Assembly: GCA_963714895.1 (NCBI GenBank)
Contig: CAVQQC010000020.1
Location: 21,985-85,984, forward strand
Length of the DNA stretch: 64,000 nt
DNA from: Candidatus Sulfomarinibacteraceae bacterium
GTDB lineage: Bacteria > Acidobacteriota > Thermoanaerobaculia > Thermoanaerobaculales > Sulfomarinibacteraceae
Direction: 5' to 3'
Part shown: positions 1-64,000 of the stretch, in pieces
Position numbering within the stretch: the stretch's first letter is position 1
Layout: the number at the start of each line of letters is the position of its first letter
Notes under the pieces: generated by a model
The model's database searches: none
Told to the model about the DNA's origin: nothing
Seen by the model: only the letters and a program-made list of their open reading frames with translations
Program-made: the position numbers and the translations under genes

Positions 1-2939
1 TTCCGGGCGCATCGCCGGAGGTGATGGAGTCCGACGTCACCGACGTCATCGAGTCGGCGGTCAACACCATCGAGGGCATCGACCAGATCACCTCCTATTC
101 GGGGCAGGGCGTGTCGCAGGTGACGGTGATGTTCACCACCGACCGTGACGTCGACATCGCCGCCCAGGACGTTCGCGACAAGGTCTCCGGCGCGGTCGGT
201 CAGCTGCCGCTGGACGCCGAACCACCGATCGTCCAGAAATTCGACGTCAACACCCAGCCGATGTTGTGGATGGCGCTGGCCGGGCTCGACGCCCGCGAAC
301 TGTCGGATTACGCGGACCAGGTGGTCAAACCCCAGCTGCAGTCTGTGCCCGGGGTCGGCAACGTGTTGGTCCCCGGCTTCCGCGAACCGATGATCCGGAT
401 CTGGATCGACCGTGACAAACTCGCCGCCCACCGGCTGGCGGTCAACGACGTGATCATGGCGCTGAATCGCGAAAACCTCGAGCTGCCCGGCGGCTTCATT
501 GAAGGCCCCTTGACCGAGCTCGCGGTGCGCAACCTCGGTCTCTTCGAGACGGTCGAGGACTTCGACAATCTGATCATCACCACGGTCGACGGCCGGCCGA
601 TCCGGCTCAATGATGTCGGCTTCACCCAGCTCGGTGTGGCCGACGAACGAGGAATGGCGCGCTACAACCTGACCCCGACCCTCGGTCTCGGCATCGCACC
701 CCGCGCCGGCGCCAACCTGGTCGACGTCAACCGCGCCGCCCGCGAGCGGATGGACGAGCTCGCCAAGGACTTCCCTCCGGGGCTCTTCTACGACGTCGCC
801 TTTGACGGCGCCGAATACGTCGAGAAGTCGATCGAGAACGTCCAGGTGGACATCGTCTACGGCGCGGTGCTGGCGATCCTGGTGGTCTTTGTCTTCCTGA
901 GGTCGTGGCGCTCGACCTTTATCGTATCGCTGGCCATCCCGACCTCCCTGATTGCGACCTTCGGCTTCATGCGCGCCTTTGGCTTTTCGCTCAACAACCT
1001 CACGACCCTGGCACTGGCGCTGTCGGTGGGGGTCGTGATCGACGACGCCATCGTCGTTCTGGAGAACATCTTCCGCCACCAGGAAGAGGGCGAGGACCCC
1101 TCCACCGCCGCCCTCAAGGGGACACGGGAGATCGCGCTCGCCGCCATGGCCGCGACCTTCGCGATCGCCGCGGTCTTCATCCCGGTGGCCTACATGAAGG
1201 GCATGATCGGCCAGTTTCTCTACGAGTTCGGCATCTCGGTGGCGGCGGCGGTCCTGATTTCGCTCTTCGTCGCCCTCACCCTGACCCCCATGCTGTGTTC
1301 GCGGATCTTGACGGTAAAACCCAAGCACGGCAGGCTGTATGAGATCCTCGAGGGCGGTTTCGACCGGCTCGAACAGGCCTACGCCACGGCCCTCGACTGG
1401 GTCCTCCGGCACAAGATCACCACCCTGGTCGCGTCGACCGTGATCGTCGTCGCCAGTCTCGGTCTGACACCGTTCATCGGCGCCGAGTTCGCCCCGGCCG
1501 AGGACATGTCGTCGTTCATGATCACAGCCGAGGCGCCGGTCGGCATCTCGCTCGAGGCCATGGACCGCAAGATGCAGGAGATGGAGCGCATCGTGCTCTC
1601 CCAGCCCGAGATCCGCTCCGGCTTTGCCGCTCTCGACATCGAAGAGCGGGGGCGGGTCAACTCGGGGATCATGTTCATGCGGATGTTCAAACCCGACCAG
1701 CGCGAGACCACCCAGGCCGAGGTGGTGCAGCGACTGCGCCGGGAGCTGGCGCAGATCGAAGGGCTGCAGGCCTCGGTCATCGAGTTCAGCTTCTACAACG
1801 TCGGCGGCGAGGGCGGCGAAAAGGCCCTCGCCTACTCGATCCGTGGTCCCAGCCTCGACGAGCTCGACCGTATCGGACGCCGAATGATCGAGAGGCTTTC
1901 AGCCGAGCCCGGCTTCGTCGACCTCGACACCAACCTCGACCTCGAACAGCCGCAGCTTTATGTCACCGTCGACCGCGAACGGGCGGCCGACCTCGGTCTC
2001 GATGCGGCCACCATCTTCGAAACCGTGTACGCACTGGTCGCGGGCCGCGAGGTCGGATCCTTCACCGACGAGGGCAAACGCTACGACGTCCGCATCAAGG
2101 TCCACCCAACGCAAGCCAGAACTCCCGAGGACATCGGCCGGCTCGAGGTCCGCACCAGGACCGGCCAGATGGTACGGCTCGACTCGGTGGTCGAGATCAC
2201 CTACGGCGTCGGCCCGATCAACATCAACCGCACCGACCGCGAGCGCTCGGTTCTTCTCTCCGCCAACCTCGAGGGGGTGCCGCTCAACCGCGCTCTCGAG
2301 ACCGTCGACCGAATTTTCGACGAGGAGCTGCCCGAGGGCTACTACGCCACGATCACCGGCCAGGCCGAGGAGTTCGCCTCCTCCATGAACTCGCTGCTGT
2401 TCGCCATCGGTCTCGCCATCCTCATCGTCTACATGTTGTTGGCGAGCCAGTTCGATTCACTGCTCCACCCCTTCACCATCATGTTCGCCCTGCCGCCGGC
2501 CATGGTCGGCGCGCTGCTCGCACTGTTCGTCACCGGTTATACGATCAACATCATGTCGGTGATCGGGATCATCCTCCTCTTCGGTCTGGTGACCAAGAAC
2601 TCGATCCTGCTGGTCGACCTGACGATCCAGAAGCAGGAGACGGGCCTCGATCGCGAAGCAGCCCTGCGTGAGGCGTGCCCGATCCGCCTGCGGCCGATTC
2701 TGATGACCGCGGTGTCGATGGTCTTCGGCGTGCTGCCGGTGGCGCTGGCCCTCGGCGAGGGCGGCGAGGCGCGCGCACCGATGGCGGTCGCGACCGCGGG
2801 CGGAATGACCGTCTCCACCTTCCTCACCCTCTTCCTGGTGCCCGTCGTCTACGCCTACATGGATCGCCTCGGGTCCATCTTCCGCGGCAAGCGCGAAAAG
2901 CACGGACGGTTGGAGGCGGTGGTGGAGGAAACGACGTAG
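1..2939 (+). CDS. RND (HAE1/AcrB-family) efflux transporter permease, 5' end outside window
   Basis: 972-aa ORF. The frame is already open from nt 3 (PGASPEVMESDVTDVIE...), so about 50 N-terminal residues lie upstream. It has AcrB-like porter domains and two TM bundles (…ISVAAAVLISLFVALTLTPML…, …GGMTVSTFLTLFLVPVVY…). Confidence 0.9.
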   Translation, partial: PGASPEVMESDVTDVIESAVNTIEGIDQITSYSGQGVSQVTVMFTTDRDVDIAAQDVRDKVSGAVGQLPLDAEPPIVQKFDVNTQPMLWMALAGLDARELSDYADQVVKPQLQSVPGVGNVLVPGFREPMIRIWIDRDKLAAHRLAVNDVIMALNRENLELPGGFIEGPLTELAVRNLGLFETVEDFDNLIITTVDGRPIRLNDVGFTQLGVADERGMARYNLTPTLGLGIAPRAGANLVDVNRAARERMDELAKDFPPGLFYDVAFDGAEYVEKSIENVQVDIVYGAVLAILVVFVFLRSWRSTFIVSLAIPTSLIATFGFMRAFGFSLNNLTTLALALSVGVVIDDAIVVLENIFRHQEEGEDPSTAALKGTREIALAAMAATFAIAAVFIPVAYMKGMIGQFLYEFGISVAAAVLISLFVALTLTPMLCSRILTVKPKHGRLYEILEGGFDRLEQAYATALDWVLRHKITTLVASTVIVVASLGLTPFIGAEFAPAEDMSSFMITAEAPVGISLEAMDRKMQEMERIVLSQPEIRSGFAALDIEERGRVNSGIMFMRMFKPDQRETTQAEVVQRLRRELAQIEGLQASVIEFSFYNVGGEGGEKALAYSIRGPSLDELDRIGRRMIERLSAEPGFVDLDTNLDLEQPQLYVTVDRERAADLGLDAATIFETVYALVAGREVGSFTDEGKRYDVRIKVHPTQARTPEDIGRLEVRTRTGQMVRLDSVVEITYGVGPININRTDRERSVLLSANLEGVPLNRALETVDRIFDEELPEGYYATITGQAEEFASSMNSLLFAIGLAILIVYMLLASQFDSLLHPFTIMFALPPAMVGALLALFVTGYTINIMSVIGIILLFGLVTKNSILLVDLTIQKQETGLDREAALREACPIRLRPILMTAVSMVFGVLPVALALGEGGEARAPMAVATAGGMTVSTFLTLFLVPVVYAYMDRLGSIFRGKREKHGRLEAVVEETT

Positions 2940-2942
2940 GTT

Positions 2943-2968
2943 GAATTCGGAATTCGGAATTCGGATTT
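2943..2968. repeat. Tandem heptamer array (GAATTCG)x3.5
   Basis: gaattcggaattcggaattcggattt begins 4 nt after the RND stop codon. Confidence 0.9.
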
Positions 2969-3124
2969 GCCGACCAACCTCCCACCGATAAGTGCGCCCG
3001 AGTGTTCAGGGAGGGTGGTACCCAACCGCATGGCACGCGGGACGCGTGCCCCACAAACGTCTCAGCGGCGGCCCGGTTGTGGGGCAGCCGTCCCGCCTTC
3101 CAGGTAGGTGTGACCGCTTGCGGC

Positions 3125-3212
3125 GGAGGTGCCACTTTTGACATTGTTGGATTCCCGGATCTTCACGAAGTGAGGGATTTCTCGGGCCACACAATGTCAA
3201 GGGTGGCTCCTC
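3125..3212 (+). repeat. Family-A hairpin element, copy 1 (REP-like or structured RNA candidate)
   Basis: GGAGGTGCCAC-TTTTGACATTGT ... ACAATGTCAAGG-GTGGCTCCTC. About 20-bp stem with a 43-nt loop. The same architecture recurs at 19766, 24997, 25120, 27518, 28078 and 55804 (reverse orientation). Confidence 0.8.
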
Positions 3213-3392
3213 TCGGGAATGCCGTTCAGAAACGGCCCGGGTGCGGAGGAGGTGCCATTTGAGCCTTGTGCAAGATCATCGACACTGCCGTTCTTCGGTG
3301 GTGCTTCAGGAAGGCGGGGCAGGCCCCGCCACTACAGGGAAGTGCCCTTTGCGGGTAGGGGCGGCACCTGTGCCGCCCGGTCTCAATCAGTT

Positions 3393-3420
3393 TCTGAAGG
3401 TGGGCCAGGGCCTACCGTAC
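3393..3420. repeat. REP-like palindrome, family C (TCTGAAGGTGGGCCAGGGCCTACC)
   Basis: Near-identical to tctgaaggtgggccaaggcccaccctac at 11247-11274. Confidence 0.7.
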
Positions 3421-3489
3421 GCCGTGCCGACGGCGATAAGCCACGTTCGGGTGCTCACGCCGTGTTGGACGTGCCACCATTCTTTTTCT

Positions 3490-3545
3490 GTCCGCCGGCC
3501 GTTGGCCGGCGGACAAAAAGAGGTCCCGGCCGTGAGGCCGGGACC
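3490..3545 (-). terminator. Putative intrinsic terminator of the TonB-dependent receptor gene (double hairpin)
   Basis: Two hairpins: ggtcccggcc-gtga-ggccgggacc (3522-3545) and gtccgccggcc-gtt-ggccggcggac (3490-3514). On the minus strand the first hairpin lies 9 nt after the stop codon and is followed by TCTTTTT. Confidence 0.6.
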
Positions 3546-3553
3546 GAAAGTGA

Positions 3554-6509
3554 TCAGAAACGAACGCCGAGCGAGAACCGGAAGGTCCTCGGCGTCTGGT
3601 AGGAATTCTCGGACGTCGGCTCGCCGAAGCTGGAGCCGAAGTCCCAGTTGGTGCCCTGCACCGGGGTCTCGGTGAAGGGGTTGAAGGTATAGCTGCCGTT
3701 GGTGTCGAACACGTTGATCGTGGTGTTGCCGCCGTCCTGGCCCTGCTGGTTGAAGGCGTTGGTCAGGTCGAACTGGGCGAACAACTGCACGCCGGCGCCG
3801 ACGGTGAACCCGTAGTTGAGGGCGAAGTCGGTGCTCGAGATGTTGTCCCAGTGCTGCGAACCGGGTTCGGAGAAATAGTAGGTCGCGGTCGAGGGCGGGG
3901 TGATATAGCCCGGGTTGGTGACGTACGGCCTCACATCGACCGAACCGGTCCACGAGTAGTTGTTGCCGGTGTAGTAGTTGAACAACACCGATGCCGACAG
4001 GCTGTTGCGCTTGGTCGAAATGGCGTCCCACACCACCCAGGTGCGGAACTGGTTGCGCAGATCACTGGCGGTGTAGCCGTCGGGGTAGTTCCACGAAGCC
4101 TCGCCGTACTCGGGGTAGACCAGGGCGCCGCCGGTCACCGGACCGGAGGCCGAGGTCTCGCCGTCGAAGTTGCCCTTGGCGGTCGAGTAGGTCCAGCTGG
4201 CGCCGATGTCCCACCGGTCGCCGATGCGGTACTGGACGTTGGTGTGGAGACCGTTGTAGGTGCGGTTGTAGATGTTGCCGGTGTCGTTGGTGACGTACAT
4301 CTGGTCGATCTCACCGATGAAACCGGTGTCGACCGTGCGCCCCACCTCGGAGTTCTGGATGTAGAAGGACTTGGCATCGCGATAGACGTAGTCTACCCGG
4401 ACGACGCCGCGGTTACCCAGGCGCTTTGTGAACCCGAGAGACCACTCATCGGTGTAAGGCGAGGCCAAAGTACCGGGCGGAATCACCGGGGTGAAGCCGG
4501 GGAAGGAACCACCCGAGAAGCCGGGCAGCGTGTTGACACCACCATTGGCTTCGAACCAGTCGTTCCAGATCTGGATGGCGTCGTCCTGGCTCACCAGGTT
4601 CGAGTAGTCACCGGTGGAGTAAGCCTCGCAGTTGACGCAGGGACCTGTGTAATAAAGGAGGGTCCAGGCCGGCGATCCGGCGTCGGAAGCGTCGTTGGCG
4701 ACGCCCTGGGCCAGGGCCGCGGTGTACTGCGAGTAGGAGGCGTTGATGACGAAGTCGCCGTCGGCCTTGATGTCCCAGGCGACGCCGAGCCGCGGGGTCA
4801 GGCGCGAGTCGTTGGAGACCAAGGTGTTCGAGCCGTCGACGCCCTTGTTCCTGTCGTAACGGAGACCGACGTTGAACGACCAGTTGTTGTTGAGGCGCCA
4901 GGTGTCGTTGGCGTAGAGCGACTCGGTCGTGAAGTCGGAAGAGTTGGGAGGCCCGAAGATGGGGGTCCACCGGTAATAGGTCTGACGGTTGTTGACAGAT
5001 CGATCCGGCGCGAACACCGGGTAGATCGAGTTGTCAGGGAGGATGATGGCGGTGGAACCGTAGATGCGGAAGTCGGACCCCTGCTGGTGGTTGTCCTGGA
5101 TGCGGTAGTCGTGGAACTCGTCGTAACCGACCACCAGGTCGTGGGTGCCGAGCATTCTCACTGGTTAAGAAGTACGAGCCCTTGAGGTACCAGTTCTCGT
5201 TGTTGCGCTCCTCCTCGAGGCACTCGGGCGCCGAGCAGAAGGTCGGCGTGTGGTAGCGCGCGAACCGCGCGAGCGATCGAGCAGCAGGGTGCCGCCGATG
5301 ATGTCGGTGTAGGGCGAGCCCGAACCGACGCCGATCTGGTAGTTGCGCTCGGAGTAGAGACCTTCGAGGAAGAAGTTCTCGGTGATCACACCGGTGTAGT
5401 TGACCGACCACATGTCCTGCGGGTCCGAGCGGGCCGGGTTGAGGCTCGCCAGGTCGAGGATGGTGCCGAAGTCGGTGTTGTTCGAAGCCGACTCGATCTC
5501 GGCGTAGGAACCGACCACGCGGTGGTCCTTGGTGATCGACCAGGTGAGCTTGCCCTCGTAGCGCTGGTTGTCGTTGCCGTAGGTGTAGGGAATCAGGGTG
5601 TAGTCGGTGGTCCGCGACTCGGAGAACGAGGTGTCGCGGGCGGCCAGGAAGAACCACAGCGCGTCCTTGAGGATGTAACCACCGAAGGTGGCCTCGTAGA
5701 TGGTGCTGATGTCATCGACCGCATCGGGAGAGAGCTCGGTGCGCGAGACCCACTTGTCGTTCGACAGGTTGGCGCGGAACGAACCCGAGAACTGGTTGCC
5801 GCCGCTCTTGGTCAGCATGTTGATGACGCCGCCCTGGAAGCGGCCGTACTCGGCCGACACACCCGAGGTCGAGGTCGTGGTCTCGAGGACCGCGTCCTCG
5901 ATGTAGAGGTCGAGCGCCTGGCCGCGGATGTTCTCGTTGACCACGACGCCGTTGATCAGCCACAGGTTCTCGTACGACTGGGCGCCCGAGATGGTGATGC
6001 CGTTGATGCCGGCGCTGTTGACGCCGGGGACCAGCAGCGAGGCCGATTCGATGGTGCGGGTGATCGGCCAGTTTCTCCTGGAAGTCGAGGGGCACGGTGG
6101 TCTGGGCGACGATGTTCTGCGAGATGGTCTCGCCGGCGCCCACGACCTCGATCTCGCCCTCGAAGCTCTCATCCACCATCATCACGTCGAGGCGCTTGAC
6201 CTGCTGGTTGGAGACCTTGACGCCCTCGGCGGTCTGGGTCTTGAAGCCCTCGAGGCTGAAGGTCACGGTGTAGTCACCGGGAGCCAGGAACGGCGAGATG
6301 AAGTCACCGTTGGTCTGCGAGATGACGACCTTGTCGCCCTGCGACGCCGGTGAGCTGATCTGGATGGTCACACCCGGCAGGCCCTCGCCGTTGTACATGA
6401 TGGTGCCGCTGATGGACCCGGTCTGGCTGGTCTGCGCGGCGGCGGGAATCGCCGCCACGGCCACAGCCACGGCCAGCAACAAAATCAAATTACGTCGATT
6501 CATACCCAA
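3554..6509 (-). pseudogene. TonB-dependent receptor with N-terminal carboxypeptidase-regulatory-like domain (reading frame broken at least 3 times)
   Basis: The N-terminus (5712-6509 frame) has a signal peptide plus GSISGTIMYNGEGLPGVTIQ…GDYTVTFSLEGF (CarboxypepD_reg). The plug and barrel continue in the 5165-6172 frame, briefly in the 5034-5657 frame, then in the 3554-5161 frame. The protein ends in …FRFSLGVRF, an aromatic C-terminus typical of OM barrels. Shifts lie near 6070, 5280 and 5165. Confidence 0.85.
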
Positions 6510-6968
6510 TTCTCCTTACAAAAAATTTTGAACGAAAACGAAGAATGTCTTCCTCGCACGGATCCTCCTCCCTCCTGCGTCACCCTCCTTTCATCGTTCG
6601 AACAGCGGCAGCCGGACCCGATCTTCGGCTTCCTCCAACCGAATCCGGGTCGACGCCGCCCGTGGTTGCAACGTGGTGTTCTGGTGGTCGTTCGTCTTCA
6701 AGGAAAAAATCTCCTGCAATTTCCGTGCCCTGGGAGACACATCAACCCGGGATTGTCTTGATATTGAGACACCGAACCCAAAACCATCTCCGGGATCGAC
6801 TTTCCCTTTGAAAACAACAACTTCGGTGTGGAGCCGGTTCAGATCGCCGACGGGGTCACCTCGGGGGTGTCCCGTGGTGGAGGCAATCCACCATCCGGAA
6901 CATCCGAAATTTCGGACCCTCCGCCGGGAGGATGTCCGGTCTTCCGGACACGACGTGGTATCTCCGGA

Positions 6969-7586
6969 TTACTGGCCGAGGTCGAAGGGGATCTCGAGGC
7001 TCGACTCTTCGAGCTCGATGATCAGCTTCCACCGTCCCGGTTGGACCCCGCCCGCAACCGGAAAGACGAGCATGCCGATGCACAGCTCGCGCTGGTTGAC
7101 CCAGATGGCGTCCCGCGTCGACCCGGTCCCCGGGATGCGAAGGAAGTTGAGAACGCACTCCCGCTTGTCGCCCCGGGTGGCCTGAAGCGGCTCTGACGCC
7201 ACGGCCGCGCGGCGGAGCATGCTCTGCAGCTGCGGGTAGGCGTCGATGAACTCCTTCTGGGTCGGCAGCGGGATCCGCCGACCGTCGGGGGTTCGCACCG
7301 ACACATCGCTCAACTCGACCTCGATCGATTCCGACCGCTGACCGGTGAGCGCGACATCGATGATCAGCCACTCGTCACCAAGACTCGAGTCGGCGAATTT
7401 GTAACTGACGATGCCTTCGAGGTCCGCGCCGACCGTCCTCACCTGGGTGCGGCCGACCTGGGTCACGCTGGGCTTGACCGGTCCCGTGGCCTTCGAACCG
7501 TCCGAGCTGCTCGATCCGCATCCCGCGATCATCACCACGGTCGCGGCCCCGATGGCGATGTGCATCACGACCCTTCTCGTTTTCAT
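6969..7586 (-). CDS. Hypothetical lipoprotein
   Basis: MKTRRVVMHIAIGAATVVMIAGCGSSS is a lipobox signal peptide. A GGAGGTGG Shine-Dalgarno lies upstream of the ATG at 7586. I recognise no domain. Confidence 0.6.
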   Translation of the reverse strand: MKTRRVVMHIAIGAATVVMIAGCGSSSSDGSKATGPVKPSVTQVGRTQVRTVGADLEGIVSYKFADSSLGDEWLIIDVALTGQRSESIEVELSDVSVRTPDGRRIPLPTQKEFIDAYPQLQSMLRRAAVASEPLQATRGDKRECVLNFLRIPGTGSTRDAIWVNQRELCIGMLVFPVAGGVQPGRWKLIIELEESSLEIPFDLGQ

Positions 7587-7612
7587 GTCCACCTCCCGGT
7601 GTTGGCCTGCAC

Positions 7613-8875
7613 TCATTGACTGTAGCTCAAGAGCTCCTTGGCGATGGCGGCGTCGGGGTCATCCGGCGCCAGTAGGATGAAGCGTTCGAGGTAGGCGCGC
7701 GCAGACCCGGTGTCACCCTTGTTGAAGGCCGCCATCCCGAGGATGAAGATGGCCTTCGGTTCGTCGGGCCGCACCTTGAGCACGAGTTCCATGAGCCCCG
7801 CCGCCTCGTCGTAGAGGCCGGCGTCGTAATGCTCCACGCCGCGTTTGAAGAGCTCTTCGACCGCATAGTCGGGATCGACCTCCGCCAATTTCGCCGCCAA
7901 CTCCATTTCGACCGCATCGTCGCCGCGCGCCACGGCCATGTCGTAGGCCAGCCTCACGGCCAGCGCGTTGTCGGGCTCGAGCGCCAGCACCGCTTCGACC
8001 TCGCGCCGGGCGCACTCGATGTCACCGTCCTCTTTGCAGATCGCGCCCAGGAAGACGTGCGGCGGCACCAGCGTGGGGTCGACCGTCACCGCTTCCTCGA
8101 GGAGGGCCCTGGCCTTGGCACGGTCGCCCGCGCGGTAGACGTCGATCGCCTCGTTGTAGACGCGGCCGGCGGCCTCGGAGTCGACACCCGCGGTCTTGAG
8201 AGCGGCCGCCGCCTCTTCAGCGCGGGGGTCGCCGTCCTTGCGGTAGGCTTCGTAACGGATCTGCAGGGCACGCGCGTCGGATGCATCCAGCTCGAGCGCC
8301 TTTTCGGCGGCCGCCGCCGATTCGGCGAACTTGCCCTGCAGATAGTAGACCCCGGCGAGCCCGGCAAAAGGCGCCGCAAGGGTCGGGATCGAGCTCGGCC
8401 GCCTTGGCGTAGCGCTCGGCGGCGGTCTCGAGGTCGCCGGCGTTCTGCGCCTCGACACCCGAGTTGAAGACATCGGCCGCCTGTCCCCGGAGCATGGCGG
8501 CGGGATTCGCCGGACCTGTGCCGATCCGGCGGGCCGCATCACGAAGGTCCGCTGGGTGGAACCTCCCACGTTGGCCCGCACCTTTTCCACCAGCACCTCA
8601 TAGCCTTCCTTTTCGAGCTTGTAGGTGTAGGTGAAGGTGGCATTGCTGTGGCCGACCATGAAGCGGCCCTTCTTGTTGCTGGTGGCGGTGTCCTCGTAGT
8701 TCACGAGGTCCGCGGTGGTGATGGTCACCTGGACCCCTTCGATGGGGTTGCCCTCCACGTCGACGACCTTGCCGGCCACCCGGCCGGCGGCCTGGGCGGA
8801 AGCATCGGCCGCCGCCAACACCGCAGCCGCACATACGCACACAACGACGACGATTTCCCGAAACTTCATCATCAC
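7613..8875 (-). pseudogene. Secreted CarboxypepD_reg-like domain + TPR-repeat protein (two local frameshifts)
   Basis: Signal peptide, then GRVAGKVVDVEGNPIEGVQVTIT…, then multiple TPR-like helices. The central segment is read correctly only in the 8217-8495 frame (…GDLETAAERYAKAAELDP…). The start overlaps the VWA gene stop (ATGA). Confidence 0.7.
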
Positions 8876-10614
8876 TCTCCCTGTGAGACGTCCGGTGTGG
8901 ACGAATTCAATACCTGATAGGACGCCTGCCGCGTCAGCCGGTCATAAAGCCCCACCGCCACCCGAAATCGGCCCGACTCGACCAGCAACTGGAGATCGAT
9001 CGACAACCTCAGGTTCGCCATGCGCTCGTACTCGGCCCGCGGAATGTAGATCTCCTGCACCCGCTGCTGGAGGTCGGCCTGTTTGCCGGAGGCGTCGCGC
9101 AGCGACACGTAGAGCACCACTTCGCCGACGAAATTGTCTCCCTGCGGCAGCAGCGCCACCGACCGGGTGGGGAAGGAGACCCGTAACGGCAGGAGCCAGC
9201 GATCCTCCTGGGCCGCTGTCGGCTTGTCGGCAACGGCTTCGATCTGCATCGGGTTCTCGTCGATATCGAAGAGGAGGGCGGTCATCACCCGGTCCTGCAC
9301 TTCCGATTCGCGGCTCTTTTCGACAAAGGCCGAGCGATAGCGGACGTCGAGTCCAGGGTGGTTGGGCAACCTGATCTCGATGCGGTGGACCCGGTCGCTG
9401 CCGACGCTGTGGATGGGGTAGCCGATCGAGTAATAGGTGAAGAGATCCTCGCGGATCCTGGCAAGGCCGCCCGTGAAGTCGTTGGTGCCGACCGTGGACA
9501 ATCCTCCGGTGCGTTCGGCGATGTAGACCAGCGGCTCCTCGGTGTTCATCATCGCGATGGCGGCAGCGGCCGGATCGCCGGACACGCCGCGTTCGGCCGA
9601 CACTCCCACGTCGGGCGCCAGCCCGCGGGCGTCGATGGTGTAGAAGACCATCCCCTGTGAATTGGCGGCTGCAGCCAGATCGCGGTAGTCGGCGCGCTTG
9701 TTGAAACGCGCCGTCAGACTCAGAAAGGACACGCCTTTGTACATGTTGGTGAACTCGTAGAACAGGTCCTTTGCGATCACCATCGGCATCCCGCTGGACA
9801 CGTAGACCAGGCATTTGCGGCCCGGCAACCCGGTGAGCCCGGTCCCCACCATGCGCACCGCCGTGATGTCGCGCTGAATCTCCGAGTTGATCTGGTCGGC
9901 GTAGGAAATGAGGTCGTCCAGGACCAGGGCCGCCTTCTGGGTGAGGGGGTCGTCCTTGCCGACCCTGGTCGCCTCCTCGTTGCGCAGCCGATCGATATCG
10001 CGCTGGAGGTTGGCATGCTGTGACTGGTTTGCCGTCCTGCCGCCCGTGCTCTTCCGCAGCTCCCGCAGGGCGTCGGCAAGCTCGCCGGCGTTCGAGGTGA
10101 AGGGCTGGATGACGTGGGGCGATCCCTGGTTGGCGACGATCATCGCCTGGACGCCATCGCGCACCGTGTCGGTCAGAAACTGGCGCAGGGCCCCCAACAC
10201 CCGGTTGCGGTCGAAGGGCATCAGGTTTTCGTCGTCCACATAGACGACGATGTGGATGGGCTGGATCTCCGGTTGCGGAGCGACCTCGACCCCAGCAGAC
10301 GCCGGGGCCTCATCGGCGGCCGATGCTTCCGTCACCTCGCGCCGAACGGCCTCATTCACCAGGAGGAAGTGGGTCACCTTGCGTTGCTCGCCGTCCTGAA
10401 AGACCTCGAAGTCGTCGATCCCGAGATCGGTGACCGGCGTCCCGTCCTTGTCGCGGACAAACGCCTCGAGGTTGACGACGGTGACCTCGACCTCATCGAG
10501 AAAGGCGAGCCCGCCGACTGCCTGCTGATCGTCCTTTATTTCTTCCGCGGCCCAGCCGGCGAGACCGGCGGCCGCCGTGAGTACGATCAGCCCGGCGATG
10601 GTCTTCTTGCTCAT
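8872..10614 (-). CDS. VWA domain-containing protein (VWFA-related acidobacterial-type, TIGR03436-like)
   Basis: MSKKTIAGLIVLTAAAGLAGW anchor, then LAFLDEVEVTVVNLEAFVRDKDGTPVTDLGIDDFEVFQDGEQRKVTHF… and an HIVVYVDDENL VWA core. The start is taken at ATG 10614 rather than the longer ORF start at 10839. Confidence 0.8.
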   Translation of the reverse strand: MSKKTIAGLIVLTAAAGLAGWAAEEIKDDQQAVGGLAFLDEVEVTVVNLEAFVRDKDGTPVTDLGIDDFEVFQDGEQRKVTHFLLVNEAVRREVTEASAADEAPASAGVEVAPQPEIQPIHIVVYVDDENLMPFDRNRVLGALRQFLTDTVRDGVQAMIVANQGSPHVIQPFTSNAGELADALRELRKSTGGRTANQSQHANLQRDIDRLRNEEATRVGKDDPLTQKAALVLDDLISYADQINSEIQRDITAVRMVGTGLTGLPGRKCLVYVSSGMPMVIAKDLFYEFTNMYKGVSFLSLTARFNKRADYRDLAAAANSQGMVFYTIDARGLAPDVGVSAERGVSGDPAAAAIAMMNTEEPLVYIAERTGGLSTVGTNDFTGGLARIREDLFTYYSIGYPIHSVGSDRVHRIEIRLPNHPGLDVRYRSAFVEKSRESEVQDRVMTALLFDIDENPMQIEAVADKPTAAQEDRWLLPLRVSFPTRSVALLPQGDNFVGEVVLYVSLRDASGKQADLQQRVQEIYIPRAEYERMANLRLSIDLQLLVESGRFRVAVGLYDRLTRQASYQVLNSSTPDVSQGE

Positions 10615-10673
10615 CACTCGCGACGCCCCTCCGCGCCGCAGTGTAGCAGGACGGGCGGCCCGGTTCGCGGCCA

Positions 10674-11108
10674 TCACTTCGGAGGGATCTCCTCGTTGCC
10701 GTTCAGCCCCCCGAGGCGCCGCAGCCCATCGCCGACCTCGAACCAGCTCGCGTGGTGGTCGTAGAAGACGTGCGCTGCAGGCGCCCGGTCGATGGGCTCC
10801 TCCATGTGGGCGAGAGCGATGTGGATCTCGTCGGGCCATCGTTCGCCCTCGAAAAAGAGGGTGCTGCCGCAGCGGCCGCAGAAGCCGCGGCGGGCCGGCG
10901 GCGAGGACCGGTACCAGACGAGGTGTTCCTCACCCGAGGTCATCGAGAACTGCGTCCGCTCCACCCCGAACCACGTCACGAACGCCGCGCCGTGGGCGCG
11001 CCGGCACAGTGAACAGTGGCAGTGGGCGCACCACTTCGTCGGCGGCACGATCTCGAACCGGACGGCGCCGCACAGGCAACGGCCGGTCAAGGAAGAATCG
11101 TCGCTCAT
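10674..11108 (-). CDS. GFA family protein (glutathione-dependent formaldehyde-activating / CENP-V fold)
   Basis: GRCLCGAVRFEI…WCAHCHCSLCRRAHGAAF…GFCGRCGSTLF carries the characteristic Zn-binding Cys pattern. Confidence 0.85.
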   Translation of the reverse strand: MSDDSSLTGRCLCGAVRFEIVPPTKWCAHCHCSLCRRAHGAAFVTWFGVERTQFSMTSGEEHLVWYRSSPPARRGFCGRCGSTLFFEGERWPDEIHIALAHMEEPIDRAPAAHVFYDHHASWFEVGDGLRRLGGLNGNEEIPPK

Positions 11109-11147
11109 GGTCAGCCTCCGGTATGCATTGTAAACGGAGGCGAAGCT

Positions 11148-11178
11148 GATGTTGGATGTTGGATTGTTGATGTTGGAT
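11148..11178. repeat. Tandem heptamer array (GATGTTG)x4
   Basis: gatgttggatgttggattgttgatgttggat lies upstream of the GFA gene start. Confidence 0.85.
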
Positions 11179-11252
11179 CACCTTTGTCCAAAACAGCATC
11201 ATGGACTGCACCGGCTCACAGGTAGATTCCACTCACCCTTGGTGGGTCTGAA

Positions 11253-11322
11253 GGTGGGCCAAGGCCCACCCTACGTTGGGCCCTCATATCGAGCGAACTT
11301 GTAGGGTGGGCCTTGGCCCACC
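11253..11322. repeat. Pair of inverted REP-like palindromes, family C
   Basis: ggtgggccaaggcccaccctac (11253-11274) and its exact reverse complement gtagggtgggccttggcccacc (11301-11322). Each unit is itself a hairpin. Confidence 0.9.
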
Positions 11323-11358
11323 ATCAGAGCTATTGATCCATGCCGCGAGCAGCCATGG

Positions 11359-13500
11359 TCAACGCTGGGCGTCGATCCGTTGCTGCCAAACGGCTGCAGC
11401 CTCAGTGTCGCCGATCTCGCGGCAGGTTCGCGCCGCCACGAAGAGACTGATGGGGTTGGGATTGGCCTCGACCATGCGCTCGAGGGTCGAACGGGCCTGA
11501 TCGACCCGCCGCGTGACGTAGTAGACAACCGCCAGGTTGGTGTAGGCGGTCAGGTTCTCCGGGTACCAGGCGATCTCGGTCAGGAAATCCCTCTCGGCCT
11601 CGTCGAATCGTTCCAGACGGCCCATGAGATCGCCGCGCACCAGATGGAGGCGCGGGACCGGATCGAGATGTTGCGCCTCGAGTTCCTCGTCCGCGGCCTC
11701 GACCAGACCGAGGGCCTCGTCCACCCGGCCCTGGCCGGCGAGAACCTCCGCCAGGAACACGGCGCCGACCACCCGATGCAAGGGATCCTCCATCGCCAGC
11801 CTGGCCTCGGATTCAGCCGCGGTGAGGTTGCCTCGCGCGAACTCGATCCGTCCCAGCTGCAGATGGCCGGCGGCCGATCCGGCGGCGATACAGCGCCTCG
11901 CCCACACCTCCGCCTCGTCCCAGCGGCGAAGCCCCTGGTGGATCGCGGCGAGCGCGGCGCCGCACTTGGCGGTCAGCGACGGGTCGAGCTTGATGGTCTC
12001 TTTGTAAGCCGAGATCGCCTCCTCCAGGCGGCCGCTTGAATGGCTGATCGTGGCGAGTTGGAGCCAGCCGGCGGTGAAGCCCGGGTTTGCCGCCACCAGC
12101 TCTTGCAGGCGGGCCACCGCCTTGGCGGTGTTGCCTGCAGCCGCCAGCCCGGTGGCCTCGTTGAGGAGGTGGAGAGTCTCGATCCGGTCCTTGGGGTCCG
12201 CCAGCGGGCCCGCCGGCGTTGCCGCCACCTCGCCGACATAACCGAGGGCGCGGAGACGGTCGGCATCCACGGGGTCGATGTTCGGCGCCTCCTCGAGGGG
12301 ACGCACTTCTGGCGCGAGAACGGCAGCGAGCCGTTCCGCTTCGACGGGCAACTCCTCGATCAGATCGTTCTCTTCCGCCGGGTCGGCGACGACGTCGAAA
12401 AGCTCCGGGCGAGGGGCGGAGATCAAATGGTGGCGCCCGTCGATCAGCGACCACAGCTCGGACCACCCGAAGTGGATGCGGGGAACCCAGGTCTCGGCGA
12501 TGATCGCGCGTGAAGCGGCATCACCGGCCGGTCTGCCGAACAGGGACCGCCCGCGCTCGTCGGGCGGCGGCTCGATGCCCACCAACCGCGTCACCGTTGG
12601 CAGGACGTCGATCAGCTGCACCGGTTGGTCGACGGTCGTGGCGCCGAGGGCGCCGCCGGGGAGCCGGATGATCAGGGGCACCTGGATCGCCTCGCGGTAG
12701 AGGAAGATCCCGTGCTCGGCCTCACCGTGATCGCCGAGACCCTCGCCGTGGTCGGAAAGCAGCACGATGATCGCCCGGTCGTAGAGACCCATCTGTTTCA
12801 GGAAAGCCAGGAAGTCGCCGACATCGGCGTCCGCGGTGGCGATCTCACCGTCGTAGGCGAGCGGGTAGCGGCTGGCAAACGGCTCCGGTGGATCGTAGGG
12901 GGTGTGGGGCTCGAAGAGGTGGAGAAAATAGAAAAGCGGTTGGTCGGCATGCTCTCCGATCCAACTCTGCGCGGCCTTCACGGTGTCGCGGCCGACGCGT
13001 TCGAGGGCCGCGCCGGCGCCCTCGCCGGCGATCAGAAAGTCGTCGTCGTAGACGTCGAAGAGCGGTCCGAGACCGGTGCCGGCGCGCAGGACATAGGCCG
13101 ACACCGCGGCACCGGTCACGTAGCCCCCGGCCTCCAGCAGCGATGGAATGGTGGGGTGCCGGACGCCGTCAAAGGTGAAACCGAGGTTGTTGCGCACGCC
13201 GTGGTCGGCAGGGAGAACGCCGGTGAGTATCGACACGTGCGACGGCAGAGTGAGCGGCGAGTGGGAGTAGGCGCGCGAAAAAAGAACCGATTCGGCGCGC
13301 AGGCCGTCGATGTTCGGAGTCTCGACCCCGCGATAGCCATAGACCGGCAGGTGGTCGGAACGCAGGGTGTCGATCGAGATCAGGATGACCGGAGCGCCAG
13401 GGAAGCTGAGTTCGGTCTCCGAAGCGTCGGCGCCAACCTGCTGCCGTCGGCCGCCACACGAGACCCCAAACATGGCCAGGAGGGTCAGGGCCAAGCACAT
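11359..13500 (-). CDS. Sulfatase-family hydrolase fused to C-terminal TPR repeats
   Basis: VILISIDTLRSDHLPVYGY…SHSPLTLPSHVSILTG…LSDHGEGLGDHGE… are sulfatase motifs. The C-terminal half is TPR-like. The start is uncertain: ATG 13500 gives MCLALTLLAMFGVSCGG, and the ORF extends to 13584. Confidence 0.8.
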   Translation of the reverse strand: MCLALTLLAMFGVSCGGRRQQVGADASETELSFPGAPVILISIDTLRSDHLPVYGYRGVETPNIDGLRAESVLFSRAYSHSPLTLPSHVSILTGVLPADHGVRNNLGFTFDGVRHPTIPSLLEAGGYVTGAAVSAYVLRAGTGLGPLFDVYDDDFLIAGEGAGAALERVGRDTVKAAQSWIGEHADQPLFYFLHLFEPHTPYDPPEPFASRYPLAYDGEIATADADVGDFLAFLKQMGLYDRAIIVLLSDHGEGLGDHGEAEHGIFLYREAIQVPLIIRLPGGALGATTVDQPVQLIDVLPTVTRLVGIEPPPDERGRSLFGRPAGDAASRAIIAETWVPRIHFGWSELWSLIDGRHHLISAPRPELFDVVADPAEENDLIEELPVEAERLAAVLAPEVRPLEEAPNIDPVDADRLRALGYVGEVAATPAGPLADPKDRIETLHLLNEATGLAAAGNTAKAVARLQELVAANPGFTAGWLQLATISHSSGRLEEAISAYKETIKLDPSLTAKCGAALAAIHQGLRRWDEAEVWARRCIAAGSAAGHLQLGRIEFARGNLTAAESEARLAMEDPLHRVVGAVFLAEVLAGQGRVDEALGLVEAADEELEAQHLDPVPRLHLVRGDLMGRLERFDEAERDFLTEIAWYPENLTAYTNLAVVYYVTRRVDQARSTLERMVEANPNPISLFVAARTCREIGDTEAAAVWQQRIDAQR

Positions 13501-13675
13501 GATAAACGCCGGCTGTCCAATGATTTGGAGTCGGTTCACCGGTTCAAAAAGGGGCTGCCTCGACACGGCCTGGAATTGTAGCACCGCAGGTTCCCGTTCA
13601 ATCGTGCTATCGTTCGAACGATTTGTAAAAGTGCTTTTGAATCAATAATTTGAATACTTGCTCAAGGGAGGGAAA

Positions 13676-14143
13676 ATGCAAAATTCTCAAATCGCCCCGA
13701 CGGCTCTTTGCCTTGCACTCCTGGTGGTCACCCTGGGCTGTGGCGCGGGCACGACAACGGTCAGCGAAATGACAGTTCCTGTCCCCCCGCGCGACGGTGT
13801 CTTTATTCATGTCTCCCACGGTACCGACGATCCACACCGGGTCCTGATGGCCCTCAAAATGGCGGAACTGATGGCCGCCGACAAGGACGTGCTGGTCTAC
13901 TTCGACATCGAGGGCATCGAAGTCGTGCTCGCGGATGCACCGGATATCGGGTACGCCCAATTCCCCGCGTCGCAAATCCAGATCGCTCGCCTGCTCGAAC
14001 TCGGTGTTCCGATCTTCGCCTGTCCCGGGTGCATCCAGGCTGCTGGCAAGACCGCCGCCGATCTCGCGCCCGGGATCCAGGTGGCCGAAAAGGACGCGTT
14101 CTTCCAATTCACCGAGGGCCGGATCCTCACCCTCGACTACTGA
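13676..14143 (+). CDS. DsrE/DsrF-like family lipoprotein
   Basis: AGGGAGG Shine-Dalgarno plus ATG 13676. Lipobox LVVTLGCGAG. VFIHVSHGTDDPHRVLMALKMA…IFACPGCIQAAG resembles DsrE-like sulfur-relay or peroxiredoxin-like proteins. Confidence 0.65.
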   Translation: MQNSQIAPTALCLALLVVTLGCGAGTTTVSEMTVPVPPRDGVFIHVSHGTDDPHRVLMALKMAELMAADKDVLVYFDIEGIEVVLADAPDIGYAQFPASQIQIARLLELGVPIFACPGCIQAAGKTAADLAPGIQVAEKDAFFQFTEGRILTLDY

Positions 14144-14186
14144 GGCTCAGAATGGTGTAGCGGGACGGTCGGGCGGGGGTGCGCGT

Positions 14187-14534
14187 CTACCCGGGGTTGG
14201 CCTGGACCATCTCCGCCATGATCCGGTCGGCGTGGGCGGCATCGATCGACACGAAGGCGACCCCGACGTCGAAACCGCCCTCCTTGGCGGGCTTTTCCCA
14301 CACCACCCGACCGATCGCCTCCACGACCTCGTGGTCGACGGTGAGCATGAGTCGCAGATAGGAATCGATCCCCAATGACTCGATGCTGTTGATCATGAGA
14401 CCGCCGGGCCCCATCTGGCGGGCGGTGGCCATCTCGCGTTGTTCCGCCGGACCGATACGGTGAATCAGGACCACATTTTCGGTCGGGATTCTCGGAAACT
14501 GACGCCGTGTGGGTGTGAGTTCGTCCTCAAGCAT
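14187..14534 (-). CDS. PilZ domain-containing protein
   Basis: RRQFPRIPTE…GGLMINS…GRVVW…GVAFV matches the RxxxR … D/NxSxxG-type c-di-GMP-binding fold. Confidence 0.65.
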   Translation of the reverse strand: MLEDELTPTRRQFPRIPTENVVLIHRIGPAEQREMATARQMGPGGLMINSIESLGIDSYLRLMLTVDHEVVEAIGRVVWEKPAKEGGFDVGVAFVSIDAAHADRIMAEMVQANPG

Positions 14535-14585
14535 GCAGATACCTCACGCCCCATTGTACCGCGAAGCCGCTCACGAAGCCCGGCA

Positions 14586-14758
14586 ATTTCGGATTTCGGA
14601 TTTCGGATTTCGGATTTGACCTTTCCCCACCGTCGATCTACGAGGTGGAGGGGGTGGTGAAATCCACCTACCCGCTACCCGAATTGGTCATCACGCAACG
14701 AGGCGGGACGAGCGATGGAAAATCCGAAATCCGAAATCCGAAATCCGAAATCCGAATT
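14586..14758. repeat. Inverted pair of heptamer arrays: (ATTTCGG)x4.5 at 14586-14618 and (AAATCCG)x5.5 at 14720-14758
   Basis: The arms are perfectly complementary and could form a stem of about 33 bp around a 101-nt spacer. The right arm lies inside the 3' end of the ABC ATPase ORF. Confidence 0.9.
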
Positions 14759-15491
14759 CAGAGGAGGTGGGTCTGTCCTCGACGACGACCCCGTCGCGGA
14801 TCTCGACCATGCGGTTGGCGCGTCCGGCCAGCGCCTTGTCGTGGGTCACCACCACCAGGGTCCTGCCCTGTTTCCAGAGACCGTCGAGCACGCTCATCAC
14901 GTCCGAGCCCGACCCGGTGTCGAGGTTGCCGGTGGGCTCGTCGGCGAGCACGATGTCCGGCTCCATGGCCAGGGCGCGGGCGATGGCCACCCGTTGCATC
15001 TGCCCACCCGAGAGCTCGGTGGGTTTGTGCTCCACGCGATCCGCCAGGCCGACGGACTCGAGTTGCTCGAGGGCCCTTCGCCGCCGTTCTTTGCGGCCGA
15101 CGCCGCCGAAGAGAAGCGGCATCTCCACGTTTTCGAGGGCACTGAGTTGCGGCAGGAGGTTGAAGTTCTGAAAGACGAAGCCGACCCGCCGGTTGCGGAT
15201 GTCGGCCAACTGGTCGCGGTCGAGACCGGACACCGCCTCGCCCCCCAGCCGGTACTCACCATCGGACGGCGTGTCGAGGCAGCCGAGAAGGTTGAGCAAC
15301 GTCGACTTGCCGGAACCGGAGGGGCCGACCACCGCCACGAACTCCCCGCCCTTGACCACGAGATCGATCCCGCGCAGCGCCTCGACCTTGATCTTGCCGG
15401 TGTCGTAGACCTTGGTGATCGCGCTCATGTCGATGATGTGGCCGTTCGACTCCGCGACCCCGTTCTTCTTCTTGCCCAGTGACCAGTTCAT
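14691..15491 (-). CDS. ABC transporter ATP-binding protein (MacB/LolD-type)
   Basis: Walker A GPSGSGKST, signature LSGGQMQRVAIARAL, Walker B IVLADEPTGNLD. The last ~30 aa (…SSEFGFRISDFGFRIFHRSSRLVA) are encoded by the heptamer array. Confidence 0.9.
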   Translation of the reverse strand: MNWSLGKKKNGVAESNGHIIDMSAITKVYDTGKIKVEALRGIDLVVKGGEFVAVVGPSGSGKSTLLNLLGCLDTPSDGEYRLGGEAVSGLDRDQLADIRNRRVGFVFQNFNLLPQLSALENVEMPLLFGGVGRKERRRRALEQLESVGLADRVEHKPTELSGGQMQRVAIARALAMEPDIVLADEPTGNLDTGSGSDVMSVLDGLWKQGRTLVVVTHDKALAGRANRMVEIRDGVVVEDRPTSSEFGFRISDFGFRIFHRSSRLVA

Positions 15492-15532
15492 CGAGAACTC
15501 CGATTCTGATTGCAGACACGTGCGACTTCATA

Positions 15533-15642
15533 ATTTCGAATTTCGAATTTCGAATTTCGGATTTTTCCGCTACCCAACCGACCACGATACGGAACGGGGC
15601 TGGACCGGAAATTCGAAATCCGAAATCCGAAATCCGAAATAG
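15533..15642. repeat. Inverted pair of heptamer arrays: (ATTTCGA)x3-(ATTTCGG) at 15533-15565 and (GAAATCC)x4 at 15608-15642
   Basis: Located in the intercistronic gap between the permease and the ATPase, with a 42-nt spacer. Most arm mismatches become G-U pairs only in minus-strand (sense) RNA. Confidence 0.85.
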
Positions 15643-15651
15643 CGGTGGCCA

Positions 15652-16914
15652 TCACTCGTACCTCAGGGTTTCTGCAGGGTCCACCGTCGCGGCTCGTCGC
15701 GCTGGGAAATAGCCGGCGAGAATGCCGATGCCGCCGAGGATGGCGGCGGTCGCCGCCGCGATCTGCCACGACAGCGTCGGTTTACCGAGGAACTCCATCG
15801 CCTGGTTGCCCTCCACCGGGACCATGCCGAGAAGCAGGATCATCACCACCGCGAGGGCAAGACCGAGGGCGCCCCCGACCAGGGTGTAGGAGAGCCCCTG
15901 CAGGACAAAGGGACCGGTCACCCACCCGCGGCGCGCGCCGAGGGCCATCTGCACCCCGATCTCCCGCGTCTTCTCCTTGACGACCGCGTACATGATGTTG
16001 GCCACCCCGATGCCGCCGATGAGCAGGGTCAAGGCCCCGATGATGCCGAGAAACGCCTGCAACCCGATCATGATGTTGCCCATGACCTTGGCGCCCTCGA
16101 CGGTGTCCCACAGTCCGGTCACCTGTTCGTCGGTTGGATCGAAACGGAACTTGGCCGCCAGGGCCTGGTTGAACTGTTCGCGGGCCACCGGCATGTCCTC
16201 GGCGGTCCGCGCCTTGAAGACGATGTTGGTGAGCCGCTGCCGCCCGAACTGCGCCGCGAAGGTGGTGATGGGGATGACCGAGCCGTCTTCGTCGGGCCCC
16301 TTGTAGGTGCCCATCTGCATCTTGTGCTGGAGAACGCCGATCACCAGGTACGGTACACGGTCGACGAACATGGTTTTCCCCACCGGGTCCTGATCGCCGA
16401 AAATCTCTTTGGCCAGCGCATCTCCGAGGAAGATCACCCGCCGTTTCTCGCGTTCGTCGTTGGCGTTGAAGAACCGCCCGCCGGCCTGTGCGAAGTGGTG
16501 GCGTATCTCGCCGTACTCCCAGTTGGCGCCGGTCACCCTTCCGGTGATGGTGGTCGTGCCGTAGGTCATCGAGCTCGACCAGCTGGTCAACTCACCGATG
16601 ACGCCCGAAGCCGCGGTCATGCGGCCCCGGAGGTAGGTGATGTCGTCCATCCGCGGACGGATCGGACGACCTTCGGGCAACCCCTGCCACACCTTCGAGG
16701 TCTCGTCGGGCCACCACACCGCGATGTTTTCGCCCATGCCGCGGCGGCCCTTCATCAGTTGGATTTTGAGGCCTTCGCCGAAGGACAGCAGCATGATGAT
16801 CGCCACGGTCCCCCAGGCGATGGCGGCGACGGTCAAGGTGGCCCGCTTGCGTTGCAGCGATGAGGCCTTGACGAAGAGCGCGCCCACAACCCGCCAATCG
16901 AGGAGACTCATCAC
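15652..16914 (-). CDS. ABC transporter permease (FtsX/MacB-type)
   Basis: 420 aa. N-terminal TM, a large periplasmic domain, and a C-terminal FtsX 3-TM bundle (…KEKTREIGVQMALGARR…AGYFPARRAATVDPAETLRYE). Confidence 0.9.
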   Translation of the reverse strand: MMSLLDWRVVGALFVKASSLQRKRATLTVAAIAWGTVAIIMLLSFGEGLKIQLMKGRRGMGENIAVWWPDETSKVWQGLPEGRPIRPRMDDITYLRGRMTAASGVIGELTSWSSSMTYGTTTITGRVTGANWEYGEIRHHFAQAGGRFFNANDEREKRRVIFLGDALAKEIFGDQDPVGKTMFVDRVPYLVIGVLQHKMQMGTYKGPDEDGSVIPITTFAAQFGRQRLTNIVFKARTAEDMPVAREQFNQALAAKFRFDPTDEQVTGLWDTVEGAKVMGNIMIGLQAFLGIIGALTLLIGGIGVANIMYAVVKEKTREIGVQMALGARRGWVTGPFVLQGLSYTLVGGALGLALAVVMILLLGMVPVEGNQAMEFLGKPTLSWQIAAATAAILGGIGILAGYFPARRAATVDPAETLRYE

Positions 16915-16952
16915 GTCCTCCCCGTCGTTGTCGGGTTCGATTGGCGGGTCTC

Positions 16953-17066
<114 letters not shown>

Positions 17067-17082
17067 CATTCGATGCTCTCCT

Positions 17083-18317
17083 CTACAGTTTCATCGCCAC
17101 GACGGGGTCGAGCTGGGAAGCGCTTCGTGCCGGGAAGTAACCGGCCATCAGACCCACCAGACCGAGAATCGACGCGGTCATGATCGCGAGACCCGGCGAC
17201 AGCGTGGGCAGACCGACATACTCCTCGAGATTGGTGGGGAACGCCGAGCAGATCGCGAACGAAATGCCGAGACCGATGGCACCACCGATGGCGGTCAGGC
17301 ACATCGTCTCGAGCAGGAACTGACCGAGGACGGCGCGACCGCGTGCGCCGAGCGCCATCTTGATCCCGATCTCTCGGGTGCGCTCCTCGACCACGACATT
17401 CATGATGTTGGAGACGCCGATGCCGCCGACGATCAGGGTCAGCACGCCCATGATGCCGAGGAAGATCTGGAAACCGAGCATGAAGGCGTCCATGAAGACG
17501 AACATCTCGGTGGTGTCCCACAGCTGGATCGCCTGGTCGTCGTCGGGATGGAATCGCAGGCGGCGGCTGAGGGCGGTTCGCACCTGGTCGTTCAGCGCTC
17601 TCGTTGAGGTCAGGGTGACGGCGCCTTGTAGATGAAATTGTCGACATACTTCTGTCCGGTGAGGGCGCGGAAGGTCGACTCGGGGACGATCATCTTGGAA
17701 TGGTCGCGCCCCGAGTAGGACGAGTCCTGCTCTTTGGGCACGAGCACGCCGACCACCAGGAACGGCGACCCGTGGATCATGACCGTCTCGCCGACCGCGT
17801 CCTGGGTGCCGAACAGATCGTCGGCCAGCTCGTTGCCGACAAAGACCACGCGGCGGCGCTGCTCGACATCGATGGTCGTTGATGAACCGGCCGCCTACGG
17901 CCGGGATCATATTGCGCATCACGCCGTAGGCCGGCGACACCCCGGACATCGTGCACCGATCGCTGCCGGTCGCCGTAACGGGCGATCAGGCTCTGCGAGT
18001 ACTCGCTCGAGATGCCGTCGATGAGCGGCGACCTGCGCCTCGAGATAGTCGATGTCCTCCTCCATCATCCGCATCCGGCGTCCCTTGCCGAGACCCTCGA
18101 AGGTCATCGAGGTCCGCATCGGCCAGGCGATGACGATGCGGTCGCCGAGACCGGCGACGCTTTTGATCATCTGCCGGTGAAGCCCGTGGCCGAAGGCGAG
18201 CAGGAGGCTCACCGCCACCGTTCCCCAGATGATGCCGAAGGTCGTCAGGAAGGTGCGCAGCTTCTGGCTCCACAGATCGCGCGCCAGCTGCCGGAAAAAG
18301 GAACCGAAGCCGATCAT
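17083..18317 (-). pseudogene. Second ABC transporter permease (FtsX/MacB-type), frameshifted at least twice
   Basis: The N-terminus MIGFGSFFRQLARDLWSQKLRTFLT… is in the 17919-18377 frame. The middle part (…VFVGNELADDLFG…HGSPFLVVGVL…) is in the 17610-17849 frame. The FtsX C-terminus (…EERTREIGIKMALGARG…AGYFPARSASQLDPVVAMKL) is in the 17083 frame. Confidence 0.85.
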
Positions 18318-18335
18318 CCAGACGACTCCGCGTCT

Positions 18336-18444
<109 letters not shown>

Positions 18445-18445
18445 A

Positions 18446-19600
18446 TCAGCTGATTTCCTTCGGAGGCCTCTGAACGACCTCGTCGCCCTCCGACAACCCG
18501 GAGACGATCTCGACATTGAGGCCATCGGAGAGGCCGAGCTCGACGTCGATCTTGCTCGGCTCGGCCTCGGGGCCGTCACCCGGGAACTCGACAAAGGTCT
18601 GATCGTCTTCGAAGAGCACGAGACGCTCGGGGATGAGCACGATGTCGGTTTTTTCGCGGATCACGACATCGGCGTTGGCCGAGTAACCGGCGCGGAGGAT
18701 CACCTCCTGATCCGGGTCGAGCTCGATCTCGACATCGAAGAGGGTCGCGCCCTCGCTCTTCTGAGCCTGTGGCGCGATGCGCTGACCAGCGCCCCGTGAC
18801 GATGTCGTCGGGCAGGGCGCCGACCTTGATCCGGCACGGCATCCCGACCGAGATCTTGCCGACGTCGATCTCGTCCACGGTCCCCTTGAAGATCAGATCG
18901 CCCATATCGGCGACCGAGGCGAGTTCGGTGCCCGGCTGGTAGGAGGTCAGCGGGACCACCGGGTCACCGACGTTGACGGCCCGCGACAGCACGGTGCCGC
19001 TGGCCGTCGTGCGGATGAATGTCTCGACCTCGGTGTCGCCCCGGTCACCTCGACCACTTCGGGTCAGCTCGCGGTTGTCGAAGGCCTGCTGGCGGGCGAT
19101 CCGGGCCAGCTCGTAGATCTCGCGCAGGGCGTCGAGATCGCCCTTCGACATCAGTCCGTCTTGGTGCAGCTCGTCGCCGCGCTCGTAGTCCGCCTTGGCC
19201 TTGAGGAAGCTGGCCTCCGACGACTGCACTCCGTGATCGACGTTGAGGAGCTCCTGCGGGGTCGGGTCGGGTGCGATTTCGAAGAGTGCGATCACCGGCA
19301 CGGACCGTATCGCCGACCTCGACAAAGCAGCGCTTGACGATGCCCGAGATCTTCGACTTGACCTGGAACTTCTCGCGCGGTTCGATCTGACCCACCGCCA
19401 GCGCCTTCTCGGTGATCGAGCCGATCTCGGCCTCGACAGAGTGTTGCCGTTTTCGTCGGTGCCGCGCGACCCGACCCACGCGTAGATGCCGCCCGCCGCG
19501 CCCGCCACCACGATCACGATCACGAGAAGTCTCAGTACCTTTGCCAGTCCTGCCTCCGTCGCTCGAGCCGACCCACCACAAGTACGCAGGTTGACGAGCG
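18446..19600 (-). pseudogene. HlyD/MacA-family efflux periplasmic adaptor, frameshifted at least 3 times
   Basis: Fragments lie in three frames: a TM anchor (AKVLRLLVIVIVVAGAAGG), a lipoyl-like segment (…KFQVKSKISGIVKRCFVEVGDTVRAGD), a coiled coil, a beta-barrel (…DLIFKGTVDEIDVGKISVGMPCRIKV…) and a C-terminus (…ILRAGYSANADVVIREK…). The start codon is not resolved. Confidence 0.75.
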
Positions 19601-19765
19601 AGAAGTTCTCGGGAAAACGCCCCGGGTTCAGTTTCCGTTTCCCCGATTTATATGAGATGCAACAGACCGCAGAGAGGTTTGCATGGGGGCAGGTGGCAAG
19701 AGGCACGCGGCGGACAAGGGAGACAGGGCGAAAGGGAGACCGCCCGCCTGAAGGTCGGGTGCTGC

Positions 19766-19851
19766 GGAGGTGCCACTTGTCGCATTGTTTGGGATCGGCT
19801 CGTCAACCTGCCTCACGCACGAGGGGCAAACAATGCGACGGGTGGCTCCTC
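19766..19851 (+). repeat. Family-A hairpin element, copy 2
   Basis: GGAGGTGCCACTTGTCGCATTGTTTG … CAAACAATGCGACGGGTGGCTCCTC. The inner stem differs from copy 1 by paired changes (GAC/GTC becomes CGC/GCG). Confidence 0.8.
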
Positions 19852-19991
19852 TCGTGGTGAAGCGTTCAGAAAGACGGCGCACCACCAACGCAGAAAAAGG
19901 CAATTGTCGATCCAGGACCCCTGTTGCCCTGAACCCGGCTTGACAGGTTCACGGCGTGTCGGGGAATCTGGCACGCGGAGGAGGGCTCGTC

Positions 19992-21026
19992 ATGCGCAAG
20001 CACGTCACCCTGATCACCGGCGCCGGCGGCGAGATCGGCCACGGCCTGATCGAGCGCCTCGCGGCCGACGGCGACAGCCGCGATCATCACCATCGACCTC
20101 AAACCGCTCGAGCCCTGGGACTCGCGTCGAGTTCGTCGAGCAGGAGTATCATGGGCTCGATCCTCGAGACCCACCTGCTCGAGCGGATCCTCTCCGAGTA
20201 CGAGGTCGACACGATCTACCACCTCGCCGCGATCCTCTCGACCCGCGCCGAATTCACTCCGGTGACCGGTCACCAGGTCAACGTCGAGGGCACCCTCAAG
20301 CTGCTCGATTTCGCCCAGGCCCAGGGCGAGTCCCACGGCCGGGCCGTGGTCTTCCTCTATCCGTCATCGATTGCGGCCTACGGCCTGCCCGATCTCGAGA
20401 CCAAAGCGAGGGTGGCGGCGGTGCGCGAGCACGAGTGGAACAACCCGACCACGATGTACGGCTGCAACAAGCTCTACTGCGAGCACCTCGGCGCTACTTC
20501 GCCCACCACTACAAGCAGCTGGCCGCCGAGATCCTCTCCGGCAAGGTCGACTTCCGCGCCATTCGGTTTCCCGGGTCTGATCTCGGCGGTGACGGTGCCG
20601 TCGGGCGGCACCTCGGACTTCGCACCCGAGATGATCCACGCCGCGGCCCGAGGCGAGTCCTACGCCTGCTTCGTGCGCCCCGACACCCGAATCCCGTTCA
20701 TGGTGATGCCGGACGCGGTCGACGCCCTGGTCCAGCTCGCGCAGGCGGACGCCGGCGGCCTCAGCCAGAACGTCTACAACATCACAGCCTTCAACCCCTC
20801 GGCGGCCGAGATCCGCGATCTCGTGGTGGCCGGCTTCCCCGACGCCGAGATCACCTTCGAGCCGGATCTCAAACGGCAGGCCATCGTCGACAGCTGGCCG
20901 GCCGATGTCGACGACAGCGCCGCCCGCGCCGACTGGGGGCTGGCCCCCCGATACGATCTCGAACGCGGTTTTTCCGAGTTCCTGATCCCGCGGATCCGCG
21001 AACGGTACGGCGCCGCGGACCGGTGA
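19992..21026 (+). pseudogene. NAD-dependent epimerase/dehydratase (extended SDR, L-threonine 3-dehydrogenase-like), local frameshifts
   Basis: MRKHVTLITGAGGEIGHGL Rossmann motif; …YPSSIAAYG…MYGCNKLYCEHLG (YxxxK); conserved C-terminal half. Two short out-of-frame stretches lie near 20080-20150 and 20490-20560. Confidence 0.75.
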
Positions 21027-21202
21027 TGCGGCCACTTCGTGCCGATCGGCCGCGGGAGACGGGGAACCGGGGCCGGCGAGGCCTTCTCCTCTCGGGGACT
21101 GGAGTCGAGACGACCGCGACCCCCGCTCTCCCGGTCGAAGCCGACCCCTGCGAAATGACTCATTCCTGGACACTTCCGGGGCTCGGAAATTCTCTCCCAG
21201 AA

Positions 21203-21249
21203 CCACAAGATGTAGTGTTGACAAGGTTCGGGGACCCAATATATAGTGG
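21203..21249 (+). promoter_or_regulatory. Tandem NrdR boxes overlapping a sigma70-like promoter of the RNR gene
   Basis: Box 1 is CCACAAGATGTAGTGT (21203-21218). Box 2 is ACCCAATATATAGTGG (21234-21249). Both compare with the NrdR consensus acaCwAtATaTwgtgt, and their centres are 31 bp apart. TTGACA (21218-21223) and TATAGT (21242-21247) are separated by an 18-bp spacer. Confidence 0.7.
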
Positions 21250-21354
21250 GTCAAGTCGAGTGCTTAGAATCCGCGAACCGGTGATCCAAAACAGGTCTGT
21301 AGGGGGAGTTTTGCGCCGGATAGCGGCCACCGCAGGGGAGGTCGAGGGCAGCAT

Positions 21355-24300
21355 ATGAAGGTCACGCGTCGCTTCACACGCGCCGAGCACGATCCGTACG
21401 AGTCCATCGAATTTATCGAGAGGTCGTCGGAGATCCGCAATCCCGACGGCAGCGTGGTCTTCTCCATGGACGGGATCAAGGTCGCCGAAGACGTGGTCCC
21501 AGGTCGCGGTCGACGTCCTCGTCCAGAAGTACTTCCGCAAGGCGGGAGTGCCGCAACTCGACGAGGAGGGCAACCCCGAGATGTCGGAAAGCGGGGAACC
21601 GCTCACCGGCCCCGAGCGCGACGCCCGCCAGGTCTTCGACCGGCTCGCCGGCTGCTGGACCCACTGGGGCAAGGAGCACGGCTACTTCGACACGCGACGA
21701 GGACGCCGAAGGCCTTCCACGACGAGCTCTGCTACATGCTGGCCGGCGCAGATCGCCGCGCCCAACTCTCCGCAGTGGTTCAACACCGGGCTCCACTGGG
21801 CCTACGGCATCACCGGCCCCGCCCAGGGCCACTGGTACGCCGACCCGAAGACCGGCAAGCTCAAGACCTCGTCGAGCGCCTACGAGCACCCGCAGCCGCA
21901 CGCCTGCTTCATCCAGTCGGTCGCCGACGATCTGGTGAACGAGGGCGGCATCATGAACCTGTGGGTCCGCGAAGCCCGCCTGTTCAAGTACGGTTCGGGG
22001 ACCGGCACCAACTTCTCGCAGCTGCGCGGCCACGGCGAACCGCTCTCCGGCGGCGGCCGTTCCTCGGGTCTGATGTCCTTCCTCAAGATCGGCGACCGCG
22101 CGGCCGGCGCCATCAAATCAGGCGGCACCACCCGCCGCGCGGCCAAGATGGTGTGCCTCGATCTCGACCACCCCGACATCGAGGAGTTCATCTCCTGGAA
22201 GGCGGTGGAAGAGCGCAAGGTGGCCGCGCTGGTCACCGGATCGCGGCTCTTGCGGCGCCAGCTGCAGGAGATCCTCGACGCGTGCTTCCCGAACGGCTCG
22301 GGCGATCCGGTCATGGACTCTGGAGAAGAACGCCGACCTCAAGACGGCGATCCGGACCGCGCGCCGGCGGGGCGTGCCGGACGGTTCCGATCCAGCGCGT
22401 GCTGCAGCTCGCCGCGCAGGGCGTGCAGACCTATCCGGTCGAAGAGTACGACACCGACTGGGACTCGGACGCCTACTACACGGTGTCGGGCCAGAACGCC
22501 AACAACAGCGTCCGGGTGCCCAACGCCTTCTTCGGCGCCCTCGAGGTCAACCGCGACTGGACCCTGGTCAACCGCACCGACGGTGCGGTGGCGAAGAAGG
22601 TCCCGGCGGCCAAGCTGTGGAACGACATCACCCTCGCGGCCTGGGAGTGCGCCGATCCCGGCCTCCAGTTCGACGACACCATCAACGAGTGGCACACCTG
22701 CCCGGCGAGCGGGCGCATCAACGCCTCCAACCCCTGTTCCGAGTACATGTTCCTGGACGACACGGCGTGCAACCTGGCGTCGCTGAACCTGGTGCGCTTC
22801 CTCGATTCAGGACCAGACATTTCGACATCGAGCTCTTCCGTCACGCGGTCCGGCTGTGGACGATCGTGCTCGAGATCTCGGTGCTGATGGCCTCGTTCCC
22901 GAGCCGCCGGATCGCCGAGCTGAGCTATCGCTACCGCACCCTGGGTCTCGGCTTCGCCAACATCGGATCGTTGCTGATGCGGCTGGGCATCCCCTACGAC
23001 TCCGACAAGGGCCGTTCGATCTGCGGCGCCATCACCGCCATCATGACCGGCGAGTCCTACGCGACCTCGGCCGAGATGGCCGCCGAGCTCGGTCCCTTCC
23101 CGGGCTTCGAGGAAAACCGCGAGCACATGCTGCGGGTCATCGGCAACCACCGCCGGGCCGCCTACGACGCGCCGGCCGAGATGTACGAGGGCCTGACGAT
23201 CAAACCTGACGGGCCTGTCCGCGGAGACCACGCCGCCCGATCTGCTCGCAGCCGCCCGCGAGGCCTGGAACCGGGCGGTCGAGCTCGGCACCGAGCACGG
23301 CTTCCGCAACGCCCAGGCGACGGTGCTCGCCCCGACCGGCACCATCGGTCTGGTGATGGACTGCGACACCACCGGCATCGAGCCCGATTTCGCTCTGGTC
23401 AAGTTCAAGAAGCTCGCCGGCGGCGGCTATTTCAAGATCATCAACCAGGGCATCCCGTCGGCCCTCACGACCCTCGGCTACACCGACCGAACAGATCGAC
23501 GAGATCGTCGCCTACACGATCGGCCACGGCACCCTCGACGGGTGCCCGACGATCGATCACGAGGCCCTGCAACGCCAAGGGCTTCACCGACGAGGTCATC
23601 GCACAGGTCGAGAAGGCGCTGCCGACCTCCTTCGACATCGGCAACGCCTTCGCGCCGCACGTGGTCGGCGAGGACATTCCTCCGCGGTCTCGGTATCACC
23701 GATGACGAGATTGGCGACTGGACTTTCGACGTGCTCGCCTCGTCTCGGGTTCACGCGACCCAGGAGATCGAGACCGCCAACACCTGGGCCTGCGGCACCA
23801 TGACCGTCGAGGGCGCGCCGCACCTCGCCGACGAAGCACCTGCCGGTCTTCGACTGCGCCAACCGTTGCGGCAAGAAGCGGCACCCGCTCGATCCGCTAC
23901 GACGGCCACATCCTGATGATGGCCGCGGCCCAGCCCTTCATCTCGGGCGCCATCTCCAAGACCATCAACATGCCCGCCGAGGCGACCCTCGACGACATCA
24001 AACGCGCCTACTACCTGGCCTGGCAGAAGATGCTCAAGGCGGTCGCGCTCTACCGCGACGGCTCCAAGCTGAGCCAGCCTCTGGGCATCGCCATGGACGT
24101 CGAGGAGGAGGAGGCGCTGGCCGAGGCGGTCGCCACGGGCGACGCCGGCCAAGGTCGCCGAGTCGATGGCCGAACGGGTCGTGATCCGCTACCAGGCGCG
24201 CCGCCACCGCCTGCCCGGCCGGCGCACCGGCTTCACCCAGAAGGCCTCGGTCGGCGGCCACAAGGTCTACATCCGCACCGGCGAGTACGAGGACGGCTCG

Positions 24301-24881
24301 GTCGGCGAGATCTTCCTCGACATGCACCGCGAGGGCGCCGCCTTCCGGTCGCTGATGAACTGCTTCGCGATCGCGGTGTCGCTCGGTCTGCAGTACGGCG
24401 TGCCGCTCGAGGAGTACGTCGACGCCTTCGTCTTCACCCGCTTCGAGCCCTCGGGCATGGTCGGCGGCCACGACCGCATCAAGATGGCGACCTCGGTCAT
24501 CGACTACATCTTCCGCGAGCTCGCCATCACCTACCTCGACCGCGACGACCTCGCCCAGGTCTCGCTCGAGGACCTCCGCCACGACGCGGTCGGCACCGGC
24601 TCCGACCAGCACAAGATTCCGCCCAACGACGAGGACATGGCCGAGGTCCACCCGATCGCCGTCAACCAGAGCGGCGGCAACACGGTCACCGCGTCGTCCG
24701 GCAAAGGCCGTCGCCACCGGACGCACCTACGCTCGGGAGCCAGGCCCAGGCGGCCGCCCAGAAGGCGCGCTACATGGGCTACGAGGGCGACCCCTGCCCC
24801 GAGTGCGGCTCGCTCACCCTCGTCCGCAACGGCACCTGCCTCAAGTGCGACTCGTGCGGGGGAACGACCGGTTGCTCCTGA
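21355..24881 (+). pseudogene. nrdJ: Class II (adenosylcobalamin-dependent) ribonucleotide reductase, more than 12 frameshifts
   Basis: The N-terminus is [20 protein letters not shown]… Conserved blocks are …[15 protein letters not shown]…, …[12 protein letters not shown]…, …[21 protein letters not shown]…, …LAPTGTIGLVMDCDTTGIEPDF…, …[12 protein letters not shown]… The C-terminus is a Zn ribbon, [22 protein letters not shown]. These pieces are scattered over all three forward frames. Confidence 0.9.
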
Positions 24882-24893
24882 CGGAGCAACCAC

Positions 24894-24928
24894 AGTTTTG
24901 AGTTCTTAGTTTTGAGTTTTGAGTTTTT
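24894..24928. repeat. Tandem heptamer array (GAGTTTT-like)x5
   Basis: agttttgagttcttagttttgagttttgagtttttt starts 13 nt after the nrdJ stop. Confidence 0.85.
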
Positions 24929-24942
24929 TCAGAGCATCCACG

Positions 24943-24967
24943 AGCCCCCGGACTTCGGGGGCTTTTT
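24943..24967 (+). terminator. Intrinsic terminator after nrdJ
   Basis: agcccccg-gactt-cgggggct stem-loop followed by TTTTT. A short (ATTTCGG)x2 array follows at 24968-24988. Confidence 0.75.
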
Positions 24968-24996
24968 CAATTTCGGATTTCGGATTGCTACAGGCC

Positions 24997-25084
24997 CTCG
25001 TGCGGCGGAGCGTGCCACTTCAAACATTGTTGGGAGGCACAGACTTCTCCGTCGGCTCGATGCATTGGGCCAACAATGTTTGGG
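24997..25084 (+). repeat. Family-A hairpin element, copy 3
   Basis: GGAGCGTGCCACTTCAAACATTGTTGG … CCAACAATGTTTGGGGTGGCAACTC. Confidence 0.8.
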
Positions 25085-25119
25085 GTGGCAACTCTCGGGA
25101 AGCGCGTGCGGAAACGTGC

Positions 25120-25217
25120 CGCGTCCACCGGACGTGCCGTCTCAAACGACGTTGGGAACTCGGACTCTCGTTGTTGAGCGAATGCTCCAGGCCCAATCAT
25201 CGTTTGAGGGGGCACTC
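25120..25217 (+). repeat. Family-A hairpin element, copy 4 (variant stem)
   Basis: GGACGTGCCGTCTCAAACGACGTTGGG … CCCAATCATCGTTTGAGGGGGCACTC. It is joined to copy 3 by the linker CTCGGGAAGCGCGTGCGGAAACGTGCCGCGT, which recurs at 28040-28075. Confidence 0.75.
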
Positions 25218-25319
25218 ACGGGCAACACCGCCGTGAACATCGGGATGACCCCAACATCCGCCCGGCAGGCGGGACGCCTGCCCCACAATGTCCTCCGTCA
25301 GGTGAAACGCCTCGCCGTT

Positions 25320-25413
25320 GGCAATGCCCAAGTCAATTTCCCCGCCCCTCTGAAATCCGCCAGCGCGAAGCGCGCGGATTTCAGAGGGTGGGTGGGTGGG
25401 GGGCGGGGGCGGG
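25320..25413 (+). repeat. Family-B hairpin element, copy 1
   Basis: GGCAATGCCCAAGTCAA…CCCTCTGAAATCCGC-loop-GCGGATTTCAGAGGGTGGGTGGGTGGGGGG. A second copy lies at 27864-27951. Confidence 0.8.
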
Positions 25414-25575
25414 CCACTCAAAGCGAGGGTTCCCCACTCCCCACGAACCGCCCGCCGGCGCGCCCTGGCGCGCGGGGGCTCGAGGCCGGTCAACCGAGCG
25501 CTTGTGATCGGTTGACCGGCCACGAGCACCCATGGCCGCGATCCCGGATCGCGGGCGGCGGGCCCGGAACAGGCC

Positions 25576-27081
25576 TCAGTCTGCGAGAGGTCCCAAGCCG
25601 GGAACCAGATCGGCGGCGGTGGCCATGTCGGCGGCCATGTAGCGATCCTGCTCGAGACGGGGGACCTGAGCCCGCAGGCGGGCGGCCGCTTCCTCGAGCC
25701 GCGGCGAGGTCTTGAGCGGCCGTTGGAACTCGAGCGCCTGGACGGCGGCGAGGTACTCCATCCCCAGCACCAACCGCGTGAGCTCGACCACCCGGGCCAG
25801 CTTGCGCGCCGCCCAGGTCGACATCGAGACGTGGTCCTCCTGACCGGCCGAGGTCGGGATCGAGTCCACCGACGCCGGGTGGGCCAGGGTCTTGCACTCG
25901 CTGACCAACGCCGCCGCCGAGACCTGGACCATCATGAAGCCCGAGTTGAGCCCGGCGTCGGGCGACAGGAATCTCGGCAGCCCGGAGAGGGCCGTGTCCA
26001 CCATCCGCGCCAGCCGGCGTTCGGAGATCGAGGCGAGGTCGGTGAGGGTGGCCGCCAGGTAGTCGAAGACCGCGGCGATCGGCGCGCCGTGGAAGTTGCC
26101 GCCGGAGATCAACCGCCCCTCGGCAAAGACCATCGGGTTGTCGGTCGCCGAATTGAGTTCGATCGTGAGCACCCGGTGGGCGTGTTCGAGGGCATCGCGG
26201 CCGGCGCCGTGGACCTGCGGCGAGCAGCGCAGGGAGTAGGCGTCCTGGACCCGACCGCACTCGCGGTGGGACTCCCGGATCTCCGAACCGACGAGCAGCT
26301 TGAGGAGGCGGTCGGCGCTGGCCACCTGGCCGGGGTGGGGCCGCGCGGCGTGGACGGCCGGGTCGAAGGCGGCATCGGTGCCGGCCATGGCGTCCAGGGT
26401 CAAGGCGCAGATGACGTCGGCTGCATCGAGCAGGCGCCGGGCATCGGCCACGGCAAGCGCACCCACCGCCGCCGAGGCCTGGGTGCCGTTGATCAGAGCC
26501 AGGCCCTCTTTGGCGTCGAGGTGCAGCGGTTCGAAGCCGGCTCGTGACAGGGCCTCGGCGCCGGACATCCGCTCCCCGTCGACGATCGCCTCGCCCTCCC
26601 CCACCAGCACCAGCGCCAGATGGGCGAGCGGAGCGAGGTCGCCCGATGCGCCGACCGAGCCCTGGCTCGGCACCACCGGGTGCACTCCGGCTTCGAGAAG
26701 CTCGAGGACTCTCTCGACCACCACCGGCCGGCACCCGGCGTGACCGGTTGCGAGAACGTTGGCGCGCAGCAACAGCATCGCCCGGACCACGTCCTCGGCA
26801 AAGGGCTCGCCGACGCCACAGGCGTGCGACAGCAGGAGGTTGAGCTGCAGCTGCTCGAGCTGATCGGGTGAGATCCTGACCTCGGCGAGCTTGCCGAAGC
26901 CGGTGTTGATGCCGTAGACCACCTCGCCCGAGGCCAGGATGTTCTCCACGACCTGGCGGGTCTCCGCCACTCGCGCCTCGCGCACCGGCATCGAGGGTCA
27001 CCGCCCGCACCGTGGCGCGCCACCGCCTCGACCACTTCAATCGTCGAGGGTGCGGCCGTCGACCACCACCGGATCCGTCAT
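25576..27081 (-). pseudogene. hutH: Histidine ammonia-lyase, frameshifts confined to the first ~40 codons
   Basis: 471 aa are intact from …VVENILASGEVVYGINTGFGKL… through the MIO motif GSVGASGDLAPLAH to the stop at 25576. The true N-terminus, MTDPVVVDGRTL… (ATG 27081), and …EVVEAVARHGA… / …AVTLDAGA… are in other frames. Confidence 0.9.
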
Positions 27082-27091
27082 GTCGGCGCCC

Positions 27092-27370
27092 TCAGCCCGC
27101 GGCGAGTCGATCGATGAGATCGATGTAGGCCTGCATGGCCTCGTCGGACGTCATCCCGCGTCGCTTCTCCCACGCCGCGTACTTGGCCGCACCGCGGAAG
27201 TCGAAACCCGACGGCGCCTCGCCCTCGACATCGCCGACGGTCGCCTGTTTGTACAGACCGTAGAGCTCGAGCAGGGTCTCGTTGCCCTGCGACGGCAGTC
27301 CCTTGCCCTTTTCGATGGATGCTTCGAATCTGTTCTTTGAGTTCCACGTCGATTCCTCCCGACGGGGCAT
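27092..27370 (-). CDS. Acyl-CoA-binding protein (ACBP)
   Basis: …LLELYGLYKQATVGDV…GAAKYAAWEKRRGMTSDEAMQAYIDLI… are the hallmark ACBP motifs. Confidence 0.85.
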   Translation of the reverse strand: MPRREESTWNSKNRFEASIEKGKGLPSQGNETLLELYGLYKQATVGDVEGEAPSGFDFRGAAKYAAWEKRRGMTSDEAMQAYIDLIDRLAAG

Positions 27371-27393
27371 TGTAACCGCGCGGCTTCGCCGCG

Positions 27394-27425
<32 letters not shown>

Positions 27426-27517
27426 GTTCATCGCAACTCCCGTCCGAACGTGAATGCCTGGGTGCTCCAAGTGACTGTCTCTCCGGGAAGAGCCTACGGA
27501 TACGACCCGCGTGCGGC

Positions 27518-27605
27518 GGAGCGTGCCATTTTCGACATTGTCGGACGCTCGGAATCTCACGTCGGCAAGATCTTCCGGGCAAACAATGTCGAAGGTGGCA
27601 ACTCC
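27518..27605 (+). repeat. Family-A hairpin element, copy 5
   Basis: GGAGCGTGCCATTTTCGACATTGTC … AACAATGTCGAAGGTGGCAACTCC. Confidence 0.8.
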
Positions 27606-27702
27606 CGGGAAGCGCGTCGGGAGACGCGGGTGCTCTCGAATGCACGCAAGGGGTGCCAGGTCAGAAGAGCGTCACGAATGCCCCTCTGCGACCGCCTTAC
27701 TT

Positions 27703-27867
27703 CTACTTCATCCTCTCCCGAATCCAGTCGAAGACCTCGCGGCGGTGGCCGACTGCCACCACGAGGATCTCGAGCTTTTCGTGCGTCGCCCGGTAGACGA
27801 TGCGCCAGTCGCCTGTCCTCCACGAGCGGAGGCCGCGCAGGGTGTTCTCCGGCAGGTGTCGCACCTC
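27703..27867 (-). pseudogene. RelE/ParE-family toxin remnant (C-terminal ~55 aa only)
   Basis: Manual translation of the third reverse frame gives VEVRHLPENTLRGLRSWRTGDWRIVYRATHEKLEILVVAVGHRREVFDWIRERMK*. The frame has a stop immediately upstream, where the family-B repeat begins. No antitoxin ORF is seen. Confidence 0.6.
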
Positions 27868-27951
27868 GACTCAGGCAACGCCCAGGTCAAAAATCCTCGC
27901 CCCTCTGAAATTCTCGCCGGGCGCAGGCCGTCGGGAATTTCAGAGGGTGGG
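27864..27951 (+). repeat. Family-B hairpin element, copy 2
   Basis: GGCAACGCCCAGGTCAA…CCCTCTGAAATTC-loop-GAATTTCAGAGGGTGGGTGGGTGGGGGG. Confidence 0.8.
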
Positions 27952-27992
27952 TGGGTGGGGGGATACGACCCGCGGGTGGCGAAAGTACCTCT

Positions 27993-28027
27993 ACGTTGAA
28001 CGTTCAACGTTACAACGTTCGAACGCT
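27993..28027. repeat. Tandem array of AACGTT-containing 7-8-mers (x4.5)
   Basis: acgttgaacgttcaacgttacaacgttcgaacgct. Related arrays lie at 55696-55727 and 63836-63851. Confidence 0.85.
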
Positions 28028-28077
28028 GGGTTGTGGCTTCTCCCGGGAAGCGCATGCGGAAACGTACCGCGTGCGGC

Positions 28078-28163
28078 GGAGGTGCCATCTTCAACATTGT
28101 CTGATCCACCTCCGTGCACGAAGGCAGGATCTTTCGGGCAGACAATGATGAAGGTGGCTCCTC
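28078..28163 (+). repeat. Family-A hairpin element, copy 6
   Basis: GGAGGTGCCATCTTCAACATTGTCTG … CAGACAATGATGAAGGTGGCTCCTC. Confidence 0.8.
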
Positions 28164-28234
28164 ACGGGAAGAACGTGCTGAGAATCGGTCCACGCGCGTG
28201 GTCTTGGAAACGGAGAAGCGCTCGGCGGAGAAAT

Positions 28235-28748
28235 CTAGTACGGCGAGAAGCCGCCGTCGGCCCAGTGGTCTTCGCGGACGCCGTTGTAGAGCATCTGCAG
28301 GGCGTCGAGGTGCTGCTTCTCCCAGTCGGCGAGGAACTGGTAGAACTCCTTGACCTCGGTCTCGGAGGTGTTCTCGGCCGCACCCGAGAAGTACTTGATG
28401 GCATTGGTCTCGAGCGTCATGCCGATCGACAGCACCCCGAGCTCGAAGCTGGCGCCGTGGGCCTGCTTCTTGAACTCGTCGGTGAAGATGGTGCCGGTGA
28501 AGGCCTTGAGGTCGGGGTCGCGGTGCGGCATCTTGAAGGCCGCCAGACCCTTCTCTTCGTACGATCCGATCACCGACTGCAGGTAGGCCTTGTGCTGGAC
28601 CTCGTCCCGCGCGAGTTTGTCGAAGAGCTCCTGCACCGCCGGCTTGGTAGGCCCTCTCGGCGGCCATCGAGTAGAAGGTGTAGCCGTCGACCTCGATCTG
28701 GTAGGCCTTGCGCAGGATCTCGCGGATGTCGTCGTTTGCTTGAGGCAT
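28235..28748 (-). pseudogene. Ferritin-like (rubrerythrin-family) protein, one frameshift
   Basis: MPQANDDIREILRKAYQIEVDGYTFYSMAAERAY (28748 frame) continues as …ELFDKLARDEVQHKAYLQSV…EVKEFYQFLADWEKQHLDAL… (28235-28636 frame). Paired E…ExxH di-iron motifs are present. Confidence 0.75.
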
Positions 28749-28774
28749 GTATTGCTCCTCGAATCAGTTCAATT

Positions 28775-28803
28775 CACCACAGAGTCACGGAGGTCACAGA
28801 GGG
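28775..28803. repeat. Tandem 8-9-mer array (TCACAGAGG-like)x3
   Basis: tcaccacagagtcacggaggtcacagagg. The reverse complement (CCTCTGTG) array occurs at 40957-40979. Confidence 0.75.
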
Positions 28804-28897
28804 GTGCCAGGTCAGACGATTCCGACGATCTTCCCTCGGCAGTCGCATTCATCGAAGAACATGTCCAAGATCGTCGGAATCGTCTGACCTGGCACCC
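28802..28897 (-). terminator. Perfect 30-bp inverted repeat (36-nt spacer) immediately after the OFOR/Nuo-like operon
   Basis: gggtgccaggtcagacgattccgacgatct (28802-28831) is the exact reverse complement of 28868-28897. The right arm abuts the stop codon at 28898-28900. There is no U-tract. The arm start GGGGTGCCAGGTCAGA also occurs at 27649-27664. Confidence 0.5.
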
Positions 28898-29368
28898 TCA
28901 CGCTCCTTCCTCAACGGCCAACGCTTCCCGGTCGAGCGGCTCCGGTCGGAGCGCCGCCTCTTCGAGCGGCACCCAGGCGATGGCGCCGGTCGGACAGAAG
29001 GGCACGCACCGCGGGTCGCCGCCGCACAGGTCGCACTTCTGCACGCAGTGGTAGGTCTCGTCCCACATCATGTTGCCGAAGGGACACCCGGCGACGCACA
29101 TCCGGCACGAGATGCACCGCGAGCGCACCATGTCGATGGCGCCGGTCTCCGGGTTGCGCACCAGCGCCTGGGTCGGGCAGACCGCCACGCACCCCGCCTC
29201 TTCGCACTGGAAGCAGACGATCGGCGTGCCGAGTTCGGGACCCCGGCGGTGGATGTTGATGCGGGTCTTCGCGGGCCGGCCCTCGGAGCCGTGGGCGAAG
29301 GCGCAGGCCAGCTCGCACTTGCCGCAGGCGATACAGCGTTCGACGGAGACCTTGTAGATCATCTTCAT
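28898..29368 (-). CDS. 4Fe-4S dicluster-domain protein (HycB/polyferredoxin-like, about 4 clusters)
   Basis: MKMIYKVSVERCIACGKCELAC…CFQCEEAGCVAVCP…CISCRMCVAGCP…CDLCGGDPRCVPFCP. The start ATG overlaps the upstream stop (ATGA). Confidence 0.85.
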   Translation of the reverse strand: MKMIYKVSVERCIACGKCELACAFAHGSEGRPAKTRINIHRRGPELGTPIVCFQCEEAGCVAVCPTQALVRNPETGAIDMVRSRCISCRMCVAGCPFGNMMWDETYHCVQKCDLCGGDPRCVPFCPTGAIAWVPLEEAALRPEPLDREALAVEEGA

Positions 29369-30132
29369 CACTTCACCACCTGGAGCTTGGCGAAGGTCTT
29401 CGCCATCTCCCGCCGTTTGCTGCTGTCGCTCTTTTCGAAGTAGGTGATCGGGACCCCGCTGCGCTTCGCGAAATGCTCGGCCTGCTCCTTGGTGATCACC
29501 GCCTCGCCGGTCTTCGGATCGCGCAGCATCTCGAACTCGCGCCCCCAGATCGAGCGCCGGCTGTTCGAGGTCTCGTAGGGGATGAAGTCGGTCGGGCAGA
29601 TCTCGGCGCACGCCAGACAGCCGATGCAGTCGGGCGGCGGCTGGTTGAAGGGCGGCGCGATCTCGCGGCCCCAGCCGCGGTTGACGCTCGCGATCGCCGA
29701 CACCCCGATGTGGTCGCAGACCCGGGTGCAGAGACCGCACAGGATGCAGTCGGTGGGCTCGGGGTTCGGCTCGTACGAGGTCGCCTCGATGCCGTGTTCG
29801 CGGGCGACTTTCTGAATCAGCGGCGTGTCCGGGCACCGGGCGAGCAGCAGATCGAGCACCACCCGCCGGGTCTCCACCACCCTCTCCGAGTCGGTGACGA
29901 CCGTCATCCCCTCGGCCACCGGGTGGTTGCAGGAGGTGACCACCTTGAAGTAGTCGTCGTCCCAGTTGGCCTCGGACATGTCGACCACGCAGAGGCGGCA
30001 GCCGCCCCACGGTTCCAGACCGTCGAACTGGCACAGGGTGGGGACCTTGACGCCGGCCGCTCGGGCGGCGTCGAGAATGGTGGCGTCGGCATCCACGGTG
30101 ACGCGGCGGCCGTTGACCTGAAGCGTCGGCAT
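29368..30132 (-). CDS. NuoG/HydA N-terminal-like Fe-S protein (2Fe-2S + 4Fe-4S clusters, no catalytic domain)
   Basis: MPTLQVNGRRVTVDADATILDAARAAGVKVPTLC…GGCRLCVV…TSCNHPV…CILCGLCTRVC…CIGCLACAEICP. 254 aa, with a GGAGGTGG Shine-Dalgarno upstream. Confidence 0.8.
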   Translation of the reverse strand: MPTLQVNGRRVTVDADATILDAARAAGVKVPTLCQFDGLEPWGGCRLCVVDMSEANWDDDYFKVVTSCNHPVAEGMTVVTDSERVVETRRVVLDLLLARCPDTPLIQKVAREHGIEATSYEPNPEPTDCILCGLCTRVCDHIGVSAIASVNRGWGREIAPPFNQPPPDCIGCLACAEICPTDFIPYETSNSRRSIWGREFEMLRDPKTGEAVITKEQAEHFAKRSGVPITYFEKSDSSKRREMAKTFAKLQVVK

Positions 30133-32026
30133 CACACCACCTCCGCTTGTCTTGAGCTCGTGTTTGGGGAAGGTCCGGATCGAGTCGGTGGGACAGACCT
30201 CGACGCAGGCCCCGCACGAGATACAGGCCTCGTGGTCGATCACGTGCATCTCCTTGATGACTCCGGTGATGGCGTCCACCGGACAGACCTTGAAGCACAG
30301 GTGGCAGCCGTCGCAGTCGTCCATGATCTCGAAGGCCGTGAGCTCGCGGCAGACCCCCGCCGGACAGGCGTGGTCTGCTGATGTGGGCCTCGTACTCCGA
30401 CCGGAAGTACCGCAGGGTCGAGAGCACCGGGTTGGGCGCCGACTTGCCGAGCTCGCACAGGCTGCCGAGCTGCATGCCCGAGGCCAGATCGCTCGATGAG
30501 CTCGATGTCGCCCGGCCGCCCCTTGCCGTCGATGATGCGGTCGTAGATGGCCACCATCTGTTTGAGGCCTTCGCGGCAGGGGGTGCACTTGCCGCAGCTC
30601 TCCTCCTCGAGGAAGGCGAGGAAGTAGCGCGACGACGTCGACCATGCAGGTGCGGTCGTCCATCACGATCATGCCGCCGGAGCCCATCATCGAACCCGCC
30701 TCGGTGAGCTTGTCGAAGTCCACCGGCAGGTCGAGCAGCTCCTCCGGGACGCAGCCGCCCGAGGGGCCGCCGGTCTGCACGGCCTTGAAGGGCCGGTCCT
30801 TGAGGATCCCGCCGCCGATGTCGTAGATGATGTGGCGCAGGGTGGTGCCCATGGGCAGCTCGATGAGGCCGGTGTTCTTGACCTTGCCGACCAGCGAGAA
30901 CGCCTTGGTCCCCTTGGATTTCTCGGTCCCCATGGAGGCGAACCAGTCGCCGCCGCGGTCGATGATGGCGCCGATCCCCGCCCAGGTCTCGACGTTGTTG
31001 AGCACCGTCGGCTGGTCGAAGAGGCCCTTGGCGGTGGAGTGGACGTACTTGGCCCGCGGCTCGCCGGTCTTGCCCTCGAGCGAACGCATCAGGGCCGAGG
31101 ACTCGCCGCAGACGAAGGCGCCGCCGCCGCGCGAGATCTCGATGTCGAAGTTGAATCCGGAGCCCAGGATGTCTGTCGCCGAGCAGACCGTACTTGCGGG
31201 CCTCGGCCAGCGCGATCGTGAGGTTGACCACCGCCAGCGGGTACTCGTCGCGGACGTAGATGTAGCCCTCGTGCGAACCGAGGGCATAGGCGCCGATGAT
31301 CATGCCTTCGAGCACCGAGTGCGGGTCGCCCTCCATGATCGAGCGGTCCTTGAAGGCACCCGGGTCGCCCTCGTCGCCGTTGCACAGGACGTATCGCCGG
31401 TCGCCCGACGCCGCCTTGCACGACCGCCACTTGCGGGCGGTCGAAAACCCCGCGCCGCCGCGGCCGCGCTGCCCGGAGGTCGCCACCTCGTCGATCACCT
31501 GATCGGGCGTCATCTCGAAAAGCGCCTTGGCCAGGCCTGAGTAGGCGCCCTCGGCGATGGCGTCGAGGATCGAGGTCGGGTCGATGCGGCCGATGTTGCG
31601 CATCGCCACCCGGACCTGGTTCTTGTAGAACGGGATCTCGGCGTACTGCTCGATGCGGTCGCCGCTCACCGGTTCCTTGTAGAGAAGGCCCGGGATGACC
31701 TCGCCGCCGATCAGCGTCTTTTCGACGATCTCCTCGACACGGCCAGGTTTGACCTTGGTGTAGAGAATGCCCGACGGCCGCAGGACCACCAGCGGCCCCC
31801 GTTCGCAGAAGCCGTGGCAGCCGGTCGACTTGACGAAGAGGTTGACCTCGGCATCCAGACTGCGTTTGGCGATCTCGCCGGCAAAGGCCTCGGCCACCTT
31901 CTTCGCGCCCGAAGCCAGACACCCGGTGCCGCAGCAGACCAGGACCTGCTGCGCGCGGTTGGCCTCGTTCTCGCGGGCCTGGGCGCGCAGCGTTTCAAAC
32001 GCCTTGCGGGACTCAATTCTCGTCAT
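30130..32026 (-). pseudogene. NuoF/HydB-like NAD(H)-binding FMN Fe-S subunit with N-terminal thioredoxin-like 2Fe-2S domain and C-terminal 2x[4Fe-4S], at least 4 frameshifts
   Basis: …VLVCCGTGCLASGA…CHGFCERGPLV…GRGGAGFSTARKW…YVLCNGDEGDPGAFKDR… (32026 frame). …GGGAFVCGESSALMRSLEG…TGGPSGGCVP… (29368 frame). …ESCGKCTPCREG… (third frame). …CDGCHLCFKVCP…CISCGACVEVCP. The exact 3' end is uncertain. Confidence 0.85.
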
Positions 32027-32498
32027 CGTCGCCTCCCGCCGCCAGGTAGGTCGCCATGCGGGCGGCCTTGGCGCTGCCGCGGTAGGTCTCGCCGACGATC
32101 ATCACCGGCGCCATGGCGCAGGCGCCCACGCAGTTGACGGTCTTGACCGTGAACTTGAGATCTTCGGTGGTCTCGCCGGGTTCGATCCCGAGCTGGCGCT
32201 TCAGCTCCTCGACGAGCTGGCCGGCGCCGCGGATGTGGCAGGCGGTCCCCATGCAGACCTTGACGATGGTGTCGCCCTGGGGTTCGAGCGAGAACGCCTT
32301 GTAGAAGGTCGACACGGAGAAGACCTTGGCCAGCGGCACTTCGAGCGCCTCGGCCACCCGCTCGAGCACGTCGCACGGCAGATAGTTGTAAGCGCGGTGA
32401 ACGTCCTGCAGGACCTGGATCAGGGCCGGCTCGGCGGCCGGATATCTGGCCAGGATGTCCTCGGTCATCGTGAGGTCGGAACAGGGAGTCTCAGCCAT
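32013..32498 (-). CDS. NuoE/HydC-like thioredoxin-fold 2Fe-2S subunit
   Basis: …IQVLQDVHRAYNYLP…VCMGTACHIRGA…VNCVGACAMAPVM… The ATG overlaps the OFOR gamma stop (ATGA). The 3' end overlaps the NuoF-like start by 14 nt. Confidence 0.85.
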   Translation of the reverse strand: MAETPCSDLTMTEDILARYPAAEPALIQVLQDVHRAYNYLPCDVLERVAEALEVPLAKVFSVSTFYKAFSLEPQGDTIVKVCMGTACHIRGAGQLVEELKRQLGIEPGETTEDLKFTVKTVNCVGACAMAPVMIVGETYRGSAKAARMATYLAAGGDDDEN

Positions 32499-33052
32499 CA
32501 GGCCTCCAGCACCTTGTGCGCCGCACCCAACTCGTAGCCCATCCGCAGCGCCTCGATGTTGACGTCGATCACCGCCGGCTTGGCGGCGAAGGTCTCGCGG
32601 ATCACGGCGATCACCTCATCGAGGGAGACCGCATCGGTGGCCCCGAGGTAGGCGCCGAGGGCCACCATGTTGGCGCCCCGCGGGTTGCCGAGCTCGGTTG
32701 CGATCTCGTTGGCCGGTACCTCGATGACCGTCAGGTCGTCACGGTCGCTGCCGCGGTTGATGAGCGACGAGTTGATCAGCAGAAGCCCTCCCGGACGGAT
32801 GTCCGGCTCGAACTTCTCGAGCGACGGCAGGTTCATGGCCAGCACCGCCCGTGGCGAGCGGATGACCGGCGAGCCCACCGGTTTGTCGGAGACCACCACC
32901 GTGCAGTTGCAGGTGCCGCCGCGCATCTCGGGGCCGTAGGACGGCAGCCACGAGACCTCTTTGCCCTCGTGCATGCCCGCATAGGCCAGCATCTTGCCGA
33001 TCAGCAGGATCCCCTGCCCCCCGAACCCGGCCATGATGACTTCACTCTGCAT
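32498..33052 (-). CDS. 2-oxoacid:ferredoxin oxidoreductase, gamma subunit
   Basis: MQSEVIMAGFGGQGILLIGKMLAYAGM…WLPSYGPEMRGGTCNC… is the typical POR/KOR gamma N-terminus. 184 aa. Confidence 0.9.
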   Translation of the reverse strand: MQSEVIMAGFGGQGILLIGKMLAYAGMHEGKEVSWLPSYGPEMRGGTCNCTVVVSDKPVGSPVIRSPRAVLAMNLPSLEKFEPDIRPGGLLLINSSLINRGSDRDDLTVIEVPANEIATELGNPRGANMVALGAYLGATDAVSLDEVIAVIRETFAAKPAVIDVNIEALRMGYELGAAHKVLEA

Positions 33053-33063
33053 GCCCCCTCCAC

Positions 33064-33829
<766 letters not shown>

Positions 33830-33837
<8 letters not shown>

Positions 33838-34918
33838 GGTGCACCTCCACCGAGCTGCCGTCGAGAATGGCCTTGACCTTGGCCACCACCTCGTCCGGCG
33901 ACACCAGCATCCCGCCCATCCGGTTGTAAAAGTGGACCGGCCGGGTGCGTGCCAGGGCGAGCTGGACGTCCTCGATCATCTGGCCCGTGGACAGCTCCAC
34001 CACCAGCACTGCTTTCGCCTTCTCGGCGGTCTCACGGACCGCTGCGTAGGGGAAGGGAAACAGGGTGATCGGGCGGACGAGGGCCGCCTTGATGCCTTCC
34101 TGCCGGAGCTCTTCGATGGCGGTGGAGCACACCCGCGCCACCGTCCCGTAGGCCACGATCACGACCTCGTAGTCGTCGTCGGCGCCCTTGGTGGCGTAGC
34201 GGACCTCGTCCGCTTCCATCAGGTCGTACTTGGCCTTGAGCTTGATGTTGTGCCGCTCGAGCTCCCCGGGATCGAGAAAGAGCGAGTTGATGACGTTGGT
34301 GGGCCGGCTGCCGTCGCACCCGGTGGCCGCCCAGGTCTTGGGCTCGAGCTCTTTGATCGGCTGCCGGCCTTCGGGAAACTCCACCGGTTCCATCATCTGC
34401 CCGATCAGCCCGTCGCCGAGCACCATCACCGGGTTGCGGTAGTAGTCGGCGAGGTCGAAGGCGTCCTGGACGAGGTCCGCCGCCTCCTGGACCGACCACG
34501 GCGCCAGAACCAGCACTCTGAAGTCACCGTGGCCGAGGCCCTTGGTGGCCTGGAAGTAGTCGCCCTGACTGGGGAGAATGCCGCCGAGACCCGGTCCCGC
34601 GCGGACGATGTTGACGATCACCACCGGCAGCTCCGCACCGGCGATGTAGGAGATGGCCTCCGCCATCAATGACACACCGGGCGACGACGACGAGGTCATG
34701 ACCCGCTCGCCGGTGCCGGCGGCGCCGTAGATCATGTTCGAGGCCGCCACCTCCGACTCCGCCTGGACGAACGCGCCGCCGATCTGCGGCAGCCGCATCG
34801 ACATGTACTCGGGGATCTCGTTCTGCGGGGTGATCGGGTAGCCGAAGAAGAGCTTGCACCCGGCCTGTACCGCCGCCTCGCCGATGGCCTCCGAGCCTTT
34901 CATGAGTTTCTTGGCCAT
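33830..34918 (-). CDS. 2-oxoacid:ferredoxin oxidoreductase, alpha subunit
   Basis: MAKKLMKGSEAIGEAAVQAGCKLFFGYPITPQNEIPEYM…AESEVAASNMIYGAAGTG… 362 aa. Confidence 0.9.
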
Positions 34919-34927
34919 GGCAACCCC

Positions 34928-35161
34928 TCAGTAGGAAAAGTAGTGGTACATGGTCCCGTTGACCTTCATCTCGATGGCCATGTCGGGACAGGTGATACAG
35001 CACAGACGACAGCCGATACAGCGCATCTGCTCCACCACCTCGGCGTAGAAGTAGCCCTTGGTGTTGATGTCCCGGCCCATGCCGAGAATCTGCTGGGGGC
35101 ACGCGTGAACGCAGAGCTCGCACCCCTTGCAGCGGTTGGGGCTGATCACGATCTGCGGCAT
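34928..35161 (-). CDS. 2-oxoacid:ferredoxin oxidoreductase, delta subunit (2x[4Fe-4S] ferredoxin)
   Basis: MPQIVISPNRCKGCELCVHACP…CIGCRLCCITCP. 77 aa from ATG 35161. Confidence 0.85.
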   Translation of the reverse strand: MPQIVISPNRCKGCELCVHACPQQILGMGRDINTKGYFYAEVVEQMRCIGCRLCCITCPDMAIEMKVNGTMYHYFSY

Positions 35162-35174
35162 GAACGCTCCTTTC

Positions 35175-35891
35175 TCAGCTGATGACGAAGAGCGGCCCGG
35201 TGGTGCGCCGCTCCAGAGTCTGTGCAAACGGCGGCCGGACGATTCGCCGCATGGCGATCACCGGACACTCGAGGTCTTCGTCGGACATCTCTCCGGCCAG
35301 GTCGGAGGCGACGGTGATCGCCGCCAGCGGCACTCCCGCCAGGCGGGCGGTCTCGAGGGCCAGTGTATAGCCCTCCATCACCACCTCGACGGTGGTCTCG
35401 TCCATCAGGTGGGTGTTGGAGATGAGGCCGGTCACCGGCACGCGGCCCACCGCCTCGATCTCCCGTACCATCGCCAGAGCGCGCTCCGCATCCGGGGTCG
35501 AGGGCCGCCGGAAGTTGAGAACCAGAAGGCACTCGGTCTCATCGAGCGGCACCACGTCGGAAAGCGACCCCAGGACTCTGGCTCCGACATCGTCGCCGCC
35601 GACATCCAGGATCAGGTGTCTGCGGTCATGGCGAAGTTGGCTGCGGATCTGGGGAACGATGATCGGCAGGTCGGAGTGGACGTTGGCGCCGGTGGGTGCG
35701 AGGAGTTCGATTCCGGCATCGGCGAGAATCTCCCTCGCCGCCCGCGAGCGGAAGTAGGGTTTGACGACGTCGAGATCGGCGAGGGTGACGGGGACACCCG
35801 AAGCGGCCAACTGGAGCGCCCCGTTGAGGGCGATCTCGGTCTTGCCGCTGCCGAAGTGGCCGACGAAAACTGTCACCCGCTTGCGAAACAA
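35175..35891 (-). CDS. P-loop NTPase (SIMIBI/MinD-ParA-like), first gene of the OFOR operon
   Basis: …VTVFVGHFGSGKTEIAL… (Walker A), …LILDVGGDD… (Walker B-like). The start is placed at TTG 35891, behind AGGAGTGAGGG. The ORF is open to 35963. Confidence 0.6.
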   Translation of the reverse strand: MFRKRVTVFVGHFGSGKTEIALNGALQLAASGVPVTLADLDVVKPYFRSRAAREILADAGIELLAPTGANVHSDLPIIVPQIRSQLRHDRRHLILDVGGDDVGARVLGSLSDVVPLDETECLLVLNFRRPSTPDAERALAMVREIEAVGRVPVTGLISNTHLMDETTVEVVMEGYTLALETARLAGVPLAAITVASDLAGEMSDEDLECPVIAMRRIVRPPFAQTLERRTTGPLFVIS

Positions 35892-36072
35892 ACCCTCACT
35901 CCTTGTCGTTGGACTCCGGCGAACCGGGCAATCAGGATACCCCACCCCGCACCCGTCCCTCAAGATATGTGAAAAATTTCACGAACTCAAGTTGCTTATT
36001 GAGACGCAGTTACATGTCAGCACCACCCACCGATGTTACGATGGGCAGGAAGAAAAGGCCCGGACCACGGGC

Positions 36073-37677
36073 GTGCCGTACACGGGGAATCACAACATCA
36101 TCAAGATCTTGTATCGGGCCGTCGCCCTGGCATTGGGCTTTCTGTTCGCGATCGGCGGTCTCGAAATCGGTCTCCGCGTGGCATCCGTCCTCCTTCAGCC
36201 ACCCCCGCCGCCTGCTCTGGAGACCGGTCACGACAACGAGATCCGAATCCTCTGTATCGGCGAGTCGACGACGGCTGGGCTCTGGCCGGGTCTGCTCGAG
36301 GCCAGCCTCAACCGACAACACCCGAAAAAGGCATTCCGCGTCATCAACCGAGGCGTGGTCGGCATTCACACGGGCGAAATCCTCGACGTTCTCCCGCAGT
36401 GGCTCGACGAGAGCCGACCCCGGATCGCGATCACGATGCTCGGGATCAACGACGAGGGCAATGTCCTTGTCTACCCGCAAACCGGCAGACTCTCGCCCCT
36501 CGTCGAACACTCCAGGGCGGTGAAGCTGATGGCCCTGCTGTGGCGAAGCGCCTGGGGGATCGGTGCCCCGCCCCACGAATCGCCGGTCACTGCCGCTCCC
36601 CGACTCGAAGCACAGTGGGACGAGAGGACGAGAAAGGCCATAGAACGAGTGTTCAACACGAGGGGTGAGGCGATCGATGGGTTTCGTATCTCTCGTCTCT
36701 TGGAGACCCAACCCGCCTTGCTCGAGATCGATCCCGCGACCCCGGTCTACCACGTCGGATTCATGGTCGATGCGCTGGTCAGACCCGAACCGCCGGAGCG
36801 GATGACGGAGTTCTTCAGCCGGGAGCTCGGCCTCCCCGAAAGTGCCGACATGACGCCTGGCGAACGCTACGAAGCCATTCGGGCGTGGGGGTGCGGGCAC
36901 GGCAACGCCTTCGACACGCTGCGGATGCTCACCTCGCAGCAACGCCTCGAGGGTGACGCCGCGGCTGAAGAACGGACCCTCCTCGAAGCCGTGAAGGACC
37001 CCGAGCTTTCGGGAACGGCAGGGGTTCGCTACGCAGCGTTCCTCAATTACGCCAACCGCCCGGCAGGGGGGAGAGTGATGCTGCGCGCGGCACGTCAGGA
37101 ATTGCCCGCCGATTATGCCTGGTCGCTCGCCCTGGCGGAAATCAGTTTCCGGTTCGGCGCCTCAGAGGACGCCCGGTTCCTTCTCGCCAGGGCCCTCGAG
37201 TCGAGACCGAACCTCCCGATACGTCACGAAGAAGTGCTTGTCGGATGGCTTGCCCGGGCGACCGCAGCCGCCGGTCACGAGAGCGAAGCGCGCGAACTGA
37301 AGACGCGCCTGGACCGGATGCACCTCGGGTTCTTCAAGGAGTACACACGCTACAACTACTCCCGGATCGTCGATCTCCTGCGCGAGCGGGACATCGCCGT
37401 CATTGCCATGCAATACCCGACACTCTCGATCGAAGCGCTGCAGAAGATCTTGGAAGGGCGAAACGACGTTTTGTACCTCGAGAACGTCGAGAATTTCGAG
37501 CGGGTGCTGCACGAGAACTCGTACAACACGGTGTTCTCCGATTCGTTTGCCGGCTCGTTCGGTCACTTCACCGACGCCGGCAACGAGCTTGTCGCCGCCA
37601 ATGTCGCGACGGCCGTCAACCAGCTTCTCGGACTCCCCGCTACCGGGAAGCCGGGCCAGTCAGATCAGCTTCAGTGA
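36073..37677 (+). CDS. SGNH/GDSL-like hydrolase with a large helical (TPR-like) insertion
   Basis: N-terminal TM helix. Block I-like ILCIGESTT, …MLGINDEG…, and a C-terminal …FGHFTDAGNELVA (block V DxxH-like) are separated by about 300 aa of helical repeats. The start is uncertain: GTG 36073, or ATG 36041 in another frame. Confidence 0.5.
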   Translation: MPYTGNHNIIKILYRAVALALGFLFAIGGLEIGLRVASVLLQPPPPPALETGHDNEIRILCIGESTTAGLWPGLLEASLNRQHPKKAFRVINRGVVGIHTGEILDVLPQWLDESRPRIAITMLGINDEGNVLVYPQTGRLSPLVEHSRAVKLMALLWRSAWGIGAPPHESPVTAAPRLEAQWDERTRKAIERVFNTRGEAIDGFRISRLLETQPALLEIDPATPVYHVGFMVDALVRPEPPERMTEFFSRELGLPESADMTPGERYEAIRAWGCGHGNAFDTLRMLTSQQRLEGDAAAEERTLLEAVKDPELSGTAGVRYAAFLNYANRPAGGRVMLRAARQELPADYAWSLALAEISFRFGASEDARFLLARALESRPNLPIRHEEVLVGWLARATAAAGHESEARELKTRLDRMHLGFFKEYTRYNYSRIVDLLRERDIAVIAMQYPTLSIEALQKILEGRNDVLYLENVENFERVLHENSYNTVFSDSFAGSFGHFTDAGNELVAANVATAVNQLLGLPATGKPGQSDQLQ

Positions 37678-38549
37678 CTCTGATCGGGTTCCGCCGCCAG
37701 TCGGATTCTGCGCGCAGCGCACTCGGCGAATCCGTTGCAGCCGCGGCACACCGGGTCGGCGACGAAACCGAACTCGGTCGGCGCGCACACCGTGATGGTG
37801 GGGTCCCTGGCAGCGTCGAGTTCGGTGAGCAACGGTTCGTCCTCCGGCGCCACCACCCCGCCCTCGCGACTTCGCGCCTCAGCGCCCCGCACCAGCGGGT
37901 CCCACGCCCGGTTGCGGTCCTCCGCCTGCGCGTTTTCGGCGCGGATGGCGATATCGGCTTTGCGTTTGGAAAATTCGAAGGCGATTTTGCGGCGGGTCGG
38001 GAGCCGCCGCGTGGCGAGAAAGAAGAGATAACCCGCCGACGTCCCCGCAATGTTGGCGAGACCGGCGACCACTCCCATGGACAGACTCGACCAGACCAGG
38101 ATCGCCGCGGCGACGATGGCCAGGTACTTGACCTTGACCGGGATGATGAAGAAGAGCCGGAACTCGACCTCCGGGTAGAGGGTTGCAAAGGTGAAGAGGA
38201 GGCACGAGCTGAAGCCGAGGTCGCCGAAGAGCGGCCGACCGATCAGCGCGGCGGTGACCGACGCGCCGAAGGTGGCCACCATCCAGAAGACGAGAAAACG
38301 CGGCGAGCCCCAGCTTTCCTCGAGCGGCTTCGCCATGATCCACAGCACCAGCATCGAGATGAAAAACCAGAACATGCTGGAACCATGGATGAACTGGTAG
38401 GTCACCAGGGTCCACGGACGCGCACTCACGAGCCCGGGGAAAAGGGCCAGCGCTTGCTGGCTGCCCTCCATCGTGGTGCTGAGGATGAAGACCGCGAAGT
38501 GGGCGAAGATCAAACCCTCGGTCAGATGCCATTGTTCTCGCTGGATCAT
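37671..38549 (-). CDS. Rhomboid-family intramembrane protein with Cys-rich C-terminal tail
   Basis: Multi-TM protein with …PWTLVTYQFIHGS…WGSPRFLVFW…GASVTAALIG… The tail is …CAPTEFGFVADPVCRGCNGFAECAARR. It overlaps the mutL stop by 4 nt. Confidence 0.6.
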   Translation of the reverse strand: MIQREQWHLTEGLIFAHFAVFILSTTMEGSQQALALFPGLVSARPWTLVTYQFIHGSSMFWFFISMLVLWIMAKPLEESWGSPRFLVFWMVATFGASVTAALIGRPLFGDLGFSSCLLFTFATLYPEVEFRLFFIIPVKVKYLAIVAAAILVWSSLSMGVVAGLANIAGTSAGYLFFLATRRLPTRRKIAFEFSKRKADIAIRAENAQAEDRNRAWDPLVRGAEARSREGGVVAPEDEPLLTELDAARDPTITVCAPTEFGFVADPVCRGCNGFAECAARRIRLAAEPDQSH

Positions 38550-40373
38550 CGTCTCCCGAGCCTCCGTTCCATCTCCTCCTGGCTCAGGCGGAGGATGATG
38601 GGTCGTCCGTGCGGACAGCGATAGGGGTTGTCCGTCGCCAGCAGATCGTCGAGGAGGGCGCGTTGCTCGTCGACCGTCAGACGGTGATTGACCTTGATCG
38701 CGCCGCGGCAGGACAGCGAAGCCGCCAGTTCTTCTTCAAGCTCCCGGGAGGTATTCTCGGGAACGCCGTCGAGGGCGGTGGCGCGGTCGAGGACGCCTCC
38801 GACGACCTCTCGGACCGCCTGCTCATCGAACTCCGGCGGGACCGAGAGGATGCGGATGGTCTCCGGCCCGAAGAGCTCGGCCTCGATGCCGACCTTGCGC
38901 AGGATATTTTCGACAGCGGGCAGGGCCGCAGCGTGCGCCTCATCGACTTCGAGCAGGCACGGCGACAAAAGACCCTGAGAGGGCGCTTCGCCTCCTGCCA
39001 ACCGCCGGCGGATCTGATCGAAGAGGACGCGTTCATGGGCCACGTGCTGATCCACGATCACCAGACCATGGTCGTCTTCCAGCAGCAGAAACGAGTTCCG
39101 GTACTGGCCGAGGAGACGGCCGAACGGCGTGTCGGCAGCTCCGGCCCTCGCACCCGATCGCACCCGCGGGTGGTCTTTGTCCGGGCGCCAGACCGTCGCC
39201 CTCCCCGTCGCCATCGGCAGGCCCCTCGATCGACACCTCGCCGTAGGCGGGGTGATCGAACAGGGCCCCACCACCACCCGCCGCGGCATGCCGGCCACGG
39301 AGCATTTCCCCATATCCCCCCGTTTGCGGTTCGGCCATCCCGCGAGGCGGCGCACCGTCCTCCAACGCCCGCACCTCGACACGGCCCTGGGAGGCGGCGA
39401 CACCCTCGCGCATCGCGCGTTCGATGAGGGCAAAGACCGAGCCAGACCGCGAGAACCGCACCTCCGCCTTGGCCGGGTGGACGTTGACATCCACCTCCTC
39501 GGGCGGCAGCCTCAGATCGACCACCACCCTGGCGCCGCCGAAGCCGCTTCCCGCCGACCGCAAGACCCGCAGCACCGCGCCGACGACGAGGCGATCGCGG
39601 ACCGCCCTCCCGTTGACCAGCAAGGTGAGGGAAGGCCGGCCGCTGCCGCCCCCCGGCGCCAACAGCCCCCGCACCTCGGCCTCGCCGGCGGTCGCGCCGA
39701 AAACAACAACCCGGTTTGCGTTGCGCCACAGGTCCTTGAGCCGCTGCGACGCATCGGCCACCGCCGGTGCGTCGATCAGCACCCGCGAGCCGTGGCGCAG
39801 GACAAAGGCCACTTCGGGGCGGGCCAGCGCCGCGCCCCACAGAATCTCCTGAGCGTGTCGCAGTTCGGTCTCGGGGGAGCGCAGGAACTTTCTCCGCGCG
39901 GGGGTGTTGAAGAAGAGGTCGCCGACCTCGACCGTGGTACCGCGGGCCCTCGCAGCGCCGTCGGCGGCGAGGATCCGCCCTCCTTCGACCGTCACCCGAA
40001 CCCCACCCTGGGCGGGATCGGCGGAGGTCACGAGGACGAACCGGGAGACCGCCGCGATCGACGGCAGTGCCTCGCCGCGAAAACCGAGGGTCGCGATGTG
40101 GTCGAGCTCCTCGGCCGAGCTGATCTTCGAGGTCGCATGCCGTTCGAGGGCGAGGACGGCGTCGTCCGCATCCATACCGCAACCGTCGTCCGAAACGCGC
40201 ACGCTGCTGCGGCCGCCGTTGACCAGGTCGACCTCGATCCTGGTGGCCTCGGCATCGAGGCTGTTCTCGACCAACTCCTTCACTACGGACGCAGGCCGCT
40301 CCACCACCTCACCGGCGGCGATGCGGTTGATCAGACCATCGGACAGCACGTGAATGCGGGACACGAGGGACAT
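38546..40373 (-). pseudogene. mutL: DNA mismatch repair protein MutL, one frameshift in the linker
   Basis: N-terminal GHKL ATPase domain: MSLVSRIHVLSDGLINRIAAGEVVERPASVVKELVENSLDA…DDGCGM…LGFRGEAL. The C-terminal dimerisation domain (…FGRLLGQYRNSFLLLEDDHGLVIVDQHVAHERVLF…PHGRP…) is in the 38546 frame. The shift lies near 39100-39200. Confidence 0.9.
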
Positions 40374-40454
40374 GATACCGGTACCGGTTGTCGGAGAGCC
40401 ACCGACCCCTGCAAATGAACGCAAAGGCGCGAAGCCGCTCACCTATTCTGATGG

Positions 40455-40979
40455 TCCACAGATCACCCAGATGACCCAGATATCGGACCGAACGCAGAGA
40501 CGCAGAGGCGCAGAGGGATCCTTCCTGCGGATTGTCCGGCGAGGTCCCGGCCGCACAGGGCGGCCGGAGACCGTCGGGCCGAGACATCGCTCCGAACGCG
40601 GACGTTCGTCACGATGTCTCGACCCGATGGCCTCGCCTCTCACGTGCTCAGAAATGTCGGTGGAATCCGAGCGCCCACGCTCGAGCAGGCACGACAACGG
40701 CGGATCCGACGCGCCCCTGGCGCGTCGGCCGGGGAAGCGTCCGTCCGTGAGGGATGCTTGCATCCATCGCGGACGGGCACTTTCCCGGGAGCCGGCGATC
40801 CCGAGATCGCCGGCCATCCGCCGGGCCACTCCAGGCAATCATGCTCACGCCGGCACCGCGCCTTTGCGTCTTTGCGTCTTTGCGTTGATTTTCCGTGCCT
40901 GGGCTTTGTGACGACTTCGTGTCTTGGTGTCTTCGTGGTTGCGACGAAACCCGGCTCCGTGTCCTCTGTGCCTCTGTGG
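40455..40979. repeat. Composite structured intergenic region: short tandem arrays flanking a ~350-bp core of consecutive GC hairpins
   Basis: Left side: (CCCAGAT-like)x3 at 40455-40483 and (ACGCAGAG)x3 at 40489-40514. Right side: (CTTTGCGT)x3 at 40862-40887 (roughly the inverse of the left array), (GTGTCTT)x3 at 40914-40938 and (CCTCTGTG)x2.5 at 40957-40979. Core hairpins include gagacatcg…cgatgtctc, ccgacgcgcc-cctg-gcgcgtcgg and ccggcgatc-ccga-gatcgccgg. Confidence 0.8.
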
Positions 40980-41017
40980 TTTGCCCGGTGCGATGGTGTC
41001 TGGCGGGCCCGGCCGCG

Positions 41018-41332
41018 TCACTTGACGTTGTTGAATATCGAGAGGTCCGGTTTGGAGTCCGGGGTCACGACGCGGTTGGTGTCGGCAAGGTCTTCGCGGA
41101 TCAGGAGATCGATCAAATGGTCGCGGACGCCGGCCTTGCCGCCCCTCTTGTACAGCCGCATGACCGTCGCCGGCTTGAGGTGGATCCCGGTCATGTGCTT
41201 GAGGTACTGGCAGAAGACCTTGGAGCGCGACATGAAGGAGGCGACGAGGATGAAGAGCAAGAGGGCGATCGCCGCAACCGCACCCAGTTGATAGAGCGCC
41301 GCGGGTCCGAGGTCGAGGAAATCCAAATCCAT
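41018..41332 (-). CDS. Small membrane protein, hypothetical
   Basis: MDLDFLDLGPAALYQLGAVAAIALLLFILVASF… has a single TM helix. It lies directly downstream of ftsK. A GTG at 41338 would overlap the ftsK stop. Confidence 0.45.
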   Translation of the reverse strand: MDLDFLDLGPAALYQLGAVAAIALLLFILVASFMSRSKVFCQYLKHMTGIHLKPATVMRLYKRGGKAGVRDHLIDLLIREDLADTNRVVTPDSKPDLSIFNNVK

Positions 41333-41334
41333 GG

Positions 41335-43737
41335 TCACCTTCCATCGTCGTCCGGCGTGTCGTCGTTGAGCGAGAGCGTCTCGTCGACCTCACCAAAGAA
41401 ATTCTCGGGCACCAGCAACTCGCGCCCCTTCGACCCGGCCAGCGGTCCCACCAGGCCCTCCTTCTCCATCATATCCAACAGACGCGCGGATCGCGTGTAG
41501 CCGAGCCGCAACCGGCGTTGAATGTAGGAGGCCGAGGCCTTGCGGGTCTTGACCACCAACCTCGCCGCCGCGTCGTACATGGGATCGGAGATGTCCTCGG
41601 GATCATCACCCGGGGTCGTCTTGCCGCCGCGGTCCGGCGGCCCGAGGGGTGCGTGCGACAGGACCTCGCGGTGGTACTCGGGTTTGCCGAAACGTTTGAT
41701 ATAGCGGACCACGCTGTGGATCTCTTTTTCGGTGACCAGAGGCCCGTGCAACCGCATCAGGCTGCCGCTGCCCGGCGGCAGGAACAGCATGTCACCGCGA
41801 CCCAGCAGGTGCTCGGCGCCCATCGAATCGAGAATGGTCCGGGAGTCGAACCGCGACCGCACCCGGTAGGCGATCCGGCAGGTGAAGTTGGCCTTGATGA
41901 TGCCGGTGAGGATATCGACCGACGGACGTTGGGTGGCGCAGATCAGGTGGACACCGACCGCGCGTGCCTTTTGCGCGAGTCGCGTGATGGACTCCTCGAC
42001 GGCGCGTCCGGAGGTGATCATCAAATCGGCGAGCTCGTCGATCACGATCACGATATAGGGCAGGGGAGCGAGTTCGGGATTTTCGCCATCGCCCTTCTCG
42101 GCGATCTTCTTCTTCGCCCGCCGCAACTGGACGGGGTCCCGGACGAGCTGGTTGTACTGCTGCAGGTTGCGGACACCGAGAGCCGCCAGAATGTGGTATC
42201 GGCTGTCCATTTCGGCCACCGCCCACCCCAGGGCGTTGGCCGCCTTCTTGGGATTGGAGATGATCGGGGTCAAGAGGTGGGGAATGTCCGCATAGACGCC
42301 GAGCTCCACCATCTTGGGATCGACGAGAATGAACTTGACCTCGTCGGGCCGAGCCTTGTAGAGGATCGACATGATCATCGCGTTGAGCCCCACCGACTTT
42401 CCGGCTCCGGTGAAACCGCCGATGAGCAGGTGCGGCATCCGCGCGAGATCGGAGAAGAACGGCTTGCCGCGGATGTCGACACCGAGGCTCAGGGTGAGCA
42501 GGGACTGGGCGCGTTGGAACTCGGGGGCCTCGATGAGCTGCCGCAGCCGGATGACCTCCGGGTCGGGGCTCGGCACCTCGATGCCGACCGTCGCGCGCCC
42601 CGGTATGCGGTCGATGCGGACCGATTCGGTCCGCAGCGCGAGCGCCAGATCCTCCGACAGGTTCTGCACCGCTGAGATCTTCACGCCGGAGTCGAGCCGG
42701 AATTCGTAGGTGGTGATGACCGGACCGGTGCGGATGTTGACCACCTCGCCGCGGACCTTGAACTCGCCGCACTTGGCGGTGATGAGCTTGCCCATTTCAA
42801 TCAGCGCCGCCGAATCGCGCTCGGGCGCCTCTTCGGCCATTTCGAGAAAGGAGTCCTTGGGGAGATCGTAGCTTTCGAGGTCCTCGACGAAGTCGAACTC
42901 CTCCTGAACGTCGGCCGGCTTCGCCTTCGGTTTGGGCTCGGTCTTCGGCCGTGCCGGGGCAGCCTCGCGCTTGGCCGCCACCTGGCGTGGCGGCGGTCCT
43001 TCGACGGTCGGCTCCTCGGCCTGTTTGCGAACGATTCGGAACCGGCCGCGGCCTTCGACCTCCTTGACCGTCAACGAGCCCTTGTAGTCGTCGTCGCCCT
43101 CCATCCGCTGGATCTGCCGTTCGAAGACCCGCTGCTTCGCCTGCTCCTCCGCCTTTTCCCGGAGACGATCGGACCGCTGACGGCGCCGTTCGAACCAATG
43201 ATCCCGCAGTCTTTCCGAAAGGCGGTCGGCATATGCGCCCGCCGAAGCACCCGAGATCAGGAGGACCCCGATCACGAGCAGAAAAGACAACACGACAATG
43301 CCACCGACCGGTCCGGCAAAGCCCCGCAACAGTTCGGTCTCGGCCAGACCGACGAAGCCCCCCGCCGACACCCGGCCGTCGCGGAACGGCAGATCGGCGC
43401 CGACCATCGCCGCGAAACCCGGCAGCGCCAGCAGGATCGCCGCCCAGCCCACACCGGCGATACGCGGGTTGGCCATCGGTGACTGCCTGAGCAACCGCCA
43501 TCCGATCACGGCGGCCGCCACGGGCAGAATGAAGGCGGTCACGCCGATAAAGCTGAAGAGGGCGGCGGACAGAGTCGCGCCCAGCCAACCGGCGAGATTT
43601 TCCGGACTCGACCTCAGGGTCGAGGCGTGAAACGGGCTAGGGTCGAGCGGCGAGTGGGACAACAGGGCCACCACCACCAACAGGGCGCCCAACAACAGAC
43701 CCACGGCGGCCGCCTCGCGGAGGACGCGCTCTCTCAC
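41335..43737 (-). CDS. ftsK: DNA translocase FtsK/SpoIIIE
   Basis: N-terminal 4-5 TM helices, a linker, a motor domain (…LLIGGFTGAGKSVGLNAMI… Walker A; …YIVIVIDELADLM… Walker B) and a gamma domain (…ASASYIQRRLRLGYTRSARLLDMMEKEGLVGP…). The GTG start at 43737 overlaps the uppP stop (GTGA). Confidence 0.9.
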   Translation of the reverse strand: MRERVLREAAAVGLLLGALLVVVALLSHSPLDPSPFHASTLRSSPENLAGWLGATLSAALFSFIGVTAFILPVAAAVIGWRLLRQSPMANPRIAGVGWAAILLALPGFAAMVGADLPFRDGRVSAGGFVGLAETELLRGFAGPVGGIVVLSFLLVIGVLLISGASAGAYADRLSERLRDHWFERRRQRSDRLREKAEEQAKQRVFERQIQRMEGDDDYKGSLTVKEVEGRGRFRIVRKQAEEPTVEGPPPRQVAAKREAAPARPKTEPKPKAKPADVQEEFDFVEDLESYDLPKDSFLEMAEEAPERDSAALIEMGKLITAKCGEFKVRGEVVNIRTGPVITTYEFRLDSGVKISAVQNLSEDLALALRTESVRIDRIPGRATVGIEVPSPDPEVIRLRQLIEAPEFQRAQSLLTLSLGVDIRGKPFFSDLARMPHLLIGGFTGAGKSVGLNAMIMSILYKARPDEVKFILVDPKMVELGVYADIPHLLTPIISNPKKAANALGWAVAEMDSRYHILAALGVRNLQQYNQLVRDPVQLRRAKKKIAEKGDGENPELAPLPYIVIVIDELADLMITSGRAVEESITRLAQKARAVGVHLICATQRPSVDILTGIIKANFTCRIAYRVRSRFDSRTILDSMGAEHLLGRGDMLFLPPGSGSLMRLHGPLVTEKEIHSVVRYIKRFGKPEYHREVLSHAPLGPPDRGGKTTPGDDPEDISDPMYDAAARLVVKTRKASASYIQRRLRLGYTRSARLLDMMEKEGLVGPLAGSKGRELLVPENFFGEVDETLSLNDDTPDDDGR

Positions 43738-44520
43738 CGGAGCCACCCCCAGGTCACCACCACCAGACCGAGCGGAATGCAGTACCAGGCGAAGCGGTGA
43801 AAGACCCGACTCGAAACGGCCTTGATCACCAGACGCAGGGCAAAGTAACCGGTGACGGCGGCGGCGGTCGCGCCGATCAAACAGGCGAGACCGAACCCGT
43901 TCGGTGAATGATGGGGAAGCCGCCACGCGCCGACAACCTCGAGAATGGCAACCATGACGATGGCCGGCACCCCCAGGAGGAAGGAGAAGCGGGCGGACCA
44001 CGACCTCTCCAAGCCGCCGGCGAGCCCCGCCGCGATGGTCATGCCGGAGCGCGAGAGGCCGGGGAAGATCGCCAGACCCTGGGCCAGGCCCACGGTGATC
44101 GCCTGCCGCCACGTCATCATCATTTCATCGCCCTGACCGCCAGGCAGGCGAGCCGTCAAGGCGACCACTCCACCGGTGACCAGTAGGGCCACACCGACCC
44201 AGATCGGTTTCACGAAGGCTGCTACCGCGATCGAGCGGAGCGGAAGCGCCAGAACAGCCGTCGCAACAGTCCCCGCGGCGATCAACCCGATCAGCCGGTG
44301 GCCGCTGCGGCGTGGTGACCCACTCGACGATGTGGCGGCGTTCGTACCACACCACGGCAGCCGCGGTTCCCACGTGCAGCATTGCGTCAAACACGACACC
44401 CGATTGGCTGAAGCCCGGGATCAACATCTGTACAACGGCCAGGTGACCGGACGACGAGACCGGGAGGAACTCGGTCAGACCCTGCAGAACGCCGAGCAGT
44501 GCCGCAGTCCACAACGTCAT
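43734..44520 (-). pseudogene. uppP: Undecaprenyl-diphosphate phosphatase (BacA/UppP), one frameshift
   Basis: MTLWTAALLGVLQGLTEFLPVSSSGHL… (44520 frame) continues as …GLAQGLAIFPGLSRSGMTIAAGL… in the 43734-44399 frame. The shift lies near 44310. Confidence 0.9.
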
Positions 44521-44646
44521 CCCAGACGGCCCTTTCCGGGCCGCACACCACCTGATCGACGGCGGTTTGTCCGACGATTCTCATCGCGAAGTCCCATGCC
44601 TATTGAAATGGTATCACTTCCAGGCAAGTCCCTGCCAACGACTGAC

Positions 44647-45413
44647 TTATGACTGTGAAGCGAGCCCAATCCAACCCTCGAGACCGACCGTTCCCGGACG
44701 TTGGGCCGGATCGAGACCGGCGCCTGCGATGGCCGCGGCATCGCGCAGGGGGGCCACGGCGTTGCTCAACATCTTCCGCGGTTTGGTCAACGCGTGGGCG
44801 GCGAGTGGCGAGCCCTGCGGCGATCGCCGCGGGGTCGAACGCGGGTGGTCGTAGATCGACGACGAGAACGCTCGATACCACCTTCGGCACCGGCCGGAAG
44901 GCGCGCGAAGGCACGTCGAAAAGGACCCGCGCCTCGCCCCAGGCCGCGCGTTCCAGCGCCAGCAGCCCGTGACCACTCCCACCCGGGAGAGACCACGACA
45001 CGGTGTGCCACCTCGCGCTGCAGCATCACCACGAGACGCGTGAAAAGGTCGTGACGGGGCATCAGCCTCCTCAGAATGGCCGTGCCCACCGAGTACGGCA
45101 GATTGGCGGCCACCTGCCACGGCGATTCGGCGGCCGTCAGTTGGTCGAGATCCTCGCGGAGAGCATCGCCATGCCGAATCTCAAAGTCGCGGCCGCCGAA
45201 TCGCTGCTGGAGTTGCGGCACGAGGTTTTCGTCGAGCTCGAGAGCCAACACTCTCTCGAACCTCTCCAGAAGGACCTCCGTCAACGCCCCGCGTCCCGGT
45301 CCGATCTCGAGAACCCTTGCCGGCTCGTCGGCGAGTGTCGACACGATCCGCTCGGCGACACCGGAGTCGACGAGAAAGTTCTGGCCGAGGCGGTGGCGTT
45401 TCGGTCTTCCCAT
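44647..45413 (-). pseudogene. rsmA: 16S rRNA (adenine1518/1519-N6)-dimethyltransferase RsmA/KsgA, two frameshifts
   Basis: MGRPKRHRLGQNFLVD…VLEIGPGRGALT…ANLPYSVGT…, then …LFDVPSRAFRPVPKVVSSVL… and …KPRKMLSNAV… in two other frames. Confidence 0.9.
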
Positions 45414-45422
45414 GAAAACGTT

Positions 45423-45524
45423 ATGAGTTTTGAGTTTTGAGTCTTGAGTTGAGGACACTTCTCACCTGCACGGTCAATCGTGGTGAAAGTGAACTCAAAA
45501 CTAAAAACTCAACACTCAAAACTA
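45423..45524. repeat. Imperfect inverted pair of heptamer arrays: (GAGTTTT)x4 at 45423-45453 and (AAAACTC-like)x4.5 at 45491-45524
   Basis: Fills the trpA-rsmA intercistronic gap with a 37-nt spacer. The right arm reaches the trpA stop codon. Confidence 0.85.
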
Positions 45525-46319
45525 CCTCTTGCAGGCTTCGGCGAGGGTTGCGGCGAAACGCTCGACCTCGTCGGCGAGCTCGTCGCAATCCCCGAGGGCG
45601 CCGATGCGGCTGACAATGGCGGACCCGACCACCACGCCGTCGGCCTTCGCCGCCACCTTCGCCACCTGCTCCGGCGTGGAGATCCCGAAACCTACGGCCA
45701 CCGGCAGCCGCGAGGCCTTGTGCGCGGTCTTGATGTTCCGCTCGAGCTCGGCATCGAGGTCCTGCCGGGCGCCGGTGACGCCGGTTCGCGAAACCAGGTA
45801 GAGGAACCCCCCGCCGAAACGAGCCGCAGCCTTCATTCGTTTGCGGCCGGATGTCGGGGTGACCAGCATGATCAGGTCGAGACCGGCCGGAGCGAGGATC
45901 TGCTCGAACGGCTCCATTTCTTCTGCGGGAACATCGGTGAAAAGCACGCCGTCGACACCGGCAGCCGCCGCATCGGTGGCGAATTGTTCGAGACCGTAGC
46001 GGATGACCGGGTTGGCATAGGTGAAAAGCACGATCGGGATGTCGACCGACTGCCGGAGGGCGGTGATGGTGGCGAGCACTCCGGCCAGGGTGGTCCCCGA
46101 TGCCAGGGCCCTTTCGGCGGCGCGTTGATTGGTAGGGCCGTCGGCGATCGGGTCCGAAAAGGGCACTCCGAGTTCGACGATGTCGGCCCCCGCCCGTGCG
46201 AGCGCGTGAACGATGTCGACGGTTCGTTCAAGCGTCGGGTCCCCGGCCGTGACATAGGGAATGAAGGCCGCTCGTTTTTCGTGGTCGACGGTTTTCATGG
46301 CGTCGCGCAACCGGCTCAT
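45522..46319 (-). CDS. trpA: Tryptophan synthase alpha chain
   Basis: …[10 protein letters not shown]…[21 protein letters not shown]…GFGIS… 265 aa, with a 4-nt overlap with trpB. Confidence 0.95.
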
Positions 46320-47512
46320 AACGAGCCCCTCTCGACCAACGCCACCTCGCCGAGGTCCTTGTCCCCGCGTCCCGAGAGGTTGACGAGAACGTTGCTGCCG
46401 AACGTCATCGACGGCGCCACTCTCGCCGCGTAGGCGACGGCGTGGGCCGATTCCAGGGCCGGGATGATCCCCTCGGTCTCGGCCAGCAGATGAAAAGCCG
46501 CAATCGCGGAGTCGTCATCAACACAGGTATAGGTCACGCGACCGCTCTCCTGCCACTCGACGTGCTCCGGTCCGACCGCGGGATAGTCGAGGCCTGCCGA
46601 CACCGAGTGGGTCCGCAGCACCTGGCCATCGCCGTCCTGGAGCACCCGGGTCCGGGTGCCGTGGAGAACCCCCGGCGCCGCGCTGCCGGTGAACCGCGCA
46701 GCGTGCTCTCCCGGTTCGAGGCTTCTTCCGCCGGCCTCGACCCCCGCCAGCGCTACCGATTCGAACGGAATGAAGGCGGTGAACATCCCGGCCGCGTTCG
46801 AGCCTCCCCCGACACACGCCACGACGAGGTCCGGCAGCGTCCTTGTCGCCTTTTTGAACTGCGCCATCGCCTCCCGTCCTATCACCGTCTGAAAATCCCG
46901 CACCATCATCGGATAGGGGTGGGGGCCGAGCACCGATCCGAGGATGTAATGCGTGGTATGGACGTTGGTGACCCAGTCGCGCAGCGCCTCGTTGATCGCG
47001 TCCTTGAGAGTGCACGAGCCCGCGTCCACGGCAACGACCTCCGCGCCCATGAGCTTCATCCGCACCACGTTGAGCGCCTGGCGCCGCATGTCTTCCGAGC
47101 CCATGTAGACCCGGCACTCGAGACCGAGCAGGGCGGCCGCTGTCGCCACCGCCACCCCGTGCTGGCCGGCGCCGGTCTCGGCGATCACTCTCCCCTTGCC
47201 CATTTCGTGGGTCAGGAGGGCCTGCCCGAGGGCGTTGTTGATCTTGTGCGCCCCGGTGTGGCACAGGTCCTCGCGTTTGAGCCAGATGCGGGCGCCGCCG
47301 AGATGAGCCGACAACCGCCGCGCCTGATACAGCGGGGTGGGCCGGCCCACGTAGTGGGTCAGGAGCTCATCCAGCCGCGCCTGGAATCCCCGGTCGCGCG
47401 ACGCCTTGCGAAAACTCTCCTGGAGCTCCGCCAGGGGGGCCATCAAGGTCTCAGGAACGAACCTGCCGCCATAGTCGCCGAAATACCCACGGGCGTCGGG
47501 GAGCTTTTTCAT
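46316..47512 (-). CDS. trpB: Tryptophan synthase beta chain
   Basis: …[16 protein letters not shown]…[16 protein letters not shown]…[10 protein letters not shown]… 398 aa. Confidence 0.95.
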
Positions 47513-47544
47513 GAGGCACAGATTCTACCTGAGAATCGCCGATG

Positions 47545-47643
47545 CGAGTTCTGAGTTCTTAGTTTTGAGTTATCCCGATCCATCGGGATGCTCCCGGGCG
47601 GGGCGATGGAAATTCAAAACTCAAAACTCAAAACTCAAAACTG
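47545..47643. repeat. Imperfect inverted pair of heptamer arrays: (GAGTTCT/GAGTTTT)x4 at 47545-47573 and (AAAACTC)x4.5 at 47609-47643
   Basis: Located between the PD40 lipoprotein stop and the trpB start, with a 35-nt spacer containing cccgat-cc-atcggg. Two of three arm mismatches are G-U compatible only on the minus (sense) strand. Confidence 0.85.
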
Positions 47644-47653
47644 GCGCGACCCG

Positions 47654-48676
47654 TCAGGGTCGCAACTGCTCGATCACTTCTGCGCTCACCCACCAGATGT
47701 CCGAACTGCCCTGTCCGGGACGGGTGGAGAGATCGAGCAGCTCGGTGATCGGCCGGCCGGTCAGCGGGAGACCGGCCTCTTCGTCAGCTCGGGAAGACAT
47801 GAAAAAGAGGTATGTGCCGTCGGGCGACAGCGAGGCCGACCACTCGCGGCCGACCGGTTGGTTGATGGTCGGGCCCAGGTTGATGGGCTCGGACCAGGTG
47901 TCATCGTCGCCACGAAAGACCACGAAGTAGTCGACCCCACCTAATCCGTCCTCGCGGCCCATCGCCGGCACGATCGCAAAGGACTCGTCGGGGGCGACGA
48001 AAACGTTGAACCTGTTCGTACCGCAGTTCACCTGCGGTGGCAGGAGTTCGGGTTCGGTGTAGACCCCGTCGACGAAACGCGAGCGGTAGGTCGAGGACAC
48101 CCGGTCCTCCCCCTCGCGGGTGAAGTACAGGGTGCCGTCGGCGGTGACTGACGGATAGTACTCGGGAGCGTCGGAGTTGACGGGCGGCCCGAGGTTGTAG
48201 GGTTCGCCCCACGCATCGCCCTCCCTGTCCATCACCCAGATGTCCTGGTAGACCCACCCCGGTTTTTCCTCTTGCCCCGGCTGCGGCCGGGTGGAGAGGA
48301 AGAAGAACCTCTGGCCATCGGCGGAAATCGCCGGCTCGATGTCCAGATAGCGACCCGAAAAGGGCGCCACCTCCGGCTCGCTCCAGACGCCGTCGACCTG
48401 GTGCGCAACCATGATCATGGTCCTGTCGCCAAGGGTGACCGAAAAGTAGAGCTCTTCACCGTCCGGTGTCATCGCGAGATCGCGGGTCGCGAGCCCGGTG
48501 GAAACGACGCCCGGCGCGAAGAGCCGTGGTTCGAGGCCGGGTGGTTCCTGGCCGAGGTACGGGCCGCGCATTTCGGGCAATGCCTGCGCGAGCCCGCCTC
48601 CGGTATCGTCGAATGACATCGGTGAACAGGCCGCGAAGACGAGACACAGACCGGCGGCAAAGATCCGTTGTGACAT
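47654..48676 (-). CDS. PD40/TolB-like beta-propeller lipoprotein embedded in the trp operon
   Basis: GAGGAGGA Shine-Dalgarno plus ATG 48676. MSQRIFAAGLCLVFAACS lipobox. Repeated …PDGEELYFS…, …ADGQRFFFLS…, …ADGTLYFT…, …PDGTYLFFMS… blades. Confidence 0.8.
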   Translation of the reverse strand: MSQRIFAAGLCLVFAACSPMSFDDTGGGLAQALPEMRGPYLGQEPPGLEPRLFAPGVVSTGLATRDLAMTPDGEELYFSVTLGDRTMIMVAHQVDGVWSEPEVAPFSGRYLDIEPAISADGQRFFFLSTRPQPGQEEKPGWVYQDIWVMDREGDAWGEPYNLGPPVNSDAPEYYPSVTADGTLYFTREGEDRVSSTYRSRFVDGVYTEPELLPPQVNCGTNRFNVFVAPDESFAIVPAMGREDGLGGVDYFVVFRGDDDTWSEPINLGPTINQPVGREWSASLSPDGTYLFFMSSRADEEAGLPLTGRPITELLDLSTRPGQGSSDIWWVSAEVIEQLRP

Positions 48677-48711
48677 GAAATCCTCCTCATCCGGATCTAC
48701 GGGAGAACGCC

Positions 48712-49309
48712 TCAGCGGGTTGCCGACCGGGCGTTGTCGATGAACCGCCGGATCTTCGCGTGATCCTTGACGCCCGGTGCAGCTTTCGACGCCGGATGAC
48801 ACATCGACCAGATACGGCCGAGTCGCACGAACGGCATCGGCGACATTTTCCGGAGTGAGACCGCCCGCGAGACCGAAACGCAGACCTGGCGGTCCGTCCG
48901 CCAGACACTCCCACGCCCACGCAAGGCCGTCTCCCGCGCCGGGATCGAAAAGGGGGAGACAGATCCCTGCAAGATGGGCGACCCGTTCCCAGTCAACGTC
49001 GGGACCGACCTTGACCCGGCGAATCACCTGCCGCCCGAGCACTTCGAGAAACGAGTCGGGTTCGTCGCCGTGGAGTTGGACCCAGTCGAGCCCGAGCTTT
49101 TTCCGAATCTGGAGCACCTCAGATAACGGCGCGTCGAGAAAGACCCCGACGGTTTCGGCCCCCCGTACGTCACGGATCCAATCCGCCCGTTCCGGCACCA
49201 GCATCCGAGGGGTCCCGGGTCGAAAAACGAACCCCAGAAAATCGGCGCCGGCGGCGACGGCGGCTTCGGCGTCGTCGGGTCGGGTGATGCCGCAGATCTT
49301 GATCAGCAT
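48712..49309 (-). pseudogene. trpF: Phosphoribosylanthranilate isomerase, one frameshift near the 3' end
   Basis: MLIKICGITRPDDAEAAVAAGADFLGFVF…LAGGLTPENV…VDVSSGVES, then …APGVKDHAKIRRFIDNA…* in the 48712 frame. The uncorrected frame runs on into the lipoprotein gene. Confidence 0.9.
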
Positions 49310-49340
49310 GTGGCCCTTCACGACGTCGGCCGCCGGAATC

Positions 49341-50139
49341 TCACGCGCCCGGTCGGGAGAGCCGGCCGCTGAGACGCCGCACCTCGCGCTCCGGGTCGCC
49401 GGAACGGACGAGGTGTTCGCCGATCAGAAAGGCGTGATAACCCGCCGCGTGCAACCGGTCGATGTCCTTGGGGCCGGTGATTCCACTCTCGGCAACCCTG
49501 ATTCGGTCGTCTGGAATCTTTTCGGCCGCTGCCTCGACGCGATCCAAGCGAATCTCGAAGGTGGCGAGATCGCGCGCATTGACCCCGATGATGGCGGCCC
49601 CGGAATCCACCGCCGGACCGGGGTCCTCGTCGGCGAAGATCTCGAGCAGCACCTCGAGCTGGAGCATCTCGGCGGTCGACAACAGGTCCTTGAGTCGCTG
49701 AGGGCTGAGGATCCGGGTGATGAGCAGGACCGCGTCCGCTCCGAGCAGGACGCTTTCGAAGAGCTGCCGCCGCTCGATGATGAAATCCTTGCGCAGGATC
49801 GGGCAGATCCACCGCCTTGCGGACCTCGATCAGCCACAGTGGGTCGCCGGCGAACGAGTCGCGCTCGGTCACCACCGAGATGGCTGCGGCTGGCCGGCCG
49901 CATAGGCCTGGGCGAGAAGTACCGGATCGAATTTCTCGCGGATCACCCCCGCCGACGGCGAGGCCTTCTTGCACTCGGCGATGATCTCGATGTCGGGTCC
50001 GGCCAGTGCGCGTTTCAGCGACCGCGGGCGGGTTTTTCGCTGTTCGACCAGCCGTATCGCGGCCCGCTCGAGACCGGGCGCTTGCGGGGTCCACTGAAGT
50101 CGCTTGCGGACATCCGCGACGATGTTGTCGAGAATCGAC

Positions 50140-50147
<8 letters not shown>
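49341..50147 (-). pseudogene. trpC: Indole-3-glycerol phosphate synthase, at least 3 frameshifts
   Basis: The GTG start overlaps the trpD stop. …[10 protein letters not shown]…[16 protein letters not shown]… / …[14 protein letters not shown]… / …LEVLLEIFADED…IIGVNARDLATFE…VAESGI… lie in three frames. Confidence 0.9.
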
Positions 50148-51182
<1,035 letters not shown>

Positions 51183-51186
<4 letters not shown>

Positions 51187-51821
51187 GTTTCGTCCCGATT
51201 TCGGATTTCGGATTTCGGATTTCGGATTTTCGCCCACTCATCTCTGACAGGAAGGTCGGCAAGGCGCAGAAAATTGGCGAGGAGGTGGCGGCCGTGGTGG
51301 CAGAGGTAGGACTCCGGGTGGAACTGGACGCCGTAGTGGGGACGGTCGCGATCCCGGAGACCCATGATGGTGCCGTCGGTCGTCCATGCGGTGAGTTCCA
51401 ACGACCCCGGCAGAGAGTCTTTTTCCACCACCAGCGAGTGGTACCGGGTCGCCTCGAACGGGTCCGGCAGACCCTCGAAGAGCCCGGTGCCGTCGTGGTG
51501 CACCGGCGAAGTCTTACCGTGCACCGGCTCCGAGGCCCGCACGACCCGGCCTCCGTGGACAGCCGCCAATGCCTGGTGGCCGAGACAGATCCCGAGAAGA
51601 GGCAAGGAGGTAGCGGTCCGCACCATCTCCATCGTGACGCCGGCGTCCTCAGGCACCCCGGGGCCGGGCGAGATGACGATGGCGTCGGGTTTCAGGGCCA
51701 GCAACTCACTCACAGTCGACGCGTCGTTGCGCACCACCTCGATCGGCGTGAGGCCGACCTCCGCAAGCTCCTGCACCAGGTTGTAGGTGAAGGAGTCGTA
51801 GTTGTCGATCATCAGGATCAT
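51183..51821 (-). CDS. trpG: Anthranilate synthase component II (glutamine amidotransferase)
   Basis: MILMIDNYDSFTYNLVQ…LLGICLGHQAL…GVQFHPES… The last ~25 aa (…KIRNPKSEIRNPKSEIRNRDET) are encoded by the heptamer array at 51198-51230. Confidence 0.9.
51198..51230. repeat. Tandem heptamer array (ATTTCGG)x4.5 at the trpG/trpD junction
   Basis: atttcggatttcggatttcggatttcggatttt lies within the 3' end of the trpG ORF. Confidence 0.9.
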
Positions 51822-51839
51822 CTCGCCCCTCCACCATCG

Positions 51840-52020
51840 GAATTTTGAATTTTGAATTTTGAATTTTGAATTATCGGGCGAATCCAGGCTGTGAAAGGCA
51901 CCCCGGGCCGGCCACCGCAGTTCCGATGTCGAAATTCGGAAATGCCACCAATCACCACCTGAAAACAGCTCTGAGGAGCGGACCGAAAAATCCGAAATCC
52001 GAAATCCGAAATCCGAATTT
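51840..52020. repeat. Two heptamer arrays bracketing the trpE-trpG gap: (GAATTTT)x4.5 at 51840-51873 and (AAATCCG)x4.5 at 51987-52020
   Basis: The arms are non-complementary and flank a 113-nt unique core. The right array ends 2 nt before the trpE stop. Confidence 0.85.
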
Positions 52021-52022
52021 TT

Positions 52023-53510
52023 TCAATCATGGTCGGTACCGTTGGCGGCTGCTTCCGCCATGGCGACGGCCTGGACGAGGGCGCCGGCCTTGGCCGCGCA
52101 CTCGGCGAGCTCCGATGCAGGGACCGAGTCGTAGACGATGCCGGCGCCGGCCTGAATCTGGACGCTGCCGCCGCGTTCGACCAGGGTACGGATCGCGATA
52201 CAGGAGTCGAGGTCGCCGTTGAGGTTGCGGTAGCCGATGGCGCCGCCGTAAACACCCCGGCGAACCTCTTCCAACTCGTCGATGATCTCCATCGCCCGCA
52301 CCTTCGGCGCACCGCTCAATGTCCCCGCCGGAAAACAGGCAAAGAGCGCGTCCCAGGCATCGAGTTCGTCGCGGAGGCGGCCCTCGACCTCGCTCACCAG
52401 GTGCATGACGTGGCTGTAACGCTCGACCTCCATTTCGCGCGACACCCGCACCGTCCCGGGCGCCGCGACGCGACCGATGTCGTTGCGCCCGAGGTCGACC
52501 AGCATCACGTGTTCGGCGAGTTCCTTGGGGTCCGCCTTGAGTTCCTCCTCCAACCGCAGGTCTTCGGCGCGGTCGGGGTCGCGGCGACGGGTCCCCGCGA
52601 TGGGGCAGGTCGCCACCCTGTTGCCGCTCACCCTGACCAACATCTCCGGACTCGAACCGAGGATCCGAGCCTGACCGGTGTCGAACAGGAACATGTAGGG
52701 CGAGGGGTTGGTCAGACGCAGCATGCGGTAGATTTCGGCGGCGGTGCAGCGGGGCATCTTGCGCCACCGCCGCGACAGCACCACCTGGAAGATGTCGCCC
52801 GCGAGGATGTGCTCCCGCGCCCGGGAGACGCCCGCCATGAAGTCCTCTTCCGACGGCGTCGCCAGCCAGCCGCCCCAACCTTCCTCCGCCGTCGGAATGA
52901 CGTGCGGCCGCGAGCCCTGATCCCCCTCGAGCAGGGCACGGTGGAGTTGCGTCAGCCTCTTCCGGGCCGCACACCACGCCGCCTCCGCATCGCCTTCGAT
53001 CCGGGCCGCAACCACCAACAACAATCTCTGACGCGCACGGTCGAGCGCCACCACGCCGTCGTAAAGACCGAACCATGCTTCCGGCAGGCCGCCTTCGTCG
53101 CGACCGCTGTCAGGGACCCGTTCGACCAGACGGACCGCGTCGTAGCCCACGTAGCCCATGGCGCCGCCGGCGAAAGGGGGCAGCCCGTCGACCGGCGCCA
53201 CCCTGCCGAGATCGGTCGCCGACCGCAGTTCCTGGAGCGCGTCGCCCCGGCGGGGCGCGCCATCGACAAAGACAGTCCCGTTGCGGACCTCGATCACCCG
53301 AAACGGGTCTGCGCCGACAAAGGAAAATCGCGCTGCGCGCTCACCACCTTCGACGCTCTCGAGCAGAAAGGCGTTGCGGCCCCCGGCGGCAAGGTGGGAA
53401 TAGACGGTGAACGGCGTCACCGTGTCCGAGGTCAGCTCGAGCACCACCGGCACGACGTCGTGATCGCGCGCGAGCCGCTCGAACTCCTGTCTGTCGGGCC
53501 GGACCTCCAT
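52023..53510 (-). CDS. trpE: Anthranilate synthase component I
   Basis: …LLESVEGGERAARFSF…, …GDIFQVVLS…, …GTLSGAPKVRAMEII…RGVYGGAIGY… 495 aa, with a GAGGAGG Shine-Dalgarno. Confidence 0.95.
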   Translation of the reverse strand: MEVRPDRQEFERLARDHDVVPVVLELTSDTVTPFTVYSHLAAGGRNAFLLESVEGGERAARFSFVGADPFRVIEVRNGTVFVDGAPRRGDALQELRSATDLGRVAPVDGLPPFAGGAMGYVGYDAVRLVERVPDSGRDEGGLPEAWFGLYDGVVALDRARQRLLLVVAARIEGDAEAAWCAARKRLTQLHRALLEGDQGSRPHVIPTAEEGWGGWLATPSEEDFMAGVSRAREHILAGDIFQVVLSRRWRKMPRCTAAEIYRMLRLTNPSPYMFLFDTGQARILGSSPEMLVRVSGNRVATCPIAGTRRRDPDRAEDLRLEEELKADPKELAEHVMLVDLGRNDIGRVAAPGTVRVSREMEVERYSHVMHLVSEVEGRLRDELDAWDALFACFPAGTLSGAPKVRAMEIIDELEEVRRGVYGGAIGYRNLNGDLDSCIAIRTLVERGGSVQIQAGAGIVYDSVPASELAECAAKAGALVQAVAMAEAAANGTDHD

Positions 53511-53565
53511 GGCGCCTCCTCGGTTGTCGAAGAGGCATTGTGACGTAAACAGGGGGATGGGTCTA

Positions 53566-53750
53566 GCAATGGGGCGATGAGGCCATCGGGCAATGAGGCA
53601 ATGAGGCAGTGAGGCAGTGACGTAGATTCGAGTAAGCCCACGGCCTCATTGCCCCATTGCCAGGTTGCGGAGCAACCGGCCACTGCCCCATCGCCAGGCC
53701 GCATCGCGGCCGGTCACTCGCTCACCGCCTCACTGCCTCACTGCCCCAGC
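53566..53750. repeat. Octamer-based inverted repeat in the trpE/asnS divergent region
   Basis: Left arm, 7 tandem 8-mers: GCAATGGG GCGATGAG GCCATCGG GCAATGAG GCAATGAG GCAGTGAG GCAGTGAC (53566-53621). The right side (53640-53750) carries the complementary units CTCATTGC, CCCATTGC, …GTCACTCG CTCACCGC CTCACTGC CTCACTGC. Confidence 0.8.
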
Positions 53751-53790
53751 ACCCCCCTCGTGTACAATCCCGCTCTCTGAGGGAGGAACC

Positions 53791-55092
53791 ATGCCGCGCC
53801 CCGTCATTACGATTGCCGAACTTTCCCAACACGCCGATCAGGAGGTGACCCTCAACGGATGGGTCTACAACTGGCGCAAGAAGGGCAAGCTGCGTTTCAT
53901 CATTCTGCGCGACGGTTTCGGTTACCTGCAGTGCGTGGTCTTCCAACCCGAGGTCGACGAGGCGGTGTGGGAGAGGGCGGTCGAACTGACCCAGGAGTCG
54001 TCGGTCGCCATCACCGGCAGGGTGGCGGTGGACGAACGAGCCCCGGGCGGCTTCGAACTCAAGGTGAGCGCCATCGACGTGATCCAGCTCGCCCCCGAGT
54101 ACCCGATCGGCAAGAAAGACCACGGCCCCGACTTCCTCCTCAACCACCGCCACCTGTGGCTGCGGTCGAAGAGACAGCACGCCATCATGCGGGTGCGGTC
54201 GGAGGTGGAGTTCGCGATCCGCGATTTCTTCCAGACTCGCGGTTACACCCTCATCGACTCGCCCATCCTCACCCCGGCGGCGTGCGAGGGCACCTCGACC
54301 CTGTTTGAAACCGAGTATTTCGGCGAGACCGCATTCCTCTCACAATCGGGCCAGCTCTACCTCGAACCGGCGGCGGCCGCCCTCGGCAAGGTCTACTGCT
54401 TCGGACCGACCTTCCGCGCCGAGAAATCCAAGACGCGGCGCCACCTGACCGAGTTCTGGATGGTCGAGCCCGAGGTGGCGTGGCTGCGGTTCGACGGTCT
54501 GCTCGATCTGTGCGAGGAGTTCCTCTCCCAGGTCGTGGCGCGGGTGCTCGATCGCTGCGCTCAAGATCTCGAGCGGCTCGAACGCGACACCACCAAACTC
54601 GAGCCGACCGCGGCCGGCGGTTTCCCGCGGCTCGACTACGCTGATGCGGTCACCAAACTGCAGGAACTCGGCTCGGACATCCAGTTCGGCGACGACCTCG
54701 GCGGCGACGACGAGACCATGCTGACCGAACTGTACGACCGCCCGCTCGCCGTGACCCGCTACCCGGCGGCCATCAAGGCCTTCTACATGCAACCCGACCC
54801 GCAAGACCCTACCCGTGCCCTGGCGGTCGACGTGCTCGCCCCCGAAGGCTACGGCGAGATCATCGGCGGTTCCGAGCGCTGCGACTCGCTGGAGCACCTC
54901 GAGCGCCAGATCGCCGCCCACGAATTGCCGCGCGAGGCCTTCGAGTGGTACCTCGATGTCCGCCGCTACGGCTCCTTCCCGCACGCCGGTTTCGGGATGG
55001 GGATCGAGCGTTGCGTGGCGTGGATCTGCGGCATTTCGCACCTCAGGGAGGCCATCCCCTATCCGAGGTTGATCAACCGGTTGAACCCGTGA
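53791..55092 (+). CDS. asnS: Asparagine--tRNA ligase
   Basis: GGGAGGA Shine-Dalgarno plus ATG 53791. An OB-fold N-terminus and class IIb core: …[25 protein letters not shown]…, …[11 protein letters not shown]…, …[16 protein letters not shown]… 433 aa. AsnRS is favoured over AspRS on size and motifs. Confidence 0.85.
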
Positions 55093-55093
55093 T

Positions 55094-55127
<34 letters not shown>

Positions 55128-55183
55128 CCACCCTCCAATTCCCGGGTATCGAAACCCGGGTAACGGGCGGCGAGGGGTCCACG

Positions 55184-55711
55184 ATGTATCTGGATCCGAA
55201 AGTCCGGTTGGCGTATGTGGTGACGAAGGTGGCGGTGTTCGGGGTTGCCGCGCTCGCCACGTGGCCGTTGTCGCGGATGATCGGATCGAAGGCGTGGATC
55301 GGTCTCGCTGTATTCGGTGCGATCCTGGCGGTGATGACGGCGTTCTTCCTCCTGAGTTCCTCCCGCGACCCTGAAGCCGGCGCCGAGGAGGAGGAGTCGC
55401 CCCTCGATGACGCGGTTGACCCCGAGCAACCGTTCGTGATGCCGGTCGAGGACAGCATCGACCTCCACCCGTTTCCGCCGCGCGACGTGCCCGACGTGGT
55501 CGACGCCTACCTTGAATCGGCCTCCGAAAAGGGATTCCGTGAGGTCCGGGTGATCCACGGCCGGGGCATCGGCGTGCAGCGCGACCGGGTGCAGAAGCTG
55601 CTCGCCCGACACCCGCTGGTTTCGGGTTTCCACGACGCCCCGCCCGACCGCGGCGGTTGGGGCGCGACCGTGGTGTATCTCAAGCCGGGCAAAGAAACGT
55701 TAGAACGTTAG
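55184..55711 (+). CDS. Membrane-anchored Smr domain protein
   Basis: Two N-terminal TM helices, then …[49 protein letters not shown]… (Smr/MutS2 C-terminal-type domain). Confidence 0.75.
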
Positions 55712-55727
55712 AACGTTGGAACGTTGT
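55696..55727. repeat. Tandem octamer array (AACGTTAG/AACGTTGG)x4
   Basis: aacgttagaacgttagaacgttggaacgttgt spans the Smr gene stop codon. Confidence 0.85.
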
Positions 55728-55803
55728 AGACCTCAACCGCATGCTGGCTCCGGGAGACGACATCCCGACGTGATGATCCCGGTTCTCCGAGAAGGCTTTG
55801 CCC

Positions 55804-55892
55804 GTGAGTGCCCCCTCAGACAATGATTGGGCCCGTAACGTTACCTCGCAACCGGCGTGCGAGTTCCCAACATTGTCTGAGACGGCACGTCC
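55804..55892 (-). repeat. Family-A hairpin element, copy 7 (reverse orientation, variant of copy 4)
   Basis: GTGAGTGCCCCCTCAGACAATGATTGGG … CCCAACATTGTCTGAGACGGCACGTCC. Its flanks are identical to the reverse complement of copy 4. The stem carries paired substitutions. Confidence 0.8.
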
Positions 55893-55962
55893 GGTGGACG
55901 CGGCTCATATCAGCCGGTTCTTCAGACATGAATACTCAGACAATTCTGGAGGGTTGTGATGG

Positions 55963-55998
55963 AAAATTCGAAATCCGAAATTCGAAATCCGAAATTTC
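55963..55998. repeat. Tandem heptamer array (AAATTCG/AAATCCG)x5
   Basis: Lies immediately downstream of the stop codon of the HMA gene, which is on the minus strand. Confidence 0.85.
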
Positions 55999-56001
55999 GC
56001 G

Positions 56002-56319
56002 TCAACCCTCGACAGCCTCGGTCGTCACCCCGGTCACGGTGTAGCCGAGCTCTTCGATCTCGGTCTCGAGCGTCTCCACCCCCACTTTACGTGGATCGTA
56101 GACGACTTCCGCGGTGCCCTCCACGTGGTCTGCTGAGGCCTCGATCACGCCGTCCGTCTTTTCGAGAGCGGTGGTGATGGCGGACGAGCAGCTCTCGCAG
56201 TGCATGCCCTCGACGGTGAAGACGGAGCGAATGGGTTCGGGGCCGGTGCACGCAGCCAGAGTCACCACCGCAACCGCAGCTACAAGCCTCACGCTCACCG
56301 TCGTCAGAATATGTCGCAT
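56002..56319 (-). CDS. Heavy-metal-associated (HMA) domain lipoprotein (CopZ/MerP-like)
   Basis: Lipobox VVTLAACTG. FTVEGMHCESCSSAITTAL carries the MxCxxC metal-binding motif. Confidence 0.85.
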   Translation of the reverse strand: MRHILTTVSVRLVAAVAVVTLAACTGPEPIRSVFTVEGMHCESCSSAITTALEKTDGVIEASADHVEGTAEVVYDPRKVGVETLETEIEELGYTVTGVTTEAVEG

Positions 56320-56322
56320 CTT

Positions 56323-56694
56323 CTATCCCTCCCGCGACGCCCGGTCGCGAAAAATCGACATCAGGAATCTCGGATCGACGGAGTCCGTCAGACGATAGTA
56401 GATGGTCATCCCGTCGCGACGCGACCCCACCATGTGCCCGGAACGCAGACGGCTGAGGTGCTGCGACACGGCGGCGGGCGTCATCTCGAGGATGGTCGCC
56501 AGATCGCACACACACAGCTCCCCGGTCTCGCCGAGCAGGTGCATGATCTTCAACCTGGTTTCGCCGGCGAGCAGAGCGAAGTGCTCCGAGGTCCGGCGCA
56601 GGCGGGTGGCGTGGGCAGCCAGCGTCTTTCGCAATGACCGCAGTTCGTCCGGCGAACGGTCGGGGGAGACACATTCGAGGCGGGCCGCGGTCAT
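56323..56694 (-). CDS. ArsR/SmtB-family metalloregulator
   Basis: …HFALLAGETRLKIMHLLGETGELCVCDLATILEMTPAAVSQHLSRLRSGHMVGSRRDGMTIYYRL… is a winged HTH with a CVC site. ATG 56694 is preferred over the longer ORF. Confidence 0.85.
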   Translation of the reverse strand: MTAARLECVSPDRSPDELRSLRKTLAAHATRLRRTSEHFALLAGETRLKIMHLLGETGELCVCDLATILEMTPAAVSQHLSRLRSGHMVGSRRDGMTIYYRLTDSVDPRFLMSIFRDRASREG

Positions 56695-56817
56695 GCGCGA
56701 CCCCGGCACAGAGTCCTGCGGGCGGATTTCAAACGTAATATCAACATATCGCCATTTTAGAATCTTCTTAAGGAATGTCAAGACTCACTCTCTTGGTTTC
56801 ACCGGAGAGGAGAGTGT

Positions 56818-57177
56818 TTGACCCGATCGACTCCCAACCCGCAACCCCTCGAGGTCTGGATGGACGGTTCCTGTCCGTTGTGCCGCCGGTCGCAGGCGTG
56901 GTGCGAGCTCCGCGACCGCGACGACCGCGTGGTCTTCCGCGACTTCCGCGGCACCGACGATGTGGATCTGCCGGTCGAGCGCGCGGCGCTCGAAGCGAGC
57001 ATGTGGGTCCGGACAGGCGCCGGCACACTGCACCGGGGCTTTGCCGGTTGGCGGCTCATCATGGGCGAGATCCCGCGGTGGCGATGGCTTGCGTGGATCT
57101 CCGGTCTGCCGCCGATGAGGTGGATCGGGCCCCCCGTTTATCGTCTGGTGGCCCGCCTCCGTCATCGGTTCATTTGA
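56818..57177 (+). CDS. DCC-family thiol-disulfide oxidoreductase (DUF393)
   Basis: …VWMDGSCPLCRRS…RVVFRDF…RWRWLAWISGLPPMRWIGPPVYRLVARLR… The start is TTG 56818 or ATG 56860. Confidence 0.75.
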   Translation: MTRSTPNPQPLEVWMDGSCPLCRRSQAWCELRDRDDRVVFRDFRGTDDVDLPVERAALEASMWVRTGAGTLHRGFAGWRLIMGEIPRWRWLAWISGLPPMRWIGPPVYRLVARLRHRFI

Positions 57178-57180
57178 TTT

Positions 57181-57969
57181 TCACCACCCCGGTGCGGGTA
57201 CGCCCTTGGCGGCGAGCCGATCAAACAACGGCCACCGGGTCCACCTGCGATCGACCACCCTCGAGACCCGCCGGATGCCCACCACCGAGTTGCTCACCAC
57301 GACCTCGTCCGCGGCCGCGATGTCGTCGACCCTGATATCGATTTCCTTCACCCTCACCCCCGCGGTGGTGAAGTGCTCCAGCAGCCACCTTCTCATCACC
57401 CCGGGGAGGCAGCGCTCCGGGGTGGGCGGGGTCAGCAGCGTCTCGCCGTGGCGGATCCAGATATTGGCGGTGGAAGTCTCGAGAACGTGGCCCGCAGCGT
57501 CCACCAGCAGGGCGTCGTCGGCGCCGCCCTTGACGGCGCGGTCGTGAGCGAGGTCCCATTTCTGGCGGTTGAGCACCTTGTGTCCGGCCAGCGGCGGCAC
57601 ACCGGGCCACCGTTCAATGACCAGCCGGGCCGGCGTCAGGGAGGGGCCGGCCTCGCTCAACTCGGCGGCGGTGGCAGCCACGCTCCAGAGCGAGTCGATT
57701 CCGGCGCGGCCGACGACCCGCAACCGGGCCGGTCCGTCGAGGCCCTCGGCTGACAGCAACCCGCACAAGGCATCTTCATCCGGAAGCCTGAGGCTCTCAC
57801 CGGCTCCGAGCCGGGCGAGACTCCCTGACAGGCGCTCCCGGTGCCACGGCCACAGAAACGGTCGGCCGCCGTCGCAGCCGACGGTCGTGAACGCCCCCCA
57901 GCCGGCGCCCGGACCATCGCGCCGAGAGCCGACCTGAACCATGCGGCCGTCCCGCCACTCGCTGCTCAT
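57181..57969 (-). CDS. pabC: Class IV aminotransferase-fold protein, probable aminodeoxychorismate lyase
   Basis: …ETSTANIWIRHGETLLTPP…CLPGVMRRWLLE…VVVSNSVVGIRRV… It overlaps the pabB stop by 4 nt. Confidence 0.7.
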   Translation of the reverse strand: MSSEWRDGRMVQVGSRRDGPGAGWGAFTTVGCDGGRPFLWPWHRERLSGSLARLGAGESLRLPDEDALCGLLSAEGLDGPARLRVVGRAGIDSLWSVAATAAELSEAGPSLTPARLVIERWPGVPPLAGHKVLNRQKWDLAHDRAVKGGADDALLVDAAGHVLETSTANIWIRHGETLLTPPTPERCLPGVMRRWLLEHFTTAGVRVKEIDIRVDDIAAADEVVVSNSVVGIRRVSRVVDRRWTRWPLFDRLAAKGVPAPGW

Positions 57970-59180
57970 TCAGCCGCCTCCACCAGGTCGAGCCACCTGG
58001 CGATCTTGACCCGCGATTCGGCCTCTTCCGCCGCCGGGTCCGACTCCCAAACGATCCCGCACCCCGCCGCGAACTCCAACCGTCCGTCAACCGACCAGGC
58101 CGACCTGATGGGCAGGGCCATCTCCATGTCGCCGTTGCCACCGATCACGCCGAGTGCTCCAGTAAAAGGGCCTCGCGGCACCGGCTCGAGTTCGGCGATC
58201 ACCGACATGGCCGAAATCTTGGGGCACCCCGTGACCGAACCCCCCGGGACCACGGCCGCCAGGGCGTCCCACCACTCGATGCCACGGCGCAGCCGCCCCG
58301 TCACCTTCGCAACCCGGTGATGGACCCCGGGGAAGGTGCACACGGACCCGGCATCGACGACCCGGACCGAACCGGTGTCCGACACCCGTCCGAGGTCGTT
58401 GCGTTCGAGATCGACGATCATTGCCAGCTCGGCACGCTCCTTGGGGTCGGCATCGAGATCGGCCGCGAGTTCAAGATCCTGCACCGCCGATCGGCCGCGC
58501 GGGCGGGTGCCTTTGATGGGGTGCGTCTCCAGCACCGCACCTCGCCGGCGCAACAGCAATTCCATCGAAGCCGTCACGAGCTCTCCCTCGTCGAATATGA
58601 GCCGGGCCAGGTATTCCGGCACACCGCCGGTTCGCGAGGCTTCGACGAGGGCATCCAACGTCCCGGACCACCCGTCGACGGTCATCCGCCGGCTGAGGTT
58701 GACCTGATACACATCTCCGGCGGCGATCCTCTCACGAATGGCGTCCACGGTCTTTCGAAACGCCGGGGCGTCGAGGCTCCAACGCGCGGGTCCACAGTCG
58801 CCAACGGCCGGGTGGTTTCCGGGTCGCGTCGCCGCAATTGGTTGCGGTTCGACGAGGACCATCCCTCTCGGAAACACACCGTCGACCGGTCGTACCGGGA
58901 GGCCCCCGGCGAGTTCCGCGCACGCCTCATACCCGAGCCACCCAACTCCCCACGGGGCATCACCGCGAACCGATCGCTGCGCCCACAGTTCGCGCAAGGC
59001 GACGGTGAGGTCGGGCCAGCGCGAAGTTTCGCGCCCACCGTCCTCGAGGACCCAATGGCGTTCGTGCCCGACGAGCCGGCGTGACGATTGCCACCCGCCG
59101 CGCCACGACCCCCACGCCGGTCCGAGGAGCTCCGCACACGGCGCTGATCGGACCGAGCGACGTTCGGTCAGGGCCGCCAA
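57966..59180 (-). CDS. pabB: Aminodeoxychorismate synthase component I (chorismate-binding enzyme)
   Basis: …IAAGDVYQVNLSRR…, …PIKGTRPRG…, …DPKERAELAMIVDLERNDLGRV…, …GSVTGCPKISAMSVIAELE…RGPFTGALG… The start is uncertain: there is no in-frame ATG, and TTG 59180 is proposed. Confidence 0.8.
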   Translation of the reverse strand: MAALTERRSVRSAPCAELLGPAWGSWRGGWQSSRRLVGHERHWVLEDGGRETSRWPDLTVALRELWAQRSVRGDAPWGVGWLGYEACAELAGGLPVRPVDGVFPRGMVLVEPQPIAATRPGNHPAVGDCGPARWSLDAPAFRKTVDAIRERIAAGDVYQVNLSRRMTVDGWSGTLDALVEASRTGGVPEYLARLIFDEGELVTASMELLLRRRGAVLETHPIKGTRPRGRSAVQDLELAADLDADPKERAELAMIVDLERNDLGRVSDTGSVRVVDAGSVCTFPGVHHRVAKVTGRLRRGIEWWDALAAVVPGGSVTGCPKISAMSVIAELEPVPRGPFTGALGVIGGNGDMEMALPIRSAWSVDGRLEFAAGCGIVWESDPAAEEAESRVKIARWLDLVEAAE

Positions 59181-60481
59181 TCGTCCACGGGCACCGGGGT
59201 GCCGAGGCTCCAGTCTTTGCCGACCGGCGCCACGTAGATGTCCTCGTCGAAATTCAACGGACGGTAGCGAGGAATGCAGAAAAAGACCCACTTCCCGTCG
59301 GCCGTCGGCGCCGCCTGGGTAAAGACCGTGCGGTGAGGTCCGGGCAGGCGGAGAGCCCTCACCTGGCCTCCCTTGAACAGGAGCTGCCGATCTTCCCGAC
59401 AGAAGACGAGCTCGTTTTCGGGACCCGTCCTCGGGTTCCACTCGTTGCCGAAGCTGCAGATCTCAGGCTCCAACGGCTGCGGGCCGGTCTCCACATCAGG
59501 ATCGAAGAGAAAGAAATCGGCGCGATCGCGGCTGCCGCGATCGGAAGCGAAGACCAGCTTGGTGCGGCTCCCCGTCAGATACACCGCGTCCTGGGACTGC
59601 CCGCCGACCCCCTCGATGGGTTCGACTTCACCCCACTGCGCTGCCGCATTCGGCCGCCGAGCCGCGCCGACCCACGGCGGCTCGGAGCCCGTTTTCACCG
59701 TCATCAGGCACTCGGTTTCGTCTTCGCTCACCCAACTGACCCGCTGCAGAACGGCGTCCTCGAGACCGGGAAACACCACCAGCTCCGGTGCGCTCCATCC
59801 ATCGTCGCCGAGCTCAGTGCGATAGCTGCGTTCAATTCCGCCAACGGCCTCTCCCTCGGCAGTCAGGCCGTCGCGGAGAGCTCCGTGCCAGCCCTCCTCG
59901 GCGGTCGCCGGCGGCCGCAGATGAGCGCTGAAGTAGAGCACCTTGCCGTCCGCCACCGGGACCGGGGCCAGCTCGGAACCGGTAGAGTTGATGGCCAACG
60001 GGTCGTCGAGATCCGGCGCCGGTGCTTTCGCCAGCTTTGGCAGCATCCAGAGGCTGTAGGTCGAAAAGTCCATCAGCGTGTCCGCCTCGACCCAGAGCTC
60101 GCTGGAACCGCGGATCAGGGTGGTGCCGGGCACCGGCAGGACCACGACCTCGGTTCCGGAGGGCATACTCTCGAGGTCCGCCGGGCCGTCGTTGGCGATG
60201 ACGACCGCGTCAGGCCCGACGGTCACCGTGGCGACCAGCCCCTTTTCGACGGCAGGCGTCGGCTTCCCGGTCTCCTCCTCCGCGGCGCGCAGGGCGCGAG
60301 GGGGGCCGACCTGGATCACGGCGATCCAGAGATCCGGGTCATCCGGGTTGCGAGTCACCTCGATCAGGTTGCCGAACACCTCGGCGTCCGGTTGGGCGGT
60401 GGGGCGTGCGGGATCCAGGAAATCACACGCGCCCGTGAAAACCAGGCAGATTGCCAAAACGATGATAGCTGCAGGTCGCAT
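59168..60481 (-). CDS. Beta-propeller (PD40/TolB-like) lipoprotein
   Basis: MRPAAIIVLAICLVFTGAC lipobox. Repeats …ADGKVLYFSA…, …SRTKLVFASDR…, …ENELVFCRE…, …ADGKWVFFC… The ATG at 60481 is chosen within the longer ORF. Confidence 0.65.
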   Translation of the reverse strand: MRPAAIIVLAICLVFTGACDFLDPARPTAQPDAEVFGNLIEVTRNPDDPDLWIAVIQVGPPRALRAAEEETGKPTPAVEKGLVATVTVGPDAVVIANDGPADLESMPSGTEVVVLPVPGTTLIRGSSELWVEADTLMDFSTYSLWMLPKLAKAPAPDLDDPLAINSTGSELAPVPVADGKVLYFSAHLRPPATAEEGWHGALRDGLTAEGEAVGGIERSYRTELGDDGWSAPELVVFPGLEDAVLQRVSWVSEDETECLMTVKTGSEPPWVGAARRPNAAAQWGEVEPIEGVGGQSQDAVYLTGSRTKLVFASDRGSRDRADFFLFDPDVETGPQPLEPEICSFGNEWNPRTGPENELVFCREDRQLLFKGGQVRALRLPGPHRTVFTQAAPTADGKWVFFCIPRYRPLNFDEDIYVAPVGKDWSLGTPVPVDDWRP

Positions 60482-60495
60482 ACAGTCCCCCTCGG

Positions 60496-62118
60496 TCATA
60501 AGAGCATACCTGCAATTGTCGCCGTAAGACACGACGCGATCGCTCCGCCAAACATCGCTTTCAGCCCAAGCTGGGCGAGATCGGATCGTCGCCGGGGCGC
60601 AACCGCAGAGATTCCTCCGATCTGAATGCCAATGGACGAAAAGTTGGCGAAACCGCAGAGCGCATACGTGGCGATAATCATCGACCTCTCGGACATCGCG
60701 CCGTCCTGAAAGTAGGTGTTCAACACGCCATAGGCCACAAGCTCGTTGAGTGACAATTTGATCCCGAGCAGGTTGCCTACCAGTGCGGCATCCGCCCAGG
60801 CGACACCCATCAACCAGGTCAGCGGTCGCAGCAGGGTGCCGAACAAAGTCTGGAGGGAACCCGGGAAGACGCCCGTGAACTCGCCAACAACCGGCGACAT
60901 GCCACCGGAGCCGTACGTCACGTAGACCCCATGCAGTAACGAGCCGTCCACCAGCGCGTCGACCCAGTTGAGAACGACGTCGACAACTGCGATCAGAGCG
61001 ATGAACCCGACCAACATGGCCGCAACGTTGACCGCTAACTTGAGCCCGTCGGTGATGCCGTTGGAAGCGGCCTCGATGACGTTACTGCCGGATTCGATCT
61101 CGGGCAACGCAATGTCGCCGGCAGTCGTCGAGTGTTCGAGCTCGGGATAGATGATCTTGCCGACAAGCAGTGCGGCCGGCGCGGCCATCACACTCGCCGC
61201 GATGAGATGGCCCGCAGGGATGCCCATCGCGATGTACGCGGCGAGGACGCCGCCGGCAATGGTGGCGAAACCGCCGACCATGACGGTCAGCAGCTCCGAC
61301 CTCGTCATGTCGTTGAGGAAGGGTTTGATCAGCAGCGGTGCCTCGGTCTGACCGACAAAGATATTTGCCGAACACGACAGCGTCTCCGCGCCACTGGTGC
61401 CAACCGTCCAGCGCATGAATCTGGCGATCGCCTCGATCACCTTCTGCATGACTCCGAGATAGTAGAGGACGGCCATGAATCCGCCGAAAAAGAGAATGGT
61501 CGGCAGCACCTTGAACGCGAACTGGAAGCCGAAGCCCGGCCAACTCGAAGCACCGCCGGGGAAAAAGTACTGTGGATCGGCAAGATTGCCGAATAGAAAA
61601 CGGGCGCCATAATCAGAAAGACTCAGAAAAGCCGCCACCTTCTGAGTGAAAGCAACGAAGATGATTTGTCCATAGATACCGGATGCGATCAGCCACGCCA
61701 CGCCTGACACGACCAACGACACTCCGAGCAGGGCCTGCATGCGGGGTGCGACGCGAAACCTCGAGTTGGCCAGGAGCAGCACCAGCACGGCCACTGCTGC
61801 CCAACCCACCGCAGCGGGCCCGAGCAGACCGAGGCCCAAACCGACCACTCCGATGCCGATGAGTATCCCGACCACCGAGGTCAGCGATCGTTCACCGGTG
61901 GCCAGGTCATGTCGGAACTGGTAGACCGCCAGCAACGTCGCCAGTACTCCCATTCCGACAAAACTCCAGAAATCCTGACGCAGGATAATCACCGCAAACA
62001 GAAACTGCATCCCGAGGCCCCAGAACACGATCCGCAACTTGACGTCGCGCTTGTGGTAGGACATGGCCCAGGCGAGACCGAGCAGCGCCAGGATGCCGAG
62101 AATACCGATGAACCGCAT
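60496..62118 (-). CDS. NupC/CNT-family concentrative nucleoside transporter
   Basis: …GFQFAFKVLPTILFFGGFMAVLYYLGVMQ…SANIFVGQTEAPLLIKPFL…MTRSELLTVMVGGFATIAGGVLAAY…ALCGFANFSSIGIQIGG…. Confidence 0.9.
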   Translation of the reverse strand: MRFIGILGILALLGLAWAMSYHKRDVKLRIVFWGLGMQFLFAVIILRQDFWSFVGMGVLATLLAVYQFRHDLATGERSLTSVVGILIGIGVVGLGLGLLGPAAVGWAAVAVLVLLLANSRFRVAPRMQALLGVSLVVSGVAWLIASGIYGQIIFVAFTQKVAAFLSLSDYGARFLFGNLADPQYFFPGGASSWPGFGFQFAFKVLPTILFFGGFMAVLYYLGVMQKVIEAIARFMRWTVGTSGAETLSCSANIFVGQTEAPLLIKPFLNDMTRSELLTVMVGGFATIAGGVLAAYIAMGIPAGHLIAASVMAAPAALLVGKIIYPELEHSTTAGDIALPEIESGSNVIEAASNGITDGLKLAVNVAAMLVGFIALIAVVDVVLNWVDALVDGSLLHGVYVTYGSGGMSPVVGEFTGVFPGSLQTLFGTLLRPLTWLMGVAWADAALVGNLLGIKLSLNELVAYGVLNTYFQDGAMSERSMIIATYALCGFANFSSIGIQIGGISAVAPRRRSDLAQLGLKAMFGGAIASCLTATIAGMLL

Positions 62119-62263
62119 GGAGAACCCTCCCGCGCTGACACTCTACACTGCCGGCCCGCACAACTCACCTTGCGCGCCTGGAGCCGAAACCCGGTACCAT
62201 GTGCGGAGTTCCGCGAGTGATCACGACGATGAGCCCGCCCGGGCTGCGACAGGAGAAGAAACC

Positions 62264-62446
62264 ATGGCGATGGATTTTGAAACGGTCAAGTTCTTACGAC
62301 GCCTTCTGGGGGGTCTGTGCGCGGTCATCGGCGCCGCTGCGGGTTACCAGTATTATGCATTCCTGGGTGGCGTCGGCGGCGTGATCGTCGGTTACGCGGT
62401 CGGCTGGAACCTGGTCGACTTTTTCAAGGGCCGCGCCCACAAGTGA
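62264..62446 (+). CDS. Small hypothetical membrane protein (60 aa)
   Basis: AGGAGAAG Shine-Dalgarno plus ATG 62264. GGLCAVIGAAAGYQYYAFLGGVGGVIVGYAVGW is a glycine-zipper-like TM segment. Confidence 0.4.
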   Translation: MAMDFETVKFLRRLLGGLCAVIGAAAGYQYYAFLGGVGGVIVGYAVGWNLVDFFKGRAHK

Positions 62447-62489
62447 TTTTTCGCGTCTCCAACGATGCCGGCCCGATTGGGCGCCTGAC

Positions 62490-62897
62490 GTGAATCAGAA
62501 GGAATTCGAGTCGGTTGTCGGTGAGGCGCTGGACAGGCTGCCGCTCGAGTTCGCCGATCTGCTGTCGAATCTGACGATCCAGGTCGAGGACCGGCCCGAT
62601 GCTGAGACCATGGCGGACGTCGGTCTCGACCCCAGGTTCGACACCCTCCTCGGGCTCTACACCGGCGTCCCCCTCGACGAACGGGGTGGCTGGTACGGCA
62701 ACGTGCTGCCGGATATCATCGTGCTCTACCGGAAGCCCCTTCTCGCCGCCTGCCGCGACCGACGCGAGTTGATCCACCAGATCCAACTGACCCTGTTGCA
62801 CGAGATCGGGCACCACTTCGGGTTCTCCGAGGAGGAGATGGAGGCCTGGGAACATGAGTTCAGGGGGCTCGAGGGCGGGGGTCCCGATTCGGGCTGA
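62490..62897 (+). CDS. Metallopeptidase-family protein (DUF1025-like, HExxH)
   Basis: …LSNLTIQVEDRP…LYRKPLL…LLHEIGHHFGFSEEEMEAWE… GTG start. Confidence 0.75.
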   Translation: MNQKEFESVVGEALDRLPLEFADLLSNLTIQVEDRPDAETMADVGLDPRFDTLLGLYTGVPLDERGGWYGNVLPDIIVLYRKPLLAACRDRRELIHQIQLTLLHEIGHHFGFSEEEMEAWEHEFRGLEGGGPDSG

Positions 62898-62917
62898 TCA
62901 TCGAGAGTCAATTCTCA

Positions 62918-62944
62918 GTTTCGGATTTCGGATTTCGGATTTTC
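62918..62944. repeat. Tandem heptamer array (TTTCGGA)x3.5
   Basis: gtttcggatttcggatttcggatttt lies 20 nt after the metallopeptidase stop. Confidence 0.9.
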
Positions 62945-63030
62945 ACCCACCCCTCGCGTGAGCCGGACGGGCTGTTCGAGGAATCGAGAATCCGTCGACC
63001 GCAGCCCTTGAGATTCTGTATCCTCGTTGC

Positions 63031-63837
63031 ATGACACGGCGCAAGGAAAATCTTCATCCGATCGAGGCGTCTGAACTCCACGCCCGCCGCGAGCGGGTGT
63101 TCCTCGTGCTCGCCGGTCTCTTTCTCGGGACCCTGGCGATGCTCAACATTCTCGGCATCAGCCGCTTCATCAAGCTCTTCGAAACCACCACCGGCGGCGG
63201 GACCCCGCTGGTCTTCGCGATCGCCATCGGCGTCCTACCCTACCCGATGACCTTTCTGTGCACCGACTTCATCTGTGAGTTCTACGGCCGCAAGCGGGCC
63301 AATCACGTGGTGTTTGTGGGTCTGCTGCTCAACATCTGGGTGGTCGCGATCATCTGGCTCGGCGGCGTGCTGCCCGGTTTCGAGACCATCGACCCGACCA
63401 CCGGCGCGATCGTTCGCGACGCCGCCGGCCGCCTGCCGGTGTTCTTCGAAATCCGCGCCCTGACCTTCGGCGCAGTGACGGCGTCGATGATCGCCTACAT
63501 GGCGGCCCAGTTCTGCGATGTCTACGTCTTTCACTTCTGGAAGAAGGTCACCAAAGGTCGCCTCTTGTGGGTCCGCAACAACGGCTCGACCATGGTCAGC
63601 CAACTCGTCGACACCACCGCCGTCATCCTCATCACCCACTATTTCGCCCACGCCCTGCCCATCGACCCCGCCCAACCCCTGGCCCGGCAACTCGCGCTCT
63701 TCATCTTCACCGGTTACGCCTTCAAGTTCGTCTTCGCCGCCCTCGACACCGTGCCCTTCTACCTCGGCGTGCGCTTCCTCAAGGGCTATCTCCAGCTCGA
63801 CCCCACCATCGATCACGACCTCGACGGCGGCCGCTGA
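63031..63837 (+). CDS. yhhQ: Queuosine-precursor transporter (YhhQ/VUT, DUF165 family)
   Basis: …GVLPYPMTFLCTDFICEFYGRKRAN…AQFCDVYVFHFWKK…LWVRNNGSTMVSQLVDTTAVI…. Confidence 0.8.
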   Translation: MTRRKENLHPIEASELHARRERVFLVLAGLFLGTLAMLNILGISRFIKLFETTTGGGTPLVFAIAIGVLPYPMTFLCTDFICEFYGRKRANHVVFVGLLLNIWVVAIIWLGGVLPGFETIDPTTGAIVRDAAGRLPVFFEIRALTFGAVTASMIAYMAAQFCDVYVFHFWKKVTKGRLLWVRNNGSTMVSQLVDTTAVILITHYFAHALPIDPAQPLARQLALFIFTGYAFKFVFAALDTVPFYLGVRFLKGYLQLDPTIDHDLDGGR

Positions 63838-64000
63838 CGTTCAACGTTGGGTTCTTGCGGAATCCGTGGGGTGAAGAGATGCCAAAGACATCGAACGAGA
63901 ACGAACACGGACATCAGATTCTGTATGAGCCGCGGAGCGGCGGCAGAAAATAGCCCGGGGCGTGAGCCCCGGGAACCGCGGTTCAAATTTTTGAAAAGCC

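Follow-up and report, generated by a model that had tools for sequence, protein, structure and literature searches.

Gene-oriented arrays of tandem heptanucleotides at gene boundaries of a Sulfomarinibacteraceae bacterium

The short tandem arrays located at gene boundaries in the 64,000-nucleotide stretch of Candidatus Sulfomarinibacteraceae DNA analysed here (the window) are, on good evidence, an Acidobacteriota version, of unusual density, of the tandem heptanucleotides that many bacteria carry between genes. As an overall explanation, arrays of this known type, made by slippage and acting in the transcript, are tentatively preferred, with a probability of about 0.4; the transcript is the likeliest site of the role that we infer for them.

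Every array start of the initial annotation was matched by TRF, within an offset of a few bases, and the units listed there are visible in the raw sequence (Table 1). A strict detector, requiring at least three copies and controlled by 20 dinucleotide shuffles, revealed 19 period-7 arrays in the window against a shuffle mean of 0.05, and five period-8 arrays against none; with the same detector and shuffles, periods 4-6 and 9-12 showed no clear excess in the window, being at or near chance. Called ORFs cover about 75% of the window, and period-7 and period-8 arrays reach at most 45 nt into any of them, in keeping with the confinement to gene boundaries and ORF ends first described. The occupation of "almost every gene boundary" was, however, overstated, since arrays are found at 19 of 55 junctions, and at 18 of the 40 whose gap is 30 nt or more. 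Modules are carried alike by co-directional, convergent and divergent junctions, and the flanking genes belong to housekeeping operons (trp, ABC exporter, aminoacyl-tRNA synthetase). In this 65% GC genome the description of the units as A/T-rich holds for the 7-mers (66% AT) but not for the 8-mers (42%). Similarly, ORF callers do read through the arrays, but not all units are free of stops, as the G/T-rich strand of GAATTTT and GAGTTTT includes TGA. The peptides NPKSEIR, SDFGFRI and NSEFGIR are correct translations of arrays, and public homologues exist with array-derived N-terminal extensions, such as 'FEIRNPKSEI' in P0033. The window ORF 14691-15491 runs through the arm 14720-14756 because TCTTGA in the relative L124 is TCTGA in the window.

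Most arrays form inverted pairs, made up of a G/T-rich arm, a GC-rich core hairpin and an A/C-rich arm; most of the roughly 33 arrays initially counted as independent are thus paired arms of long palindromic modules. The arms are most often 32-33 nt long, or about 4.6 units, corresponding to five A/T blocks at 7-nt spacing, and this length peak recurs in arrays of other units, outside the selection of the collection scan. In the gene sense, the G/U-rich arm begins about 0-20 nt past the stop codon, often fused to TGA, while 17-57 nt separate the A/C-rich arm from the start codon that follows, which bears out the proposed positional bias relative to gene ends. In 46 cases of neighbouring arrays the G/T-rich one precedes the A/C-rich one, and in 4 it follows. 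The placement rule tracks the genes of both strands inside the single window, which excludes a replication-linked cause. Inverted pairing, the fixed length of about 33 nt and an orientation set by gene direction were all absent from the initial annotation.

A long single hairpin, with z between -3.8 and -8.3, was obtained for six of the eight heptamer pairs and for the 8-mer module at 53564-53747; the other two heptamer pairs are weak, and the two other 8/9-mer groups gave no fold. Complementarity has decayed in several pairs (18333-18446, 51838-52019). The predicted RNA of the G/T-rich strand folds with a mean of -6.3 kcal/mol, while that of the A/C-rich strand is unstructured in 79% of 182 arrays. 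For paired modules no difference in fold stability was seen between sense and antisense (16 vs 17 cases, Wilcoxon p = 0.78). Compensatory stem changes are scarce (0 of 43 pairs and 2 of 37 pairs), so that long-term selection for an RNA helix, over young DNA palindromes, is unsupported.

Table 1. Arrays and associated elements of the window, with unit and copy number, position, strand and context
Element	Position	Strand	Context
Single array (GAATTCG)3.3	2943-2965	+	G/T-rich in upstream-gene sense; 3 nt past stop of AcrB-type gene 21-2939(+)
Single array (GATGTTG)4.4	11148-11178	+	A/C-rich in sense of GFA gene 10674-11090(-); 57 nt 5' of its start
Arm (ATTTCGG)4.6, paired module	14586-14617	+	A/C-rich in minus/gene sense; upstream of promoter-like TACAAT and PilZ gene 14187-14474(-)
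GC-rich core, 102 nt	14618-14719	-	Internal hairpins of its own
Arm (AAATCCG)5.3	14720-14756	-	100% complementary to 14586-14617; G/U-rich in gene sense, after ABC ATPase gene
Arm (AATTTCG)4.7	15532-15564	+	A/C-rich in gene sense; 40 nt from ATPase start
Arm (GAAATCC)4.7	15608-15640	-	G/U-rich in gene sense; 11 nt past stop of macB-type permease 15652-16914(-)
Arm (GAATTTT)4.3	16953-16982	+	38 nt from start of permease 15652-16914(-)
Arm (ATTCCGA)4.4	17034-17064	-	18 nt past stop of second (frameshifted) permease gene; partner arm only partly complementary
Arm (TGAGTTT)4.4	18335-18365	+	17 nt from start of second permease gene
Arm (GAATTCC)4.9	18411-18444	-	1 nt past stop of MacA/HlyD-type ORF; pairing with partner largely decayed (fold z = -1.7)
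Array (AGTTTTG)4.9	24894-24927	+	Overlaps stop of ribonucleotide-reductase ORF 24166-24909(+)
Classical terminator-like hairpin, then T run	24942-24964	+	Flanked by two G/T-rich arrays
Short array (ATTTCGG)2.4	24970-24986	+	After terminator-like hairpin 24942-24964
Single array (AATTCGG)4.4	27395-27425	+	A/C-rich in sense of ACBP gene 27092-27370(-); 24 nt 5' of its start
Degenerate array (ACGTTCA)4.4, indels	27993-28025		Intergenic
9-mer array (CACAGAGGT)2.9	28778-28802		Adjoins perfect non-repeat palindrome 28802-28897, 31-nt arms
9-mer and 8-mer arrays (CAGATCACC)2.6, (CGCAGAGG)3	40459-40516		Left edge of 640-nt intergenic region 5' of mutL
8-mer arrays (GCGTCTTT)3.5, (CTTCGTGT)2.9, (CCTCTGTG)2	40858-40978		Roughly inverted relative to 40493-40516 over highly structured 330-nt core; break the G/T-then-A/C rule
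Arm (GTTTTGA)4.4	45420-45450	+	Pairs with 45492-45523
Arm (AACTCAA)4.6	45492-45523	-	G/U-rich in gene sense; 2-nt overlap with stop of trpA 45522-46310(-)
Arm (GAGTTCT)3.7	47546-47571	+	33 nt from trpB start
Arm (AAACTCA)4.7	47610-47642	-	11 nt past stop of trpF-containing ORF 47654-49321(-)
Single array (GATTTCG)4.7	51197-51229	+	Within last 25 codons of trpG ORF 51183-51821(-), beyond GATase domain; just 5' of trpD start
Arm (GAATTTT)4.7	51840-51872	+	18 nt from trpG start
Arm (AAATCCG)4.3	51988-52017	-	5 nt past trpE stop; weak pairing with partner
8-mer module GCAATGAG / CTCATTGC / CTCACTGC	53566-53745		Folds as a long hairpin (z = -6.5 on one strand, -7.5 on the other); divergent region from trpE start to start of class II aminoacyl-tRNA synthetase gene
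Single array (GAATTCG)4.7	55094-55126	+	1 nt past stop of synthetase gene 53791-55092(+); 57 nt 5' of Smr gene
8-mer array (AACGTTAG)3.8	55696-55725		Overlaps stop of Smr gene 55184-55711(+)
Single array (AAATTCGAAATCCG)2.4	55964-55995	-	G/U-rich in sense of HMA gene 56002-56268(-); 6 nt past its stop
Single array (TTTCGGA)3.4	62919-62942	+	21 nt past stop of Zincin_1 gene 62490-62897(+)

The STRR of heterocystous cyanobacteria, initially named as the closest analogue, are likewise tandemly amplified heptamers scattered in intergenic DNA, but differ in unit sequence and taxon; to our knowledge, their definition includes neither a stop/start orientation rule nor a paired architecture. The REP/BIME/REPIN elements of Enterobacteria and Pseudomonas are also extragenic hairpin repeats, often inverted doublets, located between genes of the same operon. 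REP elements shield upstream mRNA from 3' exonucleases and, as Liang, Rudd and Deutscher reportedly found in 2015, about half of them lie at most 15 nt from a stop codon, impeding the terminating ribosome. Each REP family, however, consists of a single conserved, imperfect palindrome that a RAYT transposase disperses, whereas the arms described here are tandem 7-mers of several sequences, with unconserved cores.

The STRR analogy is fair in kind, but closer counterparts are the GGGAATC heptamers of Xanthomonas and GGGGAYT heptamers of Nostoc PCC 7120 reported by Rehm et al. 2015 (PMC4692102). Nearly all of these lie between genes, and about four units is their commonest length; their G-rich strand is sense within 50 bp past a stop codon, stop overlap included, or antisense within 50 bp before an ORF. 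They are transcribed, form 70-75 convergent inverted pairs per genome in two Xanthomonas species (Xcc and Xac, with 186 and 183 arrays per genome), and occupy orthologous slots common to species, with varying length and sequence (PMC4692102). Placement rule, approximate four-unit mode, inverted pairs and shared but variable slots are all found here, and the units GGAATTC and GGATTTC are related to GGGAATC. In contrast, the arrays of this Acidobacteriota host combine several unit families side by side, enclose between the arms a GC-rich core hairpin not described for the Xanthomonas and Nostoc repeats, and are denser (about 34 in 64 kb vs 186 in the whole Xcc genome). Their units also lack G3 tracts, and none of the quadruplexes to which the heptamer anatomy was ascribed (PMC4692102) is predicted for them; since the same placement rules are obeyed here, the sole mechanism proposed so far is weakened. 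A further case is that of the TAACTGA direct repeats of marine Beggiatoaceae, cyanobacteria and Bacteroidetes, intergenic in two to six copies and oriented preferentially with respect to the start codon next to them, for which MacGregor 2015 proposed a post-transcriptional role (PMC4679880). These too are heptamer arrays with gene-oriented placement but, unlike the present ones, they consist of a single unit with two stop codons, mostly lie immediately 5' of starts, and include only one reported inverted pair and no stop-codon-proximal class. The statement that no description existed thus applies to this taxon and unit family only, and not to intergenic heptamers in general (PMC4692102, PMC4679880, PMC6344855), which a survey found to be the most abundant intergenic repeat across prokaryotes, with no clue to function (PMC6344855).

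Loci of many phyla, selected with the single unit (ATTTCGG)4, so that other units were met only as neighbours of its matches, obey the same placement rules. There, G/T-rich arrays adjoin the stop of a same-strand ORF, often as TGAtttcgg. Unpaired arrays located after stops are G/T-rich in 32 cases and A/C-rich in 2, while those before starts are A/C-rich in 21 and G/T-rich in 10. If unpaired arrays were decayed halves of palindromes, the orientation rule would be inherited rather than independent evidence.

In the preferred explanation, replication slippage would create and resize the arrays, because 7-nt loops mostly escape mismatch repair, loops of more than 3 nt being poorly repaired (cited in PMC4060949), and gene conversion or template switching may even out or exchange them. 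Selection would act at the RNA level. In the A/C-rich orientation an array would provide, in a GC-rich genome, an AU-rich and essentially unstructured leader before the ribosome-binding site; in the G/U-rich orientation it could fold on itself via G-U pairs, or pair with the downstream arm, forming a structure that starts at the terminating ribosome. Such a structure would act in the manner of REP elements, stabilising the 3' end, modulating termination and translational coupling, or offering a target to a double-strand RNase between cistrons. Where an inverted pair surrounds a GC-rich core, as at many junctions, the transcript can close into one long hairpin whose stem has about 30 bp. An A/C arm bound in such a stem is itself structured, and leader and hairpin are therefore competing roles; moreover, the Shine-Dalgarno sequence is outside the stem, and coupling is therefore not explained by simple unzipping by the terminating ribosome.

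Comparison with relatives bears on a second explanation, a real if doubtful possibility, according to which the arrays are a near-neutral mutational by-product without function of their own, heptamers appearing wherever slippage is unrepaired and coding constraint is missing. Position and orientation would then reflect tolerance only, the terminator-like order of A-rich sequence, hairpin and U-rich sequence being barred inside operons, as would be any folding over ribosome-binding sites and, after stops, C-rich RNA on which Rho could load. Orthologous slots hold arrays in six independent assemblies (ENA, NCBI, JGI), which refutes an assembly artefact. The slots are kept in six relatives, but unit, copy number or the entire module differ, a rapid turnover given flanking proteins 85-99% identical; the copy-number comparison initially suggested gave 5.3, 4.6 and 2.6 units for one slot. 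This turnover favours a by-product, as do slots with a single arm or degenerate arms, the missing covariation signal, the wide range of prokaryotes in which such repeats were surveyed (PMC6344855), and the extension of arrays to stop codons and at times into ORF tails (trpG, ATPase gene), as growth until constraint would give. On the other hand, an identical set of four junctions in one operon is filled in 7 of 7 genomes despite sequence turnover. Slippage alone does not predict the sharp length peak, as monotonically decaying lengths would be expected. With about one array per 2 kb, the window exceeds the density of Beggiatoa and Xanthomonas (169-186 arrays per genome) more than 10-fold, in a per-kb comparison based on assumed genome sizes. 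Finally, strong selection would be needed in any case to produce the 46:4 bias in order and the 32:2 bias in orientation past stop codons.

It is unlikely, though consistent with several features, that the arrays are platforms on which a protein covering about 7 nt would line the RNA, the period and the five blocks representing protein spacing. Candidates would be cold-shock-domain proteins, on U-rich RNA, and CsrA or the ribosomal anti-Shine-Dalgarno, on repeated GGA. Cold-shock domains prefer U-rich RNA, with a site size of about 7 nt per domain. Periods are 7 and sometimes 8, with no others, block number per array is fixed, and GGA, GAG or AGGA is present in most units. In L126 a (GAATTAG)4.6 array makes up the entire 32-nt spacer of two cistrons, with the last AGGA at the expected Shine-Dalgarno place. 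G/U-rich units are alike across distant phyla (GGATTTC and GGAATTC here, GGGAATC in Xanthomonas, GGGGATT in Nostoc), and S1, Csp or CsrA were put forward for the TAACTGA arrays (PMC4679880). A single sequence-specific partner is nevertheless disfavoured by the diversity of units (AGTGGAG, CTGCATC, GAGTCCT, GATTGCG, 8-mers); GGA is missing from GAATTTT and GAGTTTT, and no candidate protein is encoded in the window.

An element acting at the DNA level, either a cruciform or slipped duplex absorbing supercoiling or a set of nucleoid-protein sites insulating transcription units, is quite unlikely. Arms that are often perfect palindromes, both strands folding equally well, AT islands in GC-rich DNA and the indifference of modules to junction type would all suit it, and there is an analogy with the TTTTGAT heptads of the cholera toxin promoter, which bind H-NS and ToxR. 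A symmetric duplex role does not, however, require unpaired arrays to be oriented by the adjacent gene, a GC-rich palindrome centre disfavours cruciform extrusion, and a phasing of 7 bp is out of step with the helical repeat of DNA.

Very improbable is a mobile palindromic element, MITE- or REPIN-like, with the arrays as terminal inverted repeats and the transposase elsewhere in the genome. The fixed order of the arms would be expected of such repeats; in L125 a near-identical module, core included, is found in two slots 1.4 kb apart, and the slot B module of the window is wholly unlike its L124 counterpart in spite of 99% identity of the flanking protein. All-against-all BLAST of array flanks, however, revealed only orthologous matches and the single L125 duplication, with no dispersed core family. 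The compared slots of relatives showed neither target-site duplications nor clean empty sites, the window contains no transposase or RAYT gene, and arrays of other phyla are mostly unpaired.

G-quadruplex-forming regulatory repeats, suggested by the anatomy shared with Xanthomonas and Nostoc, where about four units would give four G-tracts (PMC4692102), are extremely improbable, because the units here hold GG or a single G only and folding with quadruplex energies predicted a quadruplex for (GGGAAUC)4 but none for (AUUUCGG)n, (GAAUUCG)n or (GAAUUUU)n. Phase-variation (contingency) loci switching genes on and off through copy number, which does vary among relatives, have a similarly negligible chance, since the copy-number distribution is narrow and the arrays lie past stops or well upstream of starts of housekeeping operons, rather than in 5' coding regions or promoter spacers.

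Non-repeat intergenic palindromes are also present in the window, with arms of similar length (24-32 nt).

Tandem Repeats Finder recovered every array position listed in the initial annotation, with an offset of a few bases at most, and the repeat units quoted there are visible as stated in the raw sequence. With a strict detector (at least 3 copies), head-to-tail 7-nt units were found far above chance: 19 period-7 arrays were counted in the window against a mean of 0.05 in 20 dinucleotide-preserving shuffles, and 5 period-8 arrays against a mean of 0, with counts at or near chance for periods 4-6 and 9-12. The arrays occur at orthologous positions in 6 independent assemblies (ENA, NCBI, JGI), and an assembly artefact is therefore excluded; the repeat feature is real, striking and had been well located. 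Its description as A/T-rich holds for the 7-mer arrays (66% AT, in a window of 62-68% GC) and fails for the 8-9-mers, the AT content of the 8-mer arrays being 42%. Called ORFs fill about 75% of the window, and none of the 24 strict arrays lies more than 45 nt inside one, so that the arrays are confined to intergenic sequences or to extreme ORF ends, outside the coding cores as had been proposed. The initial annotation placed them at almost every gene boundary, which proved excessive: 19 of 55 junctions are occupied, or 18 of the 40 where the gap is at least 30 nt. The density in this lineage is about 1 array per 2 kb. Three genes of the window with intact orthologues, coding for a macB-type permease, TrpC and a ParE fragment, are split by frameshifts, the permease protein of L001, a locus of another genome, aligning in two reading frames; they represent either assembly indel errors or pseudogenes.

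Most arrays are arms of inverted pairs, an arrangement previously unremarked. Eight heptamer pairs were identified, 7 of them inverted; in the other, located around a terminator at 24894-24986, both arms are G/T-rich, where G/T-rich (G/U-rich in RNA) and A/C-rich denote the two strand readings of one array. Between the arms lies a GC-rich core of 40-115 nt, with hairpins of its own. Six of the 8 heptamer pairs, as well as the paired 8-mer module, fold into a single long hairpin whichever strand is read (z = -3.8 to -8.3); in the other two heptamer pairs complementarity has decayed, and the 8/9-mer groups at 40455-40980 gave no long-hairpin fold. Arm length in the window peaks at 32-33 nt, corresponding to 4.6-4.7 units or to five A/T blocks with four G/C blocks between them, copy numbers to be read with the frameshifts, as possible indel errors, in mind. 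The same peak recurs in 174 ATTTCGG-family arrays from other genomes and in 191 arrays of other units, which fall outside the search selection. Over all loci, the G/T-rich arm precedes the A/C-rich one in 46 neighbouring pairs and follows it in 4.

Intergenic palindromes not made of repeats are also present; because their arms are close in length to those of the heptamer arrays, they suggest that this genome generally carries stems of about 30 bp between its genes. Upstream of mutL, an intergenic stretch of nested GC-rich hairpins is flanked by the roughly inverted 8-mer arrays ACGCAGAG and CTTTGCGT, and contains no ORF and no Rfam match.

Location of arrays and other features. Positions refer to the window unless preceded by a locus name; L001, L002, L003, L124, L125 and L126 are loci of other genomes, and slots are the orthologous gene junctions compared.
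Feature	Location	Remark
Inverted pair	14586/14720	arms 32 nt, 100% complementary
Inverted pair	15532/15608	
Inverted pair	16953/17034	
Inverted pair	18335/18411	
Inverted pair	45420/45492	
Inverted pair	47546/47610	
Inverted pair	51840/51988	
Paired 8-mer module	53566-53745	
Array modules, export cluster	junctions macA / macB / macB / ABC ATPase / pilZ	
Arrays, trp operon	trpE/trpG, trpG/trpD, trpF/trpB, and after trpA	
Further arrays	after class II aminoacyl-tRNA synthetase gene, AcrB-type gene, ribonucleotide-reductase gene	
CTGCATC arrays	L003 12173-12282	ATPase/pilZ slot
(GAATTAG)4.6	L126 8505-8536	
GTGAGCGGCTTCGCG(G)TACAAT box	14553-14574 (-), 40428-40442 (-), 27369-27392 (-); slot D of L001, L002, L124	copy at 27369-27392 is a variant, GCGGCGAAGCCGCGCGGTTACAAT
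Frameshift-split genes	17083-18317 (macB-type permease), 49341-50094 (trpC), 27703-27864 (ParE fragment)	
Non-repeat palindromes	28802-28897, 11247-11328, 40567-40634, 25474-25531	arms 24-32 nt, several perfect
Nested hairpins	40520-40850	330 nt
~90-nt palindromic element	3126-3212, 19767-19851, 28079-28163; L002 ~1842-1940	
~90-nt element, left arms	24999-25031, 27510-27542	
GGCACGCGGGACGCGTGCC hairpin	3031-3102; L001 ~12300-12330; L125 ~65-107	
Acido-Lenti-1 sRNA	63928-63973 (-)	full-length, 59.6 bits (gathering 37)

The location of the arms is related to gene ends. Read in gene sense, G/U-rich arms of the window start between -16 and +21 nt from the upstream stop codon (median about 5), and A/C-rich arms end 17-57 nt ahead of the next start. 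The rule is obeyed by genes on both strands of the window; there is therefore no link to replication direction, and a replication-linked orientation was rejected. The modules sit between cistrons of ordinary operons, and the occupation of several junctions within the trp and ABC-exporter operons provides a natural test set of high density. In some cases a conserved GTGAGCGGCTTCGCG(G)TACAAT box, which looks like a promoter with TACAAT as the putative -10, is found directly after the A/C-rich arm and ahead of the Shine-Dalgarno and start.

Extension of ORFs through the arrays, as previously noted, was seen in two nominal cases in the window. The trpG ORF reads through an array after the GATase domain, which ends at residue 185 of 212; for the ATPase gene, TCTGA in the window corresponds to TCTTGA in L124, from a 99% relative. 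The pseudo-peptides quoted earlier are correct translations of the arrays. The common units are not all free of stops: GAATTTT and GAGTTTT provide TGA when read on the G/T-rich strand. Permease homologues in public databases carry extensions derived from arrays, 'FEIRNPKSEI' being one. Gene callers extend ORFs through arrays, an annotation problem which has already brought false N-terminal and C-terminal peptides into public protein databases.

The macA-macB-macB-ATPase-pilZ cluster was compared in 7 genomes, with permease protein identities of 85-99%, and arrays were found at the same four junctions in all of them, with variable length and sequence. Copy number changes between relatives (5.3, 4.6 and 2.6 units in one slot, for example), units are swapped (GAATTCG/AAAATTC vs ATTTCGG/AAATCCG), and in some slots one arm is missing or substituted, or the entire module is exchanged. 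In L003 three adjoining arrays, with about 15 copies of CTGCATC together, take the place of the A/C-rich arm, a wholesale replacement of the unit, far longer than the usual 33 nt. L125 carries a near-identical module, core included, in two slots. In L126 the 32 nt that separate the macA stop (TAG) from the macB start consist entirely of a (GAATTAG)4.6 array; its unit contains TAG, and the last AGGA falls at the expected Shine-Dalgarno place.

A scan for exact (ATTTCGG)4, using one genome per species, gave at least 120 matches, and those listed include Verrucomicrobiota, Planctomycetota, Chloroflexota, Acidobacteriota, Bacteroidota, Myxococcota, Proteobacteria and others; viral contigs gave 3 exact matches only, too few to be informative. 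Further heptamer arrays of unrelated units are often found at the same loci. Across phyla, the G/T-rich reading adjoins the stop of a long ORF on the same strand, often in an in-phase fusion, TGAtttcggatttcgg, and the A/C-rich reading seldom does. Among unpaired arrays, defined by the lack of a partner within 200 nt, 32 G/T-rich vs 2 A/C-rich readings follow stops, and 21 A/C-rich vs 10 G/T-rich precede starts. The same orientation is found in AGTGGAG, GAATTAG, GAGTCCT, GGATGGC and GATTGCG arrays.

In surveys, tandem heptamers rank first in abundance among the periodic repeats of intergenic DNA across prokaryotes, and 'no clear clue' to what they do has emerged (PMC6344855); they belong to the long SSRs of bacteria, with units of 5-11 bp (Mrazek 2007, as reported in PMC4692102). 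The closest likeness is to the 186 GGGAATC arrays of Xanthomonas campestris pv. campestris, the 183 of X. axonopodis pv. citri and the GGGGAYT arrays of Nostoc, mostly of four units and mostly transcribed, in slots common to species with varying length and sequence (Rehm et al. 2015, PMC4692102). There, the G-rich strand is sense within 50 bp after a stop, overlap included, or antisense in the 50 bp ahead of an ORF, and 70-75 convergent inverted pairs per genome are found in the two Xanthomonas species (PMC4692102). The arrays described here share the modal size, with 4.6-4.7 units in the window and in the unselected arrays, the sense location after stops and antisense location before starts, both in the window and across phyla, and the frequent convergent pairing (the 46 ordered pairs over all loci). 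The STRR of heterocystous cyanobacteria are not matched: the window units, compared with the STRR unit sequences, are GAATTCG, ATTTCGG, GAATTTT, GAGTTTT and others, and the host is an acidobacterium. REP and REPIN sequences are likewise extragenic hairpins near the stop codon of the upstream gene; however, the arms in the window are tandem repeats of several units rather than one conserved imperfect palindrome per family, and their cores lack mutual similarity, save for one local duplication. A Nostoc preprint describes (TTCAAAA)3 upstream of recF and other genes, leaving its role undecided; unit and orientation are identical to those of arms in the window.

The literature search for the array strings retrieved one string match in a bacterial paper and no description of ATTTCGG-type arrays. 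The earlier statement that no description was known is thus correct for this taxon and unit family, and does not apply to the kind, described by Rehm et al. 2015 and by surveys. The arrays enlarge a class that is known and functionally unexplained, and do not constitute a class of their own; what is new is the taxon, Acidobacteriota, and the unit family. In their sources, the closest named protein matches bear the labels Acidobacteriota, Thermoanaerobaculales and Holophagae, and the host is classified on sequence as an uncultured member of Acidobacteriota. The value of the set lies in its density, in the class rules being followed without G4 potential, and in sharper rules on orientation, on the 33-nt length and on fusion to the stop codon.

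The interpretation considered best, given a probability of about 40%, is a role at the transcript level, in which arrays made by slippage would be selected as RNA leader or stop-proximal structure. Slippage is proposed as the origin because loops larger than 3 nt are poorly repaired (PMC4060949); conversion or template switching would homogenise and swap the arrays, and selection would act on the transcript. In this GC-rich genome the A/C arm would serve as an open, AU-rich leader, and the G/U arm, alone or paired, would give a structure beginning at the terminating ribosome. By analogy with REP, this structure might act as a 3' stabiliser, as a modulator of termination and coupling, or as a target for a double-strand RNase, a comparison based on the REP findings reported by Liang, Rudd and Deutscher in 2015. 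G/T-strand RNA is predicted to self-fold via G-U pairs (mean -6.3 kcal/mol), and virtually no structure is predicted for A/C-strand RNA in 79% of 182 distinct arrays. Structure thus goes with the reading at stops, and its lack with the reading before starts; this predicted asymmetry, simpler than G4, fits the orientation rule. Against the transcript-level role stand the minimum free energies of 33 paired modules, which do not differ between sense and antisense (16 vs 17), the essential absence of covariation in orthologous modules (0/43 and 2/37 pairs, from 3-4 sequences), the decay of some pairs, the location of the Shine-Dalgarno outside the stem, and the 33-nt peak, which slippage leaves unexplained.

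That the arrays are a near-neutral by-product, shaped by tolerance alone, is rather unlikely. That a reader protein of 7-nt step recognises the arrays is considered unlikely; for the oriented TAACTGA arrays found upstream of starts in Beggiatoaceae, S1, Csp or CsrA have been proposed as readers (MacGregor 2015, PMC4679880). About as unlikely is the broader notion of one conserved cross-phylum RNA-level signal, of about 33 nt and five 7-nt-spaced blocks, read by a universal factor with a 7-nt step. Its G/U-rich reading would be fused to the stop codon and its complement placed ahead of starts, the candidate factors being cold-shock-domain proteins lined along the RNA or a post-termination ribosome held by repeated GGA, and the signal would set re-initiation or stability between cistrons; if true, it would explain why 7 is the dominant intergenic repeat period across prokaryotes. 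A role at the DNA level is improbable. Still less probable is a mobile, MITE-like family: all-against-all BLAST revealed no conserved or dispersed cores, one being duplicated in two slots of L125, the slot comparisons showed no target-site duplications or clean empty sites, and no RAYT (Y1 transposase) or other transposase gene was found among the 30 window ORFs scanned. No cold-shock gene was found among these ORFs.

G-quadruplex formation, by which Rehm et al. 2015 (PMC4692102) account for their arrays, is hardly tenable here. Unlike the Xanthomonas and Nostoc units, those of the window have GG or single G, and so lack the four or more G tracts, each of three G at least, that a quadruplex requires; none was predicted to form a quadruplex with quadruplex energies enabled, whereas (GGGAAUC)4 was. 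Since the anatomy of the class is present without predicted G4, it cannot depend on quadruplexes, and on these predictions the sole mechanism in the literature cannot be general. Phase variation is equally implausible, the arrays being located outside 5' coding regions and promoter spacers and narrowly distributed in length.

Known RNA features were also evaluated. Intrinsic terminators were rejected, as the A/C-rich arm, not a U run, comes after the hairpin in paired modules; within the scanned 14-29 kb stretch, a single array-associated site, 24942-24964, fits a terminator, and the total of terminator-like sites is below shuffle expectation. No tRNA or known RNA gene was found between the arms by tRNA search and Rfam 15, whose matches below the gathering score are generic long hairpins. 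A likeness of TTCGAAT to the tRNA T-loop was dropped, as the main units break the conserved A58 position. The sole Rfam match above gathering, unrelated to the arrays, is an Acido-Lenti-1 sRNA, in keeping with an origin in Acidobacteriota.

A second dispersed intergenic element, palindromic and about 90 nt long, without Rfam match, is present in at least 5 copies in the 64 kb. It is formed by GAGGTGCCAYTT..ACATTGT, 35-43 nt and ACAATG..GGTGGCTCCTC, with a conserved CGTGCGGCGGAG ahead of the left arm. A further hairpin, GGCACGCGGGACGCGTGCC, followed by CCACAAACGT, forms in the window one arm of a 29-nt inverted repeat; in relatives it takes the form GGCAGCCGGGACGGCTGCC-CCACAACCGT, its stem having therefore undergone compensatory changes.

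Follow-up and report, generated by a model that had tools for sequence, protein, structure and literature searches.

That bacterial genomes contain heptameric repeats in excess has been recognised since 2007 and, to our knowledge, neither a function nor a generating mechanism has been established for it. The over-representation goes back to Mrazek et al. (2007), as cited in PMC4692102. In Xanthomonas, arrays of the unit GGGAATC mostly comprise four units, are 89-93% intergenic, lie at a mean distance of 28 nt from the upstream ORF, form 70-75 inverted pairs and occur to 7-8% in divergent gaps (Rehm et al. 2015, PMC4692102), while the Nostoc unit is GGGGAYT (PMC4692102). Direct repeats of TAACTGA were described in Beggiatoaceae, cyanobacteria and Bacteroidetes as sets of 2-6 copies, mostly situated just 5' of start codons and replacing the Shine-Dalgarno sequence, with one indirect repeat only; a post-transcriptional role was proposed for them, with Csp, S1 or CsrA as readers (MacGregor 2015, PMC4679880). 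In Geobacter metallireducens, elements in which a heptanucleotide (GGACCGG; MTYCTGA) is repeated four or five times in tandem are present in dozens of copies per genome and were proposed to be regulatory (PMC2700814). REPs are described in PMC3733652 as unique imperfect palindromes, 20-40 bp long, that have a conserved head of GTAG or CGTC.

The heptamer arrays of the window (the whole analysed stretch of 64,000 nucleotides) are a new unit family (GGATTTC, GGAATTC, GAGTTTT) of the known intergenic heptameric class, in a Thermoanaerobaculia-like lineage. This lineage was recognised by a 78% DNA match to a Candidatus Sulfomarinibacteraceae MAG and by homologues of the permease. No paper treating GGATTTC or AAATCCG as a repeat was found by literature search. 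With one threshold for all periods, 17 arrays of period 7 and three of period 8 were detected in the window and none of periods 4-6 or 9-12. The sequence (GGATTTC)3 with up to three mismatches was matched 30 times in the window, against 0.00 matches expected from shuffles. The units found were GGATTTC, GAATTTC, GGAATTC, GAATTAG, TGAATTT and GAGTTTT, with frequencies that are biased by the choice of most loci for carrying (GGATTTC)4. Usually two arrays stand as an inverted pair and enclose a spacer that is GC-rich, variable and 35-115 nt long. Seven such pairs were counted in the window and 19 across the Sulfomarinibacteraceae group, and solo arrays make up about 40% of the window's arrays. Array density in the lineage is about one per 3.5 kb, and the arms are AT-rich in a genome of 65% GC. 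At loci not selected for arrays, the length was 28-37 nt in 39 of 60 arrays and greater in one, giving a sharp mode of 4-5 units. The arrays of the window and their host genes are listed in Table 1.

Table 1. Genes, hairpin arms and solo arrays of the window; units are written in the sense of the strand given, arms of a hairpin in the order 5' / 3'.
Feature	Position	Strand	Description	Source
Host operon	14187-19706	-	HlyD-like, FtsX1, MacB-type permease, ABC ATPase, PilZ	Pfam
HlyD-like gene	18576-19706	-		Pfam
FtsX gene (FtsX1)	17083-17949	-		Pfam
MacB_PCD+FtsX gene (MacB permease)	15652-16914	-		Pfam
ABC_tran gene (ABC ATPase)	14691-15491	-		Pfam
PilZ gene	14187-14534	-		Pfam
Gap A (HlyD-like to FtsX1), 5' arm	18411-18444	-	(GAATTCG)4.9; begins 1 nt past stop	
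Gap A, 3' arm	18333-18365	-	(CAAAACT)4.4; pairing of the two arms confined to the antisense strand	
Gap B (FtsX1 to MacB permease), 5' arm	17034-17064	-	(GAATTCG)4.4	
Gap B, 3' arm	16949-16982	-	(TTCAAAA)4.3; complementarity just 73%	
Gap C (MacB permease to ATPase), 5' arm	15608-15640	-	3x ATTTCGG + 1x ATTTCGA; begins ~11 nt past stop	
Gap C, 3' arm	15532-15564	-	1x AAATCCG + 3x AAATTCG	
Gap D (ABC ATPase to PilZ), 5' arm	14720-14756	-	(GGATTTC)5.3, G/T-rich; within tail of assembled ATPase ORF	
Gap D, spacer	14618-14719	-	102 nt, GC-rich; contains ATPase ORF stop codon 14691-14693	
Gap D, 3' arm	14586-14617	-	(GAAATCC)4.6, A/C-rich; 100% complementary to 14720-14751	
TrpA	45522-46319	-		Pfam
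TrpB	46316-47512	-		Pfam
Hairpin 3' of trpA	45420-45523	-	(GAGTTTT)-type arms 45492-45523 / 45420-45449, spacer 42 nt	
Hairpin trpF/trpB	47546-47642	-	arms 47607-47642 (GAGTTTT) / 47546-47571	
Hairpin trpE/trpG	51837-52017	-	arms 51988-52017 (GGATTTC) / 51837-51872 (AAAATTC); 73% complementary	
Solo A/C-rich array, trpG/trpD junction	51193-51229	-	(AAATCCG)4.7; trpG ORF reads through	
Solo G/T-rich array	2943-2965	+	(GAATTCG)3.3; convergent gap, 3 nt past stop codon	
Two G/T-rich arrays, direct orientation	24894-24986	+	(GAGTTTT)4.9 + (ATTTCGG)2.4	
Solo A/C-rich array	27392-27425	-	(GAATTCC)4.4; 21 nt 5' of acyl-CoA-binding protein gene	
Solo G/T-rich array	55094-55126	+	(GAATTCG)4.7; overlaps stop of asparaginyl/aspartyl/lysyl-type tRNA synthetase gene	
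Solo G/T-rich array	55964-55995	-	ATTTCGG/ATTTCGA alternating; 6 nt past stop of gene 56002-56319 (-)	
Solo G/T-rich array	62919-62942	+	(TTTCGGA)3.4; 21 nt past stop codon	

All four gaps of the MacAB-like operon contain heptamer arrays. The inverted pairs of gaps D and C had been reported by the first-pass annotation, the former as perfectly complementary, and both were recovered. In gap D, Tandem Repeats Finder gave (ATTTCGG)4.6 at 14586-14617 and (AAATCCG)5.3 at 14720-14756 on the plus strand, each with 100% matches; the arms are 100% complementary over 32 nt and stand 102 nt apart. The gap C arrays, (AATTTCG)4.7 at 15532-15564 and (GAAATCC)4.7 at 15608-15640 on the plus strand with 96% matches each, are 92% complementary over 25-26 nt and about 42-50 nt apart. 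A gap C arm and a gap D arm are 91% complementary over 33 nt. The 3' arm of gap C ends about 40 nt ahead of the ATPase start and leaves a GGAG free. As assembled, the ATPase ORF has no stop ahead of the array at 14720-14756, which places this arm formally within the ORF; the window assembly contains indel errors, and the read-through is probably a 1-nt assembly error. Two more hairpins of this operon, at 16949-17064 and 18333-18444, had been overlooked in the first pass. The same design had also been claimed for the trp operon near 45.4 and 47.5 kb, and both hairpins were found there. Genes for TrpE, TrpG, TrpD and TrpF are also on the minus strand, and four junctions of this operon carry heptamer arrays.

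The arrays belong to the intergenic heptameric SSR class (Mrazek 2007; Rehm 2015), with agreement in all four of the features tested. Like the Xanthomonas and Nostoc SSRs, they have a 7-nt unit and a mode of about four units, are about 90% intergenic, lie far nearer to the upstream than to the downstream ORF, are found mainly in co-directional and rarely in divergent gaps, include many nearby inverted pairs able to form stem-loops, and differ extensively in length and sequence when the same gene pair is compared among close relatives. The units also look related to that of Xanthomonas, with a G run, an A/T run and a C (GGGAATC, GGAATTC, GGATTTC). They differ in that several unit types occur here and are mixed within one pair, that the arm order is strictly G/T-first, and that the host is an uncultured Thermoanaerobaculia-like acidobacterium. 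A G-quadruplex would need a G-tract of at least three per unit; GGATTTC, GGAATTC and GAGTTTT reach GG at most, so that the quadruplexes which motivated the study of Rehm et al. (2015) are impossible here. With TAACTGA and the cyanobacterial STRR heptamers the arrays share a tandem heptamer that is intergenic and common to distant phyla without evident transfer; unlike TAACTGA, they stand behind stop codons and mostly in inverted pairs. The Geobacter metallireducens elements have the same 4-5 tandem heptamers, but their units are GC-rich, occur also within genes and were not described as inverted pairs behind stops. The resemblance to REP/BIME elements lies in high-copy extragenic palindromes of similar stem size in intercistronic or 3' regions that avoid promoters, whereas the arms here are tandem 7-mers with no GTAG/CGTC head at their ends and no conserved core. 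REPs are mobilised by RAYT transposases, and they act as stabilisers of mRNA 3' ends or as modulators of translation near the stop codon. Such a stabiliser or translation modulator appears to be the best functional analogy for the present arrays.

Outside called ORFs were 143 of 160 arrays, and the other 17 were mostly artefacts of ORF extension. The arrays have no stop codon in any frame, so ORFs continue across them and it is easy to miscall where a gene ends; gene calls were made with a codon log-odds caller, after two simple GC3-based callers had been dropped for picking shadow ORFs. Arrays occupy intercistronic gaps and the 3' flanks of genes. Co-directional gaps had 2.27 arrays per kb of gap, convergent gaps 2.25 and divergent gaps 0.5, the last being 4.5-fold fewer. 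In all 19 inverted pairs of the Sulfomarinibacteraceae group, the A/C-rich arm follows the G/T-rich one, whichever strand is read. Arrays within 40 nt after a stop were G/T-rich in sense without exception (54/54), and those before a start were A/C-rich in sense in 30 of 33 cases. That G/T-rich arrays follow stop codons was rejected as independent evidence of a transcript-level rule, since it results automatically from the arm order in pairs and the filling of the gaps. From the upstream stop codon to the first arm there are usually no more than about 12 nt. Between the second arm and the next start 10-50 nt remain, and the ribosome-binding site thereby stays free. On the sense strand of the operon gaps, neither promoters nor terminators were found above shuffle expectation. 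An intrinsic terminator consists of a GC-rich stem directly followed by a U-tract, and the 3' arm here is A/C-rich whichever strand is read. Elsewhere in the window, at 24942-24967, there is a terminator-like hairpin that has a T5 run and lies between the two direct arrays listed for that region.

The first-pass annotation had further held that mismatches between arms favour the sense RNA. Its counts were reproduced: the 15.5-kb pair has four transitions, of which three give G-U on the minus strand and one on the plus strand, and two of the three differences in the 47.5-kb pair are minus-strand G-U, the third being a transversion. The 45.4-kb pair also favours the minus strand. Folding of 15526-15648 gave -52.0 kcal/mol for the minus strand (z = -5.4; none of 200 shuffles equal) and -40.1 kcal/mol for the plus strand (z = -2.65), and the arms of this pair reach -38.7 kcal/mol in sense versus -30.8 in antisense. 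For 14580-14765 the two strands are nearly equal (-95.4 and -95.2 kcal/mol). The rule failed beyond these cases. Within the same operon, the arms at 16945-17064 (gap B) gave -15.8 kcal/mol in sense versus -17.6 in antisense, and those at 18333-18444 (gap A) -2.7 versus -19.9, a difference of 17 kcal/mol in favour of antisense. The orthologue of the 15.5-kb hairpin in locus L126, at 92% nucleotide identity, is reversed (-41.0 sense vs -48.1 antisense). The tabulation of wobble asymmetry, which had been proposed beforehand for the genome, was done on a sample of 36 pairs with assigned direction, for many of which the direction comes from a crude codon-model gene caller: the sense strand pairs better in 12 cases and the antisense strand in 13, and 11 pairs are equal, with a mean difference of +0.14 kcal/mol and a binomial p of 1.0. 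By its own test on the present sample, the idea that sense-transcript hairpins are under selection, visible as G-U in sense against A-C in antisense, is thus refuted, and we regard it as highly unlikely. Wobble asymmetry in two or three hairpins is no evidence for RNA-level selection, and so far there is no evidence for selection on RNA rather than DNA.

This strand symmetry of the mismatches would suit a role at the DNA level, in which AT-rich, cruciform-prone islands bind nucleoid proteins or gyrase, or insulate transcription units topologically. For BIMEs, a nucleoid-protein or gyrase function or a role as topological insulator has been proposed too. The AT-rich arms in a GC-rich genome fit this reading, as does the length of three units, 21 bp, which is about two turns of the DNA helix. 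The depletion in divergent gaps and the onset at stop codons, however, suggest a link with transcript or translation over topology alone, and of the explanations weighed a DNA-level role seems the most improbable.

Orthologous loci could be compared at graded divergence (loci are designated L with a number). The gene order of the host operon is the same in L119-L122 and L124; in L123 and L125 the transporter genes are kept, with no PilZ downstream. In close relatives, at 85-99% protein identity, the gaps measure 32-293 nt, mostly 75-293 nt, and nearly all carry heptamer arrays of different units. In L119-L122, L126 and L127, the position of the elements in gaps A-D is conserved, and length and sequence are variable. 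The same gaps are occupied in related species, while units, copy numbers and spacers are swapped fast, between relatives at 92-95% identity. In relatives at 71-83%, gaps A-C measure 2-166 nt, several of them only 2-7 nt, and no heptamer arrays were found at these transporter-gene junctions. The rapid exchange and the empty junctions of the more distant relatives would be expected of a non-functional by-product, for which the heptamer is a favoured slippage register of the replicase, expansion takes place where it is tolerated, as in 3' flanks, palindromes arise by template switching, and copies are purged from promoters and coding sequence. The absent strand asymmetry and the frequency of imperfect pairs and solo arrays agree with this, and slippage was also Mrazek's hypothesis for the heptamer excess, as quoted in PMC4692102. 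Free slippage does not predict the sharp 28-37 nt bound with hardly any longer arrays, and the arm order of 19/19, the continued occupation of the same gaps across species despite the change of unit, and the recurrence of an identical array in many phyla likewise speak against a by-product. We hold this explanation possible, though on the unlikely side.

Complementarity was 0.858 for partner arms versus 0.760 for non-partner arms (permutation p = 2e-4). At 0.76 or below, 7 of 23 pairs are like random partners, and in gap D of L122 the arms are wholly unrelated (GAATTCG type vs 19 copies of CATCCTG). These weak pairs, the L122 mismatch and the roughly 40% of solo arrays make a strict stem requirement unlikely. 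In gap B of L120, one arm has a variant unit whose counterpart stands at the corresponding place in the other arm. An RNase III substrate takes a near-perfect double-stranded stem of about 20 bp or more; predicted stems measure 25-35 bp in well-matched pairs, but 7 of the 23 pairs lack them.

Of the spacers, that of gap B folds better than shuffles (z = -3.8), while six others do not (z from -0.25 to -1.45, gap D spacer -1.45). Spacers as conserved or structured cores were rejected on this basis. The gap D spacer of L126 is largely different from that of the window. When the conserved spacer motif was searched for in all 127 loci, it was found only in the orthologous gap B and in gap A of L127, where the entire gap-B element including its spacer is present again; a dispersed mobile element was discarded for this confinement. 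A palindromic mobile element comparable to MITEs or REP/RAYT, in which the heptamer arrays would be the terminal inverted repeats, would have explained this copying into gap A as well as the fixed arm order in the lineage, as for inherited termini. The spacers of different copies are unrelated, as those of a MITE would not be, no target-site duplications were seen, solo arrays are common, and local gene conversion fits the one conserved spacer, at an orthologous and a neighbouring gap, better than transposition. None of the 29 window proteins scanned against Pfam is a transposase. In 2.9 million viral contigs no match to (GGATTTC)4 was found, and phages as origin or vector of the arrays were rejected on this result. 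Mobility of this kind is very unlikely.

We give a probability of roughly 0.5 to the reading that the arrays are REP/BIME-like intercistronic RNA hairpins which are kept uniform by DNA-level processes. They may arise by slippage in a favoured 7-nt register on the DNA, and uniformity could be maintained by templated copying between the arms of a palindrome or between neighbouring arrays. Slippage and copying at the DNA level would explain both the complementarity of the arms and the absent strand bias. In the operon mRNA, the arrays would fold into the predicted 25-35-bp stems right behind the stop codon. By analogy with REP/BIME, such stems would most likely serve as punctuation, either as a barrier to 3'-to-5' exonucleases or as a double-stranded target of RNase III, and would make adjacent cistrons independent of each other in stability and possibly in translation. 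With the G/T-rich arm in front, neither strand has a U-tract following the stem, for which reason it is not expected to end transcription. A role at the RNA level is inferred throughout. The first-pass interpretation, with its analogy to REP/BIME, is supported in part: long stems lie in the intercistronic gaps of two operons on the transcribed strand, divergent gaps are avoided, as by REP/BIME elements, and partner arms are more complementary than others. The strand asymmetry, and with it the argument for selection on RNA rather than DNA, had to be given up.

At least 118 stretches contain an identical (GGATTTC)4 array, and they come from many phyla, including Acidobacteriota, Verrucomicrobiota, Planctomycetota, Chloroflexota, Bacteroidota and lineages of the candidate phyla radiation (CPR). 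Occurrence of the same unit across phyla, together with the fixed 7-nt register and the narrow range of 4-5 units, could point to a protein platform. A putative OB-fold reader (cold-shock or S1-like) would bind one heptamer per monomer, or a CsrA-like protein would bind via GGA; the complementary array would be a competitor, with protein level or temperature deciding on the hairpin. For Bacillus CspB, binding to direct heptamer repeats at one protein per heptamer, with a preference for T-rich sequence, has been reviewed (PMC4679880), and a GGA core is present in many units (GGATTTC, GGAATTC, GGAATTA, GGATTGC, GGATGGC). GAGTTTT-type units, however, have no GGA, the usual spacing of CsrA sites exceeds 7 nt, and the free change of units at one site between species is hard to fit to a sequence-specific reader. 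We consider the platform quite improbable. Slightly better placed, and still improbable, is a broader version in which the arrays are more than products of slippage and form a cross-phylum punctuation code read in the 7-nt register. The fixed block of 4-5 G/T-rich heptamers behind the stop would be the platform for a putative OB-fold (Csp/S1-like) or CsrA-like protein and the A/C-rich block its built-in competitor, and protein level or temperature would decide on formation of the 30-bp stem and on processing. If this were true, the length limit, the arm order and the identical (GGATTTC)4 across phyla would follow from a shared reader.

New here are the length mode, the arm order, the stop-proximal onset, the depletion in divergent gaps, the rapid turnover of units at conserved positions, the complementarity of partners and the presence of (GGATTTC)4 in many phyla. 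The lineage represents a clean natural system, with arrays at nearly every junction of two operons and orthologous loci at graded divergence, in which units are swapped and position, length and arm order are fixed. Any mechanism is constrained by blocks of about 32 nt, the G/T-first order, an onset mostly no more than about 12 nt past the stop, the avoidance of divergent gaps and the co-evolution of arms without strand bias. These placement rules make the question experimentally tractable.

An Rfam scan of the window gave no match in any gap; its sole match was Acido-Lenti-1 at 63928-63973. At the site orthologous to the solo array 55964-55995, locus L097 also carries an array, with units that differ.

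All heptamer arrays claimed by the first-pass annotation in the transporter operon were recovered by Tandem Repeats Finder and in the sequence itself. This operon, identified by Pfam, carries transporter genes and PilZ on the minus strand. An inverted heptamer pair was found in all four of its gaps, i.e. gap A (HlyD-like/FtsX1), gap B (FtsX1/MacB permease), gap C (permease/ABC ATPase) and gap D (ATPase/PilZ). The pairs at 16949/17034 (gap B) and 18333/18411 (gap A) had previously been overlooked. Complementarity of the arms is 100% over 32 nt in gap D, where 102 nt separate them, and 92% in gap C. In the trp operon, the known hairpins at the trpF-trpB junction and downstream of trpA were present, together with a third inverted pair at trpE-trpG and a solo array at the trpG-trpD junction. 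Seventeen tandem arrays of the window have period 7 and three have period 8; arrays with periods of 4-6 or 9-12 were not detected in the 64 kb. The heptamer arrays total 18-19. With up to three mismatches allowed, (GGATTTC)3 gave 30 matches in the window vs 0.00 expected from shuffles.

Heptamer arms of gaps C and D and genes of the two operons in the window
Feature	Positions	Strand	Array matches	Source
(ATTTCGG)4.6, gap D	14586-14617		perfect	Tandem Repeats Finder
(AAATCCG)5.3, gap D	14720-14756		perfect	Tandem Repeats Finder
(AATTTCG)4.7, gap C	15532-15564		96%	Tandem Repeats Finder
(GAAATCC)4.7, gap C	15608-15640		96%	Tandem Repeats Finder
HlyD-like	18576-19706	-		Pfam
FtsX	17083-17949	-		Pfam
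MacB_PCD+FtsX	15652-16914	-		Pfam
ABC_tran	14691-15491	-		Pfam
PilZ	14187-14534	-		Pfam
trpE	52023-53510	-
trpG	51183-51821	-
trpD	50140-51180	-
trpF	47654-49321	-
trpB	46316-47512	-
trpA	45522-46319	-

The units belong to one family (GGATTTC, GAATTTC, GGAATTC, GAATTAG, TGAATTT, GAGTTTT, GAGTTCT). Among loci that were not selected by their arrays (the window and comparison loci L119-L122 from other genomes), 39 of 60 arrays measured 28-37 nt (4-5 units) and just one was longer, some of the shortest being chance matches. In the Sulfomarinibacteraceae group, whichever strand is read, the G/T-rich arm precedes the A/C-rich arm (19/19 inverted pairs). As a consequence of this order, and not as independent evidence, all arrays located up to 40 nt past a stop codon have a G/T-rich sense strand (54/54), and most of those before a start an A/C-rich one (30/33). 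Reversed order was often seen in Verrucomicrobiota and Planctomycetota loci. The 5' arm usually begins within ~12 nt of the stop codon, frequently overlapping it, and the 3' arm stops 10-50 nt short of the following start, so that the GGAG-type ribosome-binding site is not covered. Across 347 kb of acidobacterial DNA, array density per kb of gap was 2.27 in co-directional, 2.25 in convergent and 0.5 in divergent gaps. The spacers are GC-rich, 35-115 nt long, and only one of seven folded better than shuffles. The operon gaps contained no promoter-like sites, nor terminator-like sites on the sense strand. Elsewhere in the window, a terminator-like hairpin of classical type (GAGCCCCCGGACTTCGGGGGC followed by TTTTT, 24942-24967, +) lies 3' of a TSCPD-domain gene, flanked by two direct-orientation G/T-rich heptamer arrays.

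The closest description is that of the GGGAATC arrays of Xanthomonas (Rehm et al. 2015, PMC4692102), mostly of four units and 89-93% intergenic, at a mean distance of 28 nt to the upstream ORF vs 160 nt to the downstream ORF. There, co-directional gaps predominate (convergent 16%, divergent 7-8%), each genome holds 70-75 nearby inverted pairs, and sister species differ in array length and sequence between the same genes. The window arrays share all structural traits of that class except G-quadruplex potential, and they lack the sequence characters of REP/BIME elements, intrinsic terminators and MITEs. We assign them to the intergenic heptameric repeats with a probability of about 85%. The same paper called detailed literature on heptameric repeats nonexistent at that time, and cites Mrazek 2007 for a heptamer excess and a polymerase-slippage hypothesis. 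As related cases, TAACTGA repeats are common to Beggiatoaceae, cyanobacteria and Bacteroidetes (PMC4679880), and Geobacter has elements of four or five heptamers (PMC2700814). Our literature search found no description of the window units as repeats.

The first-pass annotation had proposed that mismatches between arms favour the transcribed minus-strand RNA, which would indicate selection on RNA structure. Its counts of G-U mismatches on the minus strand were right (3/4 in the gap C pair at 15.5 kb, 2/3 in the trpF-trpB pair at 47.5 kb); the generalization did not hold in the pairs sampled. Both strands were folded for the six clearest pairs, and arm-vs-arm duplex energies were computed for both strands of each of 36 inverted pairs with an assignable transcription direction. 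At gap C the fold of 15526-15648 reached -52.0 kcal/mol (z = -5.4) on the minus strand and -40.1 (z = -2.65) on the plus strand, and the arm duplex was stronger in sense (-40.0 vs -28.7 kcal/mol antisense). Gap D was neutral in its arm duplex, with ~-95 kcal/mol for the fold of 14580-14765 on either strand. The antisense strand was slightly stronger at gap B (-17.6 vs -15.8 sense), and at gap A pairing occurred on that strand only (-19.9 vs -2.7).

The sharpest test is provided by L126, a contig with 92% nucleotide identity to the window and a 99% identical permease. In its gap C, the 5' arm is made of GG and GA units, two of each, and the 3' arm of four CCG units, so that both mismatches are A-C on the sense strand and G-U on the antisense strand. 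The asymmetry of the orthologous hairpin is thereby reversed, at -41.0 sense vs -48.1 antisense in L126 and -38.7 vs -30.8 in the window. Over the 36 pairs the strands are symmetric: 12 favoured sense, 13 antisense and 11 neither (mean difference +0.14 kcal/mol; binomial p = 1.0; Wilcoxon p = 0.98), directions beyond annotated operons being taken from a simple codon-model caller. Pairs with directions from Pfam or deposited gene calls split about 6 to 6. Mismatches arise because the arms often carry different units of one family that differ by transitions, and the strand receiving G-U is set by whichever arm has the more G/T-rich variant.

The same operon was taken from nine relatives. Those with 71-83% permease identity had no heptamer arrays in gaps A-C (2-166 nt), one having a hexamer array and one octamer arrays there. 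Gap C of L125 has octamers of GCGTCTT type, related to octamer arrays of the window. Relatives with 85-99% identity had gaps of 32-293 nt, mostly 75-293, and heptamer arrays in nearly all, although these gaps share ancestry and are not phylogenetically independent. Turnover is fast: gap by gap, almost all close relatives carry arrays with differing units, e.g. at gap A GAATTCG/CAAAACT (window), GAATTCG/TTCAAAA (L119), solo GAATTAG (L120), perfect GGATTTC/GAAATCC (L121), GAATTCG/CTCAGAA (L122) and ATTTCGG/AAATCCG (L127).

Partner arms co-evolve. Within a lineage their complementarity was 0.858 vs 0.760 for non-partners (permutation p = 2e-4), 8 of 23 partner pairs were at least 95% complementary vs 17% of non-partner combinations, and gap B of L120 has a variant unit, AATGAGG, with its mirror image at the corresponding position of the opposite arm. 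Arm pairing is not obligatory, given that 7/23 partner pairs are at most 76% complementary, that gap D of L122 combines eight GAATTCG-type with ~19 non-complementary CATCCTG units, and that solo arrays are common. The (CATCCTG)n array (~19 units) replaces the gap D 3' arm (L122 7169-7290, L120 ~7350-7380), and arrays of the related AATGCAG type were seen in loci from Verrucomicrobiota and Anaerolineae (L004, L011, L059).

In L127, the complete gap B element with its spacer, (ATTTCGG)4, CCCCCCGCCCACCCGTCGTGRAAGCGGGG..., (AAATCCG)4, is present in gap A too (1461-1570 and 2830-2940), so that two adjacent gaps of the operon carry it; other species have it in gap B only. This suggests local copying between arrays at the DNA level, by duplication or gene conversion. 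A dispersed mobile family is disfavoured by the spacer motif, which was found nowhere else among the 127 comparison loci. Going beyond the anatomy, positional rules, arm co-evolution, strand symmetry and fast turnover shown above, we infer that the arrays arise and are homogenised as DNA, through slippage in a 7-nt register together with templated copying inside the palindrome or between adjacent arrays.

Since the arrays lie within operon transcripts, they are predicted to fold in the mRNA, where stems of 25-35 bp would stand immediately behind stop codons. By analogy with REP/BIME, the likeliest effect would be to uncouple adjacent cistrons, with the stem serving as a 3' exonuclease barrier or as a target of RNase III. 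The G/T-first order would leave no U-tract behind the stem and be compatible with read-through. Such a role in RNA punctuation is a tentative possibility; its main rival, a purely neutral origin, is rated only slightly less likely.

An exact scan for (GGATTTC)4, the only heptamer covered across phyla, so that breadth is not relative to others, gave at least 118 stretches with one genome per species. The matches listed include Acidobacteriota, Verrucomicrobiota, Planctomycetota, Chloroflexota, Bacteroidota, Pseudomonadota, Cyanobacteriota, Gemmatimonadota, Cloacimonadota and the candidate phyla radiation (CPR), at 34-72% GC. Many of these loci have inverted pairs and further heptamer units, most comparison loci being chosen via their GGATTTC array. 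The search of 2.9 million viral contigs gave no match. L099 (Acidobacteria MAG SZAS-13) has at least 14 heptamer arrays at 5894-7645, ~1.7 kb without called genes, which alternate in orientation (ATTTCGG, CAATCCG and GATTGCG types) as a train of consecutive hairpins.

The window (65% GC) shares a 7.5-kb stretch of 78% identity with L097, a Candidatus Sulfomarinibacteraceae MAG (Acidobacteriota), and its permease homologues are labelled by their sources Acidobacteriota, Thermoanaerobaculales and Holophagae. A full-length match to the Rfam small RNA Acido-Lenti-1 (63928-63973, -; 59.6 bits vs gathering score 37) is consistent with acidobacterial origin. The 555-aa trpF ORF, 5' of trpB, joins a PRA isomerase (TrpF) domain (residues 8-185) to PD40 beta-propeller repeats and may be a real fusion or a frameshift artefact. 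A TACAAT/TATAAT box at ~14553-14558 (-), 18-19 nt 5' of the pilZ start and 3' of the gap D 3' arm, is kept with conserved flanks in all close relatives (same position in L119-L122 and L126). It may be pilZ's own promoter, in which case the gap D hairpin would be located where the transporter transcript has its 3' end.

FtsX1 (17083-18330, -) has at least four frameshifts relative to intact 409-aa orthologues and the HlyD-like gene (18446-19706, -) at least one relative to intact 365-aa orthologues, with residues otherwise conserved. These breaks look like long-read assembly indels rather than pseudogenes, and leave single-base details uncertain, the missing ATPase stop included. In the region 14691-14790 (-), the ABC ATPase ORF, of 266 aa vs 241-250 aa in orthologues, is longer because it continues through the heptamer array (...EFGFRISDFGFRIF...). 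A +1-frame TGA lies right at the array boundary, which reads TCT TGA TTTCGG in L126 vs TCT GAA TTCGG in the window; the stop was probably lost by a 1-nt homopolymer error. In the region 51183-51237 (-), the trpG ORF likewise continues through (AAATCCG)4.7 to a stop 3' of the array, its GATase domain ending at residue 185 of 212. None of the six frames of these arrays contains a stop codon, which lets ORFs run on across them.

Octamer arrays in the window include an inverted pair of GCAATGAG x6.9 (53566-53620) opposite CTCACTGC x3.1 (53721-53745). Arrays of CGCAGAGG, GCGTCTTT, CTTCGTGT and CCTCTGTG (40459-40978) lie in a 575-nt gap (40443-41017), and AACGTTAG x3.8 at 55696-55726 runs across a stop codon.

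Follow-up and report, generated by a model that had tools for sequence, protein, structure and literature searches.

A conserved ten-gene operon of anaerobic Acidobacteriota that may encode a bifurcating 2-oxoacid oxidoreductase of the Bfu family

The 64-kb stretch of DNA analysed here (‘the window’) carries a ten-gene operon of anaerobic Acidobacteriota in which genes for a 2-oxoacid:ferredoxin oxidoreductase (OFOR) are joined to those of an NADH/ferredoxin Bfu module (Table 1). Our preferred reading, to which we give about an even chance, is that the operon encodes a multi-subunit enzyme of the Bfu (HydABC-type) family that oxidises 2-oxoacids, namely a bifurcating acidobacterial variant of Por-Bfu, and that the frameshifts in bfuB are assembly errors. 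Por-Bfu was predicted as a Type 2 Bfu enzyme by Schut et al. 2022 on the basis of 12 Chloroflexi and Proteobacteria sequences, and the hypothesis that it bifurcates has likewise been published (PMC9304861). The novelty that an earlier sequence-only reading of this DNA had implied for the OFOR-NuoEF arrangement was, therefore, overstated; neither of the two papers found to use the term Por-Bfu reports an assay.

Nine of the genes, with the Pfam domains given in Table 1, lie on the minus strand between 35891 and 28898; as the sequence-only reading had it, they are co-directional and overlap or nearly abut, with a short overlap (1–14 nt) or gap at every junction. The OFOR alpha and beta genes share 8 nt, the BfuC (NuoE-like) ATG overlaps the gamma stop by 1 nt (TGATG), and the BfuC and BfuB (NuoF-like) genes overlap by 14 nt, the latter two just as previously described. 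In the corrected frame, the bfuB stop and the start of the NuoG-N-like gene (BfuA) also share 1 nt in a TGATG, and the same arrangement joins the BfuA stop to the polyferredoxin start, where an ATGA overlap had been claimed in error. The tenth conserved gene, downstream of the polyferredoxin, is rubrerythrin-like. The perfect inverted repeat that separates the polyferredoxin gene from the rubrerythrin gene is single-copy within the window, and belongs to a palindrome family with termini GGTGCCAGG...CCTGGCACC that is dispersed among related loci; it probably lies outside the enzyme system.

Table 1. Features of the operon, in window coordinates
Feature	Position	Strand	Evidence or remark
SIMIBI-class P-loop NTPase, 238 aa	35175..35891	-	weak Pfam ParA/CbiA; TTG start after AAGGAG
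OFOR delta, 78 aa, 2x[4Fe-4S]	34928..35164	-	Fer4_7/Fer4_21; two CxxCxxCxxxC motifs
OFOR alpha, 362 aa, YPITP motif	33830..34918	-	POR_N + PFOR_II
OFOR beta, 257 aa	33064..33837	-	TPP_enzyme_C; TPP motif GDG...NN
OFOR gamma, 186 aa	32498..33058	-	POR domain, E 1.7e-45
BfuC (NuoE/HydC-like), 161 aa, [2Fe-2S]	32013..32498	-	2Fe-2S_thioredx, E 4.8e-47
BfuB (NuoF/HydB-like), 629 aa corrected	30132..32026	-	2Fe-2S_thioredx, Complex1_51K, SLBB, NADH_4Fe-4S, Fer4
BfuA (NuoG/HydA N-terminus only), 254 aa, [2Fe-2S] + 2x[4Fe-4S]	29368..30132	-	Fer2_4 + Fer4
WorS-like polyferredoxin, 156 aa, 4x[4Fe-4S]	28898..29368	-	Fer4_11
Inverted repeat, REP/MITE-like palindrome	28802..28897	.	31-bp perfect arms, 34-nt loop
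Rubrerythrin-like diiron protein, ~170 aa, without rubredoxin domain	28235..28748	-	tblastn; frameshift near 28650

The P-loop NTPase gene heads the cluster in all loci reaching that far. Starting from the TTG at 35891, its product has the typical length of its 2186 homologues, the named ones being almost all ‘hypothetical protein’. While the NCBIfam search returned no match for the protein, its AF2 model (pLDDT 84) resembles SRP-GTPase, FlhF, ATPase-type HypB and Mrp-like folds in Foldseek, with TM of about 0.5, and this uncharacterised family is possibly an assembly or maturation factor. OFOR alpha (357 aa if the start is at 34903) reaches 534 bits against the NCBIfam ‘VorB’ subfamily NF005507, whose cut-off is 399 bits, and its closest solved relative is the alpha subunit of 2-oxoglutarate synthase (8ys5). 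The top NCBIfam matches of OFOR delta are OorD and OGOR_delta, both under the cut-off, and OFOR beta has four Cys compatible with a putative [4Fe-4S] site. Judged by its profile matches, the OFOR is VorB/Kor-like and not of the pyruvate type, so that its substrate is probably not limited to pyruvate. A PorA identity for the alpha subunit was rejected, as its score is under the NCBIfam cut-off (107 vs 550 bits).

Turning to the Bfu module, BfuC has cysteines at positions 82, 87, 123 and 127, and ligand mapping of BfuB yields an N-terminal [2Fe-2S] cluster, FMN/NAD(H) binding, a NuoF-type [4Fe-4S] cluster, a Cys3His site and C-terminal 2x[4Fe-4S]; together with the Pfam domains, this bears out the description of a NuoF-like subunit with extra Fe-S domains. 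The best solved relatives of BfuB (WorB, 9mqx_B; E 1.7e-236, 59% identity), BfuA (WorA, 9mqx_A; E 2.1e-46) and the polyferredoxin (WorS, 9mqx_E; E 8.1e-35) all belong to one complex, WorABC(SL)3 (9mqx). In the solved WorABCSL enzyme, WorS is the nanowire polyferredoxin; the WorS homologue in the window has 17 Cys, 16 of which we assigned to four cluster motifs by reading the sequence, and a conserved tail motif, PEPLDRE. Its top NCBIfam match is the N-terminal domain of PadI, a protein of an NAD-linked enzyme that combines a polyferredoxin-like domain and an OFOR beta subunit in one chain: the polyferredoxin matches positions 10–136 of the PadI profile and OFOR beta positions 226–366, and such a domain is thus naturally fused to OFOR beta.

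BfuA has 1648 homologues, which are typically stand-alone proteins of 254 aa. A C-terminal helix (236–252) is predicted in its model, and Foldseek aligns this model with the 247-residue WorA chain over 243 columns. Whereas the BfuA of classical Por-Bfu stops right after a Zn finger, the window BfuA adds the predicted WorA-like helix; in WorA the Zn finger buttresses this helix, whereas the Zn-finger Cys, kept in 29 of the 80 relatives, are lost in the window protein. The moderate quality of the model (pLDDT 65, TM 0.45 to WorA) and the loss of the buttressing finger both count against our preferred reading. Compared to the published Por-Bfu, the acidobacterial clade thus has a WorS homologue and the WorA-like helix of BfuA, adds the SIMIBI NTPase and the rubrerythrin, and has a VorB/Kor-like OFOR only about 27% identical (27% for OFOR alpha vs PorA of a classical Por-Bfu locus). 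What is new relative to the published enzyme are the extra predicted wiring parts, undescribed for Por-Bfu. The WorS-homologue polyferredoxin, WorA-like BfuA, rubrerythrin gene and non-pyruvate-type OFOR are also the distinctive points beyond the sequence-only reading.

All 80 related loci, down to 61% BfuA identity, show the same order of the ten genes to the extent that their contigs cover it. Nearly all of these loci are from Thermoanaerobaculia or Ca. Sulfomarinibacteraceae, and in the more distant ones the flanking synteny is gone while the order within the operon is identical; the arrangement is, therefore, far beyond chance. Furthermore, Bfu genes of other phyla are independently combined with another, unrelated OFOR subfamily, whose gamma subunit comes after BfuA (PorG in locus L085). 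No hydrogenase, FDH or tungsten (WOR) catalytic domain was found in the approximately 30 GC3-selected ORFs scanned, non-exhaustively, across the 64 kb, in agreement with the catalytic partner having been reported as missing. The invariant gene order, the tight OFOR-to-Bfu junction (a 1-nt overlap in the window, gaps of 10–17 nt in three relatives), the scanned ORFs without an alternative catalytic subunit and the joining of an unrelated OFOR subfamily to Bfu genes elsewhere together argue for one functional unit. The proposal that the OFOR and the NuoEF/NuoG-N genes form such a unit, and not an incomplete hydrogenase, is thus supported by comparative evidence, and the sequence-only reading as a whole is supported in part.

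On our preferred reading, the four-subunit OFOR would use its TPP site for CoA-dependent oxidative decarboxylation of a 2-oxoacid, and the electrons would pass via the beta and delta [4Fe-4S] clusters to the WorS-like four-cluster polyferredoxin. The latter would dock on the WorA-like BfuA via the C-terminal helix, with the BfuA clusters leading to the BfuBC core, where FMN and the surrounding clusters would split electrons between NAD+ and ferredoxin. The predicted stoichiometry would be 2 RCOCOO- + 2 CoA + NAD+ + 2 Fdox -> 2 RCO-CoA + 2 CO2 + NADH + 2 Fdred. In this scheme the NTPase would probably serve assembly or maturation, and rubrerythrin would probably act as a peroxide scavenger.

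Does the complex need to bifurcate? With an E0' of about -500 mV, 2-oxoacid oxidation can reduce both NAD+ and ferredoxin exergonically without bifurcation, which makes the thermodynamic need for it unclear, as the family’s authors concede (PMC9304861). The enzyme could instead be a non-bifurcating 2-oxoacid:NAD+ oxidoreductase, in which the polyferredoxin and BfuABC conduct OFOR electrons to FMN/NAD+ and ferredoxin is non-obligatory, as in NAD-linked phenylglyoxylate dehydrogenase (Pad) or NAD-reducing Hox/FDH; in keeping with this, PadI, whose N-terminal domain the polyferredoxin resembles, comes from an NAD-dependent OFOR. Furthermore, the Bfu signature Met204 is replaced by Lys in 76 of 77 clade members (within DEGDPGAFKDR), as in Nqo1, HoxF and the non-bifurcating S. 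wolfei HydB, and the Cys476/Thr position is Ile or Val. However, BfuB keeps every structural element missing from the non-bifurcating NuoF homologues, all of them conserved: the N-terminal [2Fe-2S], Cys3His and, for ferredoxin docking, the C-terminal 2x[4Fe-4S] domain; its Phe282 and Ala202 are both of the Bfu type. Moreover, Wor-Bfu, the closest solved relative, reduces NAD+ and ferredoxin only together although both reductions are exergonic (PMC9304861). We consider the non-bifurcating alternative unlikely.

The rubrerythrin gene directly follows the polyferredoxin in all loci extending that far, with a gap of 10 nt in L083 and of about 50 nt or less in 28 of 71 loci. In tblastn with the rubrerythrins of relatives L001 and L002 the window match is divided between two frames; the Pfam Rubrerythrin match is on the L001 orthologue. 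While we regard the protein as probably a co-expressed peroxide scavenger shielding an oxygen-labile enzyme, its invariable adjacency allows for a different ‘third substrate’, which counts against our preferred reading. The operon could then encode two enzymes: an ordinary ferredoxin-dependent OFOR and a separate BfuABC-polyferredoxin-rubrerythrin complex, resembling Rub-Bfu with BfuA kept, in which NADH and reduced ferredoxin reduce H2O2 or O2 and protect the OFOR. Four-subunit OFORs with their own delta ferredoxin-like subunit are self-sufficient in other organisms, and Rub-Bfu, with rubrerythrin beside BfuBC, is already a proposed Bfu type. However, published Rub-Bfu is without BfuA, the OFOR-BfuC junction is as tight as those inside the modules, and it is the polyferredoxin-rubrerythrin junction that is looser, as marked by the insertion of the REP-like palindrome here and in several relatives. 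In addition, in another phylum the Bfu genes have OFOR genes on both sides and no rubrerythrin. Two separate enzymes are, in our judgement, rather improbable.

The pieces of bfuB lie in three frames due to five single-base insertions (at about 31173, 30634, 30489, 30380 and 30150), which are unique to the window and missing from relatives L001, L003 and L007. Removing them yields the full-length protein, 86.5% identical to BfuB of L001 and 96% to that of L003, the closest relative. Should these insertions and that in the rubrerythrin gene be real, the cluster would be a decaying pseudogene cluster and the module dead in this genome; the 1.9 kb of bfuB contain five indels and the remaining 5.3 kb of the operon not one, a strongly non-uniform distribution. 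However, the corrected bfuB has no stops, and its 96% amino-acid identity to L003 equals that of its intact neighbours. Essential window genes are frameshifted too, namely ribonucleotide reductase (at least 7 HSPs in three frames) and MutL, and the bfuB frameshifts are thus most likely assembly errors. MAGs labelled MFD... with contig_NNN names make up the closest relatives, and some of them have fragmented genes. In some other MFD-labelled loci the fragmented matches fall in different genes, and most other loci have intact orthologues. We therefore find decay quite improbable.

Least probable by our estimate, and very unlikely, is that the same complex runs reductively as a confurcating 2-oxoacid synthase, in which NADH and Fdred carboxylate acyl-CoA for biosynthesis: while Bfu enzymes are reversible, Schut et al. 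suggested a gluconeogenesis role for Por-Bfu (PMC9304861) and OFOR alpha is nearest to a 2-oxoglutarate synthase, NADH (about -280 mV) and Fdred (about -500 mV) average about -390 mV, which lies well above the acyl-CoA + CO2 / 2-oxoacid couple at roughly -500 mV, so that, by standard potentials, confurcation would make carboxylation harder than with Fdred alone, and the ORFs scanned in the window indicate no CO2-fixation pathway.

If our preferred reading of a bifurcating Por-Bfu variant is correct, coupling to NAD+ would allow 2-oxoacid oxidation to continue despite a highly reduced ferredoxin pool, and would give NADH and Fdred at a fixed ratio.

The operon runs on the minus strand from 35891 to 28898, and Pfam profiles agree with each of the nine genes that the sequence-only reading had placed there: a P-loop protein, the four subunits of a 2-oxoacid:ferredoxin oxidoreductase (OFOR), NuoE-, NuoF- and NuoG-N-like proteins and a polyferredoxin. 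At a G+C of 65% long spurious ORFs are plentiful in the window, and we chose genuine genes by third-position G+C together with profile matches. The junctions show the proposed overlap of the gamma stop codon with the ATG of the NuoE-like gene (TGATG, 1 nt) and the 14-nt overlap between the NuoE-like and NuoF-like genes; the polyferredoxin start had been assigned to an ATGA overlap but lies in a 1-nt TGATG junction. As judged by sequence motifs, all cofactor-binding cysteines and the TPP motif are present. We detected no riboswitch or known RNA above the Rfam threshold and no sigma-70-like promoter in the leader and intergenic regions of the operon, where terminator-like sites did not exceed chance expectation.

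Features of the operon, of frameshifted genes in the window and of the classical comparison loci
Feature	Coordinates	Strand	Content (domains from Pfam)	Junction with next gene
P-loop protein	35175-35891	minus	weak ParA/CbiA matches	gap 10 nt
OFOR delta		minus	2x[4Fe-4S]	gap 9 nt
OFOR alpha		minus	POR_N + PFOR_II	overlap 8 nt
OFOR beta		minus	TPP_enzyme_C	gap 5 nt
OFOR gamma		minus	POR	overlap 1 nt (TGATG)
NuoE-like (BfuC)		minus	[2Fe-2S] protein	overlap 14 nt
NuoF-like (BfuB)		minus	thioredoxin-like [2Fe-2S] N-terminus, FMN/NADH domains, SLBB, NuoF [4Fe-4S], C-terminal two-cluster ferredoxin domain	overlap 1 nt
NuoG-N-like (BfuA), 254 aa		minus	Fer2_4 + two [4Fe-4S] motifs	overlap 1 nt (TGATG)
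Polyferredoxin		minus	Fer4_11, four [4Fe-4S] motifs	
Inverted repeat	28802-28897		31 bp, perfect, 34-nt loop; starts one base past polyferredoxin stop codon	
BfuB, frameshifts	30150-31173	minus	5 frameshifts	
Rubrerythrin	~28650	minus	1 frameshift	
MutL	38549-39917	minus	1 frameshift	
Class II ribonucleotide reductase	21758-24878	plus	match broken into at least 7 pieces, three frames	
L085 (classical Por-Bfu locus), gene order	4749-10842 of L085		PorD-PorA(392 aa)-PorB(307 aa)-BfuC-BfuB-BfuA-PorG	
L084 (classical Por-Bfu locus), gene order			PorG-PorD-PorA-...-BfuC-BfuB-BfuA	

The absence of a catalytic partner besides the OFOR, noted for the operon from its sequence, extends to the ~30 GC3-selected ORFs that we scanned across the 64-kb window: none encodes a hydrogenase, formate dehydrogenase (FDH), CODH or tungsten oxidoreductase, and they include efflux, TonB, sulfatase, ABC, epimerase, RNR, HAL, MutL, FtsK, Trp-biosynthesis and LysS genes. 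We rejected an incomplete hydrogenase or FDH with its catalytic subunit nearby: the scanned window ORFs encode other functions, and the flanks vary among relatives while the cluster stays constant.

The NuoF-like gene is distributed over three reading frames in the window. DNA alignment against three related loci (L001, L003 and L007) located five single extra bases in it, at ~31173, 30634, 30489, 30380 and 30150; none of the five lies in a homopolymer, and none is present in these relatives. Removing one base per site, as the sequence-only reading had advised for this gene, yields a 629-aa protein with its TGA overlapping the next ATG. The corrected BfuB is 86.5% identical to the intact 628-aa L001 orthologue and 96% identical to that of L003, and the neighbouring intact genes show a matching level of identity. 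A BfuB-BfuA fusion, suggested by a 639-aa ORF with no stop before MPTLQVNG, was rejected, as the fifth insertion near 30150 masks the true TGA; in orthologues BfuB (628 aa) and BfuA (254 aa) are encoded separately. Programmed frameshifting was also rejected, the five sites having unrelated, non-slippery contexts and being absent from relatives. The nearest related genomes are MAGs whose isolate labels begin with MFD and whose contigs are named contig_NNN; some of them show similarly fragmented matches in other genes. Taking all of this together, we read the frameshifts of the window as, in all probability, assembly errors. Real pseudogenisation of the module in this genome, a matter independent of how the enzyme is read, is improbable. 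Across the window, frameshifts are concentrated in few genes, with neighbours of similar length intact and the indels lying outside homopolymers; consensus errors from strain mixtures are one possible cause of this clustering. At 3554-6178 (minus strand), two neighbouring ORFs in different frames both match outer-membrane beta-barrel or TonB-dependent receptor families, which looks like another indel-split gene.

Three of the window subunits share one best solved entry, PDB 9mqx, which is WorABC(SL)3, the electron-bifurcating tungsten aldehyde oxidoreductase of Acetomicrobium mobile (PNAS 2025, PMC12318220). BfuB is closest to WorB (E 1.7e-236, 59% identity), BfuA to the 247-aa WorA (E 2.1e-46) and the polyferredoxin to WorS (E 8.1e-35), and on the strength of these relatives we name the genes BfuC, BfuB and BfuA plus a WorS-type connector, following the nomenclature of Schut et al. 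2022 for the NADH/ferredoxin electron-bifurcation (Bfu) modules. With Pfam run on its pieces, BfuB has the four domains that define the family, namely Nuo51 FMN-binding (Complex1_51K), SLBB, NuoF [4Fe-4S] (NADH_4Fe-4S) and a C-terminal Fer4 dicluster; it aligns full length to WorB, HydB and NfnB, and 2Fe-2S_thioredx is matched both by its residues 26-103 and by BfuC.

The resemblance to WorABC(SL)3 extends to the connecting parts. In that complex a four-cluster polyferredoxin joins the catalytic module to BfuA, and a WorS homologue is encoded here; BfuA is likewise short, with a C-terminal helix predicted at residues 236-252 (AF2; pLDDT ~80 in the segment, 65 overall). In Foldseek, the BfuA model aligned over 243 columns against the 247-residue WorA chain (E 1.3e-17), with a TM of only 0.45. 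Unlike in WorABC(SL)3, a TPP-dependent four-subunit OFOR stands in place of WorL, and we found no WorL/AOR-family domain in the cluster, in the window ORFs scanned or in the gene calls of three related loci. The Zn-finger cysteines of WorA (CxxC...CxxC; residues 205/208/235/238 of BfuA, window ~29420-29520) are also absent in the window lineage: of 80 related loci, 29 retain the finger, and these lie further from the window; the remaining 51, the window among them, have exchanged all four cysteines jointly (D, T, S, S/T/V) and keep the surrounding fold and the C-terminal helix.

The physical OFOR-NuoEF complex proposed in the sequence-only reading is a prediction already published as Por-Bfu (Por-BfuABCDEFG), a predicted Type 2 Bfu (Schut et al. 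2022, Front Microbiol 13:946711, PMC9304861). The prediction drew on 12 biochemically uncharacterised sequences, found in Dehalococcoides mccartyi (Chloroflexi) and in syntrophic Proteobacteria, for which pyruvate oxidation coupled to simultaneous reduction of NAD+ and ferredoxin was proposed (PMC9304861); the literature searched for the term yielded no enzyme assay. A wider literature search for OFOR with NuoEF returned nothing beyond Schut et al. As in Por-Bfu, four OFOR subunit genes are clustered in the window with genes for BfuC, for a BfuB bearing every cluster of the Bfu set and for a short BfuA lacking a catalytic domain. Por-Bfu likewise comes with neither a hydrogenase nor an FDH, as holds here for the scanned ORFs, and the reaction proposed follows the same logic of 2-oxoacid, NAD+ and ferredoxin. 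Type 2 BfuA proteins have no catalytic domain and are without clusters A3 and A5 (PMC9304861). The 13 cysteines of the window BfuA make up one [2Fe-2S] and two CxxCxxCxxxC motifs, the cluster motifs of Por-Bfu BfuA, with no His-ligated cluster motif, which we interpret as clusters A1, A2 and A4.

For comparison we retrieved two classical Por-Bfu loci, L084 and L085, using as bait a D. mccartyi BfuB fragment (OCR-derived, from the supplement of PMC9304861; best match 73% identity). In L085, which is metagenomic, the OFOR gamma gene follows BfuA, so that the Bfu genes are flanked by OFOR genes; gene calling splits its BfuB into two ORFs (395 + 165 aa), with an in-frame TGA at 8826-9001 where relatives have Leu (VPMGLT*REIIYDIGGG). 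The classical loci are without the P-loop gene, the polyferredoxin and the rubrerythrin, all three of which are present in the window operon. The OFOR subunits of the window are only 25-30% identical to those of L084 and L085 (27% for OFOR alpha against PorA), and differ in length (362 aa here versus 392 aa for alpha; 257 versus 307 aa for beta). Against L085 alone, identity is 40-58% for the Bfu subunits and 27-30% for the OFOR subunits, and BfuB is about equally far from WorB (59%) and from classical Por-Bfu BfuB (56-58%). In the published BfuB tree, Por-Bfu is assigned to clades 35, 44 and 45 (PMC9304861). OFOR alpha scores 534 bits against the NCBIfam 'VorB' subfamily (cut-off 399) and 107 bits against PorA_Arch (cut-off 550), and its best solved relative is the alpha subunit of a 2-oxoglutarate synthase. 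On these NCBIfam scores it is not of the pyruvate type (PorABDG) that defines Por-Bfu, and the enzyme may act on 2-oxoglutarate or branched-chain 2-oxoacids, instead of or besides pyruvate.

Por-Bfu has further been described as having a BfuA with a Zn finger but no C-terminal helix, in a cluster without a WorS homologue (PMC12318220). While both classical loci match this description, their BfuA ending four residues after CPDC, the window does not: the acidobacterial BfuA runs 16 residues further into the predicted helix, the Zn-finger cysteines are absent in the window lineage, and a WorS homologue is present. An OFOR together with the WorS/WorA 'plug' in one operon contradicts the published generalisation that Por-Bfu is without these parts. 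The host phylum, Acidobacteriota, is not listed for Por in the 2022 survey (PMC9304861). Bfu modules are thus coupled to one OFOR subfamily in the Acidobacteriota and to another in other phyla, which is itself evidence of functional pairing.

To survey conservation, we searched one genome per GTDB species for relatives of the 254-aa BfuA, found them in 276 species-level genomes and examined the best 80. Nearly all of these 80 are Acidobacteriota (Ca. Sulfomarinibacteraceae, Thermoanaerobaculia or Thermoanaerobaculales, 'Holophagae'), the closest loci among the GTDB representative genomes being 92.5% identical to the window at the nucleotide level. The OFOR-NuoEF adjacency recurs throughout: as far as contigs extend, ten genes keep the same order and orientation in all 80 loci, down to 61% BfuA identity, and synteny of the flanks, with MutL and rhomboid on the upstream side and ACBP and HAL on the downstream side, is confined to ~30 closer loci. 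The tenth gene encodes a rubrerythrin-family protein and follows the polyferredoxin in the same order in the gene calls of two related contigs; in one compact locus (L083), all gaps from the OFOR to the rubrerythrin are 17 nt or less, with 10 nt before the rubrerythrin gene. The conserved unit is therefore of ten genes, and strongly conserved. We found no mention of the operon in the Sulfomarinibacter and Thermoanaerobaculia literature searched, including the published Ca. Sulfomarinibacter genome analysis.

The first gene of the unit encodes a 238-aa P-loop protein with 2186 homologues in metagenomes; identity is 75% or higher in the top 120, and the named ones are almost all 'hypothetical protein'. 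Its Pfam matches lie under the cut-off, NCBIfam gave no match and the best PDB hit has an E of 0.63. The predicted model (pLDDT 84) has a SIMIBI-class fold resembling SRP GTPases, FlhF, ATPase-type HypB and Mrp-like proteins in Foldseek, and from this fold class we would guess at a role in maturation or assembly. A motif, SNTHLMxE, is invariant at the position of the SRP GTPase TKxD.

With this parts list, its conservation and its homology to a solved bifurcating complex, the operon may, with about even chances, encode an OFOR-Bfu complex that divides 2-oxoacid electrons between NAD+ and ferredoxin by analogy with Wor-Bfu. The 2-oxoacid would be decarboxylated at the TPP site of the OFOR, and its electrons would pass through the clusters of the OFOR beta and delta subunits to the four clusters of the polyferredoxin and on through BfuA to the BfuBC core, which would share them between NAD+ and ferredoxin. 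Wor-Bfu splits aldehyde electrons in the same way, and neither acceptor is reduced alone (PMC9304861). The benefit would be that 2-oxoacid oxidation could continue against a reduced ferredoxin pool, with the ratio of NADH to reduced ferredoxin fixed in the output.

Docking of the polyferredoxin onto the OFOR finds a parallel in Pad. In NCBIfam the polyferredoxin is matched best by the N-terminal domain of PadI (E 2.1e-29, over positions 10-136 of the profile), and OFOR beta (PorB) aligns with the C-terminal portion of that profile (positions 226-366). The Pad profiles (NF045762/64/66) represent phenylglyoxylate dehydrogenase PadEFGHI of Azoarcus/Aromatoleum, and all matches to them lie far under the family cut-offs (103 versus 700 bits). 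The operon shares with Pad an OFOR-type catalytic part and a four-cluster domain, which forms the N-terminus of PadI (beta) and is here a separate gene; its fusion to the beta subunit of an NAD-linked OFOR supports docking in our operon (a Rosetta-stone argument). Pad uses a different FAD/NAD subunit, PadF, and not a NuoEF/Bfu module. PadEFGHI, the subject of work by Hirsch et al. in 1998, is reportedly an NAD-dependent OFOR-type enzyme that passes electrons to NAD+ rather than to ferredoxin only.

The window enzyme might instead be a non-bifurcating 2-oxoacid:NAD+ oxidoreductase of the Pad kind. The B2-site ligands Cys438, His525, Cys531 and Cys536 (A. mobile numbering) occur in 1558 of 1558 BfuB proteins and are missing from non-bifurcating homologues (PMC9304861); in an alignment their counterparts in the corrected BfuB are Cys460, His547, Cys553 and Cys558, and the H...C....C pattern is kept in all related loci. 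Non-bifurcating enzymes are also without Ala202, Met204 and Phe282, the Bfu signature of the NADH/FMN domains (PMC9304861). The Bfu-type Ala202 (GDPGAF) and Phe282 (GGGAFVCGE) are present in our BfuB. Met204 of A. mobile NiFe-BfuB is found in all Bfu representatives in the supplement of Schut et al., where non-bifurcating homologues have Lys or Ala; Nqo1, HoxF and the S. wolfei HydB, which does not bifurcate, all carry Lys (PMC9304861). Unlike WorB, which has Met204, the window BfuB has Lys (DEGDPGAFKDR; residue 226 of the corrected protein, window ~31350), as do 76 of 77 clade members. At the fifth B2 position, which is variable (Cys476/Thr), the window has Ile, as do 22 of the 1558 BfuB, and the clade has Ile or Val. 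Together, Lys at 204 and Ile/Val at the fifth position leave real room for an NAD+-reducing enzyme that does not bifurcate; while Lys204 favours it, we regard this reading as unlikely.

The invariant rubrerythrin favours another possibility, that an ordinary OFOR is merely co-transcribed with a separate Bfu-polyferredoxin-rubrerythrin peroxide reductase. The protein has a Pfam Rubrerythrin domain and no rubredoxin domain, and a rubrerythrin-family gene is likewise conserved beside Bfu genes in Rub-Bfu, a predicted Type 4 Bfu of Thermotogae (Schut et al. 2022, PMC9304861). In Rub-Bfu, however, the rubrerythrin replaces BfuA directly downstream of BfuB and no OFOR is encoded, whereas in the window BfuA and the polyferredoxin lie between and an OFOR is present. 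We judge a separate peroxide reductase to be distinctly unlikely. Operation of the OFOR-Bfu complex in the reductive direction, as a 2-oxoacid synthase, is very unlikely, being disfavoured by the potentials in PMC9304861.

The inverted repeat downstream of the polyferredoxin has counterparts elsewhere: related loci totalling 1.36 Mb contain 25 palindromes of 65-100 bp with the same termini, GGTGCCAGG...CCTGGCACC, and with inner arms that differ between copies and are always self-complementary. They lie in the polyferredoxin-rubrerythrin gap, in the BfuA-polyferredoxin gap and in unrelated places (three in one locus, L033), and the same gaps are empty in other loci. Against Rfam the palindrome gave only sub-threshold miRNA-hairpin matches; from its sequence it looks like a REP/MITE-like mobile family of Thermoanaerobaculia.

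A more ambitious form of the OFOR-Bfu reading, which we hold tentatively and think rather doubtful, would have the WorS-like polyferredoxin polymerised on the helix of the WorA-like BfuA, as in WorABC(SL)3; in E. limosum, worSL are expressed in about threefold excess (PMC12318220). Several OFOR heterotetramers, possibly with rubrerythrin, would in that case share the wiring to a single BfuABC core, giving a TPP-enzyme 'nanowire' that bifurcates with 2-oxoglutarate or branched-chain 2-oxoacids, has built-in peroxide protection and is widespread in sediment and soil Thermoanaerobaculia. If this were true, it would be the first OFOR shown to bifurcate, and the WorS/WorA plug would prove to be an adaptor of general use, serving catalytic modules unrelated to one another. 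Wor is the only Type 2 Bfu with a solved structure, and its plug recurs here with an OFOR.

The Por-Bfu kind was thus known before, as a prediction, and what is added here is a large acidobacterial clade, a different OFOR subfamily and a WorS/WorA-type connector, together with two further conserved genes and a naturally occurring exchange of a residue for which a mechanistic role has been proposed. The clade's Met204-to-Lys change is a test case for the residue proposed to separate bifurcating from non-bifurcating flavin sites. That an OFOR can be wired directly to NAD(H) by way of a bifurcating Bfu core is a testable prediction of 2022, for which the acidobacterial clade is a larger and more informative target than the 12 original Por-Bfu sequences. 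While not very surprising, the operon is useful both for the bifurcation field and for the physiology of sediment Acidobacteriota: marine and freshwater sediments harbour its hosts, Thermoanaerobaculia and Ca. Sulfomarinibacter, in abundance, and the Por-Bfu question bears on the NADH/ferredoxin balance in strict anaerobes that oxidise amino acids and organic acids.
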